Origin: a virus
Length of the DNA: 64,000 nucleotides
IMG/VR virus record: IMGVR_UViG_3300044611_002466
Coordinates: 1-64,000 of that record
Reading direction: 5' to 3' (one strand)
This document shows, one piece after another, positions 1 to 64,000 of this stretch. Numbering within the stretch: position 1 is the stretch's first letter; each line of letters opens with the position of its first letter. The position numbers and the translations under genes were made by a program. A model generated the notes under the pieces. The model was given only the letters and a program-made list of their open reading frames with translations, made no database searches and was not told the DNA's origin.

Positions 1-27
1 TGCCCGGGCCGCCTCGCTGGGTCCTAC

Positions 28-1365
28 CTACACGCGCCGGCGCCGGCGCTGATTGTCCTCCGGCTCCTCGCGCCGACCGCCGCGGCCCGACCCGCGGGAC
101 GGGGGATCATCGTCCTCGTCATCATCGTCACGACGAGCCCCACGGCCCGACCCGCGCGGGACCTCCTCCTCCTTCGCGTCGGCGCCGTACCGCTTGTACT
201 TGTTCTCACCCTTCTCGGGCGGGAAGGGGTTCTGAATCCCCAGCTGCTTCGCCAAGTAGTCGTGGTCCCGCGGCGCGTGGATCACCTCGAAGTCCCACTG
301 CGAGGTGGCCTGCTTCCGGATGTCCTGGTCCTCGGTGAAGACCCAGCACCCATTCTCGTCGACCTTCGGGTAGTACTCCTTCCCGTCCTTCTCGAACTCG
401 ATCAGGAATCCCCCGTTGCGGAGGCGGTACTGGTCCAGGGGGATGATCTTCTTGACGACGATGTGGGTCCCGGTCCCCTCGCCTTCTTTCCGCACGCGCG
501 CGACCACATCGAACGCGCTCAGCGGCTCAGGACGCTTGCACCCGTTGCAGATGTTCTCAGGCACCGGGACGGCGACGTGGCCGCAGCTCCTGCAGCGCTC
601 GCGGGAGCTGCCGAACGCGACGATCTCGCGCGGACCCATGTCGTCCCGCTCGACATCCGCCAAGAGCTCTTCACAGCTCTCGCAGATGAAGGCGACCGGC
701 GTGAGGTCTCCGCCACAGCGACAGAACTTCGCCGCATCCGCGTCGATCTGCGCCAGGTCATCGCGGTGCCCGGCGCCGACCTCGATGAACCGCTTCTGGT
801 ACTGGCGTACCGTGCCGTCCTCGATGAGGCCGTCCAGGTCGGCCATGATGCGCTTGATGTCGGAGGGCTTCTGGACGGCCTCCCAGACCATCACGGGCTT
901 GCCGCGCTTCTCACCCTCATCGTGCTTCACCACCTTCCCGTCCTTCACCAGCGGGACGAGCTCGTACAGACCGAACTGCAGGATGTTGAAGCTGAAATCA
1001 TCTTTCAGCCCGACGCGCTTGTCGCCCTCCGCCTGGCTCTTGCACCCCAGGCAGTTCTCCTTGCCCGCATTCAACCCGCACCTGGTCGTGAGGAAGGACC
1101 CCTTCCCCGACGGCTTGAGCTTGATGTGGTGCATCCCGCAGGTATGGAAGTGGGCCAGCCGCGGCTGACCGGTCGCCTCGTCGATGTCCGCCGGGTTGGG
1201 GTACGCCCCCCGGGTGAGAAGGATGTCTTCCTCCTCGGCCTTGGGGATGTCGTACCGATCCCGCCACGATCCTCGCCAGCCGGCGCCAGCGCCAGCCTTA
1301 CGCGATTTTCCGTCAAGCACGCTGCGGCGCAGGCCCACAGCCACAGCTTTAGGAGCAGTGCTCAT
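28..1365 (-). CDS. Putative single-stranded DNA-binding protein (gp32-like) with Zn-ribbon insertion and acidic/Arg-Gly tail
   Basis: H/C cluster (HFHTC...TRC...NCLGC), RVRKEGEGTGT motif resembling phage SSBs, four further Cys pairs, low-complexity D/E/R/G C-terminus; lies directly downstream of primase and helicase. Confidence 0.6.
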   Translation of the reverse strand: MSTAPKAVAVGLRRSVLDGKSRKAGAGAGWRGSWRDRYDIPKAEEEDILLTRGAYPNPADIDEATGQPRLAHFHTCGMHHIKLKPSGKGSFLTTRCGLNAGKENCLGCKSQAEGDKRVGLKDDFSFNILQFGLYELVPLVKDGKVVKHDEGEKRGKPVMVWEAVQKPSDIKRIMADLDGLIEDGTVRQYQKRFIEVGAGHRDDLAQIDADAAKFCRCGGDLTPVAFICESCEELLADVERDDMGPREIVAFGSSRERCRSCGHVAVPVPENICNGCKRPEPLSAFDVVARVRKEGEGTGTHIVVKKIIPLDQYRLRNGGFLIEFEKDGKEYYPKVDENGCWVFTEDQDIRKQATSQWDFEVIHAPRDHDYLAKQLGIQNPFPPEKGENKYKRYGADAKEEEVPRGSGRGARRDDDDEDDDPPSRGSGRGGRREEPEDNQRRRRRV

Positions 1366-2356
1366 GTCGTTGTTTCCACCTTCGTAGTGAAAGAGGCCTC
1401 TCGAGGGCCTCGGTTAGCTCATCAGCGGTCAGATCGTCGGGTTGAAGATCGACCTCCGGGAGGGGGTAGCGCATGACAGCTACATCCTGCCCGCGGAGCT
1501 TATATCCAATCTTGGCCGTTCCTACACGGCCCCAGTGGTCATTATCTCCGCACAGAACGATTCGGACCCCGAGCCTCTCGAGGAACATCTGCTGGACGTC
1601 CGAGATCCCAGTCCCCATGAGAGCCACGGTGTTGTAGTAGCCGTGCTGAACGAGCCACAGCGCGGCCTTGTAGCCCTCCGTGACATACACAGGCCCAGCG
1701 TCTCTTCGGTGGTAGAGGGCCGCGTAGACCCGCTCCCAGCGCCAGCAGAACTGTCGGTTGTTGAAGTGGTACCCGCGGAACCCCAAGTCCACGAGCTCCC
1801 GCTCGTAGACCATGTACTTGCCGCCTGACCCTCCACCGTTGGGCTTCCCAACGATACCGGCGAGCATCCCGTGCAGGTCCCGGATGGCGTACGTGGTGCG
1901 GTCCAGCTTCGTGTCGACGCCCACATCATTGTCCAGGAGAACCTGCTCGTCGAATCCGGCACGCAGCAGCTCCTGGGGCACGTACGCATAGAGACCCAGG
2001 AGCTTCTCTGGTAACGGGTAGTCCGTCATGAAGGCGCCGGCCGCGGCTGCGAGGACACTCGCCGGTGACTTCTTGCGCGTCAGGGCCAGGTGAGGACGCA
2101 GCCTCTCCATGGTGCGTTCGATGTACTGCTCGGACCTCCGCAGCTTCTTGAGCAGCTGAGGAAGCCCGCCTGCGCCGCAACCCGCGAAGCAGTGCCACTG
2201 CCCGGTGGCGGCGTTGAAGCTGAACGAGGGAGTGGACCTCCCCCGCTCCTCCCCGTGAATCGGACAGAACCCGATCCAGTTGTCCCCCGCGCCCTGCCGA
2301 AGTCCGTCTATCAGGGTAGAGGCTGTGGCCAGAACAGGGCCCTGTGCCGCCGTCAT
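1349..2356 (-). CDS. dnaG: DNA primase (CHC2 zinc finger + TOPRIM)
   Basis: CPIHGEE...PSFS...WHCFAGC zinc finger; YVTEGYKAA and VALMG...CGDND TOPRIM motifs. Confidence 0.9.
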   Translation of the reverse strand: MTAAQGPVLATASTLIDGLRQGAGDNWIGFCPIHGEERGRSTPSFSFNAATGQWHCFAGCGAGGLPQLLKKLRRSEQYIERTMERLRPHLALTRKKSPASVLAAAAGAFMTDYPLPEKLLGLYAYVPQELLRAGFDEQVLLDNDVGVDTKLDRTTYAIRDLHGMLAGIVGKPNGGGSGGKYMVYERELVDLGFRGYHFNNRQFCWRWERVYAALYHRRDAGPVYVTEGYKAALWLVQHGYYNTVALMGTGISDVQQMFLERLGVRIVLCGDNDHWGRVGTAKIGYKLRGQDVAVMRYPLPEVDLQPDDLTADELTEALERPLSLRRWKQRHEHCS

Positions 2357-2359
2357 GAC

Positions 2360-3790
2360 TCAGCTGATCCTCGGACTGCTGACTTTCTTCCGTTTCGGCG
2401 ACGCGCTAAACGCTCCGGCCGCCTGTGTGGGCGCTGCTCCGCCTCCACCACCGGAGCGACTTTCGTTGGCGTCATGGTCCTGCTTGTCCTTCAGGAAGGC
2501 CGCCACATCCACGGTCGACTGCAGCAGGCTGAAGTTCTTCCCGGGCCACGCGTTGATCACGAACGGGTTCAAGACCGCGTCCCGTGTACCGGGGAACGTG
2601 AACATGATCTTGGGCTTGCCCGTCGCCAAGTCCATGGCCTTGAACACCCGCATGAGGAGGTCGGTGTCTTGACCGATCGCGTCCGCGTACCCAACCTCAT
2701 CGGTGTCCTGCCCGTCAGTCTTCGAGGCTGATCGATTTGCCTGTGTCGTCCCGATGACAGGCACCGCCAGGGACTGGGCCATACCCTTCAGGTCGGACGA
2801 GATGTTGCTGACCTGCTTCCACTCTCGACTACGCTGGTTCGTGCGTCCGTCCCGCATCAGGTAGAACCCATCTACGACGATGAGATCCGCCCCAAAACGC
2901 TCGGCCTCTGCCGCCAAAATGTCGACGGTAGCACCCTTGGTCCCGCTGCTCAGCTTCCGATCGCTGAGGAAAGTCATCGCCGCCTTCTTCCCTCCCACGG
3001 CAGCAGACTTCTCCCAGTCCCCGAGTCCCTCGAGGGTGTTGAAGTACAGCTCCTCATCGGCGGGGGACAGTGTCCCGCTCTTGGCCTCCTCGTAGTCCAC
3101 CTGGGCGATGATGGAGGCCGCACGGCGGGCGAGGATGTTGTCCGACATCTCCTTCGAGTAGACGAGTACTCGATACCCGGACTGGTAGGCATGACACGCA
3201 ATCGCGAGGGCCACCCAGGTCTTCATCTGCTTCGGACGGGCGTAGATGACGATGAAGTCCTCCGGCTGCATCCCCGCGGTCGCCTTGTTCAGAGGCGCCC
3301 ACGGGAACGGCAGTCCGGTGATGCCGTCAGCCTGCTGCATCCTGTCGTAGTCCTCCCGCAGCTTGCTCGCCGCGGTCGACATCAACAGGTGCTTGCTATC
3401 ACTGCCCTGAAGCGACAGCTCCCTCAGCTGAGGGAGGTACGCCCCGAGGATCACCTGGGGGTCCTCTCCCTCGTCGAGGAGCTTGTCGATCTCCTCAACG
3501 CTGGCTCGGATCCCGGCCTTCACGTTGTTGTCGAGCACCTCCTTCGCGAGCGCCTCGATGGAGTCGCGCGACGGGCAGTAGTCGAACTCGGGGAAGTACC
3601 GACGGACGCGTGCCAGACTCGGGACCGATCCGCCGGTATTCACGTCCGTGAACGCATCCGAGATCCAGCGGAAGATCTCCCGTGCCTCCTCCGTCTGGAG
3701 GTACGCGGCATTGAAGCCGCTTCGACGAAGCCCGGAGATGTCGTTGTCCCGGATGATGTTGGAGATCAGCTCGAGTTCTACGCTGGCCAT
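2360..3790 (-). CDS. dnaB: Replicative DnaB-like (SF4) helicase
   Basis: GITGLPFPWAPLN, YARPKQMKT (variant Walker A), YSKEMS, LIVVDG (Walker B), VPVIGTTQANR, ADAIGQDTD. Confidence 0.9.
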   Translation of the reverse strand: MASVELELISNIIRDNDISGLRRSGFNAAYLQTEEAREIFRWISDAFTDVNTGGSVPSLARVRRYFPEFDYCPSRDSIEALAKEVLDNNVKAGIRASVEEIDKLLDEGEDPQVILGAYLPQLRELSLQGSDSKHLLMSTAASKLREDYDRMQQADGITGLPFPWAPLNKATAGMQPEDFIVIYARPKQMKTWVALAIACHAYQSGYRVLVYSKEMSDNILARRAASIIAQVDYEEAKSGTLSPADEELYFNTLEGLGDWEKSAAVGGKKAAMTFLSDRKLSSGTKGATVDILAAEAERFGADLIVVDGFYLMRDGRTNQRSREWKQVSNISSDLKGMAQSLAVPVIGTTQANRSASKTDGQDTDEVGYADAIGQDTDLLMRVFKAMDLATGKPKIMFTFPGTRDAVLNPFVINAWPGKNFSLLQSTVDVAAFLKDKQDHDANESRSGGGGGAAPTQAAGAFSASPKRKKVSSPRIS

Positions 3791-3792
3791 AC

Positions 3793-4098
3793 TTACAGCT
3801 CCTCCTCAGTCGCCGGATTCCGCTCGATAGGACGACCATCCCTCGCTGCCCGCTCGAGGATGGACTCCTCGACGTCAAGACCGGCCAGAGCGCTCAGATG
3901 GGCGCTCAGCGAGTACAGCAGGGCCTCGAGGTCCCGCTGTAGGTCCGCAGGCAGTTCAGGTACGATCGCCTTCTGCTCGGAGGCCAGCACGTAGCGGGTC
4001 CCCGCCGCCTCATCGACCGACACGATGTCGTAGTGCACGCAAGCACCGGCGGTGAGGTGCTTGTGGAAGCCTGTGGGTTGAATCTGCACTCTTGACAT
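3793..4098 (-). CDS. Hypothetical protein
   Basis: ATG at 4098 with AGAGGA RBS; tightly packed in the replication operon. Confidence 0.7.
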   Translation of the reverse strand: MSRVQIQPTGFHKHLTAGACVHYDIVSVDEAAGTRYVLASEQKAIVPELPADLQRDLEALLYSLSAHLSALAGLDVEESILERAARDGRPIERNPATEEEL

Positions 4099-4111
4099 GC
4101 ACAATCCTCTG

Positions 4112-4465
4112 CTACGATCGGTCCCTGCGGACCTTGTTACGAAGGGCGTAGACCTCCTCCACCGTCTCCAGCGCCTCGGAGGTGAACCGGACCGCGAGGG
4201 AAGACGCGATGTCCGCCGCGCGCGTCACGTCTACCTCGTGCTGGTTGCACGCCAAGCTCACAGAGCAGTGGGCGCTGAAGCCGCTGCCGAAGTCCTTGTC
4301 GGAGAGCTCGAAGGAGCACGTCACGCGCGCTGCCGCATCTCCGACCAGCTCACGAAGTTGGTCACGTCCCATGTCGAAATCCGTGTAGGTGAGGGGCCGG
4401 TCGAAATAGTGTGACTTGTCGGCGCCAATCTGAATGCGCCAATGCACAACTCCGAAGGAAGGCAC
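4112..4465 (-). CDS. Hypothetical protein
   Basis: 117-aa ORF, operon packing, GC3-biased codons. Confidence 0.7.
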   Translation of the reverse strand: MPSFGVVHWRIQIGADKSHYFDRPLTYTDFDMGRDQLRELVGDAAARVTCSFELSDKDFGSGFSAHCSVSLACNQHEVDVTRAADIASSLAVRFTSEALETVEEVYALRNKVRRDRS

Positions 4466-4472
4466 GTGGTGT

Positions 4473-4937
4473 CTACTTCAACTCGGAGGGCAAAACGACC
4501 GCGGAAGTGCCGGCGGTCGTCGTGACGTAGCCCTCGTAGCGTGCGCGCTGCAGCGCCTGGAGCCGCGCGATCTGATGAGGCACCACCTCGTACTTGAGGA
4601 CGCCGATCTTGATGAGAAGGTCGATCTCGCCAGCCTGCGTGGCACGCTCGACGAGGCCCTCCGTGTCCACGGTCGTCTTCGAGGCAGCCCCCTTCACCAG
4701 GATGGCGTGGCCTCGCAGGAGGTGAGTTCCTGCGCCCAGGGCTGCCAGCGCTTTCTTGGCGACATCCTGCAGCCCGGGAAGCTCGGCACGTGCCTCATCG
4801 AGTGCTGCCATCACCTCGGGCATCTGCTCCCGAAGGCCGGTCTCGATGCTGAGGATGGTTTGCACGCAGGTGTCGAGCGCGGAAACCGCCCTTTTCGCGG
4901 CAGCCTCTGCGGCTGCCTTGTCAGTCGGTGCAGACAT
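4473..4937 (-). CDS. Hypothetical protein
   Basis: 154-aa ORF; start abuts the upstream stop (TGAATG). Confidence 0.75.
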   Translation of the reverse strand: MSAPTDKAAAEAAAKRAVSALDTCVQTILSIETGLREQMPEVMAALDEARAELPGLQDVAKKALAALGAGTHLLRGHAILVKGAASKTTVDTEGLVERATQAGEIDLLIKIGVLKYEVVPHQIARLQALQRARYEGYVTTTAGTSAVVLPSELK

Positions 4938-5681
4938 TCATGGCTCCAGAAAACTACGGTCGTAGTAGTCATTGAAGAGACGGTGGAGGAGTCCGAGGGC
5001 ATACTTCATGTCTTGGATCGTATCGTATGTCTTGCCCTGCTTCTTCTTGACCAGCCGCTGATCTCCTTCCTTTAGGAGATAGCCGGGGCACAGGATGGCG
5101 AGCATCGGGTACCGCACCAGAGCTCCCGTGACCGGACTGGGCACGGCGATGTCGAAGATGGTCCCGCGCTTCTCGGAGATGGCCACCGCCTTCCCGACCA
5201 ATGCGGATGCGGCAGTCTTGCCGGTCGCGACGATGAGCGCGGGATCTACCGCGTAAATCGTGCGGTGCAGCCTATCCGAACAGTTCTTGACCTCCACAGC
5301 AGACGGAGGCCTCCCGTCCGCCGTCTTGCAGAGGACCGCGTTCGTCCAGAACACGTGCGCGTCCAAGTACTGCCGCAGGAGCTCGAAGTAGGTCGAGTCC
5401 TCCCTGATGTTGGAGATTTCCGAGAGGTTGGGGTCGTCCGCCGCGGGCCAAGCTCGCGCGAGCACATCCATGAGCAGCTTCCCCGCGTCCCCCACGTGAG
5501 GGACCCCCTCATAGTCCTCTGCGGCCCCGGGCGCCTCACCGACGATGAGGATGTTCGCCCTGCTGCTGCCGCTCCCGAACACAACCTGCTCCCGGGACTT
5601 CACGAGGAGCTGGCACTTCTCGCACCCAGCGTAGGAACTCTCGAGCTCGAGAAGCGCCGTCCGCCCGCACGCGTGTGCCAT
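4938..5681 (-). CDS. Family-4 uracil-DNA glycosylase-like protein (4Fe-4S ligands retained, atypical active-site motifs)
   Basis: CEKC...VVFGSG...ILIVGEAPG..ED..G.P.VG.AG.LL...TNAVLC...RPP..VEVKNC. Confidence 0.85.
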   Translation of the reverse strand: MAHACGRTALLELESSYAGCEKCQLLVKSREQVVFGSGSSRANILIVGEAPGAAEDYEGVPHVGDAGKLLMDVLARAWPAADDPNLSEISNIREDSTYFELLRQYLDAHVFWTNAVLCKTADGRPPSAVEVKNCSDRLHRTIYAVDPALIVATGKTAASALVGKAVAISEKRGTIFDIAVPSPVTGALVRYPMLAILCPGYLLKEGDQRLVKKKQGKTYDTIQDMKYALGLLHRLFNDYYDRSFLEP

Positions 5682-5682
5682 G

Positions 5683-6081
5683 TCAGGAGTTCCCAGGGCG
5701 CTGACGCCCTGACATGCCGGGAAGGGAGAGGATGGAGGATCCCACCATTGCTCTGTCGATCTCCACCATGTCTTCGCATTCGCTGAGGTCGATGAACACG
5801 TCCACCCGCACGATGATCTTGATCGGCCCTCGGAAGGGCGCGATGTGCAGCGGCAGGAGGGTCATCTCGACCGTCCCGTCCCGCTGAGGGCGATGCTGTA
5901 CGACGAGCTCGTAGGCATCCCGCAGAGGGACGTACCCCGGTCCGAAACCCGAGGCCCCCATCGTGGCCTCCTGAGAGCTGTCCAGCCTGCCGGCGTAGTA
6001 GTGTGTGCCAGAACGGACCCCGATGAGGCCGACTACGCCCGCCACGTTCGAGGCGTCGATGTCGATGTCGACTTTGTCCAT
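5683..6081 (-). CDS. Hypothetical protein
   Basis: ATG at 6081 preceded by GGGGGACAC; start MDKVDIDID. Confidence 0.65.
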   Translation of the reverse strand: MDKVDIDIDASNVAGVVGLIGVRSGTHYYAGRLDSSQEATMGASGFGPGYVPLRDAYELVVQHRPQRDGTVEMTLLPLHIAPFRGPIKIIVRVDVFIDLSECEDMVEIDRAMVGSSILSLPGMSGRQRPGNS

Positions 6082-7475
6082 GTGTCCCCCTTGATGACCC
6101 ATCCAGCCTTGCGGCACCACCTTAGGACGGACTGGAGCATCCCAAAGCTGTGATGAACTCCCCTGTCTGCGAACAAATCGACGACAGGGGACTGCTTCCC
6201 TTTAAGCGGGCGAAGAACGCGCCCGACTGACTGTACCCACTCTGTGGGCGCGTATGTGTCTACCGCTAAAGGCGTAACCATGACCAGGGCGCTGAGATCG
6301 GGCCGGTTGTAGTTCTCCTTTCCCACGTGCAGCGTGGCGACTACCACCGGGTAGCCATTGAGCTGCCTAAGACGCTCCTGTGCATCTTTCTCGTCCCCGG
6401 TGATTCCGCCGACAGAGACACCCGCATCCGAGAGCGCGCCGACAAGCGCGTACACGTGCTGCTTCGAGTGACTCAGCACGTATACCTTGTGCCCCTGCGC
6501 CAGGCGAGCCTTTACCACCCCGACGATCACGTCATTGCGCTCGGGCATGCTGCCCAGCTTCCCCCTCAACTTGGAGATGTTTGGCTGCCGCAGGACGTCG
6601 AGGATGTCCGGGTCGTCGTCCGCGAGCGCTACACCCGTCTCGTGAAGATGGATGGTCGGAACGAGGGAGTCCTCGGATGGGTCGTCATACAGGACCGGGC
6701 CGAGGTGGTAGAGCACGATGCCCTCGCATCGATCTCGTCGCTTGAGGGTCGCGGTCAGCCACAGGCGCCTGCCGGCCGTCAAGTCGGATCCCCTGGCGAA
6801 CCACTCCGCTGCTTGGTGATGCGCCTCGTCGTAGATGGTGAGGGCGAACCGAGAGTGGAAGTCGTCCGGGAGCTTCCCTGCCTCGGCGCGCTTCACGAGG
6901 GTCTGGATGGTCGAGAACACCACCCCGCGTGTGTAGTCGAGCCGGTCCCCGAGCACCCACCCGACGGGGCCCTCCATGTCGAACATCGTGCGCAGCTCGG
7001 CCTCCCAGTTGCGGAGGTGCGCCTCCTGGGCGGAGACGACCAACGTCGGCCCTGACATCATGCACGCGTAGCGCAGGCCGAGCACGGTCTTGCCCTTTCC
7101 GGTGTCGAGCCGAAGCCCTCCATCCACCCCGCCGGCGGCGGCTCGCTCCAAGGCGGCCCAGGCCCCGTGCTGGTTGGGCCGGAGTGCGAACCCCGGCTTG
7201 GGGCGAATCGTAGGAGCTACGAAAGCAGTCGGCCGGTGGTCGACCACCTGGTCAACCCCGAGGCGCTTCAGCGCGTCCCTGGTGAGATAGTTGCGCGGGA
7301 CCTCGAGGTGATGGGGGTGCCGTCGAACCAACGTGCGCGGCTCCAGCCCGACCTCGATCCCGAACGTGAGCGCCCTGAGCACCGGAGCCTCCTCCACGAG
7401 ACTCCTTGGGAGGAAGAGGGAGGCCCCGATGTACGCGACATCGGGCTCCAGAACGGGCAGGCGGAAGGTCGGCAA
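6033..7475 (-). CDS. Superfamily 2 helicase (DExH, UvsW/ResIII-like)
   Basis: LRPNQ Q-motif, DTGKGKT, STIQTL, IYDEAHH, LTAT, QSVGRVLR. Confidence 0.9.
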   Translation of the reverse strand: MPTFRLPVLEPDVAYIGASLFLPRSLVEEAPVLRALTFGIEVGLEPRTLVRRHPHHLEVPRNYLTRDALKRLGVDQVVDHRPTAFVAPTIRPKPGFALRPNQHGAWAALERAAAGGVDGGLRLDTGKGKTVLGLRYACMMSGPTLVVSAQEAHLRNWEAELRTMFDMEGPVGWVLGDRLDYTRGVVFSTIQTLVKRAEAGKLPDDFHSRFALTIYDEAHHQAAEWFARGSDLTAGRRLWLTATLKRRDRCEGIVLYHLGPVLYDDPSEDSLVPTIHLHETGVALADDDPDILDVLRQPNISKLRGKLGSMPERNDVIVGVVKARLAQGHKVYVLSHSKQHVYALVGALSDAGVSVGGITGDEKDAQERLRQLNGYPVVVATLHVGKENYNRPDLSALVMVTPLAVDTYAPTEWVQSVGRVLRPLKGKQSPVVDLFADRGVHHSFGMLQSVLRWCRKAGWVIKGDTWTKSTSTSTPRTWRA

Positions 7476-7931
7476 CTACTTGTCCCCGGTCTGCCTCGAG
7501 GAGGCAGGATCGTTCCGCGCAAAGAGCGCCCGGAAGGGGTCCTCGTAGGGCGCGCGAGGAATCTGGTCAACGGCAAAGACGGCCTCCACCAGGCCCGCCC
7601 GGAAGCCCGACAGGGTGCCGTTGAACATCAACGCCCCAAAGAACCCCATCGAAGAGGACTCACGCTCCACGAAGTCCTCTGGCTCGGGCCGAGCGGCGAA
7701 GGTATGCCCCGGGCCCCGTGCGCCCCCGGCCCTTCGGGCATCCGGAAGCTCCCGTCGATCGTCCCGTCGATCGTCTCGGCGGTCGTCCAGCTTGTTCTTC
7801 ACGAGGACGGAGCAGGTGGCCTCCCACCTACACCTGCGACAGGTGGGGTCATTGCGGTCGTAGTCCGCCGGGCTGCTGAAGCAGTTGGGCTTCCGGAGTG
7901 TCGATGTTGTATGCTGGTCTTCGTTCCGCAC
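7476..7931 (-). CDS. Hypothetical Cys-cluster protein
   Basis: CF...CRRC...C cluster and DDRR tandem; first gene after the GTCATAAG motif; GAGGGAG RBS. Confidence 0.7.
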   Translation of the reverse strand: MRNEDQHTTSTLRKPNCFSSPADYDRNDPTCRRCRWEATCSVLVKNKLDDRRDDRRDDRRELPDARRAGGARGPGHTFAARPEPEDFVERESSSMGFFGALMFNGTLSGFRAGLVEAVFAVDQIPRAPYEDPFRALFARNDPASSRQTGDK

Positions 7932-7954
7932 TTAGACTCCCTCGGGTTCTTCCC

Positions 7955-7962
7955 CTTATGAC
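7955..7962 (-). promoter_or_regulatory. Candidate phage promoter motif GTCATAAG (copy 1)
   Basis: About 24 nt upstream of the first gene of the replication block; same motif heads five other minus-strand units. Confidence 0.55.
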
Positions 7963-8006
7963 CGCTGCACGTTAGGGGTTGAGCACTCGCCTTTAGCCCG
8001 GGTACA

Positions 8007-9038
8007 ATGATGCGCGTTCTCGACATTGCCGACGACAATGGTGCGCTTTTGCTGGCCCAGACTGGGGGCCTTCAGGGACTCGACCGGCACGTAAAGGAGG
8101 CCGCCTGGAGGGAGCCCGGGGTGATGCGCACGCGGGACTACGCGCTCCTCCTCGTCGACACGGACGGGAGGGAGCACGGAAAGTACGCCTGCTACGACCC
8201 GGGCAACACCCTGGTCTCCATGCTGTACCTCCAGAACGCGTACCCCCGGGACCTCAACCCGGCGGCGGCAAAGACGGCAGCCGCCACACTGGCGTCGCTG
8301 GCTGTGGACTGGGGCCTCCCGGTCCCGGAAGGGATCTCGAAGCTGGCCTCCATGGAGCTCTCGGAGGCGGACAGCAAGGACATCATCAGCACCCGGCGCG
8401 TTCGCTACAACCCGCCGAAGCTGGCCGACGCCCCGAAGGCCGCCCCCGGTCCCTTCGAGAAGGCGGCTTCCGCTCGACAGCGCTGGGCCGACCTTGACCC
8501 GTTCGAGCGTCGGGACGTCGCTCGAGAGCTCATCAAGGAGGCGGAGAGCGCCCCCCTCTACATCCCGACCCACTTCTACCAGTACGCGGGGGACCGCCTC
8601 AGCCCGAAGTTCGCAGCGTACATGCGGGAGCGGCAGGACTACACGAGCGACCCGGACGTCGTCGAGGGCTACAAGACCCTCGCGAAGATCGCCGCGGCTT
8701 GCGAGCCGGACAGCGTGGTGCAGTCGCTCTACGTCCTGGACGAGCTGGCTCATCTGCGCTGGGCCGGCGGTGATCGCTACGGGGAGACCCTCGCGGACCC
8801 GGTCCGCTGCGTCTACCACACGGACAAGGTCGCGGCCTACTCGTGGAACCACGGGGCCGAGGCCACGAACGAGAACGAGCTCTTCGTGTTCACCACGCAC
8901 CCTACCGCCGCCTCCCGGTTCCTCGGCGCCTTCACTCCGGAGGTCTGGCAGCGCTTCCGCGCCTCCCCCGTCTCCACCTTCCAGGCCATGCCCCTCGAGC
9001 AGAAGGTCCTGGTGTCTCGCATGGCGCGTGAGGTGTAG
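8007..9038 (+). CDS. Putative virion head protein with KxA motifs
   Basis: 343 aa; AKTAA, SKLAS, EKAAS, DKVAA; heads the portal block. Confidence 0.7.
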   Translation: MMRVLDIADDNGALLLAQTGGLQGLDRHVKEAAWREPGVMRTRDYALLLVDTDGREHGKYACYDPGNTLVSMLYLQNAYPRDLNPAAAKTAAATLASLAVDWGLPVPEGISKLASMELSEADSKDIISTRRVRYNPPKLADAPKAAPGPFEKAASARQRWADLDPFERRDVARELIKEAESAPLYIPTHFYQYAGDRLSPKFAAYMRERQDYTSDPDVVEGYKTLAKIAAACEPDSVVQSLYVLDELAHLRWAGGDRYGETLADPVRCVYHTDKVAAYSWNHGAEATNENELFVFTTHPTAASRFLGAFTPEVWQRFRASPVSTFQAMPLEQKVLVSRMAREV

Positions 9039-9040
9039 CG

Positions 9041-9829
9041 ATGGGGGAAGTCGAGGAGCTCATCAAGCTGCTTGCGGATCCGAAGGCACCGCCCCTCGCC
9101 CTCATGCGAGCGCTCACGCTTCGGTTCGGTGTTGAGTGGTTCTCGTGGGACTATGCCGCGCTGCGCATGACGCTCGAGCGCGAGCTCCATGTGCAGGTCT
9201 CCGCCCAGACGATGAGCAAGATCGCAGGCGGCGCTGCCATCGCGATGAGCGACGCCTTCTGGACCGACTGGGAGCACTTCCACTTCCTCGTCCAGGCCCT
9301 CAACGGGGCGGTGCCTGACCACAAGAACCACCAGGAGCTGTCCGTAGGCATGATGATGCGGGCGGTCCACGTCGCGCAGTCGATCCGAAAGGAGCTCGGA
9401 CGGCTCACGGAGATGGTGCCCTTCTCCGAGGAGGTCTCGCGCTACGTCGCCGCCCAGGCGCTGCAGGCAGGGGTCTGGTACCTGCCGCCTCCCCTGGAGT
9501 TTGCCGCCCACCATGCCAGCGGGCTGAGCTACCGCTGCAAGGACTGCGGCAACGTATCGGCGGTCTTCGTCGACGACGGCCTCTGCGATGTCTGCGTCCA
9601 CCGCTTCGACGTGAGTCAGCTCGGGGCGTGGGCGCCTGACCCAGAGGCGCTCGCCAAGGGCGTCGGCGGCAACATCGAGTTCTTCGAGAAGAACCCGACG
9701 GCCGCTGTCGTGCGCAGGCTCCAGGAGCTACACGACCACCCCGGTCGAACCCTTCAGGAGAGCCAAACGGACATCTGCACCGGGAAGATCCTCGCCGCGG
9801 TAGAGTACGCGCTTCAGGGTCACCCGTAG
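9041..9829 (+). CDS. Hypothetical (probably virion) protein with CxxC pairs
   Basis: 262 aa; CKDC...CDVC; GGTGTAGCG before ATG; between head genes. Confidence 0.7.
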   Translation: MGEVEELIKLLADPKAPPLALMRALTLRFGVEWFSWDYAALRMTLERELHVQVSAQTMSKIAGGAAIAMSDAFWTDWEHFHFLVQALNGAVPDHKNHQELSVGMMMRAVHVAQSIRKELGRLTEMVPFSEEVSRYVAAQALQAGVWYLPPPLEFAAHHASGLSYRCKDCGNVSAVFVDDGLCDVCVHRFDVSQLGAWAPDPEALAKGVGGNIEFFEKNPTAAVVRRLQELHDHPGRTLQESQTDICTGKILAAVEYALQGHP

Positions 9830-9837
9830 GAGCCAGC

Positions 9838-10431
9838 ATGTCAGAGCACCTCATGTACCTCGCCTGCTTTCGCGAGCTGGAGAAGTCCGCCGGGTTCGGT
9901 ACGCGCGCAGCCACATGGGCAGCTGGACACGCCGCGCAGGTGGGTGGTGCTGTGAAGAGCTTCGCCCACGACGTAGGCAGCTCCGCCCTGGGCACGGTGC
10001 GTCCCAGTGCCTGGAAGGCCGGGATTCAGGCCGGAAGGGCGGAGATGAAGAACGGTCCGCTGGCCGCGGGAATGACGGCGCTTGCGGTGCCTCTCACCGC
10101 GGCCGACGTCGTGCACACGATGCGGACGAAGGTGGACCCGGCGACGGGGAGGCAGCTCGGGCTTGGCGAGCGCGCTGCTGTGGCGGCCGGGCATGTGGGG
10201 TCCACGGTCGCTGGGATGCGCTACATGAACATGGCTGGGGGCGGCTTTGTCCGCGGCATCGGTGTTCAGGTAGGCGGCGGCATGATCACCGACGCGGTCA
10301 CCAGCCGGGCCGGGAGGGCAGTCGATAGCCTGGCTGCTCGAAGGTCCCCCAGTGCGGTGGGTGCTCTCGGCGGCTACGCTCACCCCGCGACCGCCGCTGG
10401 CGGGGCGCCAGTCGCCCGCGGAGTCTCATGA
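9838..10431 (+). CDS. Gly/Ala-rich hydrophobic virion protein with KxA site
   Basis: LEKSAG near the N-terminus followed by hydrophobic Gly-rich segments; ATGA overlap with portal. Confidence 0.65.
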   Translation: MSEHLMYLACFRELEKSAGFGTRAATWAAGHAAQVGGAVKSFAHDVGSSALGTVRPSAWKAGIQAGRAEMKNGPLAAGMTALAVPLTAADVVHTMRTKVDPATGRQLGLGERAAVAAGHVGSTVAGMRYMNMAGGGFVRGIGVQVGGGMITDAVTSRAGRAVDSLAARRSPSAVGALGGYAHPATAAGGAPVARGVS

Positions 10432-12521
10432 ACACCTCCACCGATAGTCCTCGTTCCCCTGGACGTACTACCGCCTCTTGGACGAGTCGCGGCTACGGTG
10501 TTCGGTATCCGTCGCCCTTTTTCGACGTCGCACAGCAGTTCCTCCCGGAGAACGTGCACCAGCTGCATCTCTGGTGCCGGTTCTACTTCCTGACGAACCC
10601 GGTCATCAACGTCGCCTGCCAGAAGATGGCGGAGTACCCCGTCACGCCGCTCGTGTGGGAGACCGACGACAGCGAGCTCAAGGCGCTCTACACCAACCTG
10701 GAGGCCCACCTCCGTCTCCGGCAGTTTCAGGTCGAGATCGGGCTCGACTACAACGTCTACGGGAACGCCTTCGCCAGCGTGTTCTTCCAGCTGGAGAAGT
10801 ACCTGGTGTGCAAGAACTGCAGGGAGCGGTACCGTGCGTCGAAGAACCGCAGCAGGTACACGTGGAAGAACGGGCGATTCTTCCTAACCTGTGGCCTATG
10901 CAAGACGCAGGACTACGCCGACCAAGCCGACACCTACCCGCGTAACGTACGCGGGGCCCGTCTCGTACGGTGGAACCCCGAGAACATCGAGATCAAGCAC
11001 AACGAGGTCACCGGCACCAGCCGCTACTACTACCGCCTCCCGCGCAGCGTCACGAACGACGTCCGCCTCGGGGACCCCGAGACGATCGAGACCCTCCCGC
11101 ACCAGTTCCTCGAGGCGGCGCGGACCGGCCGCGTGCTGCTGTTCCACCCCGACAACTTCTTTCACCTCAAGCGCCCGACCATCGCCCAGAAGGATCAAGG
11201 GTGGGGCTCCCCGCTGATCTTCCCGCTCCTAAAAGATGCCTTCTACCTGCAAGTCATGAAGAAGGCGCAGGAGAGCCTGCTGCTTGAGCATGTGGTGCCG
11301 CTGCGGATCGTCTTCCCTGGACCGACCACCGGAGGCAACGACGGGCCTTTCGGTGCGTACAACCTGTCCAACTGGAAGCAGAAGATCGACACCGAGCTGG
11401 CCATGTGGAAGCGGGACCACAACTACATCCCGATCATGCCGATGAACATCGGGTTCCAGCAGATCGGCGGGCAGGCCAAGGCACTCATCCTGCACCAGGA
11501 GTTCCGCATCCACGCAGAGCAGATGCTCGCGGGCGCCGGCATCCCGGTGGAGTTCGTGTACGGCGGACTCCAGTGGAGCTCCTCGAACACCTCACTGCGT
11601 GCGCTGGAGAACACGTTCCTCGGCTACAACATCGAGCGCTTCAACCTCACGCGCTTCGTTGTCGACAAGGTCGCGGCGCACATGGGCTGGAGGACCTGCC
11701 CGTTCCGCTTCGAGAAGTTCCGCATGGCGGACGACCTCCAGCGGGCCATGTTCTACCTCCAGCTCAACCAGGCAGAGAAGGTCTCGGACCAGCGCCTGCT
11801 CGAGGAGGTTGGGGAGGACTGGGAGACCGAGAGCGAGCGCATCACGGGGGAGCGCGCGAAGAAGATCGATGCGCAGCGGAGGACGCAGCTGGCGACGGCC
11901 GAGATCCAAGGAGCCGCCCTGCTCCGAACCTCCCGCTACCAAGCCAAGGCGAACGAGCTGACGATGCTCGCTCAGAACAACGCGCAGATGCAGATCCAGA
12001 GCGACCAAGCCGCCGCCGGCATGGTCGCCGCACCAGGAGCACAGCCTGCAGGTGCGGCGCCCGGCGCAGCTGCTCCGCCCGCAGCAGAGGCGCCCGCCCA
12101 GGGCGACGCGGCCGCTGCGGGGCAAGACGGTGGTGCTCCCCCGCCCGTGGACCCCAACGCGGCGCTCCCAGAGGGCGGCCCTTCCGTGTACGCGGAGAAC
12201 GCGGGAGCTCCAAACGCATCCGCCGCCCCCACGGCGATGGGTGGGCTGGAGTCGCCCCTGCGCGTGGGTCAGGGAGGGATGGACCTTCGGTACATCGCAC
12301 AGCGCGCGGTGGCCTACCTACGCACGGTGGAGAGCCAGAACGGGAAGCAGGCCATGCTTCAGGAGCTCGGCAAGCTCCAGCTGGAGAACCCACCCGTCTA
12401 CCAGCTCGCCGTGCAGCTGCTGAACAACACCGGCGCGGTGGCAGACCCCCTAAACGCGACCACATCGCCCATCACTCCGAGATCCGCCTCGCAGCGGGAT
12501 GCCAGCCGTACCATAGGATGA
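10428..12521 (+). CDS. Portal protein
   Basis: YPSPFF...WCRFYFLTNPVIN.ACQKMAEYPVT N-terminus, WGSPLIFPLLKDAFYLQVMKKAQE helix, coiled-coil and low-complexity tail; 697 aa; head-gene context. Confidence 0.7.
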   Translation: MNTSTDSPRSPGRTTASWTSRGYGVRYPSPFFDVAQQFLPENVHQLHLWCRFYFLTNPVINVACQKMAEYPVTPLVWETDDSELKALYTNLEAHLRLRQFQVEIGLDYNVYGNAFASVFFQLEKYLVCKNCRERYRASKNRSRYTWKNGRFFLTCGLCKTQDYADQADTYPRNVRGARLVRWNPENIEIKHNEVTGTSRYYYRLPRSVTNDVRLGDPETIETLPHQFLEAARTGRVLLFHPDNFFHLKRPTIAQKDQGWGSPLIFPLLKDAFYLQVMKKAQESLLLEHVVPLRIVFPGPTTGGNDGPFGAYNLSNWKQKIDTELAMWKRDHNYIPIMPMNIGFQQIGGQAKALILHQEFRIHAEQMLAGAGIPVEFVYGGLQWSSSNTSLRALENTFLGYNIERFNLTRFVVDKVAAHMGWRTCPFRFEKFRMADDLQRAMFYLQLNQAEKVSDQRLLEEVGEDWETESERITGERAKKIDAQRRTQLATAEIQGAALLRTSRYQAKANELTMLAQNNAQMQIQSDQAAAGMVAAPGAQPAGAAPGAAAPPAAEAPAQGDAAAAGQDGGAPPPVDPNAALPEGGPSVYAENAGAPNASAAPTAMGGLESPLRVGQGGMDLRYIAQRAVAYLRTVESQNGKQAMLQELGKLQLENPPVYQLAVQLLNNTGAVADPLNATTSPITPRSASQRDASRTIG

Positions 12522-12524
12522 CCC

Positions 12525-13373
12525 ATGTTCAAGACCGCCAGTGAGGTGTACGAGACCTACGAGCGCGCCCGTATTGCGTTCGAGAAACAGGCCTACGGGG
12601 AGGCCGAGCACGCGGAGCTGGCGGGCATGGCCTCCAGGGCAGTGGGGAAGGGCGCGCCATCTCCCGCGGTAGCTGGGACGATCCAGAAGGGCGCGCTGAA
12701 GGTCGACCAGGGGATTCGGCATCCCTGGCTGCCGCACACCGACCCCCTACACTCCTTCCCGGGCTCGCAGACCAAGGCCATGGTCGGAAGAAATGTCGTG
12801 CAGAAGCAGGACATGGCAGTCCGCGACATCTCCAAGTCCATCGCTACGCGAGGGTCTCCCCTGTCCGGCGCACGGGCACATCGGGGTCTGATGAATCTGG
12901 GCGAGGGCCACCATCAGATGATGGACATCAGCGCGCACACGGACAAGCCAGCACTGGAGGGCAAAGCCTCTCGCCTGCGCGGAGCCCTGAAGGGGCGCGA
13001 GGTTGGGTACGGTGGCGGTGTGGTCTCAGGGCGCGAGCACGGACACTCCGGGTTGACGCGCGAAGGCACGACGCTGCACGCTGACCTCGATCGTCTGCGC
13101 CCTGACTCGTCTGCTGTGGATCGCCAGGCGATTGCGCGGTCGGAGCGTTTCGGGGCGACCGTGGCTAAAAAAGTGGAGGCGCGCCTGGTCTCGCACCACG
13201 GCATGCACCCGACCGAGGCAGCCGAGCACGCCTCTCACTTCTTCCAGCAGATGCACGCCCCGAGCCGCCCCAGCCAGTTGGTCGGGGAGGCATCGAGGAC
13301 GGCACGCTACTTGGGTGGCGAGGTCTCCCGCGCCGGCTCTGCCGTACGCGGAGTACTCTCTCGCTTGCGCTGA
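12525..13373 (+). CDS. Hypothetical virion protein with KxA motifs
   Basis: Begins MFKTAS...FEKQAY; His/Arg-rich. Confidence 0.65.
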   Translation: MFKTASEVYETYERARIAFEKQAYGEAEHAELAGMASRAVGKGAPSPAVAGTIQKGALKVDQGIRHPWLPHTDPLHSFPGSQTKAMVGRNVVQKQDMAVRDISKSIATRGSPLSGARAHRGLMNLGEGHHQMMDISAHTDKPALEGKASRLRGALKGREVGYGGGVVSGREHGHSGLTREGTTLHADLDRLRPDSSAVDRQAIARSERFGATVAKKVEARLVSHHGMHPTEAAEHASHFFQQMHAPSRPSQLVGEASRTARYLGGEVSRAGSAVRGVLSRLR

Positions 13374-13444
13374 CAAACTGCGCGCGCCGTCTTGATGGGC
13401 GACGTCGTGAAGAACCATAGGAACGTCATGATGTTGTTGAGCAT
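13307..13444 (-). CDS. Small protein, 45 aa (MLNNIMTFLWFFTTSPIKTARAVCQRKRESTPRTAEPARETSPPK)
   Basis: Translated by hand; strong SD (AAGGAGG...GAGGTG) and GTCATAAG directly upstream; overlaps the 3' end of the convergent gene by 67 nt. Confidence 0.55.
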   Translation of the reverse strand: MLNNIMTFLWFFTTSPIKTARAVCQRKRESTPRTAEPARETSPPK

Positions 13445-13459
13445 GTTCACCTCAACCTC

Positions 13460-13467
13460 CTTATGAC
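13460..13467 (-). promoter_or_regulatory. Candidate phage promoter motif GTCATAAG (copy 2)
   Basis: GTCATAAGGAGGTTGAGGTGAACATG. Confidence 0.55.
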
Positions 13468-13481
13468 CGAAACGGACCCCC

Positions 13482-13880
13482 TTACGAGGGGACCGCCAGC
13501 ATCAGGACGGAGCTCGGCGTACCGCACGCGTCGCACTCCCCGTCTTTCCAGTAGGGCTGCACCTTGAACCCCCGAGTGCACGTCGAGCACACCCACACGT
13601 AGTCGGGCGCCCGGTCTTCCAGCTCGCTCAGAAGCAGCTGGCACTTTCCGCAGTCGACGTCTCCGCACATCCCCCCGCGGTTGTACCGTCCGGCTGGCAG
13701 CAGTACTCGCACGCTCCTGGTGCTGCGCTCGAGCAGCACACAGAACGCGAAGAGTCCACCCTCTCCTGGGAGCGTGGGGTCAACGCGCGGCGCCGACCGC
13801 TCCAGGGGCTCGTGCAGCCCTGTCTGGCCCCGAAGTCTTCGTAGAGGTGAGCCCTCGCGGGCTCTACGCGCGGGCACCAT
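13482..13880 (-). CDS. Zn-finger protein (start uncertain; 13670 is an alternative)
   Basis: CGDVDCGKC...CSTC...CDAC in the C-terminal half with strong GC3 bias. Confidence 0.55.
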   Translation of the reverse strand: MVPARRAREGSPLRRLRGQTGLHEPLERSAPRVDPTLPGEGGLFAFCVLLERSTRSVRVLLPAGRYNRGGMCGDVDCGKCQLLLSELEDRAPDYVWVCSTCTRGFKVQPYWKDGECDACGTPSSVLMLAVPS

Positions 13881-13983
13881 CACCCCTCGTCCAGTGGTGG
13901 TGCATCGCCGCCCCGCATTCGACCACGAACCGTGCCGCGCCCGCCACAAAGGCGAACAGCAGCATCCACATCGTCGGACTCAT
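13864..13983 (-). CDS. Possible small membrane peptide, 39 aa (MSPTMWMLLFAFVAGAARFVVECGAAMHHHWTRGDGARA)
   Basis: Hand translation; GGGGA RBS; better GC3 bias than the overlapping frame. Confidence 0.4.
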   Translation of the reverse strand: MSPTMWMLLFAFVAGAARFVVECGAAMHHHWTRGDGARA

Positions 13984-14119
13984 CTACATCCCCGTGTTGG
14001 GTCCCGGTGGGACCAGAAACAGACTGCTCGACCAGCTGCGCGAACTGACACAGCTCGGTCCCCTGACTCGGCCTCGAACGGGGCGCCCTACGACGTCCCG
14101 TGGTAGGTTTGGAGTCCAT
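13880..14119 (-). CDS. Hypothetical protein (3' reading frame ambiguous)
   Basis: GGAGGTG RBS before ATG 14119 and GGCATAAG motif upstream. Confidence 0.45.
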   Translation of the reverse strand: MDSKPTTGRRRAPRSRPSQGTELCQFAQLVEQSVSGPTGTQHGDVDESDDVDAAVRLCGGRGTVRGRMRGGDAPPLDEG

Positions 14120-14135
14120 GTTCACCTCCATCCCC

Positions 14136-14143
14136 CTTATGCC
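14136..14143 (-). promoter_or_regulatory. Candidate phage promoter motif GGCATAAG (copy 3)
   Basis: GGCATAAGGGGGATGGAGGTGAACATG, near-identical architecture to copy 2; divergent from the RNAP gene. Confidence 0.5.
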
Positions 14144-14160
14144 GGATGTGGAGCTCTTCT

Positions 14161-17100
14161 ATGCCGAATCTGAACCCGGAAGCCGCCTTCGAGAGCTTGA
14201 AGGGTCAGGTGGCCGCGACCATCAAGGCGCAGTTCCCCTTCGAGGGGGCGGTGCGTCGGCTTGAGCTTGTCGACGTCGTCTTTGAGGAAAAGTCCGGCAA
14301 CGCAGGAGACCCGCACCACATCGACAACCTCGATGAGCAGCTCAAGGCCAGAACGACCGGGATGACGTGGGGCGTGCCCGTGCGCGGACGCCTGCGGCTC
14401 GTGGACAAGGCCTCCGGACACCTCATCGAGGAGGCGTCGGTCACCTTGGCGAAGCTCCCCAAGATCACCCGCAGGTACTCCTACCTCATCGACGGGCAGG
14501 AGCGGCAGCACGACAGCGTGTTCCGGTCCAAGTCTCGTGCCTACCACCGCATCGCCTCGAACGGCGACGTCCAGGCCCGCTGGAACTTGGCACGCGGGCA
14601 CGGGTTTGACCTGACGTATGACCCCGTGAAGGGGCGCATGATCATGACGATCGGAGACTCCAACATCCCGCTCTACTCCGTGCTGCACATCCTCAACGTA
14701 GGGGATGCCTCGATGGAGCGGGCTTGGGGTCCCGAGGTGTTCCGCGACAACCAGAAGGCCGCGAAGCTCGGGGACGTGGACAAGATCTACACCGCGCTGC
14801 GGCTGCGCATGGCAGACCGCTCTTCCGGCACTCCGGCCCAGCGGGCGGAGAAGATCCGGGAGTACTTCGCGACGGAGACGGAGGTGCTGCCGGACGCGAT
14901 GAAGGCGGCCTTCGGAAGGGAGTACTCCTCGGTCAACGGAGAGAACCTGCTCCTCTCGTCCACCCGCCTCCTGGACATCCAGAAAGGGCGCTCGAAGGAA
15001 GACCCTCCGGCACATGAGCTTCCCGACGACCGACAGGCGCTGTCCGCGAAGTACCTCGCGACCACCGAGGACTTCGTGATCGAGGCCCTCAGGAGCCACG
15101 AAGCGAGCCTTCGGAAGCAGGTACAGGACCGCATCGACAAGCCGGAGTACAGCATCAGCGACATCATGTCGCCGAACTCCTACGGGCGCGTCGTTCTCGC
15201 CCCGTTTCAGCACGCACAGCGCCCGGAGCAGACCAACCCGCTGCAGTTCCTTTCGGGGTACATGCGCACGACCATCCGCGGCAAGGAGTTCGGCGGCGTC
15301 GGCGGCGAGAAGATCAACCTCGACGTCGAGAAGGAGCTGAACCCGACGCACTTGGGGTTCATCGATCCCATCCAGACGCCGGAGGGGGAGGACACGGGCA
15401 TCGCCCTCAACCTCCCCCTCGGGATCTCTGTCACACGCGCGACCGCGCGACCAGGCTCGAAGAGCAGGGGCTCTCCCGGGCAGGAGATCCGGACGAAGGT
15501 CTACGACGTCAAGGCGCGTCAGACGGTGCTGGCGACCCCGGCGGAGCTCGAGCACGCCGTCGTCGCGTACCCGGACCAAGTACGCTGGACCGGCGGCCAT
15601 CCCGCGCCGATCGCGAACGAGGTCGTCTGCTACGACGAGCAGCGCAAGACCTCGAAGCGTCCGTGGGAGAAGGTGCGGTACGTGCTTCCATCTGCGAAGG
15701 CGCTCCTCTCCTTCAGCGCGAATCTGATCCCCTTCTTGCAGAACAACAACGGCAATCGAGCCATGATGGCGGCCAAGCAACAGGAGCAGGCCCTCGCTCT
15801 GGTGCGGCGCGAGGCCCCCCTCGTCCAGGTCAAGACGGACGGGGTCAACACGTTCGAGCAGGTCGTCGGGTCCTTCGTCACGCACACAGCCCCCGCGGCC
15901 GGCGTCGTGAAGCGAGTCGAGCCGGGCGCGGTTCACCTGCAGACCGAGGAAGGCCTCGTCCGCATCCCGATGTACAACCACTTTCCCCTCAACGGAGGGA
16001 AGAACTCCCTCCACTCCATTCCGGTGGTGAAGGCGGGTCAGGCGGTCCAGAAGGGCGAGCTCCTGGCGGACTCGAACTACACCAAGGATGGCGCCCTCGC
16101 GCTCGGCTCGAACCTGCGCGTCGCGTACGTGCCGTGGAAGGGTCTGACCTTCGAGGACGGCATCGTCGTGTCCGAGAGCGCGGCGAAGCGCATGTCCTCG
16201 GACCACATGCACGCGCTGGAGGTCACGGTCTACGCCAGCATGATCGGCGCCACTGAGGGATCGTTGTCCCGCTGGCGTGACTACGCGACCCCGCAGCGGA
16301 GCACCCCGGAGCACATCAGCAATCTGGACGCACGCGGGATCGTGCGGGAGGGCGCCGTTGTGCACAGCGGCGACGTCCTCGTCGCGATTCTTAGCCCCAG
16401 GCAGTCGAGCGAGTCAGACCAAGCAGCCGGCCTCATCCACAAGACACTGGCGAGGTCGTACCGGGACTCGTCCCTCGTCTGGGACCACGACTACTCCGGG
16501 AAGGTGGTCCGGGTGCTGGTCTCCGAGGCCATGAACCGGAAGCACATCACGGTGCACGTCACCACGGAGCAGCCCCTGGTCGTAGGGGACAAGCTGTCAG
16601 GGCGTCACGGCAACAAGGGGATCATCAGCCGCATCGTGCAGGACCACGAGATGCCACACACGGCGGACGGCGTCCCCGCCGACCTGCTGCTGAACCCAGC
16701 TGGCGTGCCGAGCCGTATGAACGTCGGCCAGGTCCTCGAGACTGCGGCGTCCAAGATCGCAGAGAAGACGGGCAAGCCGTACATCGTGGAGAACTTCGTC
16801 CCCGGGGTCGACTACTCGGCGAAGGTGACGGCGGAAATGCAGAAGCACGGGCTGTCGGACACGGAGGAGATGTTCGACCCCGTGACCAAGCGGTCCATCG
16901 GCCAGATCATGGTCGGGAAGCAGTACATGCTCAAGCTCCACCACCAGGTGGAGAAGAAGGCAACCGCGCGCTCGATGGAGAGCGGGTACACGCACACCGG
17001 CGAGGCGCCGAAGGGGTCCGGCATCCCCGGCGGCGGCCAGAAGATGGACATGTTGACGACGTACGCGATGCTCGCGCACGGAGCCAACCACAACCTCCGG

Positions 17101-20100
17101 GAGGCGTACACCTTCAAGAGCGACGGCGACCAGAACGCCGCCTGGGCCGCTGTGATCACGGGCAACCCGCTGCCCCCGCCGCAGCCCACTCGCGGGATGA
17201 GCCATTTCCAGAACTACCTTCGGGCGCTCGGCGTGAATGTCGAGAAGCGGAAGGACGACTACCAGCTCTCGCCCCTGACGGACATGCACCTGCTGGGCGA
17301 CGCGAAGCGAGGCCTGCGCGGGATCTCGAACGGCGAGATCAAGCTGCCCGAGAAGCTCAGCGTGGCGCGCGGGGCGCGCACCGTCGAGGAGCACGGCGGC
17401 TTGTTCGACCCTCGCGTCACCGGCGGCCTCCAGGGCAAGTTCTGGAGCCACGTGGAGTTGGCGGAGCGCATGCCGAGCCCACTCTTCGAGCCCGCGATCC
17501 AGACGTTGACCGGCCTGACCAAGAAGCAGTTCGACGCCATGGTGGGCGAGAAGGGCCTCGTAGACGGCAAGTCCGGGTTCCACACCATCATCGAACGGCT
17601 GGGGGCCATCAACGTCGACGAGGAGTTGAAGAAGGCCCAAGCCGAGGTCGGGAAGTCCGGCCGCGCGACGCTGAACCGCGCGATGAAGAAGGTGCGGTAC
17701 CTCGAAGCCCTCAAGGCGAACGGGCTGACGCCGCTCGAGGCGTACACCAACAAGTACCTACCGGTGCTACCCCCCTCTGTTCGACGGGTGTCGGTGGGCC
17801 TCGACGGGACCCAGGTCGTGGACGACCGGAATCCGCTGTACCTGGGCGTGGGACACGCCAACGGAATCCTGAAGGAGGCGAAGCCGTCGACGCCCCACGA
17901 GGACCTCCAGAAGGCGCGGGCGTCGCTCTACAGCAGCATCCGCTCGCTGCGGATGACCGGCATGACGACCAGCCCGGGGTCCGGAAAGCCGCGGCACATG
18001 CAGGGTCTGATGGAGCTCCTGTCAGGTAAGACCGAGGATCACGGAGCCCCCAAGGAGAGCTTCTTCCAAGAGGGGGTCCTTGCCCGGCGCCAGGACCTGT
18101 CGGGTCGGTCGACGATCGTACCCGAGCCGGCGCTCGGGCTTGACCAAGTCGGCGTGCCCCGTCAGATCGCTATGGAGATGTACAAGCCCTTCGTGGTGCG
18201 CGAGCTCGTGCGCGGCGGCAAGACCCCCATCGAGGCGTTGAAGTGGGCGAAGGAGAAGAAGGATCACCCGCAGGTGATGGACGCGCTCGAGCGGGCCGTG
18301 GCGGAGCGGCCGGTCTTCCTGAAGCGGGACCCGTCTCTGCACAAGTTCTCCATCATGGCCTTCCACCCGAAGATCGTAGAAGGCAGTGCTATCAAGATCC
18401 ATCCGCTGGTAACCGGGGGATTCAACGCCGACTTTGACGGGGACTGCTACTACGGTCAGGTCCTTGTTGACACCGAAGAGGGGGTGGATTACCACGAGGG
18501 CATGCCTCACTACCTCCGCGTGCCCGGCCAGAAGGTCATCCACATCCGCGACTTCCCCCGCATCGAGAGCACGCGCGTGGAGAAGGCATCCGGCGTCGTC
18601 GAGTACGACGTCCCCGCCGGCGTACGCGTTCCCGCGTGCTTCAGGGACGGCAACAGGCCCTGCATCGAGTCGTTCGAGGTGACGAAGTTCTCCGAGCACC
18701 CGGACTGCGAAGAGTGGGTGGTGAAGACGCGTGCCGGGCGCGAACTGCTCGTCTCCGAGGACCACAGCCTCGCGCTGCTGGACCCGGAGACTCTGGAGGT
18801 GTCCAAGGCTCCCGCGCGCGAGGCCGTAGGACAGTGCCTCCCGACTATGTTCCGCAGTGATGACGGAGAGGCGGCGGTTTACGACCTGCGCGAGTACCGA
18901 GGACCCAAGAGCAATCCGCTCCTGGACGTCGTCGAGGTCGGCAGGGAGGTCGCCTGGATGCTGGGCGTACTCGTCGGAGATGGCTGGGTGACACAGAAGA
19001 CGCCCGCCGTGGCGACCGTGAGCCTCTCGTTCGGAGACGATGGCGCGGACGTCGCGGTGGCATGGGAGGCGGCGGCCAGCAGGATCGCAGACGGCGCAGT
19101 CGGCTACACAGAGCTCCCGCACGAGTTCGAGGGCAAGAACTACACGTCGCACCGGTTGACGCTGAGCAACACTGGCTTCGCCAAGTGGATCGCGCCGATG
19201 ATCGGGCACAGCGCTCGTGGAAAGCACCTGCCCGAGGGCTACCTGCACTGGAATCGAGAGTCCCGGCGCGGGCTGTTCTGCGGGCTGCTGGACACGGACG
19301 GCTCTGTGAACTGGGCCGCCAGTGGGCGATTCTCCTGCTCCTTCACGACGACGTCGCAGCGCCTCGCGGAGGAGGTGCGTCTACTCGGCCTCACGCTGGG
19401 ACTCGCGGCTACGTTCACGGAGTTCGAGAACCGAGACCAACCTGCGTACATCCTGACGTTCTCGGTCAGCCAGGTGCAAGAGGCACGGTGGCTGAAGCTC
19501 GTGTCGGCGCGCAAGCAGGCTGCGCTCAGCAAGCTGCACAACGGTACTCGTCGCGCGCGCGGGCACACGGACTTCGTCCCGCTGCCCCCGAGAGCACGCG
19601 AAGAGCTGCTCGACCTGCTGCGGCAGGTCGGTGCGACCCGACGCGCGCCGAACAAGAACAAGCCTGCCTTCTCGCTGTACGTGGTCCTGAAGCGCGGGGA
19701 ACCCACGCTGTCCCGCGAGGCGTACGAGAGCCTGTGGTCGGTCCTCGATCCGACGCTCGACTACTCGGAGTACCTCAAGCGGTGGGTTTCCGTGTGCAAC
19801 GCCCCTGTGAGCTGGGACCTCGTCGAGTCCGCTGAGTTCACCGGCAAGCGCCGCACGATGTACGACATCACGGTGCCCGGTGCATGGACGTTCGCTACGG
19901 CAGACGGCGCCATCGTCTGGGACACGATGGCCCTCTACGTCCCGGTGTCCGCCGAGGCGGTGGAGGAGGCGCACAAGATGCTCCCCTCGAAGAACCTGTT
20001 CTCGCCCACCCACTTCGGTCTTCTTCCCGTCCCCGGCCAGGACTCTCTCCTGGGCATCTTCCAGGCGACGAAGTGGGGCACCGAGGTGAAGGTGCCAGAG

Positions 20101-23067
20101 GGCACCACTGCCGAGCGCGCGATGCAGATGATGCACGATGGGAAGCTCAAGCCGACCGACGTGATCCTCATCGACGGTAAGAAGACGACGGCGGGGCGGC
20201 TGTCGCTTGCCGCGCTCCTACCCGCCGCGATGCAGGGGAATGAGAAGCTCCTGCACGACTCGGCCTTCCGCCTCAACAAGGATGGGGTCGAGAAGATGCT
20301 CTCCACGGTGGCGCGGGACCACGACAAGGGCTTCGCCACCACAGTCGACGGGTGGAAGGATCTCGGGAACCACCTGTCCTACCTGAACGGCAGCTCCTTC
20401 TCCATCAACGACTTCCACGACGGCGTCGCCATGCGCGACCGCATCCTCGCGCCCTACGCTGCGCAGGAGAAGGCGCTCCACAACACCGCCATGTCGCCGA
20501 GGAGGCGGGACCAGAAGATCGTCGAGCTCTATCAGGGTGCGCAGGCGGAGCTGAAGCGCGTGGGCAAGGCCAAGTACGACGCGGGCGGCAACCGTGTCTG
20601 GGAATGGGCGGAGTCCGGCGCACGCGGCAACTGGAACCAGTTCGCCCAGCTGACGCTGGCGCCCGTCCTCGTCGAAGACTTCGCGCGGCGCACCGTTCCC
20701 ATCCCGATCACCAAGTCCTTCGGAGAGGGCCTCTCGGTGTCCGAGTACTGGGCGTCGATGCACGGCGCCCGCAAGGGCACCCTCGACCGCGCCCAGGGGA
20801 CGCGCGAGCCTGGCGCAGTCCAGAAGGACATCGTCAACACGACCATGGGGATCCAGGTCACCGCAGAAGACTGCGGGGCCACCGAAGGCAAGAAGATGGC
20901 GGTCGGACACAACGACATCGTCGGCAGGTTCCTCGCCCATGCAGTGAAGCTCGGGACCGTCGACGTCCACGCCGGCGAGCTCATCACGCCGGCCCTGGTC
21001 TCCCAAGCCCGGAATGCTGGCGTCGCGGAACTCGTGGTGCGCTCGCCGCTCTTCTGCAGAATGGGCAAGGGGGTGTGTGCGAAGTGCTACGGGCACAACG
21101 AACGCGGCGGCCTCCACGCAGTCGGCACGAACCTGGGCGTCATCGCAGGGCAGGCGCTCAGCGAGCCCATTACCCAGCTCGCGATGAAGTGCAGCGAAGG
21201 GGTGATCACGGACGGCGCTGGCGTGACCTGGGCCTTCGAGGACTACTTCGAGGCACACGGGCTCGAGGTGCCGGCGGCCGGAGAGGTGCGCACGAAGTCC
21301 ATAGTCGCGATGCTGCGCGACGGTCCCGCGCCCGCTGTGGTTGCGACGCGTCTGCAGTCGCATCTGCCGGACGACGAGATGGTCTTCATCAAGACACGCT
21401 CCGGGCACGTGATGGCGGTCCAGAAGAACCACCCGCTCTGGGTCTACGACGCCAACGGCAATGCCTTCGTGAAGGCGGCTGGCGCCCTCGAGCCCCGTGT
21501 CGACCGCTTGCGCGTGGACCGGGTCGCGATCGAGCGGCCGACGTGCGCCATGGCCCCGCTCGACCCGTACGCGATTGGGTTCTTCCTCGCCGAGGGGAGC
21601 ACTCGCTACGGCAACGGCACCCCGCGCTACGACGGTGTTGCGGTCGCGTCGGTCTTCTCCCAGCACGAGTCGTTCCAGAAGCATGAGCTCGTCACGCGCC
21701 TCCGCGCCATCAACGGGATCGGCACGGTCTCGTCTCACGAGAAGTGCGTCGAGGTCTACGACCCGGCGTTCGCAGCGTTAATGGCCAGCGTGGTCCGCGG
21801 GCGCAGCAGCTACACGAAGCGCCTGCAGCCGGGCTTCAATCTCTGGTACGAAGAGGAGCTGGTCCGCCTGCTCGCTGGCTGGATCGACGGCGACGGGACC
21901 GTGTTTGAGTCGAGCGGGGTGACCGTCGCCAAGATCTACACGTCCAGCTTCGTCGCCCTGCAGCAGCTCGAGATCATCTGTGCCAGGCTCAGGATCCGCT
22001 GCAGTGCCGGGTACGTCAGCCGCCCCGACGAGACCGTGAAGGTGAAGAGCCGACACGCCAACTTCTTCGCGGAGCTGCGGTTCAACGAGGACTCTCGTTG
22101 GGACGTCGGCAGCTGGTCCCTGCGCATGCGCGCGAAGGGCGAGGTGAAGTTCGCGAAGCACCGCTTCATCGACCACGACCTGGATCCGGTGCGGAAGGTC
22201 CAGGTCATGCCGAAGTGGATCACCCCGGTGTGGGACGTGAAGACGTCCTCGCAGGGATTCACGTGCGGCATGCTGCGCAACCACAACACCTTTCACACGG
22301 GAGGGGTCTCGAGTGCGGGGCAGTCCAGCGCCGTGGACTCGTTCAAGCGTGTGAAGCAGCTCTTCATGGTCCCCGGCAAGCTGCCAGACAAGGCGACCAT
22401 CGCCACGGTCGGCGGTACGATCGGGAAGATCGTCACCGACGCCCGCGGTGGCCTCACCGTCGACATCGAGGGCAAGGCCCATCGCGTCATCACAGGGCAC
22501 CTCCTCGACGGCATCAAGACCGGCGCAGTGGTGCACCGCGGTGACCCGATCTCCACGGGCCCCCTCGACCCGCACGAGCTCCTGGAGCACACCAAGAGCA
22601 TCGGGCGTACGCGGAACTACATCACGGACGAGGCCACCGCGGCGTACCAGGGCACCGTCCGCCAGCGGAACGTGGAGATGGTGGTGCGCGGGATGACCAA
22701 CCTCACGGAGGTCCACAACGCTCCTCCCGGCAGCCCGTGGCACCAGGGCGACCTGGCCCCGCTCTCCGCGGTGGACGAGCACAACGCCAACGCGACAGCG
22801 GAAGGACACGAGGTCATCTCGCACACGCCTACGCTGCGCGCGATGACGCTCGTTCCCCTGTCCGGGACCGAGGACTGGATGGCGCGGCTGAACTACCAGC
22901 GCCTCAAGGACACCTACACGGAAGGTGCTGCCCAGGGCTGGAAGTCCAACATCCACGACCATCCGATCCCCGGCCTTGCCCACGGCGCCGAGTTCGGGCT
23001 ACGTCCCCCCACGGCCCGCACACCGCCGCCAGCCACCGGGCGCACGACTGCACCAGCGCGAAGGTAG
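14161..23067 (+). CDS. rpoBC: Single-chain DNA-directed RNA polymerase beta-beta' fusion with two inteins
   Basis: beta motifs QTNPL, PIQTPEG, LIPFL, FEDGIVVSE, GDKLSGRHGNKG, NPAGVPSRMNVGQ, KLHH, GGQK; beta' motifs LPVLPP, RQDLSGRSTI, RDPSLH, NADFDGD, CRMGKGVCAKC, EPITQLAMK/TFH. GGAG RBS favours ATG 14161. Confidence 0.95.
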   Translation: MPNLNPEAAFESLKGQVAATIKAQFPFEGAVRRLELVDVVFEEKSGNAGDPHHIDNLDEQLKARTTGMTWGVPVRGRLRLVDKASGHLIEEASVTLAKLPKITRRYSYLIDGQERQHDSVFRSKSRAYHRIASNGDVQARWNLARGHGFDLTYDPVKGRMIMTIGDSNIPLYSVLHILNVGDASMERAWGPEVFRDNQKAAKLGDVDKIYTALRLRMADRSSGTPAQRAEKIREYFATETEVLPDAMKAAFGREYSSVNGENLLLSSTRLLDIQKGRSKEDPPAHELPDDRQALSAKYLATTEDFVIEALRSHEASLRKQVQDRIDKPEYSISDIMSPNSYGRVVLAPFQHAQRPEQTNPLQFLSGYMRTTIRGKEFGGVGGEKINLDVEKELNPTHLGFIDPIQTPEGEDTGIALNLPLGISVTRATARPGSKSRGSPGQEIRTKVYDVKARQTVLATPAELEHAVVAYPDQVRWTGGHPAPIANEVVCYDEQRKTSKRPWEKVRYVLPSAKALLSFSANLIPFLQNNNGNRAMMAAKQQEQALALVRREAPLVQVKTDGVNTFEQVVGSFVTHTAPAAGVVKRVEPGAVHLQTEEGLVRIPMYNHFPLNGGKNSLHSIPVVKAGQAVQKGELLADSNYTKDGALALGSNLRVAYVPWKGLTFEDGIVVSESAAKRMSSDHMHALEVTVYASMIGATEGSLSRWRDYATPQRSTPEHISNLDARGIVREGAVVHSGDVLVAILSPRQSSESDQAAGLIHKTLARSYRDSSLVWDHDYSGKVVRVLVSEAMNRKHITVHVTTEQPLVVGDKLSGRHGNKGIISRIVQDHEMPHTADGVPADLLLNPAGVPSRMNVGQVLETAASKIAEKTGKPYIVENFVPGVDYSAKVTAEMQKHGLSDTEEMFDPVTKRSIGQIMVGKQYMLKLHHQVEKKATARSMESGYTHTGEAPKGSGIPGGGQKMDMLTTYAMLAHGANHNLREAYTFKSDGDQNAAWAAVITGNPLPPPQPTRGMSHFQNYLRALGVNVEKRKDDYQLSPLTDMHLLGDAKRGLRGISNGEIKLPEKLSVARGARTVEEHGGLFDPRVTGGLQGKFWSHVELAERMPSPLFEPAIQTLTGLTKKQFDAMVGEKGLVDGKSGFHTIIERLGAINVDEELKKAQAEVGKSGRATLNRAMKKVRYLEALKANGLTPLEAYTNKYLPVLPPSVRRVSVGLDGTQVVDDRNPLYLGVGHANGILKEAKPSTPHEDLQKARASLYSSIRSLRMTGMTTSPGSGKPRHMQGLMELLSGKTEDHGAPKESFFQEGVLARRQDLSGRSTIVPEPALGLDQVGVPRQIAMEMYKPFVVRELVRGGKTPIEALKWAKEKKDHPQVMDALERAVAERPVFLKRDPSLHKFSIMAFHPKIVEGSAIKIHPLVTGGFNADFDGDCYYGQVLVDTEEGVDYHEGMPHYLRVPGQKVIHIRDFPRIESTRVEKASGVVEYDVPAGVRVPACFRDGNRPCIESFEVTKFSEHPDCEEWVVKTRAGRELLVSEDHSLALLDPETLEVSKAPAREAVGQCLPTMFRSDDGEAAVYDLREYRGPKSNPLLDVVEVGREVAWMLGVLVGDGWVTQKTPAVATVSLSFGDDGADVAVAWEAAASRIADGAVGYTELPHEFEGKNYTSHRLTLSNTGFAKWIAPMIGHSARGKHLPEGYLHWNRESRRGLFCGLLDTDGSVNWAASGRFSCSFTTTSQRLAEEVRLLGLTLGLAATFTEFENRDQPAYILTFSVSQVQEARWLKLVSARKQAALSKLHNGTRRARGHTDFVPLPPRAREELLDLLRQVGATRRAPNKNKPAFSLYVVLKRGEPTLSREAYESLWSVLDPTLDYSEYLKRWVSVCNAPVSWDLVESAEFTGKRRTMYDITVPGAWTFATADGAIVWDTMALYVPVSAEAVEEAHKMLPSKNLFSPTHFGLLPVPGQDSLLGIFQATKWGTEVKVPEGTTAERAMQMMHDGKLKPTDVILIDGKKTTAGRLSLAALLPAAMQGNEKLLHDSAFRLNKDGVEKMLSTVARDHDKGFATTVDGWKDLGNHLSYLNGSSFSINDFHDGVAMRDRILAPYAAQEKALHNTAMSPRRRDQKIVELYQGAQAELKRVGKAKYDAGGNRVWEWAESGARGNWNQFAQLTLAPVLVEDFARRTVPIPITKSFGEGLSVSEYWASMHGARKGTLDRAQGTREPGAVQKDIVNTTMGIQVTAEDCGATEGKKMAVGHNDIVGRFLAHAVKLGTVDVHAGELITPALVSQARNAGVAELVVRSPLFCRMGKGVCAKCYGHNERGGLHAVGTNLGVIAGQALSEPITQLAMKCSEGVITDGAGVTWAFEDYFEAHGLEVPAAGEVRTKSIVAMLRDGPAPAVVATRLQSHLPDDEMVFIKTRSGHVMAVQKNHPLWVYDANGNAFVKAAGALEPRVDRLRVDRVAIERPTCAMAPLDPYAIGFFLAEGSTRYGNGTPRYDGVAVASVFSQHESFQKHELVTRLRAINGIGTVSSHEKCVEVYDPAFAALMASVVRGRSSYTKRLQPGFNLWYEEELVRLLAGWIDGDGTVFESSGVTVAKIYTSSFVALQQLEIICARLRIRCSAGYVSRPDETVKVKSRHANFFAELRFNEDSRWDVGSWSLRMRAKGEVKFAKHRFIDHDLDPVRKVQVMPKWITPVWDVKTSSQGFTCGMLRNHNTFHTGGVSSAGQSSAVDSFKRVKQLFMVPGKLPDKATIATVGGTIGKIVTDARGGLTVDIEGKAHRVITGHLLDGIKTGAVVHRGDPISTGPLDPHELLEHTKSIGRTRNYITDEATAAYQGTVRQRNVEMVVRGMTNLTEVHNAPPGSPWHQGDLAPLSAVDEHNANATAEGHEVISHTPTLRAMTLVPLSGTEDWMARLNYQRLKDTYTEGAAQGWKSNIHDHPIPGLAHGAEFGLRPPTARTPPPATGRTTAPARR
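18445..19923 (+). mobile_element. Intein 1 with LAGLIDADG homing endonuclease (493 aa), C1...WD / T+1
   Basis: Interrupts NADFDGD|TMALYVP; begins CYYG; LGVLVGDG and CGLLDTDG motifs; block F MYDITVPG..TF. Confidence 0.9.
21190..22287 (+). mobile_element. Intein 2 with LAGLIDADG homing endonuclease (366 aa), C1...HN / T+1
   Basis: Interrupts TQLAMK|TFHTGG; begins CSEG; GFFLAEG and AGWIDGDG; ends VWDVKT...NHN. Confidence 0.92.
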
Positions 23068-23073
23068 GTAGGC

Positions 23074-24246
23074 ATGCCGACTACGAAGCAGGGGACGCAC
23101 AACCTCCCCAGCAAGGGCAAGACCACCGGCAGCAACGCCAAGACCCCTGCACTCATCCAGATGGGCAGGATCACCGAGGTCGACCCCCTCAGGTGGACCT
23201 GCGTCATCAAGACGGAGGGCAGCTCCGACAGCTCCAGGACCTTTAGGGACGTCCCGCTCGGCGGCCTGTACCTGCACCCGCTCGGCGAGGGCATCTACGC
23301 GATGCCTGAGGCGGGCGCGCTCGTGTGGGTGTGCAAGCCGAGTGAGGGGGACGCGGCGGCGTTCATCGTCAACTACCGTCCCTACCCGAGGCGGGACACC
23401 CTCACCTCGACGGAGGCCAACAAGCCCGCCGCCCCTGGCAACCGCCCTCGCATGAGCCCCGGGGACTACGCATTCCTCGGACGGGACCAGAACGGGCTCT
23501 TCGTCCGCCGCGGACAGCTGACGGAGGTCTTCGGGGGACCGCTCGCGCGGACGCTCTACCAGGGGCGCACCGGGACGATCCACTCCTTCGCGCAGGCCCT
23601 GAAGCTCGACGTGTTCGGCGGCTCTGTGCGATGGAACGTCGACCGTCCTGAGCTCGACCCCGACGGCCACCAGGGGACGCGGCTGGATCTGAAGGCGAAG
23701 GAGTTCGCCGACGACCGCTCCTACGCCCTACGTGTCAGGGCCGGAAAGCTCGACGCGAGCGCCCCCATCCAAGACCCAGTCCTTCAGCTGCAGGTCTTCA
23801 CGGATGGGGACGTGGCGGAGGAGAGCCTCGCCCAGGCGCTGTCTCTCACGGCGAACAAGGCCGGAGAGGTCGCGCTCTCCACGACGGGCAGCGTGCTGGT
23901 CGACGTTACAGCGGGCGGGGTGAGCGTGGCCTCCGTACGCGTCTCCAAGGACGGCGCGGTCGAGGTCACGGCAGCGAACGCGGTCACCGTGCGCGGCAGC
24001 GCGGTGACTCTTGCCGCCGGCAGCGCCCAGCTGAGTGTCACCGCGGCCGGTGTCTCCGCGGGGGCTTCCGCCGGCGACAAGCACAAGGTCTTGAAGGACC
24101 TGTCGTTCAGCACGGACACCGCAGCAGCCTGGGCGGAGGTGGCAGCGCTCTGCTCCGCGCTCGGCCTCCCGAGCACGAACATCGTCAAGCACATCGCCGC
24201 TCTGAACGCCGGAACGTACACAGCGTCGGCTCTGGAGACCGAGTAG
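23074..24246 (+). CDS. Putative baseplate central spike (gp5/gpV-like)
   Basis: N-terminal OB-like GRITEVDP...PEAGALVWV; C-terminal V/T/A beta-repeat segment. Confidence 0.6.
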   Translation: MPTTKQGTHNLPSKGKTTGSNAKTPALIQMGRITEVDPLRWTCVIKTEGSSDSSRTFRDVPLGGLYLHPLGEGIYAMPEAGALVWVCKPSEGDAAAFIVNYRPYPRRDTLTSTEANKPAAPGNRPRMSPGDYAFLGRDQNGLFVRRGQLTEVFGGPLARTLYQGRTGTIHSFAQALKLDVFGGSVRWNVDRPELDPDGHQGTRLDLKAKEFADDRSYALRVRAGKLDASAPIQDPVLQLQVFTDGDVAEESLAQALSLTANKAGEVALSTTGSVLVDVTAGGVSVASVRVSKDGAVEVTAANAVTVRGSAVTLAAGSAQLSVTAAGVSAGASAGDKHKVLKDLSFSTDTAAAWAEVAALCSALGLPSTNIVKHIAALNAGTYTASALETE

Positions 24247-24762
24247 ATGCCCGTACAGCCCCACCTCCCAGACATCCGGGCGCGCATCTCGCGGCGGCTC
24301 AACCCGGAACGGCTGGCACGGGACGGGCTCCCTGAGCTCCTTGCGCAGGCTCTCTACGACGAGCTCACGACGAACCCGGGGCCCCAGGGACCTGCCGGCC
24401 CTACGGGAGCCGCCGGTCCGCAGGGAGCGGCAGGTCCTCAAGGCACGACAGGCCTCCAGGGCCCCCAGGGATCTCCGGGGAGTGCCGACCCCGCGCTCGA
24501 GATGGAGCTTGCATTCAAGGCCAGCAACGCGAGCAACTACAGGACCGCCTCCTACGACGAGCAGGGACAGCTCGTGGCGCTGGACATCTGGACATCGGCA
24601 GAGCTGACAGTCCAGCTCTTCAGCCGCAGCTTGACCTACACGGATGGCCGGCTTGTGACGTCGACCCTTGTGCGCACCTCGGACGGGGCCACCTTGACGC
24701 GCTCCTTCGAGTACACGGAAGACGGGGTGTGGAGCGGGGCGACCACGGTGTATACACCATGA
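24247..24762 (+). CDS. Collagen-like repeat protein
   Basis: About 12 consecutive G-x-y triplets (GPQGPAGPTGAAGPQ...) then YD-like beta-hairpins. Confidence 0.75.
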   Translation: MPVQPHLPDIRARISRRLNPERLARDGLPELLAQALYDELTTNPGPQGPAGPTGAAGPQGAAGPQGTTGLQGPQGSPGSADPALEMELAFKASNASNYRTASYDEQGQLVALDIWTSAELTVQLFSRSLTYTDGRLVTSTLVRTSDGATLTRSFEYTEDGVWSGATTVYTP

Positions 24763-24786
24763 CCTCCACGAGTTGAGGAGACACAC

Positions 24787-27700
24787 GTGGCGACCTTCGC
24801 GGTAAACGGCGGTGGAACAACCTTTTGGCACGACGCCGTCTACTCCACGCGTGCGGGTGGCGACACGTACAACCTGTCGCTGGGCTCGGTCTTGGTCGTG
24901 GATGGCGACTGTCGCTTCGGTCCCAACACGAGCGAGGCCGTAGGGCCCCCGTTGAACATCTCCATCGCGGCAGAGAGCGGTGGTGAGTTCCTGGTTGACG
25001 GGCGCGGCGTACGTCTCATCCCGTACGTGTCCGGGAGCGGAAACGTCCCAGCCGGGGGCACTGCGATCACGCAGGGGGCCGTCACGGGCTCGCTGCTTGG
25101 TGTGTGGAGCTCGATCAACACGGTCCCCACGGCCGCCGGCGCGTCGATGCCCGCGACGGGGTTCATCAAGGTCCGCCAAGTCAGCGGGGGCTCCTCCAGG
25201 TACGGAGGAGGGGCGCTCGGCGGCATCGCTGCGACTGCCGTGGGGGACACGGGGGCGTCGCTTACGCTCACGGTCGCGGCGTCCGGCAAGACGTTCACCC
25301 GCAGCGCTGGCAGCTTCATCTCGGACGGAATCAAGCTGGGCGACACGGTGGTCGTCAGCGGCTGCGTCAACGCGGGCAACAACGGCTCGTTCGTGGTGAC
25401 GGTGATCACCTCAACGGTGCTCACGTGCGCAGCGGCCGCCGGCTTGGTGGACGAGGTCGTCGGAGGGAGCGGGAGGGTGCTCTCCCAGACTTCGGACATC
25501 GCGGGGTGGATCGACTTCTCGTGTACTGACGCCGGCGCGATGACGGTACGCCGACTCGGGAAGCTCACGACTCGAGGGACTTGGTTCGACTTGGGGCTGA
25601 CCAGCGGGTCGAGAAATCAAACCCTGCCTCTGCCGACATCCGGGCAGACGGCATTTTGGATCAGCGGGGTCTGGATCGAGACCGCTCCCGAGAGCGGCGC
25701 GTTCGAGTACTGGCCCTGCCTGACCACGAACACCGGCGGAGGGTGGTCGACGGCCGCCCAGGGCACCGACGAGCGCTCTCGGGCGGTCATGTGCGATGCG
25801 GCGAACCAAGTCATCCGTATCGGGGCAGACGCGGCGGCAACAAGCATCGGCGAGCTGCCGTCCGCCGGGCGCCGTGTCGTGGTCCCCAACGTGTTCCTGA
25901 TGACGAACACCTCGGCCGCCAAGGCAGCAGCCTCCCTGCCGTCGTCGACCCTCGCTGCGCGCTTCGAGCTCATCACGACCGGCGCCGCCGTGATCGACAT
26001 GGAGTACGCAGAGTGCAACTGGTGCTGCGCGGTCTCGGCGACCAGCTTCACGCAATGCTACTCCTGCACGTTCACAAACGTCTCATTCGGGGACGCAGTG
26101 TTCTTGGGCGAGTGCGCGACGCCGGTGATCTGGAATGGCGGCGGGGTTAGCCCGGTCAACCCACTGGATCTCCCCGCGCTGACGTGCACCTCGTTGTACT
26201 ACGGGGGTGTGTTCACCGATTGTAAGTTCTGGCGTGGGGGCACCATCGGGGCTGCCGACTACTCCGTCAGTCTCACGTCCTGCACGGACGTCACGTTCGT
26301 TCGATGTCGCATAGGGCAGGCAACACTGGCATCGAATGCAACCAGCTACGCCTTGAGCGTCAACTCGTGCGTACGTTCGACGTTCACGTCGTGCTGGCTG
26401 ACGATGGGGGCCCTGCTTACCACCTCGAGTGCGACGTCGTGGACGACCACCACGTACCTCAATCGACATATCGGGACGACGGCCACGACTCCGTCGATCC
26501 ACTGCTTCACCCTTACGTCTCGCTGCTCCGACACGTTCATAGATGGGCTTGATTTTGGCGGGTTCACGAACGTACACCCGTACCCGGGTCTGCTCAGTGT
26601 GACAGCGAGCGATCAAACCGAGTTGCGGAATGTGGGCACAGCAGCCAGTCCACTGTCGCTCGGTAGCGCCAATCAGACGGGCGTTCTCGTAGCCTCCGGA
26701 GGCGGTTGCGACGGGATCATCCTGAAGCGGGTCTACACGCTGAACACGAGAACCGGACTCTACACCACGACGAGCTCCGACAAGGCTGTTGTACTTCAAA
26801 ACGTCTGGGGCGACGCAGCAGACAATCTTGGCGCCCAGTGGATCAACTGCATCCACAAGGGCTGTCGTGGGTTTGGAACTCCGGTGGTCGCGTACACGGA
26901 TGTGTACGATAACATCTTCTTCGACGTGTTCAACGCGTCGACGACTGGGAAGGTAGGGCTGTTCTTCAACGAGGCGACTGCGCGTGGGTACGCGGAGTAC
27001 GTCACCTTGGAGGGCACCGCGCGGTTCACGTCGACCGGGTCGATCTACATGCCGACCGCGGGGGACGCCGCCACCTTCGAGTGGCCGCACTACATCCTCG
27101 GCTTCACCGGCTTCTCGGCGGTAGAGAGCACACTGACCGGAGGTACCTCGGTCAGCACGCGCATGCGCGTGCAGTATCAACTCGACACGAACGGCGGCGC
27201 CGGGTACGGCACGCTCCAGAACCTGCTCTACAATCGACCGGGAGGAGGAGGTACCAACGGACAGTCCACGATCACGATGACCAGCACATCCGAGGTGGCT
27301 GTGGGGGATTACGTGTTCGGGACGAATGTCGGAACTGGAGCCCGCGTCACCGCCGTTAATAACGGAACAACGATCACGGTGAACGTCAGCAACAGCGGCA
27401 CCGTTTCCGGTACTCTAAGATTCAGCCACCTGCCGTATGAGACAGGCATCAGTGCGTCGGCGGGGTTCAGGCTAAAGGTGAAGATCAGTTGCGAGACAAC
27501 TGACGTTGTGAACAACAACATCAGCCTGTTTCATCTGCAGGGAAGCACGACAGATGACGCGGACGGCAACCAGCAGGCGTACCCGCTCGACGTGGTCGAC
27601 GTGGTGCTGTCTAATATCGTGGTCGGAAGCCGCTACTCGATCCTTCGGGCCGATGGAACGACTCTGCTGGCGTCCGGCACCGCCACAGGTACGACGGAGA

Positions 27701-27864
27701 CCGTCCCCGTGGAGTACCCCGGCGTGGCAGAGAACCTCGTGGTCCGCGCGCGAAAGTCGTCCTCCTCGACGAAGTACCTCCCCTTCGAGACCAGGGCTCC
27801 CGTGACCCGTACAGGCGGCGCCGCGGCCTTCATCCTGCAAGTCCTGGACACCCTGGCCGCGTAG
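24787..27864 (+). CDS. Tail fibre/spike-like protein with probable beta-helix region
   Basis: 1025 aa, T/S/G-rich; repeated FTxCx strands; GAGGAG RBS before GTG. Confidence 0.65.
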   Translation: MATFAVNGGGTTFWHDAVYSTRAGGDTYNLSLGSVLVVDGDCRFGPNTSEAVGPPLNISIAAESGGEFLVDGRGVRLIPYVSGSGNVPAGGTAITQGAVTGSLLGVWSSINTVPTAAGASMPATGFIKVRQVSGGSSRYGGGALGGIAATAVGDTGASLTLTVAASGKTFTRSAGSFISDGIKLGDTVVVSGCVNAGNNGSFVVTVITSTVLTCAAAAGLVDEVVGGSGRVLSQTSDIAGWIDFSCTDAGAMTVRRLGKLTTRGTWFDLGLTSGSRNQTLPLPTSGQTAFWISGVWIETAPESGAFEYWPCLTTNTGGGWSTAAQGTDERSRAVMCDAANQVIRIGADAAATSIGELPSAGRRVVVPNVFLMTNTSAAKAAASLPSSTLAARFELITTGAAVIDMEYAECNWCCAVSATSFTQCYSCTFTNVSFGDAVFLGECATPVIWNGGGVSPVNPLDLPALTCTSLYYGGVFTDCKFWRGGTIGAADYSVSLTSCTDVTFVRCRIGQATLASNATSYALSVNSCVRSTFTSCWLTMGALLTTSSATSWTTTTYLNRHIGTTATTPSIHCFTLTSRCSDTFIDGLDFGGFTNVHPYPGLLSVTASDQTELRNVGTAASPLSLGSANQTGVLVASGGGCDGIILKRVYTLNTRTGLYTTTSSDKAVVLQNVWGDAADNLGAQWINCIHKGCRGFGTPVVAYTDVYDNIFFDVFNASTTGKVGLFFNEATARGYAEYVTLEGTARFTSTGSIYMPTAGDAATFEWPHYILGFTGFSAVESTLTGGTSVSTRMRVQYQLDTNGGAGYGTLQNLLYNRPGGGGTNGQSTITMTSTSEVAVGDYVFGTNVGTGARVTAVNNGTTITVNVSNSGTVSGTLRFSHLPYETGISASAGFRLKVKISCETTDVVNNNISLFHLQGSTTDDADGNQQAYPLDVVDVVLSNIVVGSRYSILRADGTTLLASGTATGTTETVPVEYPGVAENLVVRARKSSSSTKYLPFETRAPVTRTGGAAAFILQVLDTLAA

Positions 27865-27901
27865 GCACATCGCGCGGCTCGCCCACGCCCGTACGTCGGA
27901 G

Positions 27902-27907
27902 TATAGT
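27902..27907 (+). promoter_or_regulatory. -10-like element TATAGT
   Basis: Intergenic, 40 nt upstream of ATG 27947; similar hexamers precede other plus-strand units. Confidence 0.4.
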
Positions 27908-27946
27908 CAGCGGGTCCCGTCCAGCGAGCCCCCACCGGAGAACAAG

Positions 27947-30514
27947 ATGGCCATCGAAACTGATTTCACCATCGACCTGACGAACAAGCGCGTCTACCAC
28001 AGCTCGGGCACCACGGTGTACTCGGTGAACGCGCTGTACACGTTCTTGATGGACACCTTCGACGAGGAGGTCTACGCGTCGGAACCCGTGCCCATGTCGG
28101 CCCAGACTCCGACGGAGTACAGCTGGATCAACGGCTGGTTCATGGACGATGCCTCCCACCAGTACCTGTACGGCGGCGCGATCAAGACCGTCGGACTCTC
28201 CGGCGAAGTGCAGGTCATCACCTTGATCGCGAGCGGCTACACCAGCGCCATCGCCGGGGACATCGGGAAGGTCGTCACCGACGACGGCGGGAACACAGGC
28301 GCGCTGCTGGCCTACGACAACACCCTGCGGAAGTGGTGGGTCCGCTGGGACACCACGGTGGCCAGCTCGTCGGTCATGGCCATCGCCTCCGGTACCGGCG
28401 CCGGAACCTCGGTCGCCAGCGGGTCGGTGTCGGGCGAGGACCTCTTCTCGAACGTCTACACCCTCGGGACCATCGCGAGCGACCCCTACCCCCAGATCTA
28501 CGCCTACCAGAACGGGGCGCGGATCGCGGAGTGGTCGACGCTCTCGAACTGGAACCCCGGGCACATCGACGTCCTGCTCAAGGTCAAGGAGGCGGGCACC
28601 CTGATCGACTCCGGGCTCGTGACGATCGCCGCGCGGCAGGCCGGTGATTCGTTCAGCACCTACGCCGTCGATCTGTCCGGCGGCGGGCGCAACGCGGTCT
28701 CCCTCACGACCGCGACCGATCTGGGCGAGGCCACCGGCGAGCACTACCTCCTCTACGACGCGCAGTCGACCACGTTCGTCGTGAACGAGCGGATCAACGG
28801 CGCCACGAGCGGTGCGACTGCCGAAGTCGTCGCGGACTCGGATGCGGGCACCACCGGCGTCCTGACGCTCCGCAACGTGCGTGGCACGTTCGCCGACAAC
28901 GAGAACCTCCGATCCGGCGCCACGGTCCGAGCGGTCGCCAACGGCACCGTCGGCGACACCCTGCTCACCTACGACGCACAGAGCGCGAACTTCACGACGA
29001 TCGGGCAGGTCCTGACGGGCGGGACCTCCGGGGCGAAGCGCCTCCTGCGCGGCCAGCAGGACAACGGCACGTCGGGCTTCCTCGTCGGCCAGGTCAGCCC
29101 CTCCGTCACCGGGACCGGTCGGGATGCCTACTACAAGGCCTTCGTGAACGACGACGTGGTGACCGGGGCCTCCGAGGGCTCCTGCACGCTCAGCGCGGTG
29201 AGCACCACCCTCGTCTCCGGGTGGAGCGACATCACCGTCGCCTTCGTGAATGGCACGGCGACCCACGGGAGCATCACCGGGACGTTCATCCCCGGCGAAC
29301 GGATCACCTACACGGGCGGCGACGGCATCTTCCTGCTCGAGGCCGCCGGCACCGCGACCCTCGGGAACATGGCGCTCACGGCGATCAACGGGCTGGTGCT
29401 CACGGGCGACCTGTCCGGGGCGACCATGACGGCGAGCCAGAACCTGCAGACCGCGCACACCGTGGTCCGGGCCTTCGAGCAGCAGAGCACCTACCCCTAC
29501 GACGTGATCGTGGAGTGCGGGGAGATCTACAACGCCGGCCGGACCCTGGCGCAGGTCTACGAGTACCTGAAGTATCTGACCCATGATGGACAGCTCTTCC
29601 CCTTCTTTACCGTCGTCGCAGGTGTGATCACGCAGGTCAAGGGAGAAGACTACGATCAGGCGTACGCCGGCTACGCCCCGCTCGGCACGGCCCCCTTCGG
29701 GACCTTCGCGGGCGGGGTGCTGTTCGGGGCGCGCGGCGTCTGGTTCCAGGGGATGGCTTCGGGCCAGACCTACCAGGTCATCGACTCCGACGGCACGATG
29801 CGGGCGCCGTACGCGAGTGTCACCATCTCGGTCAGCGGCGTCGTGTCCGGCGACCGCGTGTCGGTGTTCCGTACCAGCGGCGGCGTGGTGGACGAGGCCA
29901 TCCTCTCGTCGCACGCCACGAGCAACGACGCGGGGGATGGTGTGTTCGACGTCACCGCCGCGATCCCCACCGACACCCCGGCCTCCGGAACGCTCCGTGT
30001 GGTCGATGGGGGTACGAAGCAGCGGTACCGGTACTCGAGCTGGTCGGGGACCGCGTTTACGCTCGCCGCTGCCCCGTCTGGTACCGCGGATGCCGGCTCG
30101 ACGTCGACGGTCCTCGAGGACGCGGCGAGCGATTTCGTGACCAACGCCCGAGTGGGCGACGTGATCCGCAACGTCACCGATGGAAGCAGCGGAGTGATCA
30201 CCGCCATCGGGGACGCGACCCATGTCACAGCCGTGCTGACCGGGGGAAGTGACAACTCCTGGCAGACCGGGGACACGTACGCCATCAACGTGCTCGATCG
30301 GAACTACGACGGCTCTGCCACGGCCTACGCGCCCTTCATCGACGAGACGGCGGCGGCGACGTCGGTGTCGAAGACCGTGCTCTACTCCTCCGCGCGCGAT
30401 GTGGTGGTGCGCGTCCGGAAGAAGGGCATCCTCCCCTTCGAGGTGTCCGGGTCGGTGTCCTCGTCCGGGCTGTCGGTGGTGGCGTCCCGGATCACGGACT
30501 CCATCGTCTCGTAA
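27947..30514 (+). CDS. Beta-rich virion structural protein (tail/baseplate appendage)
   Basis: 855 aa; repeated YDAQS..F...G.TSGA modules; GGAG RBS. Confidence 0.65.
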   Translation: MAIETDFTIDLTNKRVYHSSGTTVYSVNALYTFLMDTFDEEVYASEPVPMSAQTPTEYSWINGWFMDDASHQYLYGGAIKTVGLSGEVQVITLIASGYTSAIAGDIGKVVTDDGGNTGALLAYDNTLRKWWVRWDTTVASSSVMAIASGTGAGTSVASGSVSGEDLFSNVYTLGTIASDPYPQIYAYQNGARIAEWSTLSNWNPGHIDVLLKVKEAGTLIDSGLVTIAARQAGDSFSTYAVDLSGGGRNAVSLTTATDLGEATGEHYLLYDAQSTTFVVNERINGATSGATAEVVADSDAGTTGVLTLRNVRGTFADNENLRSGATVRAVANGTVGDTLLTYDAQSANFTTIGQVLTGGTSGAKRLLRGQQDNGTSGFLVGQVSPSVTGTGRDAYYKAFVNDDVVTGASEGSCTLSAVSTTLVSGWSDITVAFVNGTATHGSITGTFIPGERITYTGGDGIFLLEAAGTATLGNMALTAINGLVLTGDLSGATMTASQNLQTAHTVVRAFEQQSTYPYDVIVECGEIYNAGRTLAQVYEYLKYLTHDGQLFPFFTVVAGVITQVKGEDYDQAYAGYAPLGTAPFGTFAGGVLFGARGVWFQGMASGQTYQVIDSDGTMRAPYASVTISVSGVVSGDRVSVFRTSGGVVDEAILSSHATSNDAGDGVFDVTAAIPTDTPASGTLRVVDGGTKQRYRYSSWSGTAFTLAAAPSGTADAGSTSTVLEDAASDFVTNARVGDVIRNVTDGSSGVITAIGDATHVTAVLTGGSDNSWQTGDTYAINVLDRNYDGSATAYAPFIDETAAATSVSKTVLYSSARDVVVRVRKKGILPFEVSGSVSSSGLSVVASRITDSIVS

Positions 30515-30526
30515 GGAGGGAGCTTC

Positions 30527-31045
30527 GTGGCCACGATCACCTTCAACAAGCCGGACCGACGTATCGAGGTGGACTCTCTTGTCCGCCCGATCGTCGTCAC
30601 GGTCCAAGAGCTGGTTGATGGGATCCGTGACTACGAGAGCGAGCTCGTCAACATGGAGCTCCCGCGCATCGCTACCATCACCGGGAAGGACAATCTCGGT
30701 GGTGGGGCGTACACGGGCATCACGTTGCTGCTCCATGGGTGGACTGTGCGGTTCGCCGACCACCAAGGCCCGGACTTCACATGGGCCAGGGTGACCGGCG
30801 GAAACCTGCTCGCGGTCGACGAAGAAGGTGCCGCGGTGTCCGCCTTCACCCCGAGCGCCTTCACGTCGATCCAGTACGCGGCATCCACGGCCGCCTCGAT
30901 TCTCGATGTCTCGACGCAGAACCCCTGGGCGCTGCCCACGACCGGCAATCAAGAGTCCGGCACCATGGGCGGTAGTATGAAGGGCCTGGAGGACAACCTC
31001 GCTCGGGTTAAGCGAGACACCTCCATCATCCCCGCGCTCCTCTGA
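30527..31045 (+). CDS. Putative structural protein
   Basis: 172 aa; AAGGAGG RBS; co-transcribed with the preceding gene. Confidence 0.7.
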   Translation: MATITFNKPDRRIEVDSLVRPIVVTVQELVDGIRDYESELVNMELPRIATITGKDNLGGGAYTGITLLLHGWTVRFADHQGPDFTWARVTGGNLLAVDEEGAAVSAFTPSAFTSIQYAASTAASILDVSTQNPWALPTTGNQESGTMGGSMKGLEDNLARVKRDTSIIPALL

Positions 31046-31091
31046 TCGCCATAGACTCTCTGCAGGGGCCGACCTGCGCCCGGAGTGCAAC

Positions 31092-33371
31092 ATGCCCTAC
31101 CACGCCACCCTCGAGCTACTCCTGCTGAAGGACCGCACGTCGGCCGACCTCGAGACGGTGAAGGTCGCGGCTGCCCTTGGTCGGGTGCCGGATGACGAAA
31201 AGAAGTGGCCTGCCCATGTGTTTTCGGAGCTCTGCAAGGAGCTCCCCTACCTGGCGCAGTACGACATCGAGATCGTGATCGATCGCATGGATCCCGAAGC
31301 CGGGGCGGCCCTGGGCTACGCGCAGATTCAGAACAAGACGCAGAGCCGTCCCCAGGAGGCAGCGGCAGCGGCGGGAAACGTGATCCGCGTCCCGATCATC
31401 ATCAAGGAGCGGAGGCTGCAGAAGTTCTACATCTTCGAGGCCGGCGGTCAGACCTACCCGATGGGAGAGGCGCGCATCCAGCAGGCGATGCTGAACCCCC
31501 TCATCTTCGACACGGACGCCACGAGAGCTCCCTCCTCCCCGAGCCTTCTCGACCAGATCTACCCTCCCGGCCAGCAGCGCACCGGGTTCGGGCGCGTGAC
31601 GGACGCCGGGGCGATGGGCCTCACGAAGCTCAATGACGCCCCCATCGAGGCGTACCACCAGTACCACAGGGTCTTGAACGAAGCCCGCGATGTGCGCGCT
31701 GCAGCCCTCCGCGGCGGAGCTGAGCCCGCAGCGGCGCACAAGGCCCTCCTGGGGCATTTGGCCGCCCACGGGTACCACACGAACGACAAGGGGAAGGTCC
31801 GCGTCCCGACGACACCTCCGTCGGCAACCCCGGGAGCCACTCCGACCGTCGGGTCTGCCGCCCGTACCGAGCTACGCCCGCCCCAGCCCCAGGCGGCGTC
31901 AGCCACAGCGGGGGCAGCGACCCACTCTACCTGGGTGGCCCCGCACCCAGCGGGCCAGACCGGGGCCTCTACTCGCTCTACCTGGGCAGGCCCGCACCCG
32001 GCTGCTGACGCCACGGGAACGCTCACCCGGGCCACCGAGGTAGTCCCCCGCCCTCCTGTGACCGCAGCGGCCGCTGCTCACGCTGCACCTGCTGCGCAGG
32101 CCGCTGTCCACGGTGCGCAGGCCGCTGCGGCACACCAAGCCCCGGCTGCCGGACGGGCAGCGGTGAACGGGGCGGGCGGCATCATGCGTCACCTCACGGG
32201 ACGCAACGCGCTCATTGCCGCCGGGGCCACCGGCGTCGTAGCGGGTGGAGGGCTGCTCGCTCACCACCTTCTGAAGCGGCCAGCACCGGCGCCAGCTCAG
32301 AAGAGCGCCGACGCGCCCATCCCGCTCTCGGCGGCGGCCGCTGGACTGCTGGGCGGCTACTATCCCGGCAAAGCATTGGCCGGGCACACCGCTGCGGGCA
32401 TCGCCCCGCATGGGTACAAGACCCGTGCTGACGACATTGCCCGCAAAGCTGCGATCGTCGCGGGACCGGCTGCCGGCATCCTGGCACTCGTCGCCGCGCG
32501 GAAGTACGGATTGACCAGGCGCCTGCAAGGCATGCACATGGACCACTTCCCCGCCGGACTCGTCGGAAACTCGGCGGAGGAGCGCGCCCTTCTGGGGTTC
32601 GCAGCTCCGACGCTCGCCGGCGGCCTTGGTACTGTTGCAGGCGGTGTTGCCACCGGGGCAGGCATCGGGGGTGTTGCGCGCGTGAAAGACATGTTGACGC
32701 GTCGTGCGGCAGAGAAGCAGGCGGAGCACACCCCAGCTCCGGACCCCGGCGTTGTGGCGTCGTCGCTGCAGCCCGTCCTGGCAGCGCTTCTTGCACTCCA
32801 TCAGTTCTACTTCTTCGCCCACTGGACCAGCCAGGGTGAGGGGTTCTACGGAGACCACCAGCTGTTCACGCGGCTGTACGAAGGTGCGCAGGAGGACTTC
32901 GACAGCGTCGCCGAGCGCCTCGTCGGACACGGTGGCAACCAGGCGCTGGACCCGGCGGCCATCTTCACCCAGGCCTCTGCGATGAGCGCGCAGTGGATCG
33001 GAGAGGGCGCCAGCATCCCCTCAGCCGCGCTCGTAGCGGAGCAGGCAGTGCAAGAGGCGTTGACGAACGCCTACGGCACGATGGACCAGAGCGGAGGCCT
33101 CTCGCTCGGCATCGACGACCTCCTCATGTCCCTGGCCAGCAGACACGAGGGCAACCAGTACCTGCTGAAGCAACGGGACCCCAGTGGTGGCGCCGTCGCG
33201 GCTCCGCCTCAGCAGCTCGAAGTTCCGGACGCGCCGGCTCCGCCCACGCAGGAGCCTGCTGCCGTAGCGGCCCCGCAAGAAGCACCGCCGGCAGCCCCCG
33301 CACCCGCCCAGCCCGGCGCACCAATCAAGACCGCCAGCCTCCGCTCCTTCTTCGCGAGGATCTCCGAATGA
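31092..33371 (+). CDS. Multidomain head protein: N-terminal globular domain, Gly-zipper segments, Dps/ferritin-like domain, separated by KxA sites
   Basis: VKVAA, QKSAD, EKQAE, IKTAS; HWTSQGEGFYGDHQLF...D..AER. Confidence 0.7.
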   Translation: MPYHATLELLLLKDRTSADLETVKVAAALGRVPDDEKKWPAHVFSELCKELPYLAQYDIEIVIDRMDPEAGAALGYAQIQNKTQSRPQEAAAAAGNVIRVPIIIKERRLQKFYIFEAGGQTYPMGEARIQQAMLNPLIFDTDATRAPSSPSLLDQIYPPGQQRTGFGRVTDAGAMGLTKLNDAPIEAYHQYHRVLNEARDVRAAALRGGAEPAAAHKALLGHLAAHGYHTNDKGKVRVPTTPPSATPGATPTVGSAARTELRPPQPQAASATAGAATHSTWVAPHPAGQTGASTRSTWAGPHPAADATGTLTRATEVVPRPPVTAAAAAHAAPAAQAAVHGAQAAAAHQAPAAGRAAVNGAGGIMRHLTGRNALIAAGATGVVAGGGLLAHHLLKRPAPAPAQKSADAPIPLSAAAAGLLGGYYPGKALAGHTAAGIAPHGYKTRADDIARKAAIVAGPAAGILALVAARKYGLTRRLQGMHMDHFPAGLVGNSAEERALLGFAAPTLAGGLGTVAGGVATGAGIGGVARVKDMLTRRAAEKQAEHTPAPDPGVVASSLQPVLAALLALHQFYFFAHWTSQGEGFYGDHQLFTRLYEGAQEDFDSVAERLVGHGGNQALDPAAIFTQASAMSAQWIGEGASIPSAALVAEQAVQEALTNAYGTMDQSGGLSLGIDDLLMSLASRHEGNQYLLKQRDPSGGAVAAPPQQLEVPDAPAPPTQEPAAVAAPQEAPPAAPAPAQPGAPIKTASLRSFFARISE

Positions 33372-34882
33372 GTCTTCCCACCAAGATCGCCGGCAAGATC
33401 CGCCAGAGCGACTTCGACGTCTTCGAGGGCATCTTCAAGGAAGCGGCGGTCGCCGACCTGCTGCCTCAATGCCCCACGGTCCTCGCCGCGCTCAGCAAGA
33501 TCGCGTCGAAGGGGGTTGGCTCGCGCATCACGGTCGCCAGCGCCACCAAGCTCGCCGACCGCGACCGCTTCGACGTGATCCAGATCCGCCCGACGGAGTT
33601 CGGCTACCTGGTGAAGTGGGCGGCAGCGCCCGACGGGGTGGAGCCCCAGGAGAAGGAGCTGTCGGTGCCCCAGGCGCAGAAAGCCCTCCCTCCGGAGGCG
33701 CTGCAGGCGGCGGACCAGCAGGGCGTCGCCACCTTGACCGGTGTGCAGGCCGAGCCAGACCCGCTCATGGAGTCTCCGACGCCCATTGAAGGCTTTGGGA
33801 TGTACAAAGTGACCGACACCGCCGGTAACCAGGTGGTCGGGTACGTCATCCCCTCGCTCTTCGACCCCACCACCGGGCAGCCCACGCCCATGAAGCTGTT
33901 CGTGAATGGCAGCGCGTTCGCACTGCAGCCAGACATGGCCGGCGTGCTCGTCGGCGTCAGCTACAGCCTGCCCGAGGGTCCATCCGAGCCCCGCGGCATG
34001 GGCGTCTTCTACAAAACCGACGGACGTGGCATCATCGCCACCATTCCGTTCAACGTGGCGAACGCGGTCAGCGTGGAGGGCGTGCGGTACTACTCCGCGA
34101 CGACGATGGAAGGACAGCCCGTTCAGATCACTCCGAGCGAGGGCCTTGTACGTCCCATCGCTGCGGGCCCCGCCGAGATCGCGATGCCGCCGGACTACGT
34201 CTGGCTCCCGCTGAACGGGCAGATCCAGCTGCAGGGCGCGGGCGCGGACCCGATGCAGCAGGCCAAGACGGCCTCCGCCTCGAGCGCCGCCGTGATCCGT
34301 GCGTGGACCGACGGCCACGGGAACCTCCAGGGGGTACGGCTCAACGGGCCGGTGTTTGACAAGATCGGCTCCGGAGTCCACGACGTCCCGAACGCGCTGT
34401 TCTACCTCGCGGCGTCGGGTATGCCTCAGAACTTGGCGCTCGCCGTCATGGACAAGGCAGCCTCGGAGGGGACGGCGCAGTGCATGTACGGGCTGCGCCC
34501 ACTGTCCGTGCGCTCGGCCATCGTGAAGGAGGCGTTCGTGGACGCCTACGCGAAGCTCGGCACGCGCGGCTACGCGATCCCGAAGGCCCCCTGCCTCCTC
34601 AAGGAGGCCATGGCCATCGAGATGCACAAGGAGGCCAAGACCTTGGTCGGGGTCGACTCCCTGGACACCCTCCTCGCGGTGGGCTTCATCAACCAGGAGA
34701 ACATCCAGGACTTCGTCGACATGCTCCCCGCGCTCGAGGAGACCGCAAGCAAGCTGGCGAGCCTCACCTTCGCCGTGCAGATCGGCCTGCAGTCCGTACC
34801 GGAGTCGGCTGTCGTCCGCGCGATGACGTCGCTGGACGGCGTCATCACCGGCCTTCAGGGACTCAAGACCTACAAGCTCTGA
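33368..34882 (+). CDS. Head protein with about 10 KxA motifs
   Basis: ATGA overlap with the upstream gene; TKIAG, FKEAA, SKIAS, TKLAD, AKTAS, DKAAS, VKEAF, LKEAM, HKEAK, SKLAS. Confidence 0.75.
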   Translation: MSLPTKIAGKIRQSDFDVFEGIFKEAAVADLLPQCPTVLAALSKIASKGVGSRITVASATKLADRDRFDVIQIRPTEFGYLVKWAAAPDGVEPQEKELSVPQAQKALPPEALQAADQQGVATLTGVQAEPDPLMESPTPIEGFGMYKVTDTAGNQVVGYVIPSLFDPTTGQPTPMKLFVNGSAFALQPDMAGVLVGVSYSLPEGPSEPRGMGVFYKTDGRGIIATIPFNVANAVSVEGVRYYSATTMEGQPVQITPSEGLVRPIAAGPAEIAMPPDYVWLPLNGQIQLQGAGADPMQQAKTASASSAAVIRAWTDGHGNLQGVRLNGPVFDKIGSGVHDVPNALFYLAASGMPQNLALAVMDKAASEGTAQCMYGLRPLSVRSAIVKEAFVDAYAKLGTRGYAIPKAPCLLKEAMAIEMHKEAKTLVGVDSLDTLLAVGFINQENIQDFVDMLPALEETASKLASLTFAVQIGLQSVPESAVVRAMTSLDGVITGLQGLKTYKL

Positions 34883-34889
34883 GGGGCGG

Positions 34890-35777
34890 ATGGCGGCCAA
34901 CGTCTTCATACACCCCGCGCATTATTACGCTCGGTACTTGGTTCTTCTCATGGACAACCCGTACAAGGAGTTGAACCCCGCGCTCGAACTCTGCGGACTC
35001 GCGGAGATGGACAAGCTGCAGCTCGAGCTGGCGGTCTCCGACATGGCGAGCCCGCCGCCGGACTTCCGTCCATGGGACCGGCAGCACGCGCCCTCCGTCA
35101 AATGGCTCCGCCAGAAGAAGGTCTACTCGCTGCTTCACCAGGACTCCGCGGCGGAGGGCATGTCGGCCATCGTCGCGCATCGGCGTATACGCGAGGCGAT
35201 CGAGCGCATGCTCATCGGCAACGTGAGCCACGCGGAGATCTCCTTCCACCTGAAGAGCCTCGGGTACTCCGTGGAGGAGGCAGCAGTCGCCGACTTCCGG
35301 CACTTCTTCTGGAACACAGAGATCATGGGGGGCGCCGACTGGGCGCACTACTTCCGCGAGGACGACCGCGGCCGGACGCGGGACTTGCAGGGCCAGTACG
35401 CCGCCGCGCGCATCTCCGGCCCCCAGTTCGCGCTCTATCGGTCCGGCATCAAGGTGGAGGTCGACCGGCGCAAGGTCCTGGAGGAGGTGCACGACGAGCT
35501 CTACCACACCTTCCTGGAGGTACGTGCGCTGCCTACCTCCGAGAAGAAGGTGGAGATGCTGTCCACCATCTCGCGCAGCCTCGTGAAGGTGACCGAGCGC
35601 ATCGAGGCTGGCGACAGCGCGCTGTCTGACGTGCTCCGGAAGTTCGAGAAGTTCCGGATGGCCTCGAACGCGGAGCCGCTGCCTACTATGCGGCAGCTTG
35701 CCCCCACGGGAACCGTGAGTGATAGGGGGAGGCGTGTACTCACCACCACGGCCGACAAGGAGCCCCATGCACAATAG
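34890..35777 (+). CDS. Hypothetical helical protein (possible small terminase subunit)
   Basis: 295 aa; HTH-like segment and amphipathic C-terminal helices; function is a guess. Confidence 0.55.
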   Translation: MAANVFIHPAHYYARYLVLLMDNPYKELNPALELCGLAEMDKLQLELAVSDMASPPPDFRPWDRQHAPSVKWLRQKKVYSLLHQDSAAEGMSAIVAHRRIREAIERMLIGNVSHAEISFHLKSLGYSVEEAAVADFRHFFWNTEIMGGADWAHYFREDDRGRTRDLQGQYAAARISGPQFALYRSGIKVEVDRRKVLEEVHDELYHTFLEVRALPTSEKKVEMLSTISRSLVKVTERIEAGDSALSDVLRKFEKFRMASNAEPLPTMRQLAPTGTVSDRGRRVLTTTADKEPHAQ

Positions 35778-36192
35778 CCTCGCCACTGCCCCCGCCTCCA
35801 AAAGGGACTTGGTCGCCGCGTTCGCCGCGGGCGTGGAGACCTTCAAGCGCACTTCGCTCTCCCTGGACGTGAGGGAGACGCTGGAGGGGGAGTTCTGCAC
35901 CACCACCGCGGTGTTCAAGCCCAACGGCGACATCATCTTCCAGCTGTTCCCCGTGGACTTGAAGCAGCTCGGGGGGGATGAGAAGGGCCGGGCGTTGCTC
36001 AGCGAGCTCGTCGAGGTCTACTTCTCCGTCACGGACCGCTTCTCCGCCGACTGGGTGCCCGAGCTCAAGAGCTGGGCCCTCAAGGCTGGCGGCTTGGCGA
36101 ACGCGTTGAGCTACGACAAGACGCATCATGTCGACGGCTTCGCCACCTACGTCAATCAGGCGCTGGCCGACCTCAAGGGGATGGCATCGTGA
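35767..36192 (+). CDS. Hypothetical protein
   Basis: AAGGAG RBS before ATG 35767. Confidence 0.7.
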   Translation: MHNSLATAPASKRDLVAAFAAGVETFKRTSLSLDVRETLEGEFCTTTAVFKPNGDIIFQLFPVDLKQLGGDEKGRALLSELVEVYFSVTDRFSADWVPELKSWALKAGGLANALSYDKTHHVDGFATYVNQALADLKGMAS

Positions 36193-36593
36193 TCCGCTCG
36201 AACACCTTTCCCACCGCGTTCGCCCTGGCCTCCTGGATGCGTGACTCGGGCTACGGCCCGCAGGACATCACCATCACGGGCGGGCAGAACCAGTCCGGAC
36301 ACATCGACATCCTCTATGACGACGCGGACCCCACGGGCGTCGCGGCCGGCGCCGGCGCCGCGAATGTGGACCTTGCGGAGGGCGCCAGGCTGCAGCGCAT
36401 TCGCGTCTCCGCAACGGGCGGCAACACCACCCTGAACATCCTCGGGCTCGGCTCCTTCACCATCCTCAGCGGCGACACGTTCGAGATCGACTGGGAGGGG
36501 CGCTACGTCGGCACCGGAGTGGCCGCAGCAGAGAACCGCATCGCGATCGGCGCCAACAGCCTCTACTTCGTGAGCTGGCTGGATCGGAGTTAA
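36189..36593 (+). CDS. Hypothetical beta-rich protein
   Basis: 134 aa; GTGA overlap with the previous gene. Confidence 0.7.
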   Translation: MIRSNTFPTAFALASWMRDSGYGPQDITITGGQNQSGHIDILYDDADPTGVAAGAGAANVDLAEGARLQRIRVSATGGNTTLNILGLGSFTILSGDTFEIDWEGRYVGTGVAAAENRIAIGANSLYFVSWLDRS

Positions 36594-36595
36594 AG

Positions 36596-36623
36596 GAACG
36601 GCCCCCTCAGGAGAGGGCCGTTC
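36596..36623. terminator. Hairpin between convergent blocks (possible bidirectional terminator)
   Basis: GAACGGCCC-10 nt-GGGCCGTTC perfect 9-bp stem; CTTTA follows on the minus strand. Confidence 0.55.
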
Positions 36624-37230
36624 TGCATGCCTGCTCTCGGTGGTGCGGGGACATCCCGTACTTCCGGAGCGCGGCGATGTGCACGCTCGTCTGCTTGCCG
36701 CCCCCCGCGTACCCCATGTTGGAGTCCCAGCGGTACACCGGGAACTCCTGGTGCAGCTTCAGCATGAGGTCGTCGCGGTAGGTCTTCGCGATGATCGAAG
36801 CCGCAGCCACGAGCCAGAACTTCGAGTCCGCCTGGGGGATCACACGCTGATTGACCCTCCAGCTCAGACCTTCCACCCGGACGCTGCCGTCGACCACGAG
36901 CACGTTCAGCGGGGCCTCCCCCTCCACCACGTGCAGCGCCAGGAGCTTCGACCACCTCAGCGCGCCGCTGTAGCCCCGTCTGTCGATGTCCTCGGCGGAG
37001 ACCTCCCCGATGCCCACGGAGGCGCCCTGCTCCACGAGCCAGGGCATCAGCCGCCCCATGATCTCGGCCCTCTGCGCTGGCGTGGTCTTCTTCGAGTCCC
37101 GTACCCCCGGGACCGGCCACCACGCCTGAAAGTCGTCGAAGTTCGCCGGCGCGTCTACCGCGACAGCCACCGAGACCAGCGGGCCCGCGAGAGCTCCGTA
37201 CCCAACTTCGTCCAGGCCCGCGTACCTCAG
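36607..37230 (-). CDS. rnhB: Ribonuclease HII (probable CTG start)
   Basis: YAGLDEVGYGALAGP, VRDSKK, VVDG, ADSK..LVAAASIIAKTYRD, NMGY, SPHHR. Confidence 0.92.
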   Translation of the reverse strand: MRYAGLDEVGYGALAGPLVSVAVAVDAPANFDDFQAWWPVPGVRDSKKTTPAQRAEIMGRLMPWLVEQGASVGIGEVSAEDIDRRGYSGALRWSKLLALHVVEGEAPLNVLVVDGSVRVEGLSWRVNQRVIPQADSKFWLVAAASIIAKTYRDDLMLKLHQEFPVYRWDSNMGYAGGGKQTSVHIAALRKYGMSPHHREQACRTALS

Positions 37231-37433
37231 AGCACACCACCGGCCGCGGCGAACCCCACGCGGGCCACATCGAGCAGGCGTTCGCGTACCAGGCCTGCCG
37301 TGTGAATGACCTCTTCTGACATCCCGGCAGGGTGCTTGAGGACATCAATGGCGGTGTCAAACAGCACCCTGTCCGCCGGATGTAGCCAGTCGCGTGCATC
37401 ACGGGAGAGCCCCTTTTGCAGCTCGGGCGACAT
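37227..37433 (-). CDS. Hypothetical protein, 68 aa
   Basis: TGATG coupling to the upstream gene; GGAGG RBS. Confidence 0.65.
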   Translation of the reverse strand: MSPELQKGLSRDARDWLHPADRVLFDTAIDVLKHPAGMSEEVIHTAGLVRERLLDVARVGFAAAGGVL

Positions 37434-38275
37434 CACTCCTCCCAGCGAGGAAAGGCCTCGCGGAACTCGTTGATACGCTCGGCGTCCCACGCGGGGCACC
37501 TCTCGTCCAGCACCATCTTCATGAGATCGTAGGGACGCAGACTCGGTCCGGGGATCCACAGGTCCTTGCTCTCGTAGAAATGAGCCGCTCTTCGGACCGA
37601 ACACTCCCCGTAGGGGCAGTCTCGTCCGGCACTCCAGCGATCGAATGCTGTGGGATCTGGATGACACGCGGCGTCAAACCGCATGAGTTCCAGCACCGTT
37701 TCGTCGCGAAGGGCGCCCCATCGAGCGAGGAGCATCATGGTGGGAGAGGGCAGCCGGGCCAAATCCAGGTTGGCGTTCTGGAGCCAAGCGTACTGAAGGG
37801 CAGTCTCGCCCAGGCTCGCCTGCCGAAGATTGGCGCCACGGAAGTCAGCCCAATCGGCACTGGCGAAGTCGAGACATGCGTTCTCCAGGTTGGCCCTGGC
37901 GAACTTAGCATATCTGAGATGAGCACCTGACAGGTCAGCCCCCGAAAGATCTGACCCAGTTAGGTCGGCATGCGACAGGTCGGCACCGGTGAACTTGGCA
38001 TGGCGCAGATCCGCGTCGCGCAGATCTGCGTACCTGAGGTTGGCTTCTATGAAGTCCGCACACTGGAGCACGGCGCCACGGAGGCTGATCTGATGTAGAT
38101 CTGCAGACTGACATACGAGTCGATCGGGCTGGCCATCGGCGCCGAGGCGGGCTGCGATGCTCGGCTTGGCGCCGAAGCCGTGCACGTGAGCGCCGTAGGT
38201 GTCACGCGCCCACGCGCAGTGACCGGGGTACCAGGTCAGATGTGCAAGGTGTTGTGGGATGGAACCGTTGTCCAT
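37433..38275 (-). CDS. Pentapeptide-repeat protein
   Basis: About 18 tandem A(D/N)L.. pentapeptides (ANLRY ADLRD ADLRH...). Confidence 0.9.
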   Translation of the reverse strand: MDNGSIPQHLAHLTWYPGHCAWARDTYGAHVHGFGAKPSIAARLGADGQPDRLVCQSADLHQISLRGAVLQCADFIEANLRYADLRDADLRHAKFTGADLSHADLTGSDLSGADLSGAHLRYAKFARANLENACLDFASADWADFRGANLRQASLGETALQYAWLQNANLDLARLPSPTMMLLARWGALRDETVLELMRFDAACHPDPTAFDRWSAGRDCPYGECSVRRAAHFYESKDLWIPGPSLRPYDLMKMVLDERCPAWDAERINEFREAFPRWEE

Positions 38276-38308
38276 GTCAACCTCTGGTTCGAGGGAGTTT
38301 GATCTCTT

Positions 38309-38548
38309 TCAAGATGCTACACGCGGTAGGCTGGATCGAAGATCGGCCATAACTTCTTCATCTGAGCCTTGAAGTGCATCCGCAATCGCTGAATGTCGCG
38401 AAATACCGGACACCTCGTCCGCTGTAAGTCGAACACCAAGACCCCGCCGCGCTGCGCGCATTATCCGTCGGTATGCACGGCGAACAGTCATGACCTCCTG
38501 CTCGTACGGGGTCAGGCATTGCGCCTTCTGACGACCGGAGCGTGGCAT
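38309..38548 (-). CDS. Hypothetical protein, 79 aa
   Basis: Internal ATG MPRSGRQ of the track ORF. Confidence 0.45.
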   Translation of the reverse strand: MPRSGRQKAQCLTPYEQEVMTVRRAYRRIMRAARRGLGVRLTADEVSGISRHSAIADALQGSDEEVMADLRSSLPRVAS

Positions 38549-38556
38549 GGCTACGG

Positions 38557-38838
38557 CTACCTTCCCCGCCGGTGGCGCCGGTTGGCGGCGTCCATCTTGG
38601 CGCGGATCTGCTCGGGGGTCTCGCGCACCCGGAGTTTCAGAACGCCGACCGGATCGTCGCTGAGTAGGATCGAGGTGACGCCCTCGTCGGGGATGACGCC
38701 GACGATGATGGCGGGGTCCACGTAGGCGGGCCCGATGTCGCGCCATTCAGCAGGCGCGTCCATGATCTCTCGGTAGGCCCGTCCCGGGTGCGTCACAAAT
38801 TCGACGGCGGTGTATTTGATGAGGGCCATGGTGATCAT
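38557..38838 (-). CDS. Hypothetical protein (weak FlbD-like C-terminus)
   Basis: LRVRETPEQIRAKM; ATGA overlap with the upstream gene. Confidence 0.6.
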   Translation of the reverse strand: MITMALIKYTAVEFVTHPGRAYREIMDAPAEWRDIGPAYVDPAIIVGVIPDEGVTSILLSDDPVGVLKLRVRETPEQIRAKMDAANRRHRRGR

Positions 38839-38981
38839 CCTGTGGTGGTGGTGGCGCGCTCGGTGATGATGCGCTCGATGCTGTCGGGGGTCTCGGTGCG
38901 TACCAGACGGAGGCACTCGGAGTAGCTCCACCCGGTGCGCTGCTGGAGCGCGCGGGCTTCTCGTTGCGGCTTGGCTGCCAT
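38835..38981 (-). CDS. Small helical protein, 48 aa
   Basis: GGAG RBS; MAAKPQREARALQQRTGWSYSECLRLV. Confidence 0.6.
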   Translation of the reverse strand: MAAKPQREARALQQRTGWSYSECLRLVRTETPDSIERIITERATTTTG

Positions 38982-39033
38982 GGTGTCTCCGAGGCCCCCG
39001 GCTACCAGAAGGCGGCCGGGAGCGGATGGATGG

Positions 39034-39171
39034 TCAGTTGAGCGTGCCGGCGCTGTCACCGGCGACGCCGGTCGCGCCGTCGAGAGGCCAGCCGCCGTTG
39101 CAGCCTTCGAGAGGGGCGATCTGGGACGGTGTGGATGCGGTTCCCGCCTTGAGACCGGTCTTGGCCTTCAT
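39034..39171 (-). CDS. 45-aa RiPP-precursor-like peptide (MKAKTGLKAGTASTPSQIAPLEGCNGGWPLDGATGVAGDSAGTLN)
   Basis: Hand translation; AAAGGAG SD 8 nt before ATG; GC3-biased codons. Confidence 0.7.
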   Translation of the reverse strand: MKAKTGLKAGTASTPSQIAPLEGCNGGWPLDGATGVAGDSAGTLN

Positions 39172-39202
39172 GATGTGTGCTCCTTTGTTCCCCGGGATGG
39201 GG

Positions 39203-39236
39203 CAGTCCCTCACCGCGCGTCATCGGTGAGGGACTG
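39203..39236. repeat. Perfect 13-bp inverted repeat
   Basis: CAGTCCCTCACCG-8 nt-CGGTGAGGGACTG, flanked by CCCGGG on both sides. Confidence 0.85.
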
Positions 39237-39260
39237 GCCAGCCCCGGGCGCTGGCGGTGG

Positions 39261-39773
39261 TTAGGCGGTCTGAAGGCTCTTGAGACGCGCCGCCGCCGCC
39301 TGCTCGGTCGCCTTGGCGGCTTTGAGGGCCGCCTCTGCCACGCGGAGACGGGGCAACGTCGTCGTCGGGTTCGCGCGCCACGCGAAACCGGCGGAGTTGT
39401 CCTCCTGCTCCGCCTTGAGGCGGGCGGAGTAGGCGCCCATGTACGCCTCCGCCGCCTCGATGGCGGCCATCTCGGTGTCCCAATCTCGCAGCGGCGCGCG
39501 GCCGCTGGAGAGGATGACCCCGTCTGGGGTACGGAGCTGCGCCTTTGGCCAGAAGCGAGACAGCCCGCCGAAGAAGTCGGCCGCGGCCAGCTCCTCCTCG
39601 GTGATCTCGATCACCGACGTACCGTCCGGCGGACCGGCCGCCATGTAGGTCGTGTCGCCGTCGTTGCAGGTGATGAACGACACGTCTGCGGAGTAGCGCC
39701 ACACAGAGAGGTTCTGAGGGCCGAAAACCGGCAAATAGCCCTGTCCTGGAACGTAGATCATGGGGGACTCCAT
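39261..39773 (-). CDS. Hypothetical protein
   Basis: 170 aa; helical C-terminus. Confidence 0.65.
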   Translation of the reverse strand: MESPMIYVPGQGYLPVFGPQNLSVWRYSADVSFITCNDGDTTYMAAGPPDGTSVIEITEEELAAADFFGGLSRFWPKAQLRTPDGVILSSGRAPLRDWDTEMAAIEAAEAYMGAYSARLKAEQEDNSAGFAWRANPTTTLPRLRVAEAALKAAKATEQAAAARLKSLQTA

Positions 39774-39868
39774 TCCCGGGTACGCCGGGCCGAATCTGTG
39801 AAGACACCAGTTGAATCCCCTGTCCCGGGGCTCGGCCGCGTCAGTGGGGACGTGGAACCCATGCGGCG

Positions 39869-40273
39869 TCAGGCCGCGGCGCAGTACCAGGGGGCGGGAA
39901 GCGGGAGGCGCACTTCCACGACATCCCAGCTTTCTCCGCCCGCGAGGGCTTGGAGGCGGGCGCGGTGGATGGGCAGGCGGGTGGCCGCGTCCTCCTGGTT
40001 CTTCGGGTTGACGTCGTTATCTGCCGTCCATGAGTCGAGACGGATCGATGCGGCCACCCGCTGCGCCTCCTGCGGCGCTCCATGGAAGATCACCTCCGGG
40101 GCCTTCGGATGGGGCCGCGTGAACGACCAGCCGTAGCTCTGCAGGAGCACCGCGTCGGCCAACGTGTCGGCCTGCTCTGAGGTGACCGCGTTGATGACCT
40201 CCTGGTTGGTGGGATGGCCGGTGACGCCAAGAACTGCACGAGAGCCGCCGGTCGAGGAGAAGAGAGACGACAT
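39869..40273 (-). CDS. Hypothetical protein
   Basis: 134 aa; GGAG RBS. Confidence 0.65.
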   Translation of the reverse strand: MSSLFSSTGGSRAVLGVTGHPTNQEVINAVTSEQADTLADAVLLQSYGWSFTRPHPKAPEVIFHGAPQEAQRVAASIRLDSWTADNDVNPKNQEDAATRLPIHRARLQALAGGESWDVVEVRLPLPAPWYCAAA

Positions 40274-40318
40274 GATGTACTCCGTGTCCGCGTAGGACAG
40301 CGTGGTGTGTGGTTGCTT

Positions 40319-40672
40319 TTATTGTCTTCGAGGAAGCTGGTGCATCCGGGGGCTTGGACTTCTCAGCGAGTAGGGGTCTACCGCTGACTCCGGTCCAAGC
40401 CCCCGGATGAGTAGAAGGGCCGTCCAGCGAAACCGCGGATGTGCGATTCCGCTGGAGGCCACTGTGGCGTTGTTGACATCCGCCCACCCGACAAGGAGCT
40501 GTCGGATGAACCCGGACGTCACCGCCGTCCACGGAGCCGTGGCCGTGAGGACCAGGACCCATTGAAGCGGGTCCTCCCGAGGAACGAGCTCACTGCTCCG
40601 TAGGTCGCCGTCCAGCGCCCGGTTCGCCGACGCGGCGAACAGCGGTACCCAGGACAGCGACGGAGGACTCAC
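40319..40672 (-). CDS. Hypothetical protein
   Basis: 117 aa; GTGA overlap with the upstream gene. Confidence 0.5.
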   Translation of the reverse strand: MSPPSLSWVPLFAASANRALDGDLRSSELVPREDPLQWVLVLTATAPWTAVTSGFIRQLLVGWADVNNATVASSGIAHPRFRWTALLLIRGLGPESAVDPYSLRSPSPRMHQLPRRQ

Positions 40673-41439
40673 GTGCCGAGCTCGGCACGGAGCTCCACCA
40701 TGGGACGGGAGGGATCCACGAGCCCGGCGCCGCTCAGCGCGAGGCCCAGCTCGGTGTCCTCGTGGACCTCGAGGAGGGAGTAGTGGGGCGCTGGAGCATC
40801 CAACACCTCCAGTACTACCCGAGCCCCGATGCTGTGCCGACGGATCCGCTCATGCAGGAGCGGAACTGCCTCGCTGAGAGGGGCGTCGTCCGCGGCGAGC
40901 ACGCCCTCCTCGCAGCCCGGCGCCATCCACCGGACCGGGACCACGATGGAGGTCCGGCGCCCGCTCTCGGTCTCCTCGAACACCCGGGCCGCGAGGTACG
41001 GCGCCAGATGGAGTCGACCCCGCTCCGCATCCCACTCGAGGCCGATACCGCCCCCTACGAGACGACCCTCGACGACCACGCGCCCGGCCGTCTCGAAGAC
41101 ATCCCTGGGGGGCACCCAGAGGTGGTACTGGCGCAGGGGAGCGGGCGCCCCCGCCACACCAAACACGTGCCGACCCTGGACGCGCAGAGTTCCACCATCA
41201 ACGGGAAAGTCCCGCATCGTCGCGTTGATGACGTCCCGGGCGGACACCAGAGTGTCGTCTGACGACACGTAGGGGGCCTGGGCAGCCCACATGCGAGGCA
41301 CACCTCGCTCATCCAGCCCGCCGAGGACGGCCACAGCCGTCCAGTGCGCGGGGATCTTGACGTCTTCCCCGGCCGTCACGCTGGTGGGAGGGAGGTATCT
41401 CCCCTCGACCCCCACCACAAATGCCTTCCTCATCATCAT
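40669..41439 (-). CDS. Hypothetical protein
   Basis: GAGG RBS; first gene after GTCATAAG copy 4. Confidence 0.7.
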   Translation of the reverse strand: MMMRKAFVVGVEGRYLPPTSVTAGEDVKIPAHWTAVAVLGGLDERGVPRMWAAQAPYVSSDDTLVSARDVINATMRDFPVDGGTLRVQGRHVFGVAGAPAPLRQYHLWVPPRDVFETAGRVVVEGRLVGGGIGLEWDAERGRLHLAPYLAARVFEETESGRRTSIVVPVRWMAPGCEEGVLAADDAPLSEAVPLLHERIRRHSIGARVVLEVLDAPAPHYSLLEVHEDTELGLALSGAGLVDPSRPMVELRAELGT

Positions 41440-41463
41440 TTTCACCTCGGATGCTGGCGAGAG

Positions 41464-43284
41464 ATGCCAGTACCTTCTTATGACGAGAAGATGAGTCCAT
41501 TTAACGCGTCGGACCCCCTAAGCAGCGCATCCGTGATCAGGCAGCCGTCGGAGGACCGCCTGCTCGAGGAGTACCCCAGCCCCTGGGACTTCGAGCCTCC
41601 GACGCCAGACGCCTCACCGTGGGAGTACGCGAACGCGCTGCAGGACGCCGAAGATCTGATCGAGGTCTCCCCGTCCCAGTTCGTCGAGACCTCGATCTTG
41701 ATGCCAGATGCGGTGTCGAAGACCCTCGTGCCCTTCGATTTCAAGGAGCGCCCGTACCTGCGCCACATCTATGACACGCCGAGCAAGCGCATCCTGTTGA
41801 TGTGCGCTCGGCAGGTCGAGAAGAGTACGACTCTGGGGAACCGGATCCTCGCAGTCTCCTGCATCATCCCGCACTTCCGCACGCTCTACGTGTCTCCGTC
41901 GGCACAGCAGACTCAGGAGTTCAGCAAGACGCGTATCCGCGAGCTGCTCGAGACCTCTTCCGACCTCCGAAGGTGGTTTCCGTCGCACATGACGGACAAC
42001 GTGTTTGAGAAGCGCGCGATCAACCGAAGCACCGTGACGCTGCGGTACGCCTTCTTGAACGCGGACCGCTGTCGCGGACTGCGCGCGGACCTGGTGGCGT
42101 TGGACGAGATCCAGCACATCCACCTCGAGAACATCCCCGTCATCGAAGAGGCCGCATCCCACTCCCCGTACCGGAACTTCATCTACTCGGGCACCCCGCT
42201 CACGCTCGACAACCCGATGGAGCACTACTGGTCGAACTTCTCCACGCAGAACGAGTGGGTGGTGCCGTGCGAGCGCCACGGGGTGCCGAGGGATCCCGGC
42301 TCCTGGCACTGGAACATCCTCGCAGAGGACAACATCGGAAAGTTGGGCCTTATCTGCGACAAGTGTGGCGGGAGAATCAACGCGGCGCACCCGAAGGCGC
42401 AGTGGGTGCCCATGGGCTCCCCCGACCCTACGTTGAGCATCTTCGAGGGGTACCGCATCCCCCAGTTGATGGTTCCGTGGATCGAGTGGAAGGACCTCTT
42501 CACGAAGTACATAAACTACCCGCGCGCGATGTTCTTCAACGAGTGCCTCGGGCTCTCGTTCGACAGTGGGCAGCGGCCGCTGTCGGCGGCCGACATCCAG
42601 GTGAACTGCGATGAGAGGCAGCGCCTCGGTCCCGAGGCCGTGAAGCTATGGCGCGAGAAGCTGGCCGGCGTCCCCCTCTACGGAGGCATCGACTGGGGGC
42701 AGGACAGCTCGAAGTCCTACACCGTGATGAAGGTCGGGGGCTACCTCGAGGGGAAGTTCCGCGTCATCTTCGCGCACCGCTTCGTGGGCGCCGAGTCGGA
42801 CATCCGCGCGCAGATGGACAAGATCTGCCGCATCATCGACACTTTCCAGCTCGCGCGAGTCGGTGTCGACTACGGGGGCGGGCTCCACCCGAACGACGAG
42901 CTCCTGCGGAAGTACGGATCGCAGCGCATCGTGCGCTTCCAGTACTCGACGCCCAGCGTCTACATGAAGTGGGACGCACAGCTGGGGCGCTACGTCATCC
43001 ACCGCTCGGAGGTGATGTCGGCGATCTTCAACGCCATCAAGCGCGGGAACGTCTTCCGCTTCCCATCCTGGAAGGACTTCGCTCAGCCGTTCGCGGCGGA
43101 CATGCTCTCGATCTTCTCGGAGTACAACGAGTTCATGCACATGACGCAGTACAAGAAGACCCCAAACAACACCGACGACTCGTTCCACGCGCTGTTGTTC
43201 ATGACGTGCGCCTCGATGCTGGACGTTCCCCGTCCGGACATCTTCGTCCCGAGTGCGATGATCGACCAGCGCTTGGCGGGCTAA
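41464..43284 (+). CDS. terL: Terminase large subunit (start uncertain: 41464 or 41491)
   Basis: MCARQVEKSTT Walker A, RCRGLRADLVALDEIQ Walker B, YSGTP, GGIDWG, VDYGGG, TDDSFHA nuclease motifs. Confidence 0.9.
   Translation: MPVPSYDEKMSPFNASDPLSSASVIRQPSEDRLLEEYPSPWDFEPPTPDASPWEYANALQDAEDLIEVSPSQFVETSILMPDAVSKTLVPFDFKERPYLRHIYDTPSKRILLMCARQVEKSTTLGNRILAVSCIIPHFRTLYVSPSAQQTQEFSKTRIRELLETSSDLRRWFPSHMTDNVFEKRAINRSTVTLRYAFLNADRCRGLRADLVALDEIQHIHLENIPVIEEAASHSPYRNFIYSGTPLTLDNPMEHYWSNFSTQNEWVVPCERHGVPRDPGSWHWNILAEDNIGKLGLICDKCGGRINAAHPKAQWVPMGSPDPTLSIFEGYRIPQLMVPWIEWKDLFTKYINYPRAMFFNECLGLSFDSGQRPLSAADIQVNCDERQRLGPEAVKLWREKLAGVPLYGGIDWGQDSSKSYTVMKVGGYLEGKFRVIFAHRFVGAESDIRAQMDKICRIIDTFQLARVGVDYGGGLHPNDELLRKYGSQRIVRFQYSTPSVYMKWDAQLGRYVIHRSEVMSAIFNAIKRGNVFRFPSWKDFAQPFAADMLSIFSEYNEFMHMTQYKKTPNNTDDSFHALLFMTCASMLDVPRPDIFVPSAMIDQRLAG
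41477..41484 (-). promoter_or_regulatory. Candidate phage promoter motif GTCATAAG (copy 4)
   Basis: Heads the 36.6-41.4 kb minus block; overlaps the terL 5' region. Confidence 0.55.
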
Positions 43285-43344
43285 AAGGGAAGCGGAGGGG
43301 GCTTGTGGCCCTCCCCCGCACTCCCCCTCAGTCCGCCGACGGTC

Positions 43345-43788
43345 TCAGCCGGTCGCCTTCGCGTCCGACTCGACCTCCGCCTCGGCCTCCGCCACGACGG
43401 GCTTGTTCGCGGCGGCCACGAGGGACTCCGCGAACAGGCGAGCCTGTCGCTCGGTCTTGCCGTGGACCCCGGCGTGCATCTTCAGGAGCCCGGGATCCGC
43501 CAGCATGGCCGCCCCGAACTGCCCAAGCTGCCGGGAGTTCTCCTCATACAGGACCTTCGCGTCCTTGCCGAGGAACCGGAATCCGGCCTCCGTGACGAGC
43601 ACCACACACACGGCGGCACCGATGGCCACCTTCATGGACGCCGTGACCGGGACGCCCTTGATGTAGGTGGCGACGGCGGGGATGCCCCAGCCGACGATGG
43701 CGGCGGTCGCGGCGCCGGTGACTGCGGGGGCGCCGACGATCCCGAAAGCCTTCCGGCGGAACACATTCAGTCGGGTGATGAACTGCAT
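43345..43788 (-). CDS. Predicted membrane protein (2 hydrophobic segments)
   Basis: AGAGG RBS; IVGAPAVTGAATAAIVGWGI and VAIGAAVCVVLV. Confidence 0.65.
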   Translation of the reverse strand: MQFITRLNVFRRKAFGIVGAPAVTGAATAAIVGWGIPAVATYIKGVPVTASMKVAIGAAVCVVLVTEAGFRFLGKDAKVLYEENSRQLGQFGAAMLADPGLLKMHAGVHGKTERQARLFAESLVAAANKPVVAEAEAEVESDAKATG

Positions 43789-43838
43789 GAGCGTACCTCT
43801 TCTGGGTGTAGTTGACATGCGTGGGTGCTGTCACTGTT

Positions 43839-43846
43839 CTTATGAC
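43839..43846 (-). promoter_or_regulatory. Candidate phage promoter motif GTCATAAG (copy 5)
   Basis: ACCACT-GAAA-AGTGGT inverted repeat overlapping and upstream of GTCATAAG. Confidence 0.55.
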
Positions 43847-43861
43847 CACTTTTCAGTGGTT

Positions 43862-44341
43862 TTAGCACCACAGCTGGAGCAGGGGGGTCGCCCCGGCCTT
43901 CTGCGAAGAGTGCACGCGCACCTGCGCCGCCTCCGCCTGGTTCGCCCTGTGGTGCAGGTCCGTGACCTGTGCCGCCAGGACCCGAAGCAGCGCGCCTTCC
44001 TCGGCCCGCACCCGCCCCAGCTCATCCACCTCCTCCGTGAGGGCCTGGAGCTTGGCATCCCGGGCAACGAGCGCCTGTTCCAGCTCGTCCGCCTTCACCA
44101 GCACGTGCTGGCGTGCCTTGTACTCGGACGCGCTGTTCTCGAGCGCGGAGATCCGGCTGTCATGGCGAAGCAGCGCGGCGGCGCTTTCATGGCCAGCAGC
44201 CGGTACATCGGCCACGGGCGGTGTCACCGGAACGGGCGGCTTCGCGGGGGGCGGTGTCGGGGCAGTGCGTGTGACCACCGGACCACGTGCCACGCGATCC
44301 ACAGCGTCCGCTGCTGTGGTATCTCTGTTTGTCGTCGACAT
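43862..44341 (-). CDS. Coiled-coil protein with Pro-rich N-terminus
   Basis: CAGGAG RBS; heptad-like C-terminal half. Confidence 0.65.
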   Translation of the reverse strand: MSTTNRDTTAADAVDRVARGPVVTRTAPTPPPAKPPVPVTPPVADVPAAGHESAAALLRHDSRISALENSASEYKARQHVLVKADELEQALVARDAKLQALTEEVDELGRVRAEEGALLRVLAAQVTDLHHRANQAEAAQVRVHSSQKAGATPLLQLWC

Positions 44342-44371
44342 GAACACTCCTGGAATGCGACTTCCAGGGTT

Positions 44372-44379
44372 CTTATGTC
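44372..44379 (-). promoter_or_regulatory. Candidate phage promoter motif GACATAAG (copy 6)
   Basis: About 31 nt upstream of ATG 44341; followed by hairpin CCTGGAA-6-TTCCAGG. Confidence 0.5.
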
Positions 44380-44384
44380 TGCTT

Positions 44385-45107
44385 TTAGCGCTCCTTCTTT
44401 CGACGGACGCGCGAGAGGAGCGACTCCCGGATGGACGCCGGCGAGTCCAGCAACGACGCGCGCTTGAGCTCTCGGTCTGGATCTGCGTTGTACAGATCGT
44501 CGTAGCAGAGGGCCGCGACCCGAAGACGTCTTCGCCCTTCCGTGAGACGCCGGTGCATCATCTGGAGGTCCAGGTCGGTCTTGTACGAGGGATGCTCGTG
44601 CGTGTAGACGATGAGCGCAATGCAGAGGCGCAAGAACACGCTCCACGGGCGCGCACCGGGTACAGCCGCGGCGACCACCGCGAGGTCCTCCTCGTTGAGC
44701 TGGACGAAGAGCTCCGCCCACTGGGCGAGGGCGTCCACGGTCCAGCCCGTCTTCAGCAGGTCGGCGGTCGCCGCCTCGTGGATGGAGCGCGCAGTCGGAA
44801 CGTCGAGACGCAGCGGAACCTCGTGCATGTCCAGCACGCGCAACACCACGTCCATCTCTGAGCGCAGCCGGCGAAGGGCCGCCTTCAACTCCAGAACCTC
44901 CCCGCGACGCTCGAGGGGGGTCCGTACCGTCTGACGAAGGCGGTCCTTGCGGAGCTCCTCGACCTCGAGTGGTTGCAGCCACTTGCGGCGGCTGTTCGGC
45001 GACTTGGTGGTCGACAGCAGTCCCTGTGCGATGTAGCTCCGCACGGAGCGATGGGTAACTCCGAGGTGTCGTGCGGCTTCTTCGACCGACATCGCTGCTT
45101 CTGCCAT
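44385..45107 (-). CDS. MerR/Xis-type winged-HTH DNA-binding protein
   Basis: MSVEEAARHLGVTHRSVRSYIAQGLL...RRKWLQPLEVEEL, then coiled-coil. Confidence 0.75.
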   Translation of the reverse strand: MAEAAMSVEEAARHLGVTHRSVRSYIAQGLLSTTKSPNSRRKWLQPLEVEELRKDRLRQTVRTPLERRGEVLELKAALRRLRSEMDVVLRVLDMHEVPLRLDVPTARSIHEAATADLLKTGWTVDALAQWAELFVQLNEEDLAVVAAAVPGARPWSVFLRLCIALIVYTHEHPSYKTDLDLQMMHRRLTEGRRRLRVAALCYDDLYNADPDRELKRASLLDSPASIRESLLSRVRRKKER

Positions 45108-45183
45108 GAACCCCCCGTGCGCGTTGCCGGAAAAGGGATATACTCGGTCGGTACGCGTAACACGGCGCTGGGGTAACCACGAG

Positions 45184-46101
45184 ATGGCCCACTTCTACGA
45201 AGTGACAGAGCACTCCCTGCGGGACTTGTCCTCGCGGGCCGTTGCGCTTTGCCGCGGCTCGCATCCTGAAGGGCCGTGCTCTCCGACGGACGCCGTCATC
45301 AAGGTGGCATCCTCGTTCAGCGACGCACAGCTCACGAATGAGCACATCAAGCGCATTTGTGAGATGACGTACCACGGCATCTTCGAGCAGCGCTTCCAGG
45401 ACAGCACTGGCGGAGACCGGATGATCGCCTTCGACCCCCCTGATGCAGAGAAGGCGGCCAGCGCGCTGCGCGTGCGTCGCCTCGACTCCTTCGCGAAGGC
45501 GGCGTCGGCCTCCCCCGGGAGGGTGGAGACGGGGATGAACAAGAACGCGGATGCACCCCGCCGGCTCGGCCCCCCGGCCCTCACCAACGCGTTCAGCGCT
45601 GCCATGGGCACCTTCAAGGCAGACGAGACCGCGATGCGGAAGGAGGCGCTCTCCACACTTCGACACCTCCACGGGCAGTTGAAGGAGGCGACCGCGTCGC
45701 TTCAGGTCGAGGTCTCCACCGCCGACAGCTCCGAGAAGGTGGCCTTCCTGGACTTGCTCGATGGTGCCGTGCACGCCACCCGACAAGGGGCCACCGCGAC
45801 CGAGGTGACCTCGGTCTGTCTCGAGCTCGCCAAGCGGGCTGGGGTCGACGACGAGCTCGTGCTCTCAGGCCTCGCTACCGACCTGCTGCGCGGACTCGAC
45901 CAGCGTGGTGTCCTCCAGCGCGGGGAGAAGGTGGCCAGCCTGAGCGGCTTGTCCGCGAACACGCGCCACCCGCTGTGTGCGAAGGTGGAGAAGGTGGCCA
46001 GCCTCCGGGGCTACAAGCTCCACGGGGAGATCGCGCTACAGGACCTGCGCCAGCAGATGCACCGAGTGGACCAGGAGATGAAGGATGGCCGCTACCGGTA
46101 G
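45184..46101 (+). CDS. Head protein with 8 KxA motifs
   Basis: IKVAS, EKAAS, AKAAS, NKNAD, RKEAL, EKVAF, EKVAS x2; TATACT 40 nt upstream. Confidence 0.75.
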   Translation: MAHFYEVTEHSLRDLSSRAVALCRGSHPEGPCSPTDAVIKVASSFSDAQLTNEHIKRICEMTYHGIFEQRFQDSTGGDRMIAFDPPDAEKAASALRVRRLDSFAKAASASPGRVETGMNKNADAPRRLGPPALTNAFSAAMGTFKADETAMRKEALSTLRHLHGQLKEATASLQVEVSTADSSEKVAFLDLLDGAVHATRQGATATEVTSVCLELAKRAGVDDELVLSGLATDLLRGLDQRGVLQRGEKVASLSGLSANTRHPLCAKVEKVASLRGYKLHGEIALQDLRQQMHRVDQEMKDGRYR

Positions 46102-46369
46102 TGCCCCGCAGGGCCCCCTCACGGAGTGGGCAAAGTCCGCTGGTCTCATCTCCGACGGAGCCACCGCGGCCGGCCGCGGCTTGAGCGCGTTGGGCAAAGG
46201 CGTCTGGCGGGCCGCGGGCGTAGCAGCCCCTAACCCCATCGCACGTGCAGGACTCATCGGTGCGAGCGGCCTCGCCCTCAAGACGCAGGTCCCGCAGCTT
46301 GCCGGGCGTGCGACCCAGGACTACCACTACGCCCACGGTACCACTCCAGCTACGAGTCGAGGATTCTGA
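46085..46369 (+). CDS. Small Gly/Ala-rich head protein
   Basis: WAKSAG followed by a hydrophobic segment; TGATG coupling to the next gene. Confidence 0.65.
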   Translation: MAATGSAPQGPLTEWAKSAGLISDGATAAGRGLSALGKGVWRAAGVAAPNPIARAGLIGASGLALKTQVPQLAGRATQDYHYAHGTTPATSRGF

Positions 46370-47358
46370 TGGATGCTGCGCTCATCATTGCTTTGGACGG
46401 GGCTTTCGACGAGGGCCGAGGTGGTGCGGCTGAGGTTGCCCGTACCATGAAGTTGGCTGGCATGTTGGGGCTGCAGAAGGAGGCGCTCAATCTCCCGCCC
46501 AGCGTGATGAACGCCCTCGGCAAGCTCGCGCCTTCCGACACGACGCGCAGCGCCGTCATCAACGGGCTCGCGACCAGCGGCGCGATCGGGGCAGCGGGGC
46601 TGGGCACCCGCGCCCTCTTCTCCGGAGCGCGCGCCTTGGGGGAGCGCTTCTCCAAGAAGAAGGACCTCGAGAAGATCCTGGAGACCTTCCCCCGTCTGAA
46701 GGAGTACCCGCGGGCAGAGGTGGAGCTGGCGTACAACTCCATCAGGCACATGAACCCGCACATCGCGGCCGACCCCCTCGCCGGCGGCTCCCTCCTCGGG
46801 CAGGTGTTGCGTCAACGCGACTCGTTGGACCCGAAGACGATGCGAATGGAGGTCGACCTCGCGGGGAACCTGTTGCGCCTCCGTCCCGAGGACCAGCACA
46901 TCGGAGAGGAGATCGTGCGCGACGCCGTGAGCACCGGCATGGCCATGGGGTTCCAAGAGGCCGCCAAAACGCGCGATCGTCAGATGGCGGAGGCATTTCA
47001 GCGCGCCGAGAACAAGCAGAACCGCGACGCTGCGACGGACGCGCAGACGCGTCAGCTGCGCGCCCAGGGCGGCCAGGCGCAGGCCAGCCTGAACCTCAAG
47101 AAGCAGGAGATGGCCAACCGCGCCAAGGAGATGGCCGCCGCGCGTGCAGCGGCCGAGCGGGACTCGAAGACCGAACACGGACGTCGCGTCTCCCTTGCTG
47201 AGCAGATGCAGAAGTTTCAGCGCGACGAGAACATCGACAGCCACGAGAGGCAGGATCGACGCGAGGGCATCAAGGCGACGTTGCGAGGCACCGTCCCCGG
47301 GCCGACCACTCCAACGCTCAATCAGATCCTCGCCAAATACCCCCACCTGCGCCCCTAA
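46369..47358 (+). CDS. Head protein with KxA motifs, hydrophobic segment and coiled-coil
   Basis: MKLAG, QKEAL, GKLAP. Confidence 0.7.
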   Translation: MDAALIIALDGAFDEGRGGAAEVARTMKLAGMLGLQKEALNLPPSVMNALGKLAPSDTTRSAVINGLATSGAIGAAGLGTRALFSGARALGERFSKKKDLEKILETFPRLKEYPRAEVELAYNSIRHMNPHIAADPLAGGSLLGQVLRQRDSLDPKTMRMEVDLAGNLLRLRPEDQHIGEEIVRDAVSTGMAMGFQEAAKTRDRQMAEAFQRAENKQNRDAATDAQTRQLRAQGGQAQASLNLKKQEMANRAKEMAAARAAAERDSKTEHGRRVSLAEQMQKFQRDENIDSHERQDRREGIKATLRGTVPGPTTPTLNQILAKYPHLRP

Positions 47359-49248
47359 ATGGACAAGTACTTCCAGCTCCACGGGAAGGTCGCCGATGGG
47401 CGCCCGCTGATTCACCTGGTGGAACCCGGCTCGAGGTATGGGGCGGGCGAGTCTGCTGGCCTGCAGAAGGTCGCCAACGGGGAGCATCTGCCTGAGGTGC
47501 TGGAGCTCATCGAGGCCATCCAGCCACAGCCGGATCGCATCTACCTCGTAAACAGCGCACTCGGCGCCGGCGAGTACGTGGGCTTCAACCTGCGCGGTGA
47601 CTGGTTCGGGGAGAAGGGCCTGCTCCACACCCCGCCAGGGTGGGATCGGATCCCGGTGTGGGATGTGGAGGCGCGGCGACGCGCGGCGAGTGCGACTGCG
47701 CAGGCCGGAGAGTGGGGCTCCCTGGCGTGGGGCTACCCCACGTTCATGAACGCACACCGGTTTCGCCACCATGTGAACAAGGACCCAGAGAGGGCGTACG
47801 GCTACGTTCTCGGGGCGTTCTGGGACGCACGCATGCACCGCGTGGTCCTGGTCTCCGAGCTGGTCCGCGACATGTGCATGCGCCTGGGCGCAGTGGATCT
47901 CTACGATCGCATCGCTGGCGGGGAGTTCCCCGATACCTCGATGGGCGCGAAGGTGCCGTACGATCGCTGCTCGATCTGCAACCACTACGCACGCTCGCCC
48001 GCAGAGTACTGCCTCCACGTACGTCAGGGCGCACCGCCCCCCTACGGAATGCGTTCGATCCTCCGCGACGGACGCATGTGCGGCGTCTACAACGACTACC
48101 CGCGGTTCTTCGATGACTCGTTCGTCTTCGTGGGGGCGGAGCGGTCGGCCAAGATGCTGGCCAACATCACCTCGCGACTGCGAGGCTCCTACCCCTACAC
48201 GAACCAGCTGTACCAACCGGGGGCGTTCGTCTCGACACGAGACGCCACCGCCGCTGCCGTCACGTCCCCCCTTGATGAGCGCAGCGAGGGGCTGGGCCTC
48301 GCCGTGGCCCGCGTCCTCAACTCCAGGGTACGGGGACCGACGGAAGGTCGAGTGGGTGAGGCCATCTCGCAGGCGCTGTCCGCCTTCCCGACGAAGGACG
48401 ACGCCGAAGCAAAGGCTCTTCGGCATGCCGAGGAGTCCCTGCGTCGACGAGCCGCAGTCACGGATGGCACAGTCTCGGAGGATGAATACAGGTTCTGGGA
48501 GGGCAATGCCTCCAAGGACCTGACCATCACGCACGGGGTAACTACCGCGCAGAGGGACCGGGCGATTGCCCTTCTGCGCTCCCGGATGGATCAGAGCGTC
48601 GAGAAGGTCGGAACGCTGGCAAAATGGGCCACTTTGACGAAGCGGCTGTCCGTACCGAGCGCGGCCCAAAGCGCCCTCCTTCGGGATCATGTGGGCCGGC
48701 TGTCGCCCGTGCTGCCGCAGCAGGTGTACGACGCGTGCAGCTCCTCGGTGCCTGGCATGTGGGGCGGACTGTCCGACCTGTCTGCGCTCGGCGTCGTCCT
48801 TCGTCCGGAGGAGTTCCAGCAGTGTGCGCTGCGTGGAATGGGCGAGGACGCGCTGCAGGAGCGCTGCACGCGGGAGGGACTTCGCTTTCAGAGCACCCCG
48901 CGGGACCCCTACCACGAGCCCCGCTGGATTCCATCCGACCCAAGACCGGGCAATCTACAGCTCCTGACGCGGGCCCTGGGCGCGATGGTTCGGGAGCGCT
49001 CGTTTGCCCCCGCCGTTGTGCAGATGCGCATCCAGGCACCCCCGCCCACTCGAGCCGACAATCCAGGAACCGCCCTGGATCACCCGATCTTGAATCAGGT
49101 GTCTCAGCTGTATAATGACTACCGGATGGGGCTGTTGACGCGGAGCATCCCCCAGGGGTATGTATCGGTGGACGTCCACAGCGCGGGTAAGACCGCTTCG
49201 ACAGCAGAGGCAGTCTCCACTCTCCTCTTCCATCTTGCGTACTGGTAG
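47359..49248 (+). CDS. Prohead maturation protease (assemblin/HK97-like serine protease fold)
   Basis: FRHHVN (His), DTSMG (Ser), FFDDSFVFVGAERSA (equivalent of E.S.V..PA...A); CSIC...C.H insertion. Confidence 0.7.
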   Translation: MDKYFQLHGKVADGRPLIHLVEPGSRYGAGESAGLQKVANGEHLPEVLELIEAIQPQPDRIYLVNSALGAGEYVGFNLRGDWFGEKGLLHTPPGWDRIPVWDVEARRRAASATAQAGEWGSLAWGYPTFMNAHRFRHHVNKDPERAYGYVLGAFWDARMHRVVLVSELVRDMCMRLGAVDLYDRIAGGEFPDTSMGAKVPYDRCSICNHYARSPAEYCLHVRQGAPPPYGMRSILRDGRMCGVYNDYPRFFDDSFVFVGAERSAKMLANITSRLRGSYPYTNQLYQPGAFVSTRDATAAAVTSPLDERSEGLGLAVARVLNSRVRGPTEGRVGEAISQALSAFPTKDDAEAKALRHAEESLRRRAAVTDGTVSEDEYRFWEGNASKDLTITHGVTTAQRDRAIALLRSRMDQSVEKVGTLAKWATLTKRLSVPSAAQSALLRDHVGRLSPVLPQQVYDACSSSVPGMWGGLSDLSALGVVLRPEEFQQCALRGMGEDALQERCTREGLRFQSTPRDPYHEPRWIPSDPRPGNLQLLTRALGAMVRERSFAPAVVQMRIQAPPPTRADNPGTALDHPILNQVSQLYNDYRMGLLTRSIPQGYVSVDVHSAGKTASTAEAVSTLLFHLAYW

Positions 49249-49306
49249 GTAGCCACCATAGTGGCGATAGAAGCCCTCCTCTCTGCGAACACCTCGGAGC
49301 TCCCAG

Positions 49307-50377
49307 ATGAACCCCCTCAGCCAGGCCCTCGAGCAGCACAACATCACCCCCGAGGACCTGGAGAAGGCCGCAGGTGTGCGGATCTTCCAGAAGGTCGCGG
49401 CCGCCGAGGGCATCGACCTCGCCCAGCTCTCCGATGCGCAGATCGAGGAGCTCTTCGCCCACTTCGAGGCCAGCGTCCTTCCGGAGATCGTCGGCGGCGA
49501 GCCCAGCACCGAGGCCAAGGTGGCATCCCTGAGCCAGGAGGAAGTCTTCGACCTCTTCGACAAGCAGGCCGCCGCTGAGGGCCTCGATCTCTCCGACGCC
49601 TCCGAAGAGCAGCTCGTCGCCGCCCTCGGGTACTTCATGGAGAACGTCCTCCCGGCGATGGCCGAGAACGGCTTCGAGCCCGTCGGCGCGGAGAAGAGCG
49701 CGGAGGCCGAGGAGGCCCAGGCCAAGCTCGCCGAGGCCGACATCCTCGGCCGGCAGATGGCGCGCGGCTACATGGACGAGATCGGCAAGATCGCGGGAGC
49801 GGGGGACGCAGCCAAGGCCCTCCTCTCGCGCGGCGCGGCCGCTGTTCGCCAGGGCGGCCACCTGCTCAGCGGGAAGAAGCTCCAGGGTGCCGGTGCCGCT
49901 GCTCTCGGCGCCGGAACGGCCGCTCTCGGTGCCGGTGGTGCGGCCCTCGGCGCCAAGAAGCTGATGGGCAGCAAGAAGGAGGCCGGTGCCCCCGCCCCCG
50001 CCATCTCGCTCAGCGCCGAGGACGTCGAGATCCTGCAGCAGCTCTCGGAGTCCGGGGACCTCGCCGGCCTGCAGAAGGCGGCCGGCATCATCAAGAACGC
50101 GGCCGCGGCGCAGATCGGCTCCGCCAAGCCCGGCATCGGCGAACGCATCCGGGGCGCCGCGTCGCGGGGCGTCGCCCTTGCGCGGGCGCACCCTCGGGCC
50201 GCTGCCGGTATCGCGGTCGGCGGCGCCGCCGCCACCGGTGGCGCCGCCGCCCTCGCTCATCGCATGAAGTCGAAGTCCACGGAGAAGGACGCCAGCGCCG
50301 CCCTTGATGTCCTGGTCGAGGAGCGCGCCGCGGAGCTCGCCTCGGGCTGGCTCACCGACAACGGCTACGGCTCGTAG
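49307..50377 (+). CDS. Head scaffold/internal protein with more than 10 KxA motifs and an internal duplication
   Basis: EKAAG, QKVAA, AKVAS, DKQAA, EKSAE, AKLAE, GKIAG, KKEAG, QKAAG, EKDAS. Confidence 0.75.
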   Translation: MNPLSQALEQHNITPEDLEKAAGVRIFQKVAAAEGIDLAQLSDAQIEELFAHFEASVLPEIVGGEPSTEAKVASLSQEEVFDLFDKQAAAEGLDLSDASEEQLVAALGYFMENVLPAMAENGFEPVGAEKSAEAEEAQAKLAEADILGRQMARGYMDEIGKIAGAGDAAKALLSRGAAAVRQGGHLLSGKKLQGAGAAALGAGTAALGAGGAALGAKKLMGSKKEAGAPAPAISLSAEDVEILQQLSESGDLAGLQKAAGIIKNAAAAQIGSAKPGIGERIRGAASRGVALARAHPRAAAGIAVGGAAATGGAAALAHRMKSKSTEKDASAALDVLVEERAAELASGWLTDNGYGS

Positions 50378-50379
50378 TG

Positions 50380-50580
50380 ATGCTGCCGCTGTCACAGCTG
50401 AGGGTGTTTGCGGGGGAGGTGGGCAAGCTCGCCGGACTCACCACGCACCCAGCCGTGGCAGCGGGCGCAACAAAGCGGTTGCTGGGTTCGACCCCCTCCG
50501 CGCCTACGTCAGGGCTCGCGCAGACGGCCAAGATCACATCTCCCGCGGCCCTCGTTGCTCCTCCCAACACCTTCGCCTGA
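50380..50580 (+). CDS. Small head protein
   Basis: VGKLAG; tight packing. Confidence 0.55.
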   Translation: MLPLSQLRVFAGEVGKLAGLTTHPAVAAGATKRLLGSTPSAPTSGLAQTAKITSPAALVAPPNTFA

Positions 50581-50590
50581 GGCGTCCGTC

Positions 50591-51841
50591 ATGTCCGTAC
50601 AGCAAATCGTCAACGAGGCCCTGCAGCGCGCACGCTCCACGGCCGGAGGCGGTACCGGTACCGCTGCCACCAAGACCGCTTCGGCCGAGGACGCCCTGAT
50701 CAAGACGGCGCATCAGCTGGCGGACGCCAACGAATGGATCGCGCTCAGTGCGGCCGACGACGGCACCGCTGGCGGACGAGCCCGCCGAGGGCTCGTCGAG
50801 AACTTCTTCAAGAGTGCCGGAGGCGAGAAGGTCCCCGGCCCGGTGCAGAGCGAGTCTCCCACCGGCACCCAGGCGGTGCCTCCGCAGTCTGGCGCGAAGA
50901 AGATCCTGCCGCTCGGCAAGGCCAGCGGTGACTCCCCGGAGGAGTCGGGTGCGCCGACCGGCACCCAGGCCACTCTGGACCAGACCGGCACCAAGAAGGC
51001 CGGCATGACGCTGCTGGACGCGATCACCAAGAGCGCGGACACGTCGGCCATTCCCGGCCCCAAGCAGAGTGTGGCCGGCGAGAACGCCGCGGCCCCGCCG
51101 CCGAAGAACGAGAACACCAACATCGGTGCCCTTCGCTCTGCTGAGGGAATGGTCTCCATGACGCGGAGGGAGGCGAAGGCCCCCACGCGAGATCGCCTGA
51201 AGCAGCTCTTCGCCCACGCCGGAGACACCGGCCCCTCGAGCGCCGCGGCCCAGGCCGCCTTCCCCAACGCCTACGCCAAGGGAGGGATGAAGGAGGCAGC
51301 CGCCGACCCGCGTGACGCGATCGACGACAAGCTGCTCGGTGAGTCCAAAGCCTCCATGCGGGAAAGCGGCATCAAGGCCGTGAACACGGCCGGTCATGCC
51401 GGTCGTGGGGCGGTCCATGGTGCCTTGGGCGGGGCCGCTGGCGGAATCCTGGCTGGCAGTGGCGTCGGTCTTGGCGTTGGCGCCCTTGGCGGCGCCCTCT
51501 CCCAGGGCGCTCGTGCACGTGGCGGTCTGGGCAGTCGTCTTGCCGGCGCTGGCCTCGGGGCCCTTGTCGGCGGGGCCGCCGGCGGGGTCACTGGAGGCAT
51601 GATCGGTGCCGTGCCCGGGGGCCTTGCGGGCGGTATCTCTGGCGGCATCAGCGGGCATCGAGCCGGTCAGCGAGAGCAGCGCGCCATGGATGCCGCCGAA
51701 GCCGCTCACGAGAAGCTCGATGCACGCGAGAAGAAGGCCTCCGTCTCCGACTACGCCAAGCTCGCCTCCCTCGCGGAATCTGGTAGCCTCGGTGACGCGG
51801 CTCGAGAGCTGATCCGCTTCGCGGATGGCCTCGTCACCTGA
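50591..51841 (+). CDS. Head internal protein with KxA motifs and a long glycine zipper
   Basis: TKTAS, IKTAH, FKSAG, KKAG, TKSAD, MKEAA, KKAS, AKLAS; GxxxG tract. Confidence 0.75.
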   Translation: MSVQQIVNEALQRARSTAGGGTGTAATKTASAEDALIKTAHQLADANEWIALSAADDGTAGGRARRGLVENFFKSAGGEKVPGPVQSESPTGTQAVPPQSGAKKILPLGKASGDSPEESGAPTGTQATLDQTGTKKAGMTLLDAITKSADTSAIPGPKQSVAGENAAAPPPKNENTNIGALRSAEGMVSMTRREAKAPTRDRLKQLFAHAGDTGPSSAAAQAAFPNAYAKGGMKEAAADPRDAIDDKLLGESKASMRESGIKAVNTAGHAGRGAVHGALGGAAGGILAGSGVGLGVGALGGALSQGARARGGLGSRLAGAGLGALVGGAAGGVTGGMIGAVPGGLAGGISGGISGHRAGQREQRAMDAAEAAHEKLDAREKKASVSDYAKLASLAESGSLGDAARELIRFADGLVT

Positions 51842-52074
51842 TGCTGTCCCAACTCCTCCAGACCATCGAGAAGCGCGCGGGTACGGACCCCCAGGCTGCT
51901 GCGTTTCGCGCGCTCTCGGTACTCCCCAAGGCGGCGTCGGCCGATGATCTCTCCGTGGAGACGGACGAGGAGGGACGGGCACGCCGAGTGGGAGAGTTCT
52001 TGCGCCGACGCAACTCGAGCGGGCTGTTGAACGGTTCCGCCTCCCCCACACCCCCGAAGGACACCGCTCCATGA
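51841..52074 (+). CDS. Small head protein
   Basis: IEKRAG, LPKAAS; coupled by overlaps on both sides. Confidence 0.6.
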   Translation: MLSQLLQTIEKRAGTDPQAAAFRALSVLPKAASADDLSVETDEEGRARRVGEFLRRRNSSGLLNGSASPTPPKDTAP

Positions 52075-52445
52075 GTTCCGAAGTAGACGGCGTCACCGCC
52101 GTTGCCGCGCAGTCGGCAACCGTGCTGCGTCAGCTGGCGACCAAGTGCGCCTCCCAGGCTGTCGAGCTCACTGCCCTTCGCGAGAAGGTGGCGAATCAGG
52201 ACCGTGCGGAAGAGATCCGCGGTCTTGCGAGGGAGATGGAGGCACGCGGGCTGTCCCCCGAGCTTGCGATGGACGAGAAGATCGCGGCCATCTCGAAGTA
52301 CCCCGACCTCACCCTGGTGCGTGAGTCGATCAAGCTCGCCGGCGGTGGTCGTCTCGACATGGCGCGGGTGGAAGAGTCCTCAACCCCTTCCACCGCCGGC
52401 GCCGACAACGAGTTCGTCCAGTACTGCCTCGGGTACCAATCCTGA
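52071..52445 (+). CDS. Putative scaffolding protein
   Basis: Coiled-coil; ATKCAS, EKIAA, IKLAG; short C-terminal helix FVQYCLG; immediately before the decoration/MCP genes. Confidence 0.55.
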   Translation: MSSEVDGVTAVAAQSATVLRQLATKCASQAVELTALREKVANQDRAEEIRGLAREMEARGLSPELAMDEKIAAISKYPDLTLVRESIKLAGGGRLDMARVEESSTPSTAGADNEFVQYCLGYQS

Positions 52446-52504
52446 ATCCTTCAAGCTCCCACGACCCTGCGTTACAGTAGGGACAGCCCCTTCGCGAGGA
52501 CACC

Positions 52505-53041
52505 ATGGCCGGAAAGTACATCACCATCATCAACCCCGGATACTCTGCGCTCTTCACGCGGGACCTGCCGTACTTGGCTGGCTCTGGCGAGAGCGCGAGC
52601 ATCAACCCCTTCAGCCCCTCGGACAGCCGTGCGCTGGTCGAAGGCGAGTGGCTCGAGCTCGTCGCGTCCGGCACCGCCAACAAGTACACCCGCGGCGGCA
52701 ACAACGTGGTGACCACCCCCGACACCCCCGACGGTGAGGGCACCGTCCCCGCCTTCCTCTACTTCATGGAGGAGGGACGCTACGACGCGCAGGTGTCGGG
52801 CCAGGCGCACTGTATCCGGGGCCCCGGGCTGTTCGAGTTCCGCACCAAGCTGTGCCGCTCCGCCGGCCTGTCCATCAACTCCAAGGTCTCCGTGTGGGAC
52901 TGGGACGGCGGTGGTTCGAGCCCCGGCGCCTACGGCTGCGTGCGGCGCGCGCTCGCGATCCACAGCGCCGGTTGGTCGGTGGGCCGCGTCTCGCGGATCT
53001 ACGGCACCAACGACATCTCCGTCATCTACGGCATGCAGTAG
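52505..53041 (+). CDS. Putative capsid decoration/cement protein
   Basis: 178-aa beta-rich protein directly upstream of MCP. Confidence 0.5.
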   Translation: MAGKYITIINPGYSALFTRDLPYLAGSGESASINPFSPSDSRALVEGEWLELVASGTANKYTRGGNNVVTTPDTPDGEGTVPAFLYFMEEGRYDAQVSGQAHCIRGPGLFEFRTKLCRSAGLSINSKVSVWDWDGGGSSPGAYGCVRRALAIHSAGWSVGRVSRIYGTNDISVIYGMQ

Positions 53042-53100
53042 GATTCGCTGCAACATGCGGTACCAGCACCCCTCCATCCTGATCCCCTGAGGACACCACC

Positions 53101-54267
53101 ATGAGCATGATCGAAGGCGCTGGCTCCGCCGGAGCCATGAATGCCGGCTTCATTGAGCGGCTCGAAAGCGACGGGGCGACCAAGTGCGCCGCGCAGAGCC
53201 TCAACTTCATCCGGGACCGCATCCGCGAAGGGTGCTTCACGGACATGATCATCCCGAACGAGCGTGTCGTGCGCGGCGATCTGCAGCGCTCCACCGAGCA
53301 CGACGGCCTCGTGCGGATCGTGGACATCGAGCCCGGCTCCCGGGCGATGGCGTGCACCTTCCGCGGGCAGCCCGAGACCACCTACGTCTCCGGCAAGCGC
53401 TTCGCGATCGGCTTCTCCACCGTCTCGAGTCTCAAGTTCGAGATCGTCGAACAGGAGCTCATGGCCTACGAGATGCCGGTGACGCGCATCATGGAGGAGA
53501 ACTCCCTCAAGGACATGGTGGAGGTCAAGGACCGCACCTTCCTGGGCCACACCGAGACCTCCGTGGAGGCCATGCAGGAGGAGGCCAACGGCTCCGTTGT
53601 CGGCTTCAACACCAGCAACGTGAACGCGGGAACCTGTCTCGAAGTCTCGAAGGTCAAGGGGTCCATGGCCCTCCAGATGGCCTCCGACAACTTCGTCGTC
53701 AAGGCGATCCAGCGCCCGGACATCGTCAAGATCAAGCGCCTCCTGAAGCGCGTGATCACCGACGGCTCCGGGAACATGGTCCGGCGTGGCCGCCTGCGCC
53801 CCGAGGTCATGCTCGCCTGCGAGTCGGACATCGACGAGTTCGACTCCTGGACGCACGAGGACCTGGGCTCCAAGCTGCAGTCCGAGACCATGGTGGACGG
53901 CTGGAGCTACGCCAAGGCGATCGGCCTGCGCATCGTGAAGACGATCAAGAACGACCTCCTCCGGGAAGGGAACATCTACGTCTTCACCAGCGCGCAGTAC
54001 TTCGGCCGGAACTATACGTTGAATGACGTGAAGTTCTACATCGACAAGGTCGCGAACCGCATCTCGTGGCAGGCGTGGATGGACATCGGCATGGGCATCG
54101 CGAACATCGCCTCGGTGGTGAAGCTCGAGCTCTACTCCGGGTCCGTCACCACCGGAGACACCGACAGCGGCTACGCCGCTGCCATCCCGGTGGAGATCGA
54201 AGACATGGGCGGGGTGAACAACAAGGTGGCCGAGGGCCTCACCTTCCCGCACATCTCCCTCTACTGA
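53101..54267 (+). CDS. Major capsid protein (HK97-fold expected)
   Basis: 388 aa; very strong GC3 bias; RDRIREGCF..IIP N-arm, VRIVDIEP, E-loop-like FRGQP; followed by a strong terminator. Confidence 0.75.
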   Translation: MSMIEGAGSAGAMNAGFIERLESDGATKCAAQSLNFIRDRIREGCFTDMIIPNERVVRGDLQRSTEHDGLVRIVDIEPGSRAMACTFRGQPETTYVSGKRFAIGFSTVSSLKFEIVEQELMAYEMPVTRIMEENSLKDMVEVKDRTFLGHTETSVEAMQEEANGSVVGFNTSNVNAGTCLEVSKVKGSMALQMASDNFVVKAIQRPDIVKIKRLLKRVITDGSGNMVRRGRLRPEVMLACESDIDEFDSWTHEDLGSKLQSETMVDGWSYAKAIGLRIVKTIKNDLLREGNIYVFTSAQYFGRNYTLNDVKFYIDKVANRISWQAWMDIGMGIANIASVVKLELYSGSVTTGDTDSGYAAAIPVEIEDMGGVNNKVAEGLTFPHISLY

Positions 54268-54281
54268 GGACGGTCGGGGTG

Positions 54282-54319
54282 GAAGGGCCTGGTGCGTTGC
54301 GCCAGGCCCTTCGTGTTTT
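54282..54319 (+). terminator. Rho-independent terminator after MCP
   Basis: GAAGGGCCTGG/CCAGGCCCTTC 11-bp stem followed by GTGTTTT. Confidence 0.8.
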
Positions 54320-54392
54320 AGCGAGACGCCCGACATCTCCCACATGCCCGCACCGAACCGCCGGGCTACAATCGCGTGACTGGAGCCACCAC

Positions 54393-55154
54393 ATGCGCTT
54401 GCTTGCCATCAACACGTTCGCGGACCCGAGCACGGCGCACATCCGCCGGCGGTTCCCAGGAAAGGTCCTGGGACGGCCTGTGATCAACACGCTGCCGCTG
54501 GCTTCAGGAGGGCGCCGCGTCCTGCCCGTGGAGATGCTCACGGAGAGTGTCGTCGCGCAGCTCGAGTACTTGGTCTCCATCGGGAACATCAAGGTCGTCG
54601 AGCTGGGAGCGCGCACTCCCGTCAACTTCGCCGAACTTCGGCGACGGCTGCGTCTCCCGCCGGCGCCGAGCTCCGAATCGTCGACTCCCGCGTCCCCTGA
54701 CCCTGCAGTTCCCCCGGAGAGTCTCGAGGAGTCGACGATCTCTCCCAAGGTGTTGTCGGTCGAGGAGGAGTGCAGCTACTGCCATGAGCCCTTCCCCGTC
54801 CCCGTCGAGCTGCATCACGCTGCAGAGGAGTGTGTGCCGACGGAGCAGACCGAAGCGGCACCTCCCGTAGACCTCGACCTGGTGCTGGCCGTCATCGAGA
54901 CCGCCCCGCCGGTCCCTCCTCCGGCCGAGCCAGAGCCCGGACCGGGGGAGACGTTCGTGCTCCCCGGGGACATCGACGGGCTCATCCGCGGCGCCAAGAA
55001 CAAGGCCCTCGTGGCGATTCTCGCCATCTTCGGGAAGTCCGGCGCCGGCAAGAGCAAGCTCGCTCTTGTGTCGGAGGTGTCCGAGGTGCTCAGCGGGGAC
55101 CCGGATCCCCTTCTCGCCAACCGCGCTGTCGCGCTCCTGCGTTCGAGGGACTGA
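54393..55154 (+). CDS. Hypothetical virion protein with C-terminal HeH/SAP-like segment
   Basis: ATG 54393 with GGAG RBS and TACAAT upstream; Pro/Glu-rich linker. Confidence 0.65.
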   Translation: MRLLAINTFADPSTAHIRRRFPGKVLGRPVINTLPLASGGRRVLPVEMLTESVVAQLEYLVSIGNIKVVELGARTPVNFAELRRRLRLPPAPSSESSTPASPDPAVPPESLEESTISPKVLSVEEECSYCHEPFPVPVELHHAAEECVPTEQTEAAPPVDLDLVLAVIETAPPVPPPAEPEPGPGETFVLPGDIDGLIRGAKNKALVAILAIFGKSGAGKSKLALVSEVSEVLSGDPDPLLANRAVALLRSRD

Positions 55155-55157
55155 GCC

Positions 55158-55637
55158 ATGCGGATCTCGATCCACAACATCTCTGACCGACCCAACACCC
55201 CCGGAGGGCCGGTGTCCATCAACCTGGGCGGGGTCAAGCTGCGCCCCGGTCAGTGTGTGCTGGTTGACGACTCTGTACTGAACCAGAAGCATCGCGACCT
55301 CCACGGCACCCGCTTGTGGTTCGGGGAGCTTCCGGATCGCTTTGTGCGTACGAGTCGCGCAGCGTTGCGACTTGCCCGAGAGGATGCGGCCCCGTCCAAC
55401 GCGCTCGACCTCGTCGGGGCTCGCGCGTACCTCGAGGGCTGCTCGCTTGAGGACCTGCTCACGATGGCCCAGGCGTGCTCCCCTCCTGTCGATCTTCGCC
55501 CAGGGCTCACGAAGGCGGCCGCCCTCTCCCGCCTCAGCCGTGCGCTCTTCCAGGCGGAGCGGGAGCTTGACCCGGAGACGTTCTTCTGGCTCGGTCGTTG
55601 GACCAGCACCCGCAGTGGCTTCATCCCGCGGGAGTAG
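55158..55637 (+). CDS. Hypothetical virion protein with HeH/Rho-N-like segment
   Basis: LEDLLTMA...LRPGLTKAAALSRL. Confidence 0.65.
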   Translation: MRISIHNISDRPNTPGGPVSINLGGVKLRPGQCVLVDDSVLNQKHRDLHGTRLWFGELPDRFVRTSRAALRLAREDAAPSNALDLVGARAYLEGCSLEDLLTMAQACSPPVDLRPGLTKAAALSRLSRALFQAERELDPETFFWLGRWTSTRSGFIPRE

Positions 55638-55641
55638 ACAC

Positions 55642-56130
55642 ATGACCCCCCTCCCCGAGGAATCGGCTCGAATGAACGAGATGATCGCCTATGTACGGTT
55701 GTACATGCGCGACTTCCCGGAGCTGAATCGCCTGACGCAGGGCCATGAGAGCTCCCCGCGCATGATCGCGTGGGCGATCATCGACGCCCTCGACGACTGG
55801 AACACGACCCCACCCTTCCTCGGAGACTGCACCCTCGCGAGCTTCCCATCCAAGCACCTGCTCTGTCGCGGTGCGGCCATCTCGCTGCTCGAAGGAGTGG
55901 CGATGCTCCAGATGCGGAACCAGCTCTCGTTCAGCGACGGGGGCATCACGGTGTCCGTAAACGACAAGGCGCCGCAGCTCATGCAGTGGTTGTCCATGAT
56001 GAAGGCGACCTACGAGGACAAGAAAGTCAAGGTGAAGTCCTCCCAGAACGTCGAGATGGCCATGGGTGGGAGCGGGCACCACTCCGAGTACTCCGCGATC
56101 AACGGCTCGTACCTGATGGGCATGAACTGA
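55642..56130 (+). CDS. Putative head-tail adaptor (neck 1)
   Basis: YVRLYMRD.PELN.L...AIIDALDDWN helical bundle; post-MCP position. Confidence 0.6.
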   Translation: MTPLPEESARMNEMIAYVRLYMRDFPELNRLTQGHESSPRMIAWAIIDALDDWNTTPPFLGDCTLASFPSKHLLCRGAAISLLEGVAMLQMRNQLSFSDGGITVSVNDKAPQLMQWLSMMKATYEDKKVKVKSSQNVEMAMGGSGHHSEYSAINGSYLMGMN

Positions 56131-56131
56131 C

Positions 56132-56902
56132 ATGGAGACCCCCTGGACCACCCGAGTCTCGCTCGAGCACCGCATCGCTGCGGCCGACCTGTGGATGGAG
56201 TTCACGGGCCGCAAGAATGCGTCCGCCCCGGGGTCCATCAAGGAAGCAAACGGCGACATGGTCGCGGACCAGAAGGCGCCCAGCCGCGGCCTCGGGGCCC
56301 CGGCACGCGGAGCTCTCGCCGGAGGGGTAACGGGTGCGGGTCTCGCGGGGGTCGCGACGCACTACGCCAACAAGGGACTTGCGGCGGGAGCTCCACGCAT
56401 CTCGCGTGGCTTGGCTGCGCTCGGAGGCGGGACTGTTGGCGCGGGGGTTGGGGCTACGCTCGGGGCGGGCTACCTCATCCACAAGGCGATGAAGGCACAC
56501 ACTGACGCGTCGACGAAGACAGGATCCGCCGCCGAGTCGATGCTCGTGTACCTGCGCTCCCACCCGCGTGCCGCCGCCGCCGTTGGCGCCGCCCTGCTTG
56601 CCACGCCAGCAGCGGCAGGGGGGTACCTCCACGAGAAGGCCCGGCACACGGCCGGCGGAGGCGGGAAGAGCAAGTACGAGATCGACAACGCCCTGGAGCT
56701 GGAGAAGCACCGAGCTCACACGGAGCACGCGGGCACGGACTCCGCCGTGTCGAAGTTGAAGGAGAAGTACCTGCGCATGAAGGAGCGAGCAGGGGTGGAG
56801 GCACGGGAAGATCCTCGCCGCGCTGCTCTCTACGGGGCTCTGCCGTACGGACTGCTCGCGGGGACGACTGGCGCCACGCTCGTACCCCGGCTGCTTCGGT
56901 GA
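56132..56902 (+). CDS. Gly-zipper protein with KxA motifs
   Basis: RKNAS, IKEAN; several GxxxG hydrophobic segments. Confidence 0.65.
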   Translation: METPWTTRVSLEHRIAAADLWMEFTGRKNASAPGSIKEANGDMVADQKAPSRGLGAPARGALAGGVTGAGLAGVATHYANKGLAAGAPRISRGLAALGGGTVGAGVGATLGAGYLIHKAMKAHTDASTKTGSAAESMLVYLRSHPRAAAAVGAALLATPAAAGGYLHEKARHTAGGGGKSKYEIDNALELEKHRAHTEHAGTDSAVSKLKEKYLRMKERAGVEAREDPRRAALYGALPYGLLAGTTGATLVPRLLR

Positions 56903-57789
56903 GGTTCACCGGCCTACAGGTATCCGGCTTCAGCCGGCGCTATCACGACATCGACTGGGAGATCGCGCCCACCCACGATGACATGCAGGAGTGGGAGTTC
57001 TTCGTCGAGCGCTCCGAGTCCGAGGCGGGGCCCTGGCTCACCATCGCCGGCCCCATCATCGACCGCTACTACGTGCGGGACAACACGACTCCGCAGATCT
57101 CCATCAACCGCACGCTCTTCTACCGAGTGCGCGCAGAGAACCGCTCCCGCGGCCTCAACGCGGTCTCCCCCGTAGCGGATCGCGAGGGGTCTCCGGACCT
57201 CATCGCGGTTGAGATTGCGAGCCTGGAGCACCTCCTCTTCACGGAGTTTACCGGGACGCGCTCGTGGCTGTTCACCCGGCGTACGTTCGGGCAGCGATGT
57301 CCGCAGTGCTGGGACGATGTCCTCTCCAAGGTCACCGACGACTCGTGCCCCACGTGCTTCCGAACGGGCTTCTCTGGGGGGTACCACTACCCGATCGAGT
57401 TTTACGCCCAGTTTGACCGGAGCCCGTCGGTCGAGAACCTGACCACGTTCGACCACCACCAGCTGAACACGCAGACGTTTCGGTGCACGGCTTCTCCGAA
57501 GATCACGCCGTCATCGCTGATCATCGACCACAAGAACCAGCGGTTTCGGGTGATCGCGGTCTCATGTACGTCGCGCCTCGGTGTTGGTGTGCACCAGGAA
57601 GTGCAGGTAGCGCAGCTCCAGCCCGGCTCGATCGAGGACGCCATTGAGCTGAAGGTCGAACACCGTGGGCTGGCGCTGGCTGGGCCACGGAACTACACAA
57701 ACCCGCAGAACGTAGAGGCTGCAGGCTCCTCGGCCAACTCGCCGGAGCTGGACGCGCTACTGGCGGGCTACGGGTACAGCGATGCGTGA
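56899..57789 (+). CDS. Putative head-closure/neck 2 protein
   Basis: FGQRCPQCWD...CPTCFRTGFSGGY Zn insertion; beta-rich. Confidence 0.6.
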   Translation: MRFTGLQVSGFSRRYHDIDWEIAPTHDDMQEWEFFVERSESEAGPWLTIAGPIIDRYYVRDNTTPQISINRTLFYRVRAENRSRGLNAVSPVADREGSPDLIAVEIASLEHLLFTEFTGTRSWLFTRRTFGQRCPQCWDDVLSKVTDDSCPTCFRTGFSGGYHYPIEFYAQFDRSPSVENLTTFDHHQLNTQTFRCTASPKITPSSLIIDHKNQRFRVIAVSCTSRLGVGVHQEVQVAQLQPGSIEDAIELKVEHRGLALAGPRNYTNPQNVEAAGSSANSPELDALLAGYGYSDA

Positions 57790-58210
57790 CAACGAGCTCC
57801 TCGATCGGATGCGCGACCAGCCTGGGTACAAGAAGTACCAGGAGGCCGCCGCGAAGACCCCGCGCTCGCAGTACCCGTGGGGGACGCTCCTCGCCAACGT
57901 GGGAGGGATCGCAGTCGCGCATACGGCCGGGTACGTCAGCGCCGGTGCGCTCGCCTCGCTCCTCGCGTCGTCCCGTGTGGGGGAGCGCTTCGCGCGGCTC
58001 CCCCACACGACGCAGCTCAACGCCATCGCACACGCGGTCTCGATCGCAGGCTCCGTCGGGGTGGTTGCATCCGGCTTGGCGCGCATCGCGGGGCAGCTAC
58101 GAGTCGCCGAGGAGATCTCCCGCATGGAGAAGGAGCGCGCGGCGGCGTCGAGTGAGAAGGTCGCCTCGGTCTACTTCGTGTACGAGCAGGCGCTCCGAGC
58201 GCTCCAGTGA
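57782..58210 (+). CDS. Hydrophobic protein with C-terminal KxA site
   Basis: Two hydrophobic segments; SEKVAS. Confidence 0.65.
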   Translation: MRDNELLDRMRDQPGYKKYQEAAAKTPRSQYPWGTLLANVGGIAVAHTAGYVSAGALASLLASSRVGERFARLPHTTQLNAIAHAVSIAGSVGVVASGLARIAGQLRVAEEISRMEKERAAASSEKVASVYFVYEQALRALQ

Positions 58211-59013
58211 GTACCGTAGCGACCAGGTCCAAGCGGGTTCCTCTGGATCTCGGGTCGAGTCCGTTGGTGTACGCACAACGGCTGTACGTGCAGTTCCTGC
58301 AGGGGCTGTGCAACTTCAACGAGAAGGGGTGCCTGCACTGGGAACCGGACGAGGATCTCACGGAGATCGTGATCCGGTCCGAAGCCCCCATCAACATGAA
58401 GAACGTCGGAAAGCGGCCCGTCATTGCCGTGATCATGGGGCCGACGCAGTACCAAGGCCTCGGCGTCGACCAGATGCAGAGCATGTCGCTGAACTCTGAG
58501 AAGCGCGTCTATACGGACCTTCTTAGCGGACACCTTGTGGTTTACTGCCTCGCCGAGAACGACGTGGTGGCCCAGTGGATCGCGCACATGGTCGTCCACG
58601 GGACGCGTACGAACCGACGACTGCTCGAGGGTGCCGGCGGCTTCCACCAAATATCCCGCCCCGCTCCTTCTCTTAACCCTCCAAGCCCGCCAGGGGCCTT
58701 GGTCGTTGGAGATCCCGCCGGGCTCGTCATGGTGCAGGTCAACGAGCCCTTCTCCTTGCAATGGACGTGGTCCACCGAGCCGTCCGCACCCAGCCACGAG
58801 CGGTCGCTGGACATGATTACGAGCGGCCCGCGCGCGAGCTCCTACCCGTACGCTTCCCACAAGACGCTGGAACGGGTAGAGTTGGCGATGTCGGCCGCCC
58901 CCGTCACGCTCCGTCGAATCTCGGGAGCGGTGAGCACTACCGAGACCATCCTCAACGGCATAGACGACCTCCAGGTCGTACACGCTTCCACCAGTACTGA
59001 CGAGGCTCGATAA
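58207..59013 (+). CDS. Putative tail terminator/completion protein
   Basis: KRPVIAVIMGP; directly before the sheath. Confidence 0.55.
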   Translation: MSTVATRSKRVPLDLGSSPLVYAQRLYVQFLQGLCNFNEKGCLHWEPDEDLTEIVIRSEAPINMKNVGKRPVIAVIMGPTQYQGLGVDQMQSMSLNSEKRVYTDLLSGHLVVYCLAENDVVAQWIAHMVVHGTRTNRRLLEGAGGFHQISRPAPSLNPPSPPGALVVGDPAGLVMVQVNEPFSLQWTWSTEPSAPSHERSLDMITSGPRASSYPYASHKTLERVELAMSAAPVTLRRISGAVSTTETILNGIDDLQVVHASTSTDEAR

Positions 59014-59016
59014 CCC

Positions 59017-62000
59017 ATGGCATCCGAAAACCGCGTTGGTGTGGAAGTCACGCAGACCATCTCCGAGAAGGCCACCGTCCCCGTCCTGCCCTCGCTGGTT
59101 CCGGCGGTGGTCGGGGTGTGTCGCCAGATCGTGGAGACCACAGACAAGGACGGCGCCCTGAGCGCGGATGCCAAGTACCCGAGCGGTCGGTACAACCAGG
59201 CATCGTTGTACATCCCGCAGGCAGACTTCCCCAACCCGCGAGACAACATCGACGAGCTCAACATCGACGAGGGCACTGTCGGTGTCTCCCTCTACTTCGG
59301 TGGTCAGCTGCGCGAGCTCGACCGCGGAAGCAACGACGCCTACGGGTCGGCGCTGCTCAAGCTGGTGAACCTGAGCCGCGCTGCTGCCTTCCAGACGTCC
59401 GAGGAAGCCAGCTTCGCGTTCGACGCGACGGTGGGGAACCCCATCACGATCGCCTTCGACGTGGTGAACCCGGAGAACGTGTCCTCGGACATCACGATCA
59501 CCTTTGTGGGGACGCTGACGGTGTCCGAGGTGGTCGCCCGCTTCAACGAGGTCGTCGGAGCGACCGTCGCCACCGTCGTGGGTAGTGTCATGCAGGTGAC
59601 CTCCCCGACGTTCGGTGCGACCTCCAGCATCACGGTGCGCGCGGGCTCTTCGGCCTTGCCGATCCTCTTCGGGTCGTCCTTCAGTGCAGAGCTCGAGCAC
59701 CGCGTCGTCGGGGCCGGTTTCCACGGCCAGGACGACGCAGACGGCGACCTTGTCACTCCCTGGATCGAGTTCTCCCGCGGTGGCTACTTCACGAAGGACT
59801 CGAGCGGGGTGACCACGACCGTGTCCTCGTTCCCGGTGTCGCCGACGTCCAACGTGATGTGGGTGGGCCAGGTGGACCTCGACGGCACCTTCAACACCGC
59901 GAAGGCCGCCGCCGTCTCCTACACAGGCACGTCCGCTACCGTGCCCCTGCGTGCTGCGACCGCATCGATCCCCGGGGACCAGATGTGGGCCGGCGGTGCC
60001 CAGGTCGGCAGCGGCGAGATCATCAAGGTCGAGGCCAGTCGGTTCAAGATCGGCAAGCTCAACAACTCGCTGTCGACCTTCGATGAAGACGGCGCCCCGG
60101 TGAACCGCGTCTACGACACGGTCGAGGTGAACACCGAGAACCACGGGACGCCGTTCGCCCCCAAGTACGCCTATTTCCGGGCCCTCGGGCTTGCCTACGG
60201 GAGCATCACCCCGGAGGGCGAGGCCGCCACTCTCACAGGTGGGAACGCGGGCCTGGATGAGCGCCCTGCCATCGTCCAGAGCTCGACGGACATCACGTTC
60301 CCGCTGAGCCCCGCCAGCCTCACCCTCAACTTCCAGGTCACCGAGGATGGGATCGAGGGAGACGAGGTGACCTACACGTTCGCCGGCGGCCCCTACGCCA
60401 ACATCGCTGCGCTGGTGGCGCTGCTCGCCGCCGCCGACGAGTTCAGCCAGATCACCGTCGGCAACCAGGGGAATCGGCTCGTGCTCAGCACCACGAAGAG
60501 TGGTGCGGATCAGAGCATCTCGATCAAGACGACGGGTACCGCGAACACCGCGCTCAAGTTCTCCACCTCCGCTGCGACTGCCGATGTCGGCAAGGACGTC
60601 GAGTTCGCCACGCAGGCGGTGCTGGAGAGCGACGTCTTCGCGCTCCCGATGGCGGCGGAGACGTCGCTCGTGTTCGGGCTCACGGTCGAGGACTCGAAGG
60701 GCGTTCACACCGTGACGTCGGACGCGGTGACCCTCGCGTCTGTCACCAACTTCACGACGCTCATCGACGCGATCTGCGAGGCCTTCGGCTCGGCCAACGG
60801 CACCACGGACCCGACCATCTACGATGGCGGCATCGCCATCGCGACGCTGAGTTCCTCCGGCGGGACCGACACCACGGGCACGCTCACGATCACCACGATC
60901 GAGGGCGGCAGTGCCGTGTCTCTGGAGTTGCTGGCTGTCGATGAGACGGACGGGTGGCGCTTCCTTGGTTTCCACGACGACACCGGCGGTACCTCCGCGG
61001 TGCTCGACTCGGGCGGCGGCGTCACGGACTTCGTCGACCTCGCCGGCCTCTGGGTGATCGCCGGCACCAGCGGCTTCAGCCTGGAGATCATCGGCGGCGT
61101 GAACGCCTTCTCCGTGGCGGACATCACCATCCCGGCGGCGACCTACGATGCGACCCAGCTGGCGACCGCGATGCAGGTCGCCATTCGGACCGCCATCGGC
61201 GGCAGCGCGACTGTCACGGTCGCGTGGGTCGACGCTGGGTACTTCCTGGTCACCGCACCTGGTGCGTCGGACATCACCATCGCCCCGCGGGGAGCTGGGA
61301 CGGATCGCAGCGCGTCGATCTTCGGGAGCGCCCCGGTCGGCGCGGCCACCACCTGGACCGGCTCTGCGCCCACGCAGACCCGACTCACGATCGAGCTGAC
61401 CGTCGCCTACAACGGCACCGAGGACGTCATCACCGGCCTCGCCACCTACGCGATGGCCGCCGCGGCAGACGCAGAGGCGCTTGCAGAGCTGCTCAACGCG
61501 TCGACCGACTTCTCCGGGCACACCGTCGCGGGAGAGCGGCTGGTGGAGTGGTTCTCCGCCGACAACGACGTGGTGTCCGTCCGCTCTATCAAGGGCGGTG
61601 CCCTCGCCTCCATCGAGTACGCGGCTGCGCAGCCCGGTCTTGTGGCCATCGGCTTCGACGCCGGCGGTCTGAGCGACAACGGCGCAGCGCTGGGCGGCAA
61701 CTCCGACAGCATCGGAGAGGACGGCCTGAAGAGCACCGCGCTGCTCTTCAGCCTCGACGACAATCCGTACGAGTACGAGATCACCTTCGACAGCAACTCC
61801 CTCATGGACGCCATCGGTCTCATCAACGAGGCCGTCGACGGCTCTGACGACGTGGCCACCGAGGGTGAGGGCGTGCTCGTGTTGACGAGCTTGCTCGCTG
61901 GCGCGGCGAGCAAGGTCTCCATCAACTCCGAGGATGGCAGCGCGGCGGCTGTTCTCGGCCTCTCGGGCACCGACGAGGGCGCCGGCCGGCCGAACCCCGA

Positions 62001-63504
62001 CTTCTACCTGGACGGGGACGGCGCGATCCACGTCGGCCCGAACATCCTGCGCAACAAGAGCTCCGGCATCCCGTTCTCGCTCGCGTCGGCGCTCGCAGAC
62101 ATCTACGTGTCGTACACCGCGCTGCGTAGCGATGTGACCGCCTCCGCGGTGGCCCCGTCGCTGCTGGCCTTCAGCGACGTCGCCACTCTGGAAGCCAGCA
62201 TCGGTCCCATCAGCACCAACAACCCCCTGGCGTTGGGCACCTTCCTCGCCATGGTCAACTGCCCGACCTACCAAGTCAGCGCGCTCGGTGTCGACGAGGC
62301 GAGTGCGGCGGCCCCGTTCGGTACCCTGGATGGCTGGAGCCGCGCGATCGGGTTCCTGGAGAGCAAGGAGATCTACGCGCTGGCTCCGCTCACCGATGAC
62401 GAGTACGTCCAGGGGCTCCTGGCCACTCACGTGCTCGCGATGAGCGCCCCGACTGAGCGCGGTGAGCGCATCCTGCTCATCTGGCAGCCCATCCCCTCGC
62501 GGGCGGACACCATCACGGTGTCCAGCGGGGAGGACGGCGCGACGAACGGGACGAGCAACTCCTTCACCCTCGGGTCGAACCCGAACTCCGACCTCCTCGC
62601 CAACGACATCGACCCGACCGATGCGATCGAGGTGAGCGAGAACCTCTACCTCGAGCTGGTGGTCGCCAGTTCCGGTGCCACGGAGCTGCGGCGCTACTCG
62701 GTGTCGGAGGTCAATGGCGTGGTCCTCACGCTGCGCACGACCTTCGCCACCGACGAGAACGTGGATGGGTTCTTCACGACGGCGACGCTCAGCGAGGATC
62801 TCTCCGCGGTCGACTACTCGCTGAAGATCCGCGGGGCCGAGCTGCTCATCGCCGGGACCGCCATCCCCGACCTCTCGGCGCGAGCCGCCGCGGCCGCCTC
62901 GGCGGCAACCCCGTACGCCAGCAGGCGTGTCTACCTGCTGGCCTGCGAGGCGGTCGACACCAGCATCGACGGCGTGACGCAGAAGGTCGAGGGCTTCTAC
63001 GCCGCCGCGGCGGTGGCGGGCATGGTTGCCCAGCAGGCCCCGCAGCAGCCCTTCACCCACTTCCCGATTGGCGGAATCGGGAAGGTGTACGGCACCGATG
63101 ACACGTACAGCGAGCGACAGCTCGACGTCGTCGCGGACGGTGGCAGGTACGTGCTGGTGAACATGGGAGGCGCGGTGGTCTCCCGCAAGCAGCTCTCGAC
63201 CTCCACCACCAGCATCCAGAGCATGGAGATGTCGATCACCCGTGCGATCGACTACCTCGCCAAGGCCCTTCGCCTGACCCTCCGGGTCTTCATCGGGCGT
63301 TCCAACATCTCGTCCGGCTTCCTGGACCAGGTCACGATGGCGATCGAGGGGGCCCTCGACTACCACGAGAACCAGAAGGTGGTCAACAAGGCGGAGCTCA
63401 AGGAGCTCCTTCAGGATGAGAACCGCCCCGACACCGTGATCATCGAGGTGGAGGTCGAAGTGGCCTACCCCTGCAACAAGATCAAGGTCACCATCGTCTC
63501 CTGA
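59017..63504 (+). CDS. Contractile tail sheath protein, unusually long
   Basis: N-terminal GVEVTQ...P.L.PAVVG; C-terminal sheath domain (AAAVAGMV...PFT...SITRAIDY...FIGRSNI...EVEVAYPCNKIKVTI). Confidence 0.85.
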   Translation: MASENRVGVEVTQTISEKATVPVLPSLVPAVVGVCRQIVETTDKDGALSADAKYPSGRYNQASLYIPQADFPNPRDNIDELNIDEGTVGVSLYFGGQLRELDRGSNDAYGSALLKLVNLSRAAAFQTSEEASFAFDATVGNPITIAFDVVNPENVSSDITITFVGTLTVSEVVARFNEVVGATVATVVGSVMQVTSPTFGATSSITVRAGSSALPILFGSSFSAELEHRVVGAGFHGQDDADGDLVTPWIEFSRGGYFTKDSSGVTTTVSSFPVSPTSNVMWVGQVDLDGTFNTAKAAAVSYTGTSATVPLRAATASIPGDQMWAGGAQVGSGEIIKVEASRFKIGKLNNSLSTFDEDGAPVNRVYDTVEVNTENHGTPFAPKYAYFRALGLAYGSITPEGEAATLTGGNAGLDERPAIVQSSTDITFPLSPASLTLNFQVTEDGIEGDEVTYTFAGGPYANIAALVALLAAADEFSQITVGNQGNRLVLSTTKSGADQSISIKTTGTANTALKFSTSAATADVGKDVEFATQAVLESDVFALPMAAETSLVFGLTVEDSKGVHTVTSDAVTLASVTNFTTLIDAICEAFGSANGTTDPTIYDGGIAIATLSSSGGTDTTGTLTITTIEGGSAVSLELLAVDETDGWRFLGFHDDTGGTSAVLDSGGGVTDFVDLAGLWVIAGTSGFSLEIIGGVNAFSVADITIPAATYDATQLATAMQVAIRTAIGGSATVTVAWVDAGYFLVTAPGASDITIAPRGAGTDRSASIFGSAPVGAATTWTGSAPTQTRLTIELTVAYNGTEDVITGLATYAMAAAADAEALAELLNASTDFSGHTVAGERLVEWFSADNDVVSVRSIKGGALASIEYAAAQPGLVAIGFDAGGLSDNGAALGGNSDSIGEDGLKSTALLFSLDDNPYEYEITFDSNSLMDAIGLINEAVDGSDDVATEGEGVLVLTSLLAGAASKVSINSEDGSAAAVLGLSGTDEGAGRPNPDFYLDGDGAIHVGPNILRNKSSGIPFSLASALADIYVSYTALRSDVTASAVAPSLLAFSDVATLEASIGPISTNNPLALGTFLAMVNCPTYQVSALGVDEASAAAPFGTLDGWSRAIGFLESKEIYALAPLTDDEYVQGLLATHVLAMSAPTERGERILLIWQPIPSRADTITVSSGEDGATNGTSNSFTLGSNPNSDLLANDIDPTDAIEVSENLYLELVVASSGATELRRYSVSEVNGVVLTLRTTFATDENVDGFFTTATLSEDLSAVDYSLKIRGAELLIAGTAIPDLSARAAAAASAATPYASRRVYLLACEAVDTSIDGVTQKVEGFYAAAAVAGMVAQQAPQQPFTHFPIGGIGKVYGTDDTYSERQLDVVADGGRYVLVNMGGAVVSRKQLSTSTTSIQSMEMSITRAIDYLAKALRLTLRVFIGRSNISSGFLDQVTMAIEGALDYHENQKVVNKAELKELLQDENRPDTVIIEVEVEVAYPCNKIKVTIVS

Positions 63505-63528
63505 CCCCCGACCCTCTGCGGAGCCCAC

Positions 63529-64000
63529 ATGTCGACCGTCGCGAAGTGCCTTTCCAACGCCCCCTCCTACACCCGGCGCTACGTGGACACGTTCGCCACG
63601 CCGAAGCACCGCACGTTCGACGCGCGTGATGCGATCCTCGGCGACGCCCTCCAGATCTCCGAGGAGCGGCCGGACAGCTACTACCCGATGATCACCGACC
63701 TCGCTGAGGAGATCGTCCTCCTGGCCTCGGCCTCTCCCCTCACCGGCCTCGTGATCTCCGGCGCGAACTTCGTCGGCGATGCAGTGCGAGCCTCCGGCAT
63801 CAGCGATGAAGACGGGACCGTCACCACCAAGGAGCTGACCTGGACCCGAGTGGTCCCCGGCGACGAGGACATCACGGTCACCATCGCCTCCTCGGGCGTG
63901 GCGAACAACACCGTGACCTGCTCGTGGAACCCCTCCACCCTGGTCCTCACCGTCACCCGCGGCACCACGGCCACCGCCGATGACGTGTTCACCGCGGTCA
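63529..64000 (+). CDS. Structural protein, truncated by the window end
   Basis: ATG 63529 with GGAG RBS; MSTVAKCLSNAPSY...; open to the edge. Confidence 0.65.
   Translation, partial: MSTVAKCLSNAPSYTRRYVDTFATPKHRTFDARDAILGDALQISEERPDSYYPMITDLAEEIVLLASASPLTGLVISGANFVGDAVRASGISDEDGTVTTKELTWTRVVPGDEDITVTIASSGVANNTVTCSWNPSTLVLTVTRGTTATADDVFTAV

Follow-up and report, generated by a model that had tools for sequence, protein, structure and literature searches.

A conserved Lys-x-Ala motif in the head proteins of a phage clade and its probable reading as a prohead-protease cleavage code

Introduction

Capsid proteases of the assemblin/gp21 fold recognize short codes in a P3-x-P1 register. With the arrow marking the bond cut, the code is L/I-x-E↓ in phage T4, S/A/G-x-E↓ in phiKZ and V/L/I-x-A↓S in the herpesvirus assemblins. 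In T4, gp21 (PDB 5jbl) processes itself and acts on gp22, gp67, gp68, gp23, gp24 and the internal proteins, and short N-terminal leaders are removed from packaged proteins. Assemblins cut the scaffold and themselves, at two sites (R and M). In phiKZ and SPN3US, the prohead protease (gp175 and gp245, respectively) cuts at a three-residue motif present in many head proteins and repeated many times over within propeptides; Ser is preferred at P1′, and the protease also cuts itself (PMC10052503). The propeptides of the major capsid protein (MCP) and portal in these phages span 111-254 residues. A Lys-x-Ala cleavage rule is not described for studied phages, and a literature search for a K-x-A head-protease specificity in phages found no published description.

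The DNA analysed here is a 64,000-nucleotide window (positions 1-64,000 of IMG/VR record IMGVR_UViG_3300044611_002466) from an uncultured phage with a 188-kb genome. Its relatives include the cultured Salmonella phage Arash, which together with Vibrio phage D69 makes up the cultured part of a clade that infects Salmonella, Vibrio and the hosts of further phages whose genomes have 47-68% GC. As in phiKZ and SPN3US, a multisubunit-type RNA polymerase is encoded among the virion genes (compare the Arash virion proteome, the one such proteome of a relative and a trypsin digest published without peptide lists; PMC10585845), though phage G gp27, not the phiKZ protein, is the nearest match to the MCP of the clade. 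An earlier note on the window had seen K-x-A sites concentrated in about 16 head-region ORFs and had proposed that a K-x-A↓S-specific protease cuts many ORFs into dozens of small capsid-packaged modules, with the motif perhaps doubling as a packaging tag.

The head module

ORFs are named by their first nucleotide in the window. The following genes frame the module:

10428..12521, + strand: portal protein (context; tblastn to the annotated Arash portal protein, E 2e-74)
41344..43284, + strand: large terminase, TerL (context; PHROG 675, E 2e-53; Pfam GpA_ATPase)
47359..49248, + strand: head-maturation (prohead) protease, 629 aa (PHROG 18299, fold matches, conserved residues)
53101..54267, + strand: MCP, 388 aa (tblastn to the annotated MCP of Salmonella phage Arash)

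Genes run from TerL (41344) through 45184, the protease (47359) and the motif-rich ORFs 49307, 50591 and 52071 to the MCP (53101), and relatives keep this order. The arrangement is that of a prohead protease system: the protease gene belongs to the head module, and scaffold-like genes and the MCP gene follow it. In T4, too, the protease gene lies in the head module and is followed by scaffold/core genes. The MCP profile matches phage G gp27 (PDB 6wkk; E 1.1e-4, two stretches), the MCP of that phage (PMC12484599), and is thus homologous to a capsid protein of solved HK97-fold structure. An AF2 model of the MCP itself (pLDDT 55) was too poor for use.

ORF 47359 is a head-maturation protease, as the earlier note had also recognized, on the strength of a PHROG profile and of fold matches that are weak but agree in pointing to T4 gp21 and the herpesvirus assemblins. 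The protein matches PHROG 18299 (‘head maturation protease’) at E 5.4e-5, as do 20 of 25 family members (best E 4.2e-10). The catalytic domain occupies about residues 45-290, and the AF2 model is only fair (pLDDT 65, pTM 0.62). KSHV protease filled the first ten Foldseek places for this model, ahead of T4 gp21, HCMV, EBV and HSV, with all matches weak (E 0.008-0.8). VIA likewise gave weak matches to the VZV protease (1vzv; Z 6.2, 121 aligned, rmsd 4.1) and T4 gp21 (Z 5.7, 128 aligned, rmsd 4.0), with HCMV (Z 4.4) and KSHV (Z 4.3) as hits 3 and 4. Assemblins are therefore the best structural matches in two independent searches and gp21 the second best, a signal that is consistent across searches at scores below the level that excludes chance.

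All 25 sequences compared keep His138 (nt 47770-47772) and Ser194 (nt 47938-47940), candidate catalytic residues with a spacing of 56. In proteases of the assemblin/gp21 fold the conserved catalytic His and Ser are separated by about 50-55 residues, and T4 gp21 has His85 and Ser140. In homologues, an intein directly follows S-M-G. At the sequence level, Pfam gave no family at E≤0.1 (Peptidase_S77, S21 and S78 included), hhalign against T4 gp21 gave nothing (probability 0.2%), and a profile search of PDB sequences found no protease. The enzyme thus differs from gp21 in lacking detectable sequence homology to it and in size, being 629 aa with a long C-terminal region against 212 aa. Sequence similarity to the assemblins is likewise absent, and the source phage is a bacterial virus.

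Over-representation of Lys-x-Ala

Lys-x-Ala-(Ser/Ala/Gly) occurs in head proteins far above chance, a signal that is real but narrower than first claimed. Counts and coordinates in the earlier note hold, with 79 K-x-A sites in the 16 ORFs it listed, and its starts for ORFs 45184 and 50591 fit homologues better than the longest ORFs do. Besides the protease and ORF 31092 (see below), the ORFs that matter here are:

8007..9038, + strand: 343-aa protein adjoining the portal cluster
9838..10431, + strand: 197-aa protein with a single N-terminal K16-S-A-G
12525..13373, + strand: 282-aa protein whose 5 sites lie in its N-terminal half, weakly enriched (p=0.014)
33368..34882, + strand: 504-aa protein, 11 sites around a site-free conserved core (about residues 86-299)
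45184..46101, + strand: 305-aa head protein, 10 of 15 Lys in K-x-A
46085..46369, + strand: 94-aa Gly/Ala-rich protein, one N-terminal K17-S-A-G, not enriched overall
49307..50377, + strand: Ala-rich scaffold/core-like protein, 11 K-x-A sites, directly 3′ of the protease gene
50380..50580, + strand: 66-aa Gly/Ala-rich protein, putative N-terminal leader ending at K16-L-A-G
50591..51841, + strand: 416-aa Ala-rich head protein, 8 K-x-A sites (start from homologue alignments)
51841..52074, + strand: 77-aa protein, K-x-A at residues 11 and 30
52071..52445, + strand: 124-aa small scaffold-like protein whose putative leader ends in ATKCA, like that of the MCP

Enrichment was assessed with 5,000 composition-preserving shuffles and with binomial tests over 193 genome-wide ORFs. 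Five proteins stand out: ORF 8007, with 11 of 14 Lys in K-x-A (expected 2.0, p=1e-7), ORF 45184 (10 against 2.0, p=2e-6), ORF 33368 (11 against 3.0, p=7e-5), ORF 49307 (11 against 4.6, p=2e-3) and ORF 52071, with 4 of 5 Lys (p=2e-3). These are the top five of the 193, and three survive Bonferroni correction. Enrichment is weak or marginal in 12525, 50591, 51841 and 47359, and in six of the ORFs proposed by the earlier note (9838, 31092, 46085, 46369, 56132 and 57782) neither shuffles nor binomial tests detect any over the whole protein. The MCP (3 observed, 1.4 expected), portal (5 against 2.8) and large terminase are not enriched as whole proteins either. About 5-9 ORFs are therefore enriched, and not the 16 of the earlier list.

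In the substrate set as a whole, 62 K-x-A occur where 18.6 are expected, and the remaining genome is at expectation (210 against 210.7). Counts are at or below expectation in the RNA polymerase (12 against 15.3), the sheath (2 against 3.9) and the DnaB-like helicase (4 against 3.2). Related patterns are not enriched (R-x-A 19 against 24, K-x-G 6 against 11.9, K-x-S 5 against 8.5), so the signal is specific to Lys and Ala. The substrates are Ala-rich (12-23%), but other Ala-rich proteins (31092 and the sheath protein 59017) carry K-x-A at expectation. As for repeats, no self-matches within substrates and no tandem repeats beneath the sites were found.

The motif also emerges without prior selection of proteins. 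In the unselected 45.1-53.0 kb block upstream of the capsid gene, K-x-A ranks first among 1,600 gapped residue pairs (z 6.3). Of 14 metagenomic relatives, 10 also have it in first place in the corresponding block, and their tail genes show no excess; it likewise comes first in Salmonella phage Arash (44 observed, 19.8 expected) and Vibrio phage D69 (50 against 20.8). Applied as a positive control to T4 gp67, gp68, gp21 and gp22, the same scan placed I-x-E and L-x-E among the top three pairs, recovering the known gp21 code from the core proteins, while T4 tail proteins were at expectation. The two phages are alike in that a three-residue P3-x-P1 code is over-represented in core proteins; the code is (L/I)-x-Glu↓ in T4 and Lys-x-Ala here, without Glu at the predicted P1.

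Conservation and sequence context of the sites

Judged from alignments across the clade, the K-x-A motif is under purifying selection. In four substrate families, identity is 0.53-0.82 at the motif Lys against 0.04-0.23 at other Lys, and 0.56-0.89 at the motif Ala against 0.25-0.36 at other Ala. Identity at the middle position does not rise above background, and the flanks of conserved sites are about 0.3 identical. Five sites of ORF 45184 are kept in 10-15 of 15 relatives with a flank identity of only 0.10-0.37, some of them in all 15 despite a flank identity of 0.10. ORF 50591 has four sites conserved in 13-17 of 17 relatives, though its enrichment is marginal; the sites of ORF 52071 are retained in 10-14 of 14, and homologues of ORF 8007, whose sites are spaced by about 25-30 residues, are enriched in each of five relatives (p 1e-3 to 2e-7).

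The clade consensus reads hydrophobic-E-K-[T/V/I]-A-S-A. As the earlier note had observed, hydrophobic residues are favored two positions before the Lys (Met 2.8-fold, Phe 2.7-fold, Leu 2.0-fold); Ser is 4.2-fold over-represented at +3 from the Lys. With a scoring matrix whose training set held distant relatives alone, the head-set sites of the window can be told apart from its other K-x-A sites (Mann-Whitney p 1e-12).

Position within the protein is also non-random. Among 35 virion-block proteins, 11 have K-x-A-(S/A/G) at residues 9-45, whereas shuffles give 1.7±1.3 (maximum 7 in 2,000); elsewhere in the genome 7 of 158 proteins have it, where 5.5 are expected. Most of the listed ORFs that are not enriched still carry one such N-terminal site.

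Sites in the capsid protein, the protease and ORF 31092

The predicted MCP maturation site is K28-C-A30↓A31 (nt 53182-53190). It lies in ATKCA (residues 26-30), which recurs at residues 23-27 of ORF 52071, a coincidence pointed out in the earlier note. All but one of 16 non-redundant relatives, some as distant as 36% identity, have this N-terminal K-x-A. Conservation is also high in the leader that precedes the site, but the flanks of the site score poorly by the clade matrix (-0.5). A second conserved site, K-V-A at residue 316, lies inside the folded core, so some K-x-A cannot be cut sites. In the protease, the K-x-A at residues 37-39 (nt 47467-47475) is retained in 20 of 21 sequences and that at 611-613 (nt 49189-49197) in 15 of 21. 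Sites at the MCP N-terminus and both protease ends, together with retrieval of the T4 code by the same scan, lend indirect support to the earlier suggestion of a protease-recognition code.

The claim of small packaged modules is unlikely to hold for most substrates. Predicted fragments are mostly 6-68 residues long and the substrate proteins look unstructured (the Atlas model of ORF 49307 has pLDDT 0.48), which points to scaffold/core shredding in the manner of T4 and phiKZ rather than to release of folded cargo. The claim fits a single protein:

31092..33371, + strand: 759-aa multi-module virion protein with a putative N-terminal leader site at K24-V-A, not enriched overall

Its ferritin/Dps-like domain (residues 559-665; Pfam PF00210, E 2.8e-7) is bracketed by K542-Q-A and K746-T-A-S. 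One relative encodes the Dps module as a stand-alone gene (L069:1495-1998), whose aligned start codon lies two residues after the K-Q-A. This gene boundary fits release of a module at K-Q-A and is the only such case.

Discussion

K-x-A↓S is probably the cleavage code of the ORF 47359 protease, with which the enzyme would trim the MCP, process itself and shred scaffold/core proteins. The enzyme would be a serine protease of the herpesvirus-assemblin/T4 gp21 fold that reads hydrophobic-E-K-[T/V/I]-A↓S-A, with all cuts made inside the assembled prohead. A scissile bond after the Ala is suggested by the analogous P3-x-P1 register in T4, phiKZ and assemblin and by the gene boundary in ORF 31092. 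The MCP would lose a leader of about 30 residues, considerably shorter than the propeptides of phiKZ and SPN3US, and the protease would trim both of its ends. Short leaders (16-40 residues) would be removed from a set of virion proteins, while the unstructured ORFs 8007, 45184, 49307, 50591 and 52071 and the ends of 33368 would be cut into short peptides. As in T4 and phiKZ, these peptides might leave or stay loose in the head, making room for DNA.

The scheme shares with phiKZ and SPN3US the many motif-bearing head proteins, multi-copy propeptides, Ser at P1′ and protease self-cutting, but the motif there is (S/A/G)-x-Glu↓. With assemblin it shares the predicted P1 Ala and P1′ Ser; P3, however, is aliphatic in assemblin sites and Lys here, and the two sites of assemblin contrast with dozens in many proteins.

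A short linear motif that brings these proteins into the prohead by binding, for example, the capsid interior, the portal or a scaffold partner, acting purely as a packaging tag without cutting, would produce the same conservation, flank preferences and N-terminal placement, and the conserved MCP leader before the site counts in its favor. Such docking is nevertheless unlikely, since at least ten copies per protein about 25 residues apart would be unusual for it and are typical of scaffold shredding, as in the T4 control. Both protease ends and the MCP N-terminus are classical maturation positions, and a small residue right after the Ala suits a protease cleft.

Cleavage by another enzyme, from the host or a second phage gene, or at another bond, for example after the Lys, draws on the placing of the bond by analogy and one gene boundary. 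We consider it improbable: a motif common to phages of Salmonella, of Vibrio and of the further hosts in the clade, with 47-68% GC, points to a phage-encoded reader, the ORF 47359 family stands beside the motif at every locus examined, and searches of the head module showed no second protease. That the motif is a functionless by-product of Ala-rich composition, coiled-coil periodicity or internal repeats, as the Ala content of the substrates might suggest, can practically be discarded given the shuffles, the near-miss patterns, the other Ala-rich proteins, the lack of repeats, the site-specific conservation and the persistence of the signal in relatives of widely differing GC, Arash and D69 among them.

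Cleavage by ORF 47359 may be part of a broader scheme, which we hold only tentatively: that a large clade of phages of 120-200 kb, Arash and D69 included but most of it uncultured, uses a protease specificity unreported in phages (P3 Lys, P1 Ala, P1′ Ser) and that its motif-ended leaders are also capsid-targeting tags, loading diverse cargo that is released in the head. Candidate cargo would include the Dps/ferritin-like module and an InPase-domain polyvalent-type protein. The capsid-targeting sequence of T4 loads foreign proteins into capsids, and these leaders could tag foreign proteins in the same way.

The code is directly testable in the two cultured members, Vibrio phage D69 and Arash, the latter grown on Salmonella Typhimurium ATCC 14028. 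If confirmed, K-x-A↓S would constitute a third specificity class among capsid proteases of the assemblin/gp21 fold. The Ala↓Ser rule of herpesviruses would then have a link to a bacterial virus, with a specificity closer to assemblin than to the Glu-specific T4 and phiKZ enzymes, and mature virion proteins, scaffold proteins and packaged cargo could be predicted by a sequence rule throughout a large clade that has almost no cultured members.

Genome context

The source record is complete (188,230 bp, 66% GC), and the window is its first 64 kb. The virion block runs along the + strand from 8 kb onward and includes the following features, ORFs being named elsewhere by their start coordinates.

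10428-12521, +, portal (tblastn to the annotated portal of the Salmonella phage Arash, E 2e-74)
14146-23067, +, fused RNA polymerase, 2,973 aa
41344-43284, +, large terminase
45-54 kb, +, head module, with the major capsid protein (MCP) gene as its last gene
47359-49248, +, putative head-maturation protease
53101-54267, +, MCP
59017-63504, +, sheath-like giant protein, 1,495 aa

Among the cultured phages of the collection, only Arash and the Vibrio phages D69, D181 and D148 are relatives, at ~24% MCP identity. The RNA polymerase ORF carries beta-type domains (Rpb2 domains 3 and 6) at residues 361-944 and beta-prime-type domains (Rpb1 domains 2 and 5) at residues 1371-2348, with an intein containing a LAGLIDADG endonuclease at about residues 1511-1923; the two subunits, fused here, are separate genes in Arash. 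The sheath-like protein is unusually long, and apart from a tail-sheath domain at its very C-terminal end (PHROG 279, residues 1321-1493) nothing in it is recognisable.

Enrichment of Lys-x-Ala in head proteins

An earlier note on this DNA described Lys-x-Ala (K-x-A, or K.A) sites crowded into about 16 head-region ORFs. These ORFs do hold 79 such sites, and the string ATKCA is indeed shared by the MCP (residues 26-30) and ORF 52071 (residues 23-27). With 5,000 shuffles of each protein at constant composition as the reference, enrichment is strong in five ORFs: 8007 (11 sites against 2.0 expected), 45184 (10 against 2.0), 33368 (11 against 3.0), 49307 (11 against 4.6) and 52071. The same five occupy ranks 1-5 in a genome-wide binomial test over 193 ORFs (called with a codon-usage model plus manual calls), and three survive Bonferroni correction. 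Enrichment is marginal in ORFs 12525, 50591, 51841 and 47359, and the shuffles reveal no whole-protein enrichment in 9838, 31092, 46085, 46369, 56132, 57782 or the MCP.

With the substrate set removed, the genome contains 210 K.A pairs against 210.7 expected. Polymerase, sheath and helicase lie at or under expectation (12 against 15.3 in the RNA polymerase ORF), in agreement with the sparseness first noted for replication, tail and RNAP proteins. Related pairs are not enriched either (R.A 19 against 24, K.G 6 against 11.9, K.S 5 against 8.5 expected). Repeats were rejected as a source of the signal, as the substrates lack internal self-similarity and no tandem repeats underlie them. In essence the earlier observation thus stands, although a figure of about 16 ORFs is too broad. 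Nearly all lysines of the strongest substrates fall within the motif (11 of 14 in 8007, 10 of 15 in 45184 and 4 of 5 in 52071), while arginine is plentiful; in this GC-rich genome, these proteins appear to keep lysine almost only at motif positions.

A scan of all 1,600 residue pairs at gaps of 0-3, with no motif chosen beforehand, ranks K.A first in the 45.1-53.0 kb block of the window (43 against 17.0 expected, z 6.3). In 10 of 14 metagenomic relatives it also heads the ranking for the 10-kb stretch upstream of the MCP, usually followed by K..S; in the genes downstream of the MCP it is mostly at expectation, one locus (L030) reaching z 3.4. K.A is likewise the top pair in the annotated genes of Arash (44 against 19.8) and of Vibrio phage D69 (50 against 20.8, tail genes being depleted). 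The code of the T4 protease gp21, I.E or L.E, is known experimentally. In a T4 control (gp67/68/21/22) these two pairs are among the top three, and T4 tail proteins are at expectation; the scan therefore detects real protease codes. The K.A signal in the window exceeds that of the T4 code.

In the head module of Bacillus phage G (L061, 12-25 kb) K.A reaches rank 6 at z 2.9, which is not a clear signal. The phage G MCP, the nearest solved relative of the clade's MCP, is without any K.A; the phage G protease gp19 is borderline (8 against 2.5). The lack of a clear signal in phage G indicates that the K-x-A code belongs to the present clade.

Flanks, conservation and N-terminal leaders

The consensus over 463 sites from ten non-redundant head modules is [M/F/L]-E-K-[T/V/I]-A-S-A, with Ser 4.2-fold enriched after the motif Ala and Pro and Gly depleted near the site. 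A flank matrix trained solely on relatives with MCP identity <=71% assigns the head-set K.A of the window a median of +2.0 bits, against -1.6 for all other K.A in the genome (Mann-Whitney p 1e-12). In four substrate families with 14-22 non-redundant homologues each, identity is 0.53-0.82 for the motif Lys against 0.04-0.23 for other Lys, and 0.56-0.89 for the motif Ala against 0.25-0.36 for other Ala; for the middle residue it stays at background level. In the 45184 protein, site 146 is present in 15 of 15 relatives with a flank identity of just 0.10. Other sites turn over within linkers. Homologues of 8007 and 33368 in five relatives are K-x-A-enriched too, an L050 ORF in the wrong frame being left aside. 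The N-terminal K-x-A of the MCP, whose flanks are weak by the clade matrix, persists in 15 of 16 relatives, down to 36% identity, and is K-L-N in one locus. A conserved K-V-A also sits in the MCP core (residue 316), so site accessibility must matter.

K.A[SAG] occurs at residues 9-45 in 11 of 35 virion-block proteins, against 1.7+/-1.3 in shuffles (maximum 7 in 2,000), and in 7 of 158 proteins in the rest of the genome, where 5.5 are expected (Fisher p 2e-5). By this statistic 9838, 31092, 46085, 46369 and 56132 are regained as candidates for one leader-removal site each. No common leader sequence of the T4 capsid-targeting style is obvious by eye before the first site.

The InPase domain PF18823 is characteristic of polyvalent virion proteins. 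A 686-aa protein encoded outside the window (L056; G000:C1:68147-70207) carries this domain at residues 57-180, behind a 29-residue leader that ends in a high-scoring K-Q-A-A, and is a candidate packaged enzyme.

The putative prohead protease

ORF 47359 (629 aa), proposed earlier as the protease, is a member of a large metagenomic family that has no annotation. Its putative catalytic domain spans about residues 40-300. PHROG 18299 ("head maturation protease") is matched by 20 of 25 family members (best E 4e-10). For an AF2 model of residues 1-330 (pLDDT 65; residues 1-41 disordered), the leading Foldseek matches are herpesvirus proteases and T4 gp21 (E 0.008-0.3), and the top four of an independent all-against-all aligner are the proteases of VZV (Z 6.2), T4 gp21 (5.7), HCMV (4.4) and KSHV (4.3). 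Sequence searches place ORF 47359 in no Pfam protease family, hhalign finds no similarity between its family and T4 gp21, and the family profile matches nothing meaningful among PDB sequences.

His138 and Ser194, 56 residues apart, are invariant in the family. Active-site motifs are a typical position for intein insertion. Protease homologues of about 1,010-1,046 aa (L006:2657-5797; P0002, P0006, P0030, P0031 and P0054) contain inteins, recognised by Pfam Hint / LAGLIDADG domains. Their insertion point lies directly behind the invariant Ser-Met-Gly (DTSMG|C...HN|S) and speaks for Ser194 as the presumed active-site residue. The protease itself has conserved K-x-A sites at 37-39, where its disordered leader ends (20 of 21 relatives), and at 611-613 (15 of 21), the layout expected for self-processing.

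Proposed processing

By analogy with T4 and phiKZ/SPN3US, the protease would be co-assembled into the prohead and would cut after the Ala of K-x-A, and such proteolysis is the most likely reading of the motif. The SPN3US prohead protease cleaves at A-x-E, prefers Ser at P1' and acts on propeptides with multiple motif copies (PMC10052503). In the Arash MCP the predicted site is K27-E-A|G, which would make Gly30 the first residue after cleavage. The virion proteome of Arash is trypsin-only and reports coverage, peptide and spectrum counts (PMC10585845); trypsin itself cleaves at the Lys of the motif.

The earlier note had the protease freeing dozens of small packaged modules. Were all sites cut, 8007, 45184, 49307 and 52071 would yield fragments of 6-68 residues, with about 217 residues of 33368 left as a core. 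For ORF 49307 a mostly unstructured protein is predicted, and an ESM Atlas search with it yielded chance-level matches only; the AF2 model of the MCP (pLDDT 55) is of too low a quality to support a fold search or to place the site. The small predicted pieces and the predicted disorder of 49307 argue for shredding of a scaffold or core plus leader removal, not for a store of small folded modules. A single case fits module release. The 759-aa ORF 31092-33371 (+) has a C-terminal ferritin/Dps-like module (PF00210, residues 559-665, E 2.8e-7) flanked by K542-Q-A and K746-T-A-S, and cleavage would release it. In the relative G005 this module has a gene to itself (167 aa; L069:1495-1998), with its own ribosome-binding site, and keeps a C-terminal K-V-A-S. 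Dps-like proteins are unusual candidates for head cargo.

Among the alternatives, an uncleaved docking motif is improbable, although it survives best; it would share with proteolysis the conserved Lys and Ala. Slightly less probable is that the sites are cut by another protease or at another bond; the G005 gene starts 2 residues after the aligned K-Q-A site, which favours a cut after Ala. A composition artefact, set against composition-preserving shuffles, is very improbable.

Implications for the clade

The literature searched yielded no Lys-x-Ala phage protease code, only the Glu-type motifs of T4, phiKZ and SPN3US. The system predicted here would be a prohead protease and its substrates, of a new specificity that resembles that of assemblin. 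Its Lys-x-Ala code seems to have arisen within the Arash-like clade or to have been lost outside it.

What the first reader, a model, noticed from the sequence alone, without database searches (positions are those of the whole stretch)
14161..23067. Compact single-chain beta-beta' RNA polymerase inside the virion gene block
All cellular beta and beta' catalytic motifs lie in one ORF. The junction (LRALGVNVEK-RKDD-YQLSPL, about 17250) has almost no linker. The mature size is about 2110 aa after removing inteins, far below the roughly 2750 aa of the two E. coli subunits. Natural fusions are known in Helicobacter and Wolbachia, while phiKZ-like RNAPs are split and crAss/P23-45 single chains are very divergent. 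This one stays bacterial-like. No alpha, omega or sigma gene is in the window. Its position between portal and spike suggests a virion-packaged enzyme (inference).
Basis: partly seen in the sequence, partly recalled or inferred. Interest (0 to 1): 0.75.

Follow-up and report, generated by a model that had tools for sequence, protein, structure and literature searches.

The report
Single-chain phage RNA polymerase with inteins
A 188-kb uncultured tailed phage encodes both large subunits of a bacterial-type RNA polymerase as one slimmed-down protein interrupted by two self-splicing inteins; hundreds of phages share this fused layout, they carry their own sigma factor and no alpha subunit, and the enzyme probably travels inside the virus particle, yet I found no paper that describes it.

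Summary
Window 14161-23067 (+) is one open frame. Its exteins (2109 aa) align end to end with bacterial beta and then beta'. Two LAGLIDADG inteins interrupt it, at nt 18445-19923 after NADFDGD and at nt 21190-22287 in the trigger loop.

The junction (about nt 17245-17262) has no linker. The beta' zinc ribbon is deleted. The fusion is not an assembly artefact: at least 120 database proteins and 76 of 79 IMG/VR loci have the same uninterrupted frame, with the portal gene upstream (70/79) and the central spike gene downstream (72/79).

Beta and beta' trees both place these phages on one long branch apart from 18 bacteria, including the fused Helicobacter enzyme.

The 188-kb genome has no alpha or omega gene and no second polymerase.

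In the one characterised relative, Salmonella phage Arash, the homologous polymerase chains and sigma are among the most abundant virion proteins. Virion delivery here is therefore an inference from homology.

This scan had already noted the same family in at least 20 other genomes. I rate it a new variant of a known kind; it is well populated in databases and absent from the papers I could search.

The parts
14161..23067 (+). Gene for the single-chain beta-beta' RNA polymerase precursor (2968 aa from the ATG at 14161; stop at 23065-23067)
   Evidence: ORF; translation; Pfam; PDB; start codon
14161..17253 (+). Beta-like module (about aa 6-1036). It contains the FEDG motif, GRHGNKG, a flap with tip helix, and an altered rifampicin pocket.
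   Evidence: PDB beta chains align to residues 71-1037; motif alignment with bacteria; NCBIfam rpoB 347 bits, below the cut-off of 801
17227..17277 (+). Fusion junction, ...LGVNVEK-RK-DDYQLSPL.... The last beta strand runs straight into the first beta' strand.
   Evidence: Conserved in all aligned family members. Bacteria have a stop/start here; Helicobacter has a linker of roughly 30-35 aa by my count of the alignment. The AlphaFold model predicts two strands (model residues 151-156 and 159-164) joined by a 2-residue turn, with pLDDT block means 75-95.
17254..18444 (+). Beta' N-terminal module. The zinc ribbon is deleted. Clamp helices, lid/rudder region and NADFDGD are present.
   Evidence: Foldseek matches to bacterial beta' chains at E 1e-23
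18445..19923 (+). Intein 1 (493 aa), inserted right after NADFDGD. It has Cys1, a LAGLIDADG endonuclease domain, an atypical C-terminal Trp-Asp, and Thr+1.
   Evidence: Absent from orthologue P0002. LAGLIDADG_3 scores 37.7 bits, above cut-off; Intein_splicing scores 22.9, below cut-off. The W-D ending is shared with P0045, and L089 has Y-D.
19924..21189 (+). Beta' middle extein. It contains the bridge helix, the second zinc site cysteines, and the first half of the trigger loop.
   Evidence: Alignment to 8i23_D and to Thermus beta'; motifs
21190..22287 (+). Intein 2 (366 aa), in the trigger loop between ...TQLAMK and TFHTGG. It has Cys1, a canonical His-Asn end, and Thr+1.
   Evidence: Absent from P0002. 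LAGLIDADG_3 scores 21.6 bits, just under the cut-off of 22.5. The same site is occupied in 16 relatives.
22288..23067 (+). Beta' C-terminal extein
   Evidence: Aligns to the end of bacterial beta'
10428..12521 (+). Portal protein gene, conserved upstream neighbour
   Evidence: 29% identical to Arash gp204 portal, E 6e-80. A homologue lies upstream on the same strand in 70 of 79 related loci.
23074..24246 (+). Central baseplate spike gene (gpV/gp5/VgrG-like OB domain plus beta-helix), starting 7 nt after the polymerase stop
   Evidence: A homologue lies directly downstream in 72 of 79 loci. 13 of 26 homologues hit Pfam Phage_base_V; there are weak gp5/VgrG PDB hits.
14136..14141 (-). One of six in-window copies of the promoter-like motif G(T)CATAAG (the others are at 7955, 13460, 41477, 43839, 44372). 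This copy points away from the polymerase gene, toward a small minus-strand ORF.
   Evidence: 29 of 30 genome copies are on the minus strand and most lie between called genes; where a start codon follows closely, a Shine-Dalgarno sequence lies about 3-9 nt downstream of the motif. The strand-biased motif is also found in relatives G001 and G003.

Best explanation
The gene encodes the catalytic core of the phage's only RNA polymerase as one polypeptide.

Step 1, splicing. After translation the two inteins must splice out. Intein 1 separates the Mg-binding NADFDGD loop from the next strand, and intein 2 splits the trigger loop. The product is a 2109-aa chain.

Step 2, folding. In that chain the last strand of beta runs, through a two-residue turn, into the first strand of beta'. 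I infer that this covalent link stands in for the alpha-dimer assembly platform, which the genome lacks, as it also lacks omega.

Step 3, promoter choice. The core keeps the two main sigma docking elements, the beta' clamp helices and the beta flap tip. It most likely works with the phage's own sigma-70-family protein, encoded outside the window.

Step 4, delivery. The polymerase and sigma genes lie in the plus-strand structural blocks. By homology with phage Arash, their products are probably packed into the virion and delivered with the DNA.

Step 5, targets. There they would start transcription of the minus-strand non-structural genes, many of which carry a G(T)CATAAG promoter-like element.

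Shown here: the fusion, the inteins, the deletions, the gene content, the synteny and the family size. Inferred: alpha-independence, sigma use, virion delivery and promoter assignment.
For: Fusion and catalytic motifs:
- One frame holds beta and beta' homology.
- GRHGNKG, FEDG, NADFDGD, the bridge helix and the trigger loop are intact after in-silico splicing.

The fusion is real and ancient:
- The top 120 hits of 1635-5203 aa are all fused.
- 408 IMG/VR stretches encode a relative, and 76 of 79 loci have one open frame of at least 2020 aa, across GC 45-69%.
- Beta and beta' trees each place all 23 phage rows on one side of a branch with support 100, apart from all 18 bacteria, and their internal groupings are largely similar. 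Fused Helicobacter groups with its own phylum.

No alpha or omega:
- PF01000, PF01193 and PF01192 find nothing at E <= 10 in a genome CheckV rates 100% complete, while 14 of 14 control genomes score.
- There is a precedent: the AR9 non-virion RNAP lacks alpha and omega with no compensating domain (PMC9209446).

Sigma:
- Pfam Sigma70_r3 scores above its cut-off.
- phmmer to Arash gp10 gives E 4e-17.
- A family profile hits solved SigA/SigB/RpoS/FliA chains down to E 7e-14, aligning with their C-terminal conserved part; by eye this covers regions 2-4.
- The gene is present in 16 of 20 related contigs, and in 6 of 7 that are at least 90% complete.
- The clamp helices and flap tip are retained.

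Virion:
- In sucrose-purified Arash virions, gp206 gave the most spectra of any protein (3516, 100% coverage). gp216 gave 1210 and sigma gp10 gave 467 (PMC10585845).
- The portal-RNAP-spike order is conserved.
- The exteins have no K-x-A-[SAG] site against 3.1 expected, whereas each intein has one. Across 98 relatives the mean is 1.8 against 3.1 expected.

Promoter motif.
Against: - Nothing has been tested on this phage. It is a metagenomic record with no known host.
- Arash mass spectrometry detected 116 of 272 proteins, including ribonucleotide reductases, so carry-over of abundant non-structural proteins is possible. The authors say so themselves.
- Arash and this phage share only about 31% identity in the polymerase, and Arash's beta' is split.
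- A single polymerase must also serve late genes, or the host enzyme must. I found no convincing plus-strand promoter motif.
- Host alpha could still bind; sequence alone cannot exclude it.
- Intein 1 ends in Trp-Asp instead of His-Asn, so its splicing competence is assumed. From memory, C-terminal Asp inteins that splice have been reported (Amitai et al. 2004); I could not check this.
- The K-x-A argument rests on another unproven hypothesis, and the rows compared are related to each other.
Confidence: 0.6

Rival explanations
1. The polymerase is not a virion protein. It is made after infection and transcribes middle and late genes, while host RNA polymerase (perhaps redirected) reads the early genes. 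Its place among the structural genes is only an expression-timing convenience.
For: - There is only one polymerase locus in the genome, so this enzyme probably has a role beyond the first minutes of infection.
- The Arash virion preparation also contained many enzymes, so abundance may reflect carry-over.
- CATAAG has four of six positions in common with TATAAT, so host sigma-70 cannot be ruled out for those sites.
Against: - In Arash the polymerase chain gave 2.6 times more spectra than the major capsid protein, with 100% coverage. That is hard to explain as contamination.
- If the plus-strand structural blocks are expressed late, as is usual for structural genes, both polymerase and sigma would be made too late to serve early genes unless carried over in the particle.
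- The exteins are depleted of the putative head-protease motif.
Confidence: 0.2
2. The fused chain still needs host subunits, alpha as assembly platform and/or a host sigma. It would then be a replacement for beta-beta' inside a hybrid host-phage enzyme.
For: - The chain is bacterial-like. Bacterial NCBIfam models score 347-550 bits, against 100-160 for archaeal ones.
- No phage alpha exists in the genome.
Against: - The clade spans GC 45-69%, and its cultured members infect Salmonella and Vibrio. On both trees it sits on a long branch away from all bacteria. That argues against co-adaptation to any one host's alpha.
- A dedicated phage sigma is conserved.
- The AR9 and phiKZ enzymes work without alpha.
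Confidence: 0.15
3. The long frame is an artefact or a dead gene: a mis-assembly joining two genes, or a polymerase inactivated by non-splicing insertions.
For: - Intein 1 has a non-canonical C-terminus.
- Intein_splicing and the second LAGLIDADG hit fall below Pfam cut-offs.
Against: - The same junction occurs in hundreds of independent assemblies.
- GC3 is 0.89 over the whole frame, as in neighbouring genes.
- Both insertions are exact relative to an orthologue 90% identical, they restore conserved motifs on removal, and they occupy sites used by inteins in many relatives.
- The W-D ending is conserved in a relative only 52% identical.
Confidence: 0.03

Closest known systems
RNA polymerase of Salmonella phage Arash (gp206 + gp216, with sigma gp10; OQ632216; PMC10585845) and of Vibrio phages D69/D148/D181
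   Same: - The same beta to beta' junction fusion.
- The portal gene lies just upstream.
- A gp10-type sigma is present.
- Genome size is about 180-190 kb, with a myovirus-type gene set.
- They are sister to the fully fused clade on the beta' tree.
   Different: - In Arash and D69, beta' is cut after the first third: a 1525-aa chain plus a 606-aa chain from a gene several kb away. Here the whole enzyme is one chain.
- Identity is only about 31%.
- Arash has a second sigma (gp196) with no homologue here.
- The Arash paper annotates the genes simply as beta and beta' and does not mention a fusion.
Naturally fused RpoBC of Helicobacter and Wolbachia (NCBIfam NF007172, NF011417)
   Same: Beta and beta' lie in one polypeptide, in the same order.
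   Different: - The fusion arose independently. Helicobacter groups with Campylobacterota, far from the phage clade.
- It keeps a linker of roughly 30-35 aa (my count of the alignment), the full beta' N-terminus and the zinc ribbon.
- It is about 2900 aa without inteins and works with alpha, omega and host sigma.
- The phage protein scores 550 bits against a cut-off of 5372.
mReC phages (Weinheimer and Aylward 2020, PMC7481178)
   Same: Uncultured tailed phages with bacterial-type beta and beta' that branch outside cellular clades.
   Different: - All phage rows I read in Supplementary Data 2 (parts 9-10) have beta and beta' as separate ORFs, and several contigs carry two sets; none is fused.
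- The paper mentions a fusion only for crAssphage.
- The terminase here hits Pfam GpA_ATPase rather than PF03237, and a candidate capsid protein has no Gp23 hit.
phiKZ/AR9 jumbo-phage multisubunit RNAPs
   Same: - Phage-encoded two-barrel polymerases with no alpha or omega.
- One set is virion-packaged.
- A sigma-like specificity subunit is used (PMC9209446, PMC7598289, PMC7824862).
   Different: - Those enzymes are split into 4-5 polypeptides, come in two paralogous sets, and are much more divergent.
- Their sigma-like subunit is unrecognisable by sequence.
- Here there is one chain, one set, and a sigma found by Pfam and PDB profiles.
Single-chain virion RNAPs of crAss-like phages (phi14:2 gp66), P23-45 tape-measure-fused RNAP, and YonO
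   Same: A single polypeptide carries both double-psi beta-barrels. The crAss and P23-45 enzymes are delivered from the virion.
   Different: Those proteins share essentially only the DxDxD motif and the barrel fold with cellular enzymes. This one aligns over about 2000 residues with bacterial beta and beta' at E 1e-80 to 1e-100.

Membership tests
Bacterial-type two-barrel RNAP catalytic core (beta + beta') | Beta barrel motifs (FEDG, GRHGNKG) and the beta' NADFDGD Mg site, bridge helix and trigger loop | tested here: met
   All are present and aligned with 18 bacterial sequences after removal of the inteins. Pfam Rpb2_6 gives E 1.5e-65 and Rpb1_2 gives 2.9e-25.
Bacterial-type two-barrel RNAP catalytic core (beta + beta') | Orthology to bacterial rpoB/rpoC (NCBIfam equivalog cut-offs) | tested here: not met
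   rpoB scores 347 bits against 801, rpoC 464 against 963, and fused beta/beta' 550 against 5372. A separate long branch appears on both trees.
Bacterial-type two-barrel RNAP catalytic core (beta + beta') | Beta' N-terminal zinc ribbon (CxC...CxxC) | tested here: not met
   Deleted in all 23 phage rows and present in all 18 bacterial rows.
Bacterial-type two-barrel RNAP catalytic core (beta + beta') | Alpha dimer and omega as partner subunits | tested here: not met
   No hit to PF01000, PF01193 or PF01192 at E <= 10 in the 188-kb genome, while all 14 control genomes score. Use of host alpha cannot be tested here.
Arash-like phage RNAP clade (junction-fused beta-beta') | Linker-less beta to beta' junction with a trimmed beta' N-terminus | tested here: met
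   The junction is aligned and conserved with Arash, D69 and 21 fused rows.
Arash-like phage RNAP clade (junction-fused beta-beta') | Portal gene upstream, and a gp10-type sigma in the genome | tested here: met
   Portal. Sigma.
Arash-like phage RNAP clade (junction-fused beta-beta') | Beta' split into two genes after the catalytic loop | tested here: not met
   Here, and in 76 of 79 IMG/VR loci, the frame continues to the end of beta'.
Arash-like phage RNAP clade (junction-fused beta-beta') | Presence of the polymerase in virions | not testable with these tools
   Known only for Arash (PMC10585845).
mReC (Weinheimer and Aylward) | Separate beta and beta' genes, often two sets; T4-type capsid (PF07068) and PF03237 terminase | tested here: not met
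   Supplementary Data 2, parts 9-10. Here there is one fused gene, the terminase hits PF05876, and there is no Gp23 hit.
Intein (HINT splicing domain with homing endonuclease) | Exact in-frame insertion, absent from orthologues, at a conserved site of the host protein | tested here: met
   Both insertions are absent from P0002. Their removal restores NADFDGD-TMALYVP and TQLAMK-TFHTGG.
Intein (HINT splicing domain with homing endonuclease) | Cys/Ser at position 1, His-Asn at the C-terminus, Cys/Ser/Thr at +1 | tested here: inconclusive
   Intein 2 has C...HN|T, which is canonical. Intein 1 has C...WD|T, which is atypical. The W-D/Y-D ending recurs in P0045 and L089.
Intein (HINT splicing domain with homing endonuclease) | Pfam splicing and LAGLIDADG domains above cut-off | tested here: inconclusive
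   Intein 1: LAGLIDADG_3 at 37.7 bits is above cut-off, and Intein_splicing at 22.9 is below 35.8. Intein 2: LAGLIDADG_3 at 21.6 is below 22.5.

The most novel reading that the evidence does not exclude
This clade has a self-sufficient, two-protein bacterial-type transcription machine. It consists of a single-chain beta-beta' core that folds without alpha or omega because the subunit interface is covalently closed, plus one sigma-70-family factor. Both are packed in the capsid and ejected to start infection. It would be the smallest known bacterial-lineage multisubunit-type RNAP holoenzyme, and an independent route to a virion-delivered polymerase.
Probability: 0.45. Interest if true: 0.8.

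Novelty: new variant of a known kind. Interest (0 to 1): 0.65.

Why it matters
If the spliced single chain plus its sigma is active on its own, it would be a very simple bacterial-type RNA polymerase: two genes, with no alpha or omega.

- That would make directly testable the question of what the alpha platform and omega contribute to assembly.
- It would give structural biology and synthetic biology a compact, probably rifampicin-insensitive, sigma-programmable enzyme.
- It would add a third way for phages to carry a polymerase into the cell, beside N4/crAss single chains and the phiKZ multi-chain sets.

The clade is large: hundreds of contigs, GC 45-69%, from many environments. Its beta-beta' gene is a long, alignable marker for a phage lineage that the published mReC survey did not list. 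I suspect this is because that survey paired separate beta and beta' proteins, but that is my inference.

The inteins are also useful. They sit in the catalytic loop and the trigger loop, and six insertion sites are used across the family. This is a natural set of conditional-activity switches in an RNA polymerase.

Tried and rejected
- Complex prediction (beta' clamp fragment aa 1045-1433 with the sigma-like protein): requested ten times (among them). The machine did not complete, so there is no result of any kind.
- PHROGs gave nothing for the portal, the spike or the other neighbours. Their identities came from Arash homology and family-wide Pfam scans instead.
- Arash's second sigma (gp196) has no homologue in this genome by tblastn or phmmer.
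- The weak Sigma70_r4 hits did not lead to a second sigma. The one in the window (44385-45107, minus strand) is a MerR/excisionase-type HTH protein. The one at G000:118761 was not followed up.
- Foldseek on the junction-fragment model found bacterial beta' chains at E 1e-23 but with TM of only about 0.38. The isolated multi-domain fragment does not superpose globally, so I use the model only for the local hairpin.
- The scan of bacterial and archaeal genomes returned ordinary rpoB-rpoC operons plus one 204-kb contig binned in a Bacteroidales MAG. It gave no prophages and no host clue.
- I looked for a plus-strand (late) promoter motif by k-mer enrichment and by eye. Only weak GGTAC(A/C)-like strings appeared, and I make no claim from them.
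- Literature searches for a description of the fused form found none. Subscription journals are not covered.
- I considered filing the phage under mReC and rejected that.
Full report
**1. What is there**

The ORF listing gives one 2973-codon frame at 14146..23067 (+). The family alignment shows every relative starting at the Met encoded at 14161, with the sequence MPNL. A GGAG lies 7 nt upstream of that ATG.

Pfam finds beta domains (Rpb2_3, Rpb2_6), beta' domains (Rpb1_2, Rpb1_5), a LAGLIDADG domain and a weak intein splicing domain in this one protein. A sequence search of the PDB aligns residues 71-1037 with bacterial beta and residues 1122 onward with bacterial beta', at E 1e-76 to 1e-86.

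The window is the first 64 kb of a 188,230-bp IMG/VR virus record that CheckV rates 100% complete. The neighbours are phage genes:
- DnaB-like and SF2 helicases, large terminase, and a tail sheath domain;
- a portal homologous to Arash gp204;
- a central baseplate spike.

**2. Inteins**

An intein-less orthologue, P0002, is 2103 aa long, 90% identical, and sits on a 182.8-kb contig. It fixes two exact insertions.

Intein 1 (aa 1434-1926, nt 18445-19923):
- It follows NADFDGD and is followed by TMALYVP.
- It starts with Cys and carries a LAGLIDADG_3 domain at 37.7 bits.
- It ends in Trp-Asp rather than His-Asn.

Intein 2 (aa 2349-2714, nt 21190-22287):
- It lies between TQLAMK and TFHTGG in the trigger loop.
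- It is canonical: Cys1, His-Asn at the end, Thr at +1.

Removing both gives a 2109-aa product.

Among the 121 closest database proteins, 21 carry inteins, at six sites. In P0002 numbering these are positions 1850 (16 cases), 408 (8), 1427 (7), 812, 850 and 986. The W-D ending of intein 1 recurs in a relative only 52% identical (P0045), and L089 has Y-D. It therefore looks like a maintained variant, not decay.

From memory, C-terminal Asp inteins that splice have been reported (Amitai et al. 2004). I could not check that paper. The intein review I read gives only the canonical His-Asn.

**3. The junction and what is missing**

I aligned 23 phage rows with 18 bacterial rpoB-rpoC pairs. The phage chains end the beta homology at ...LGVNVEK(RK) and continue at once with DDYQLSPLTD...ISNGEIKLPEK. 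That second stretch matches bacterial beta' ...IKIxLASPExI..WSYGEVKKPETINY.
- There is no linker, and about 10-15 beta' N-terminal residues are gone.
- Fused Helicobacter keeps a linker of roughly 30-35 aa (my count of the alignment).
- The beta' zinc ribbon (about 32 aa, CxC...CxxC) is deleted in every phage row.

The rest of beta' aligns from residue 194 to 1152 of a 1188-aa beta' chain (8i23_D). The alignment covers the clamp helices, the second zinc site, the bridge helix and the trigger loop. There is no SI3-type insert. The beta flap tip helix is recognisable. The rifampicin-pocket residues are largely replaced, so I predict rifampicin insensitivity; this is an inference.

An AlphaFold model of aa 880-1433 was built from 56 sequences, with mean pLDDT 76.6. 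It predicts two strands (model residues 151-156 and 159-164) on either side of the junction, joined by a two-residue turn. The 10-residue block means for residues 141-200 are 91, 85, 94, 89, 95 and 75.

The compactness is thus about 8% relative to minimal bacterial enzymes. The much larger difference from E. coli reflects E. coli's lineage-specific inserts.

**4. Family and origin**

- The near-length search returned 1903 hits at E <= 1e-10. The best 120 are all fused proteins of 1823-2907 aa, most between 2030 and 2160 aa, on contigs up to 199 kb.
- A scan of IMG/VR found 408 stretches encoding a relative. In 79 loci, 76 have an uninterrupted frame of at least 2020 aa. The other three are cut by a contig end or carry a likely frameshift. 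GC ranges from 45 to 69%.
- The portal is upstream on the same strand in 70 of 79 loci. The spike is immediately downstream in 72 of 79.
- The shorter-length search found many chains of 1370-1630 aa that also span the junction, the Arash type (beta + beta'N). I saw no close relative with an unfused junction. The nearest free beta subunits are CPR and Mycoplasma proteins at E about 1e-47.
- In trees of beta (915 columns) and beta' (930 columns), all phage rows fall on one side of a branch with SH-aLRT 100, apart from all bacteria. The two trees recover largely the same internal groups. Arash plus D69 are sister to the fully fused clade on the beta' tree. Helicobacter stays with Campylobacterota.
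- The junction fusion is therefore old, arose once in this lineage, and is independent of the bacterial fusions.
- The trees are unrooted, were built with a quick search, and have limited bacterial sampling. I make no claim about depth relative to LUCA.
- NCBIfam bacterial models score 3-4 times higher than archaeal ones, but far below equivalog cut-offs.

**5. Partners**

No alpha, omega or Sigma70_r2 hit exists in the genome, and there is only one polymerase locus.

A note from this scan pointed to a sigma-like gene outside the window. I checked it myself.
- G000:152493-153368 hits Pfam Sigma70_r3 above its cut-off.
- It matches Arash gp10 at E 4e-17.
- By eye, its 17-member family alignment shows region 2, 3 and 4 patterns.
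- The family profile hits solved SigA, SigB, RpoS and FliA chains down to E 7e-14.
- It is present in 16 of 20 related contigs, and in 6 of 7 that are at least 90% complete.

**6. Promoter-like motif**

CATAAG is the most enriched hexamer upstream of genes.
- 29 of its 30 genome copies are on the minus strand, and most lie between called genes.
- Most are preceded by G (26/28) and T (16/28).
- Where a start codon follows closely, a GGAGG-type Shine-Dalgarno sequence lies about 3-9 nt downstream.

The minus strand carries the non-structural genes. The polymerase, the sigma and the structural genes are on the plus strand.

GTCATAAG shows the same strand bias in relatives:
- G001: 0 forward, 12 reverse.
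- G003: 11 forward, 1 reverse. The polymerase gene is on the reverse strand there, so the motif again lies on the opposite strand.
- Controls (the pattern read backwards) gave 0-1 per strand in these two genomes.

**7. Virion delivery**

Direct evidence exists only for Arash. In sucrose-gradient virions:
- gp206 gave 3516 spectra, 128 unique peptides and 100% coverage, the highest of all proteins;
- gp216 gave 1210 spectra;
- sigma gp10 gave 467 spectra;
- the major capsid protein gave 1333 spectra (PMC10585845).

The authors allow for carry-over of abundant proteins.

Indirect support here:
- The portal-RNAP-spike order is conserved.
- The polymerase and sigma genes lie in the structural-strand blocks.
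- There is a weak compositional signal. The exteins contain no K-x-A-[SAG] site (3.1 expected, P about 0.05), while each intein has one. Other notes of this scan propose this motif as the head-protease site. Across 98 relatives the mean is 1.8, against 3.1 expected and 3.1-5.8 for control motifs of the same composition.

**8. Literature**

- Weinheimer and Aylward's mReC contigs all have separate beta and beta' ORFs in the supplementary rows I read, with several contigs carrying two sets. Their text mentions a fusion only for crAssphage.
- The Arash paper calls gp206 'subunit beta'.
- The jumbo-phage reviews and other searches gave no description of this fused form.
- This scan's own index holds 22 notes on the same family in at least 20 other genomes, with the same conclusion.

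**9. Verdict**

- Mechanism: a single-chain core, intein-gated, free of alpha and omega, sigma-dependent and probably virion-delivered. My overall confidence is about 0.6.

Noticed in passing
window 7955, 13460, 14136, 41477, 43839, 44372 (minus strand); whole genome G000: The promoter-like motif G(T)CATAAG occurs 30 times in the genome, 29 of them on the minus strand. Most copies lie between called genes; where a start codon follows closely, a Shine-Dalgarno sequence lies about 3-9 nt downstream. An A is conserved 19 nt upstream in 22 of 28 copies. The motif is strand-biased in relatives G001 and G003 as well.
   Followed up: partly
window 14161-23067 (exteins versus inteins): The 2109-aa spliced polymerase has no K-x-A-[SAG] tetrapeptide (3.1 expected), while each intein has one. 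98 intein-less relatives average 1.8 against 3.1 expected. This would fit avoidance of a head-protease site, if K-x-A is such a site.
   Followed up: partly
window 19918-19923 (end of intein 1): Intein 1 ends in Trp-Asp instead of His-Asn. The same W-D (or Y-D) ending occurs in inteins at the same site in distant relatives (P0045, L089). Other relatives at that site end in Asn, and some begin with Gln rather than Cys or Ser.
   Followed up: partly
family-wide (P0002 positions 408, 812, 850, 986, 1427, 1850): Six different intein insertion points are used in this polymerase family. 21 of the 121 closest proteins carry one or two inteins, and the trigger-loop site is the most used.
   Followed up: partly
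window 13482-13949 (minus strand) and 13883-14119 (minus strand): Small genes of unknown function run divergently from the polymerase gene, directly upstream of it. The 155-aa one is conserved at the same place in 22 of 79 related loci. One CATAAG element (14136) points toward them.
   Followed up: partly
G000:65830-67176 (just beyond the window): This is a homologue of Arash gp217 'DNA helicase' (30% identity, E 1e-48). In Arash that gene lies next to the beta'C gene, and its product is among the most abundant virion proteins (1148 spectra). It may be a polymerase-associated helicase.
   Followed up: no
window 44385-45107 (minus strand): A 239-aa protein with an N-terminal MerR/excisionase-type helix-turn-helix. 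It accounts for a weak Sigma70_r4 hit and is not a sigma factor.
   Followed up: yes
window 24247-24762 (plus strand): A 171-aa protein with a short segment matching many PHROG tail-fibre families (E to 1.6e-11), located just after the spike gene.
   Followed up: no
L089 (DAOQAF010000001.1, 204,271 bp, labelled Bacteroidales MAG): A contig binned into a bacterial MAG carries a fused polymerase of this family with two inteins (2873-aa frame). It is most likely a phage genome, not bacterial DNA.
   Followed up: no
G005 and G017 (records behind L034 and L084): Two related records of 192 and 198 kb have direct terminal repeats. Complete genomes of this clade are therefore about 190-200 kb, just under the usual 'jumbo' threshold.
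   Followed up: no
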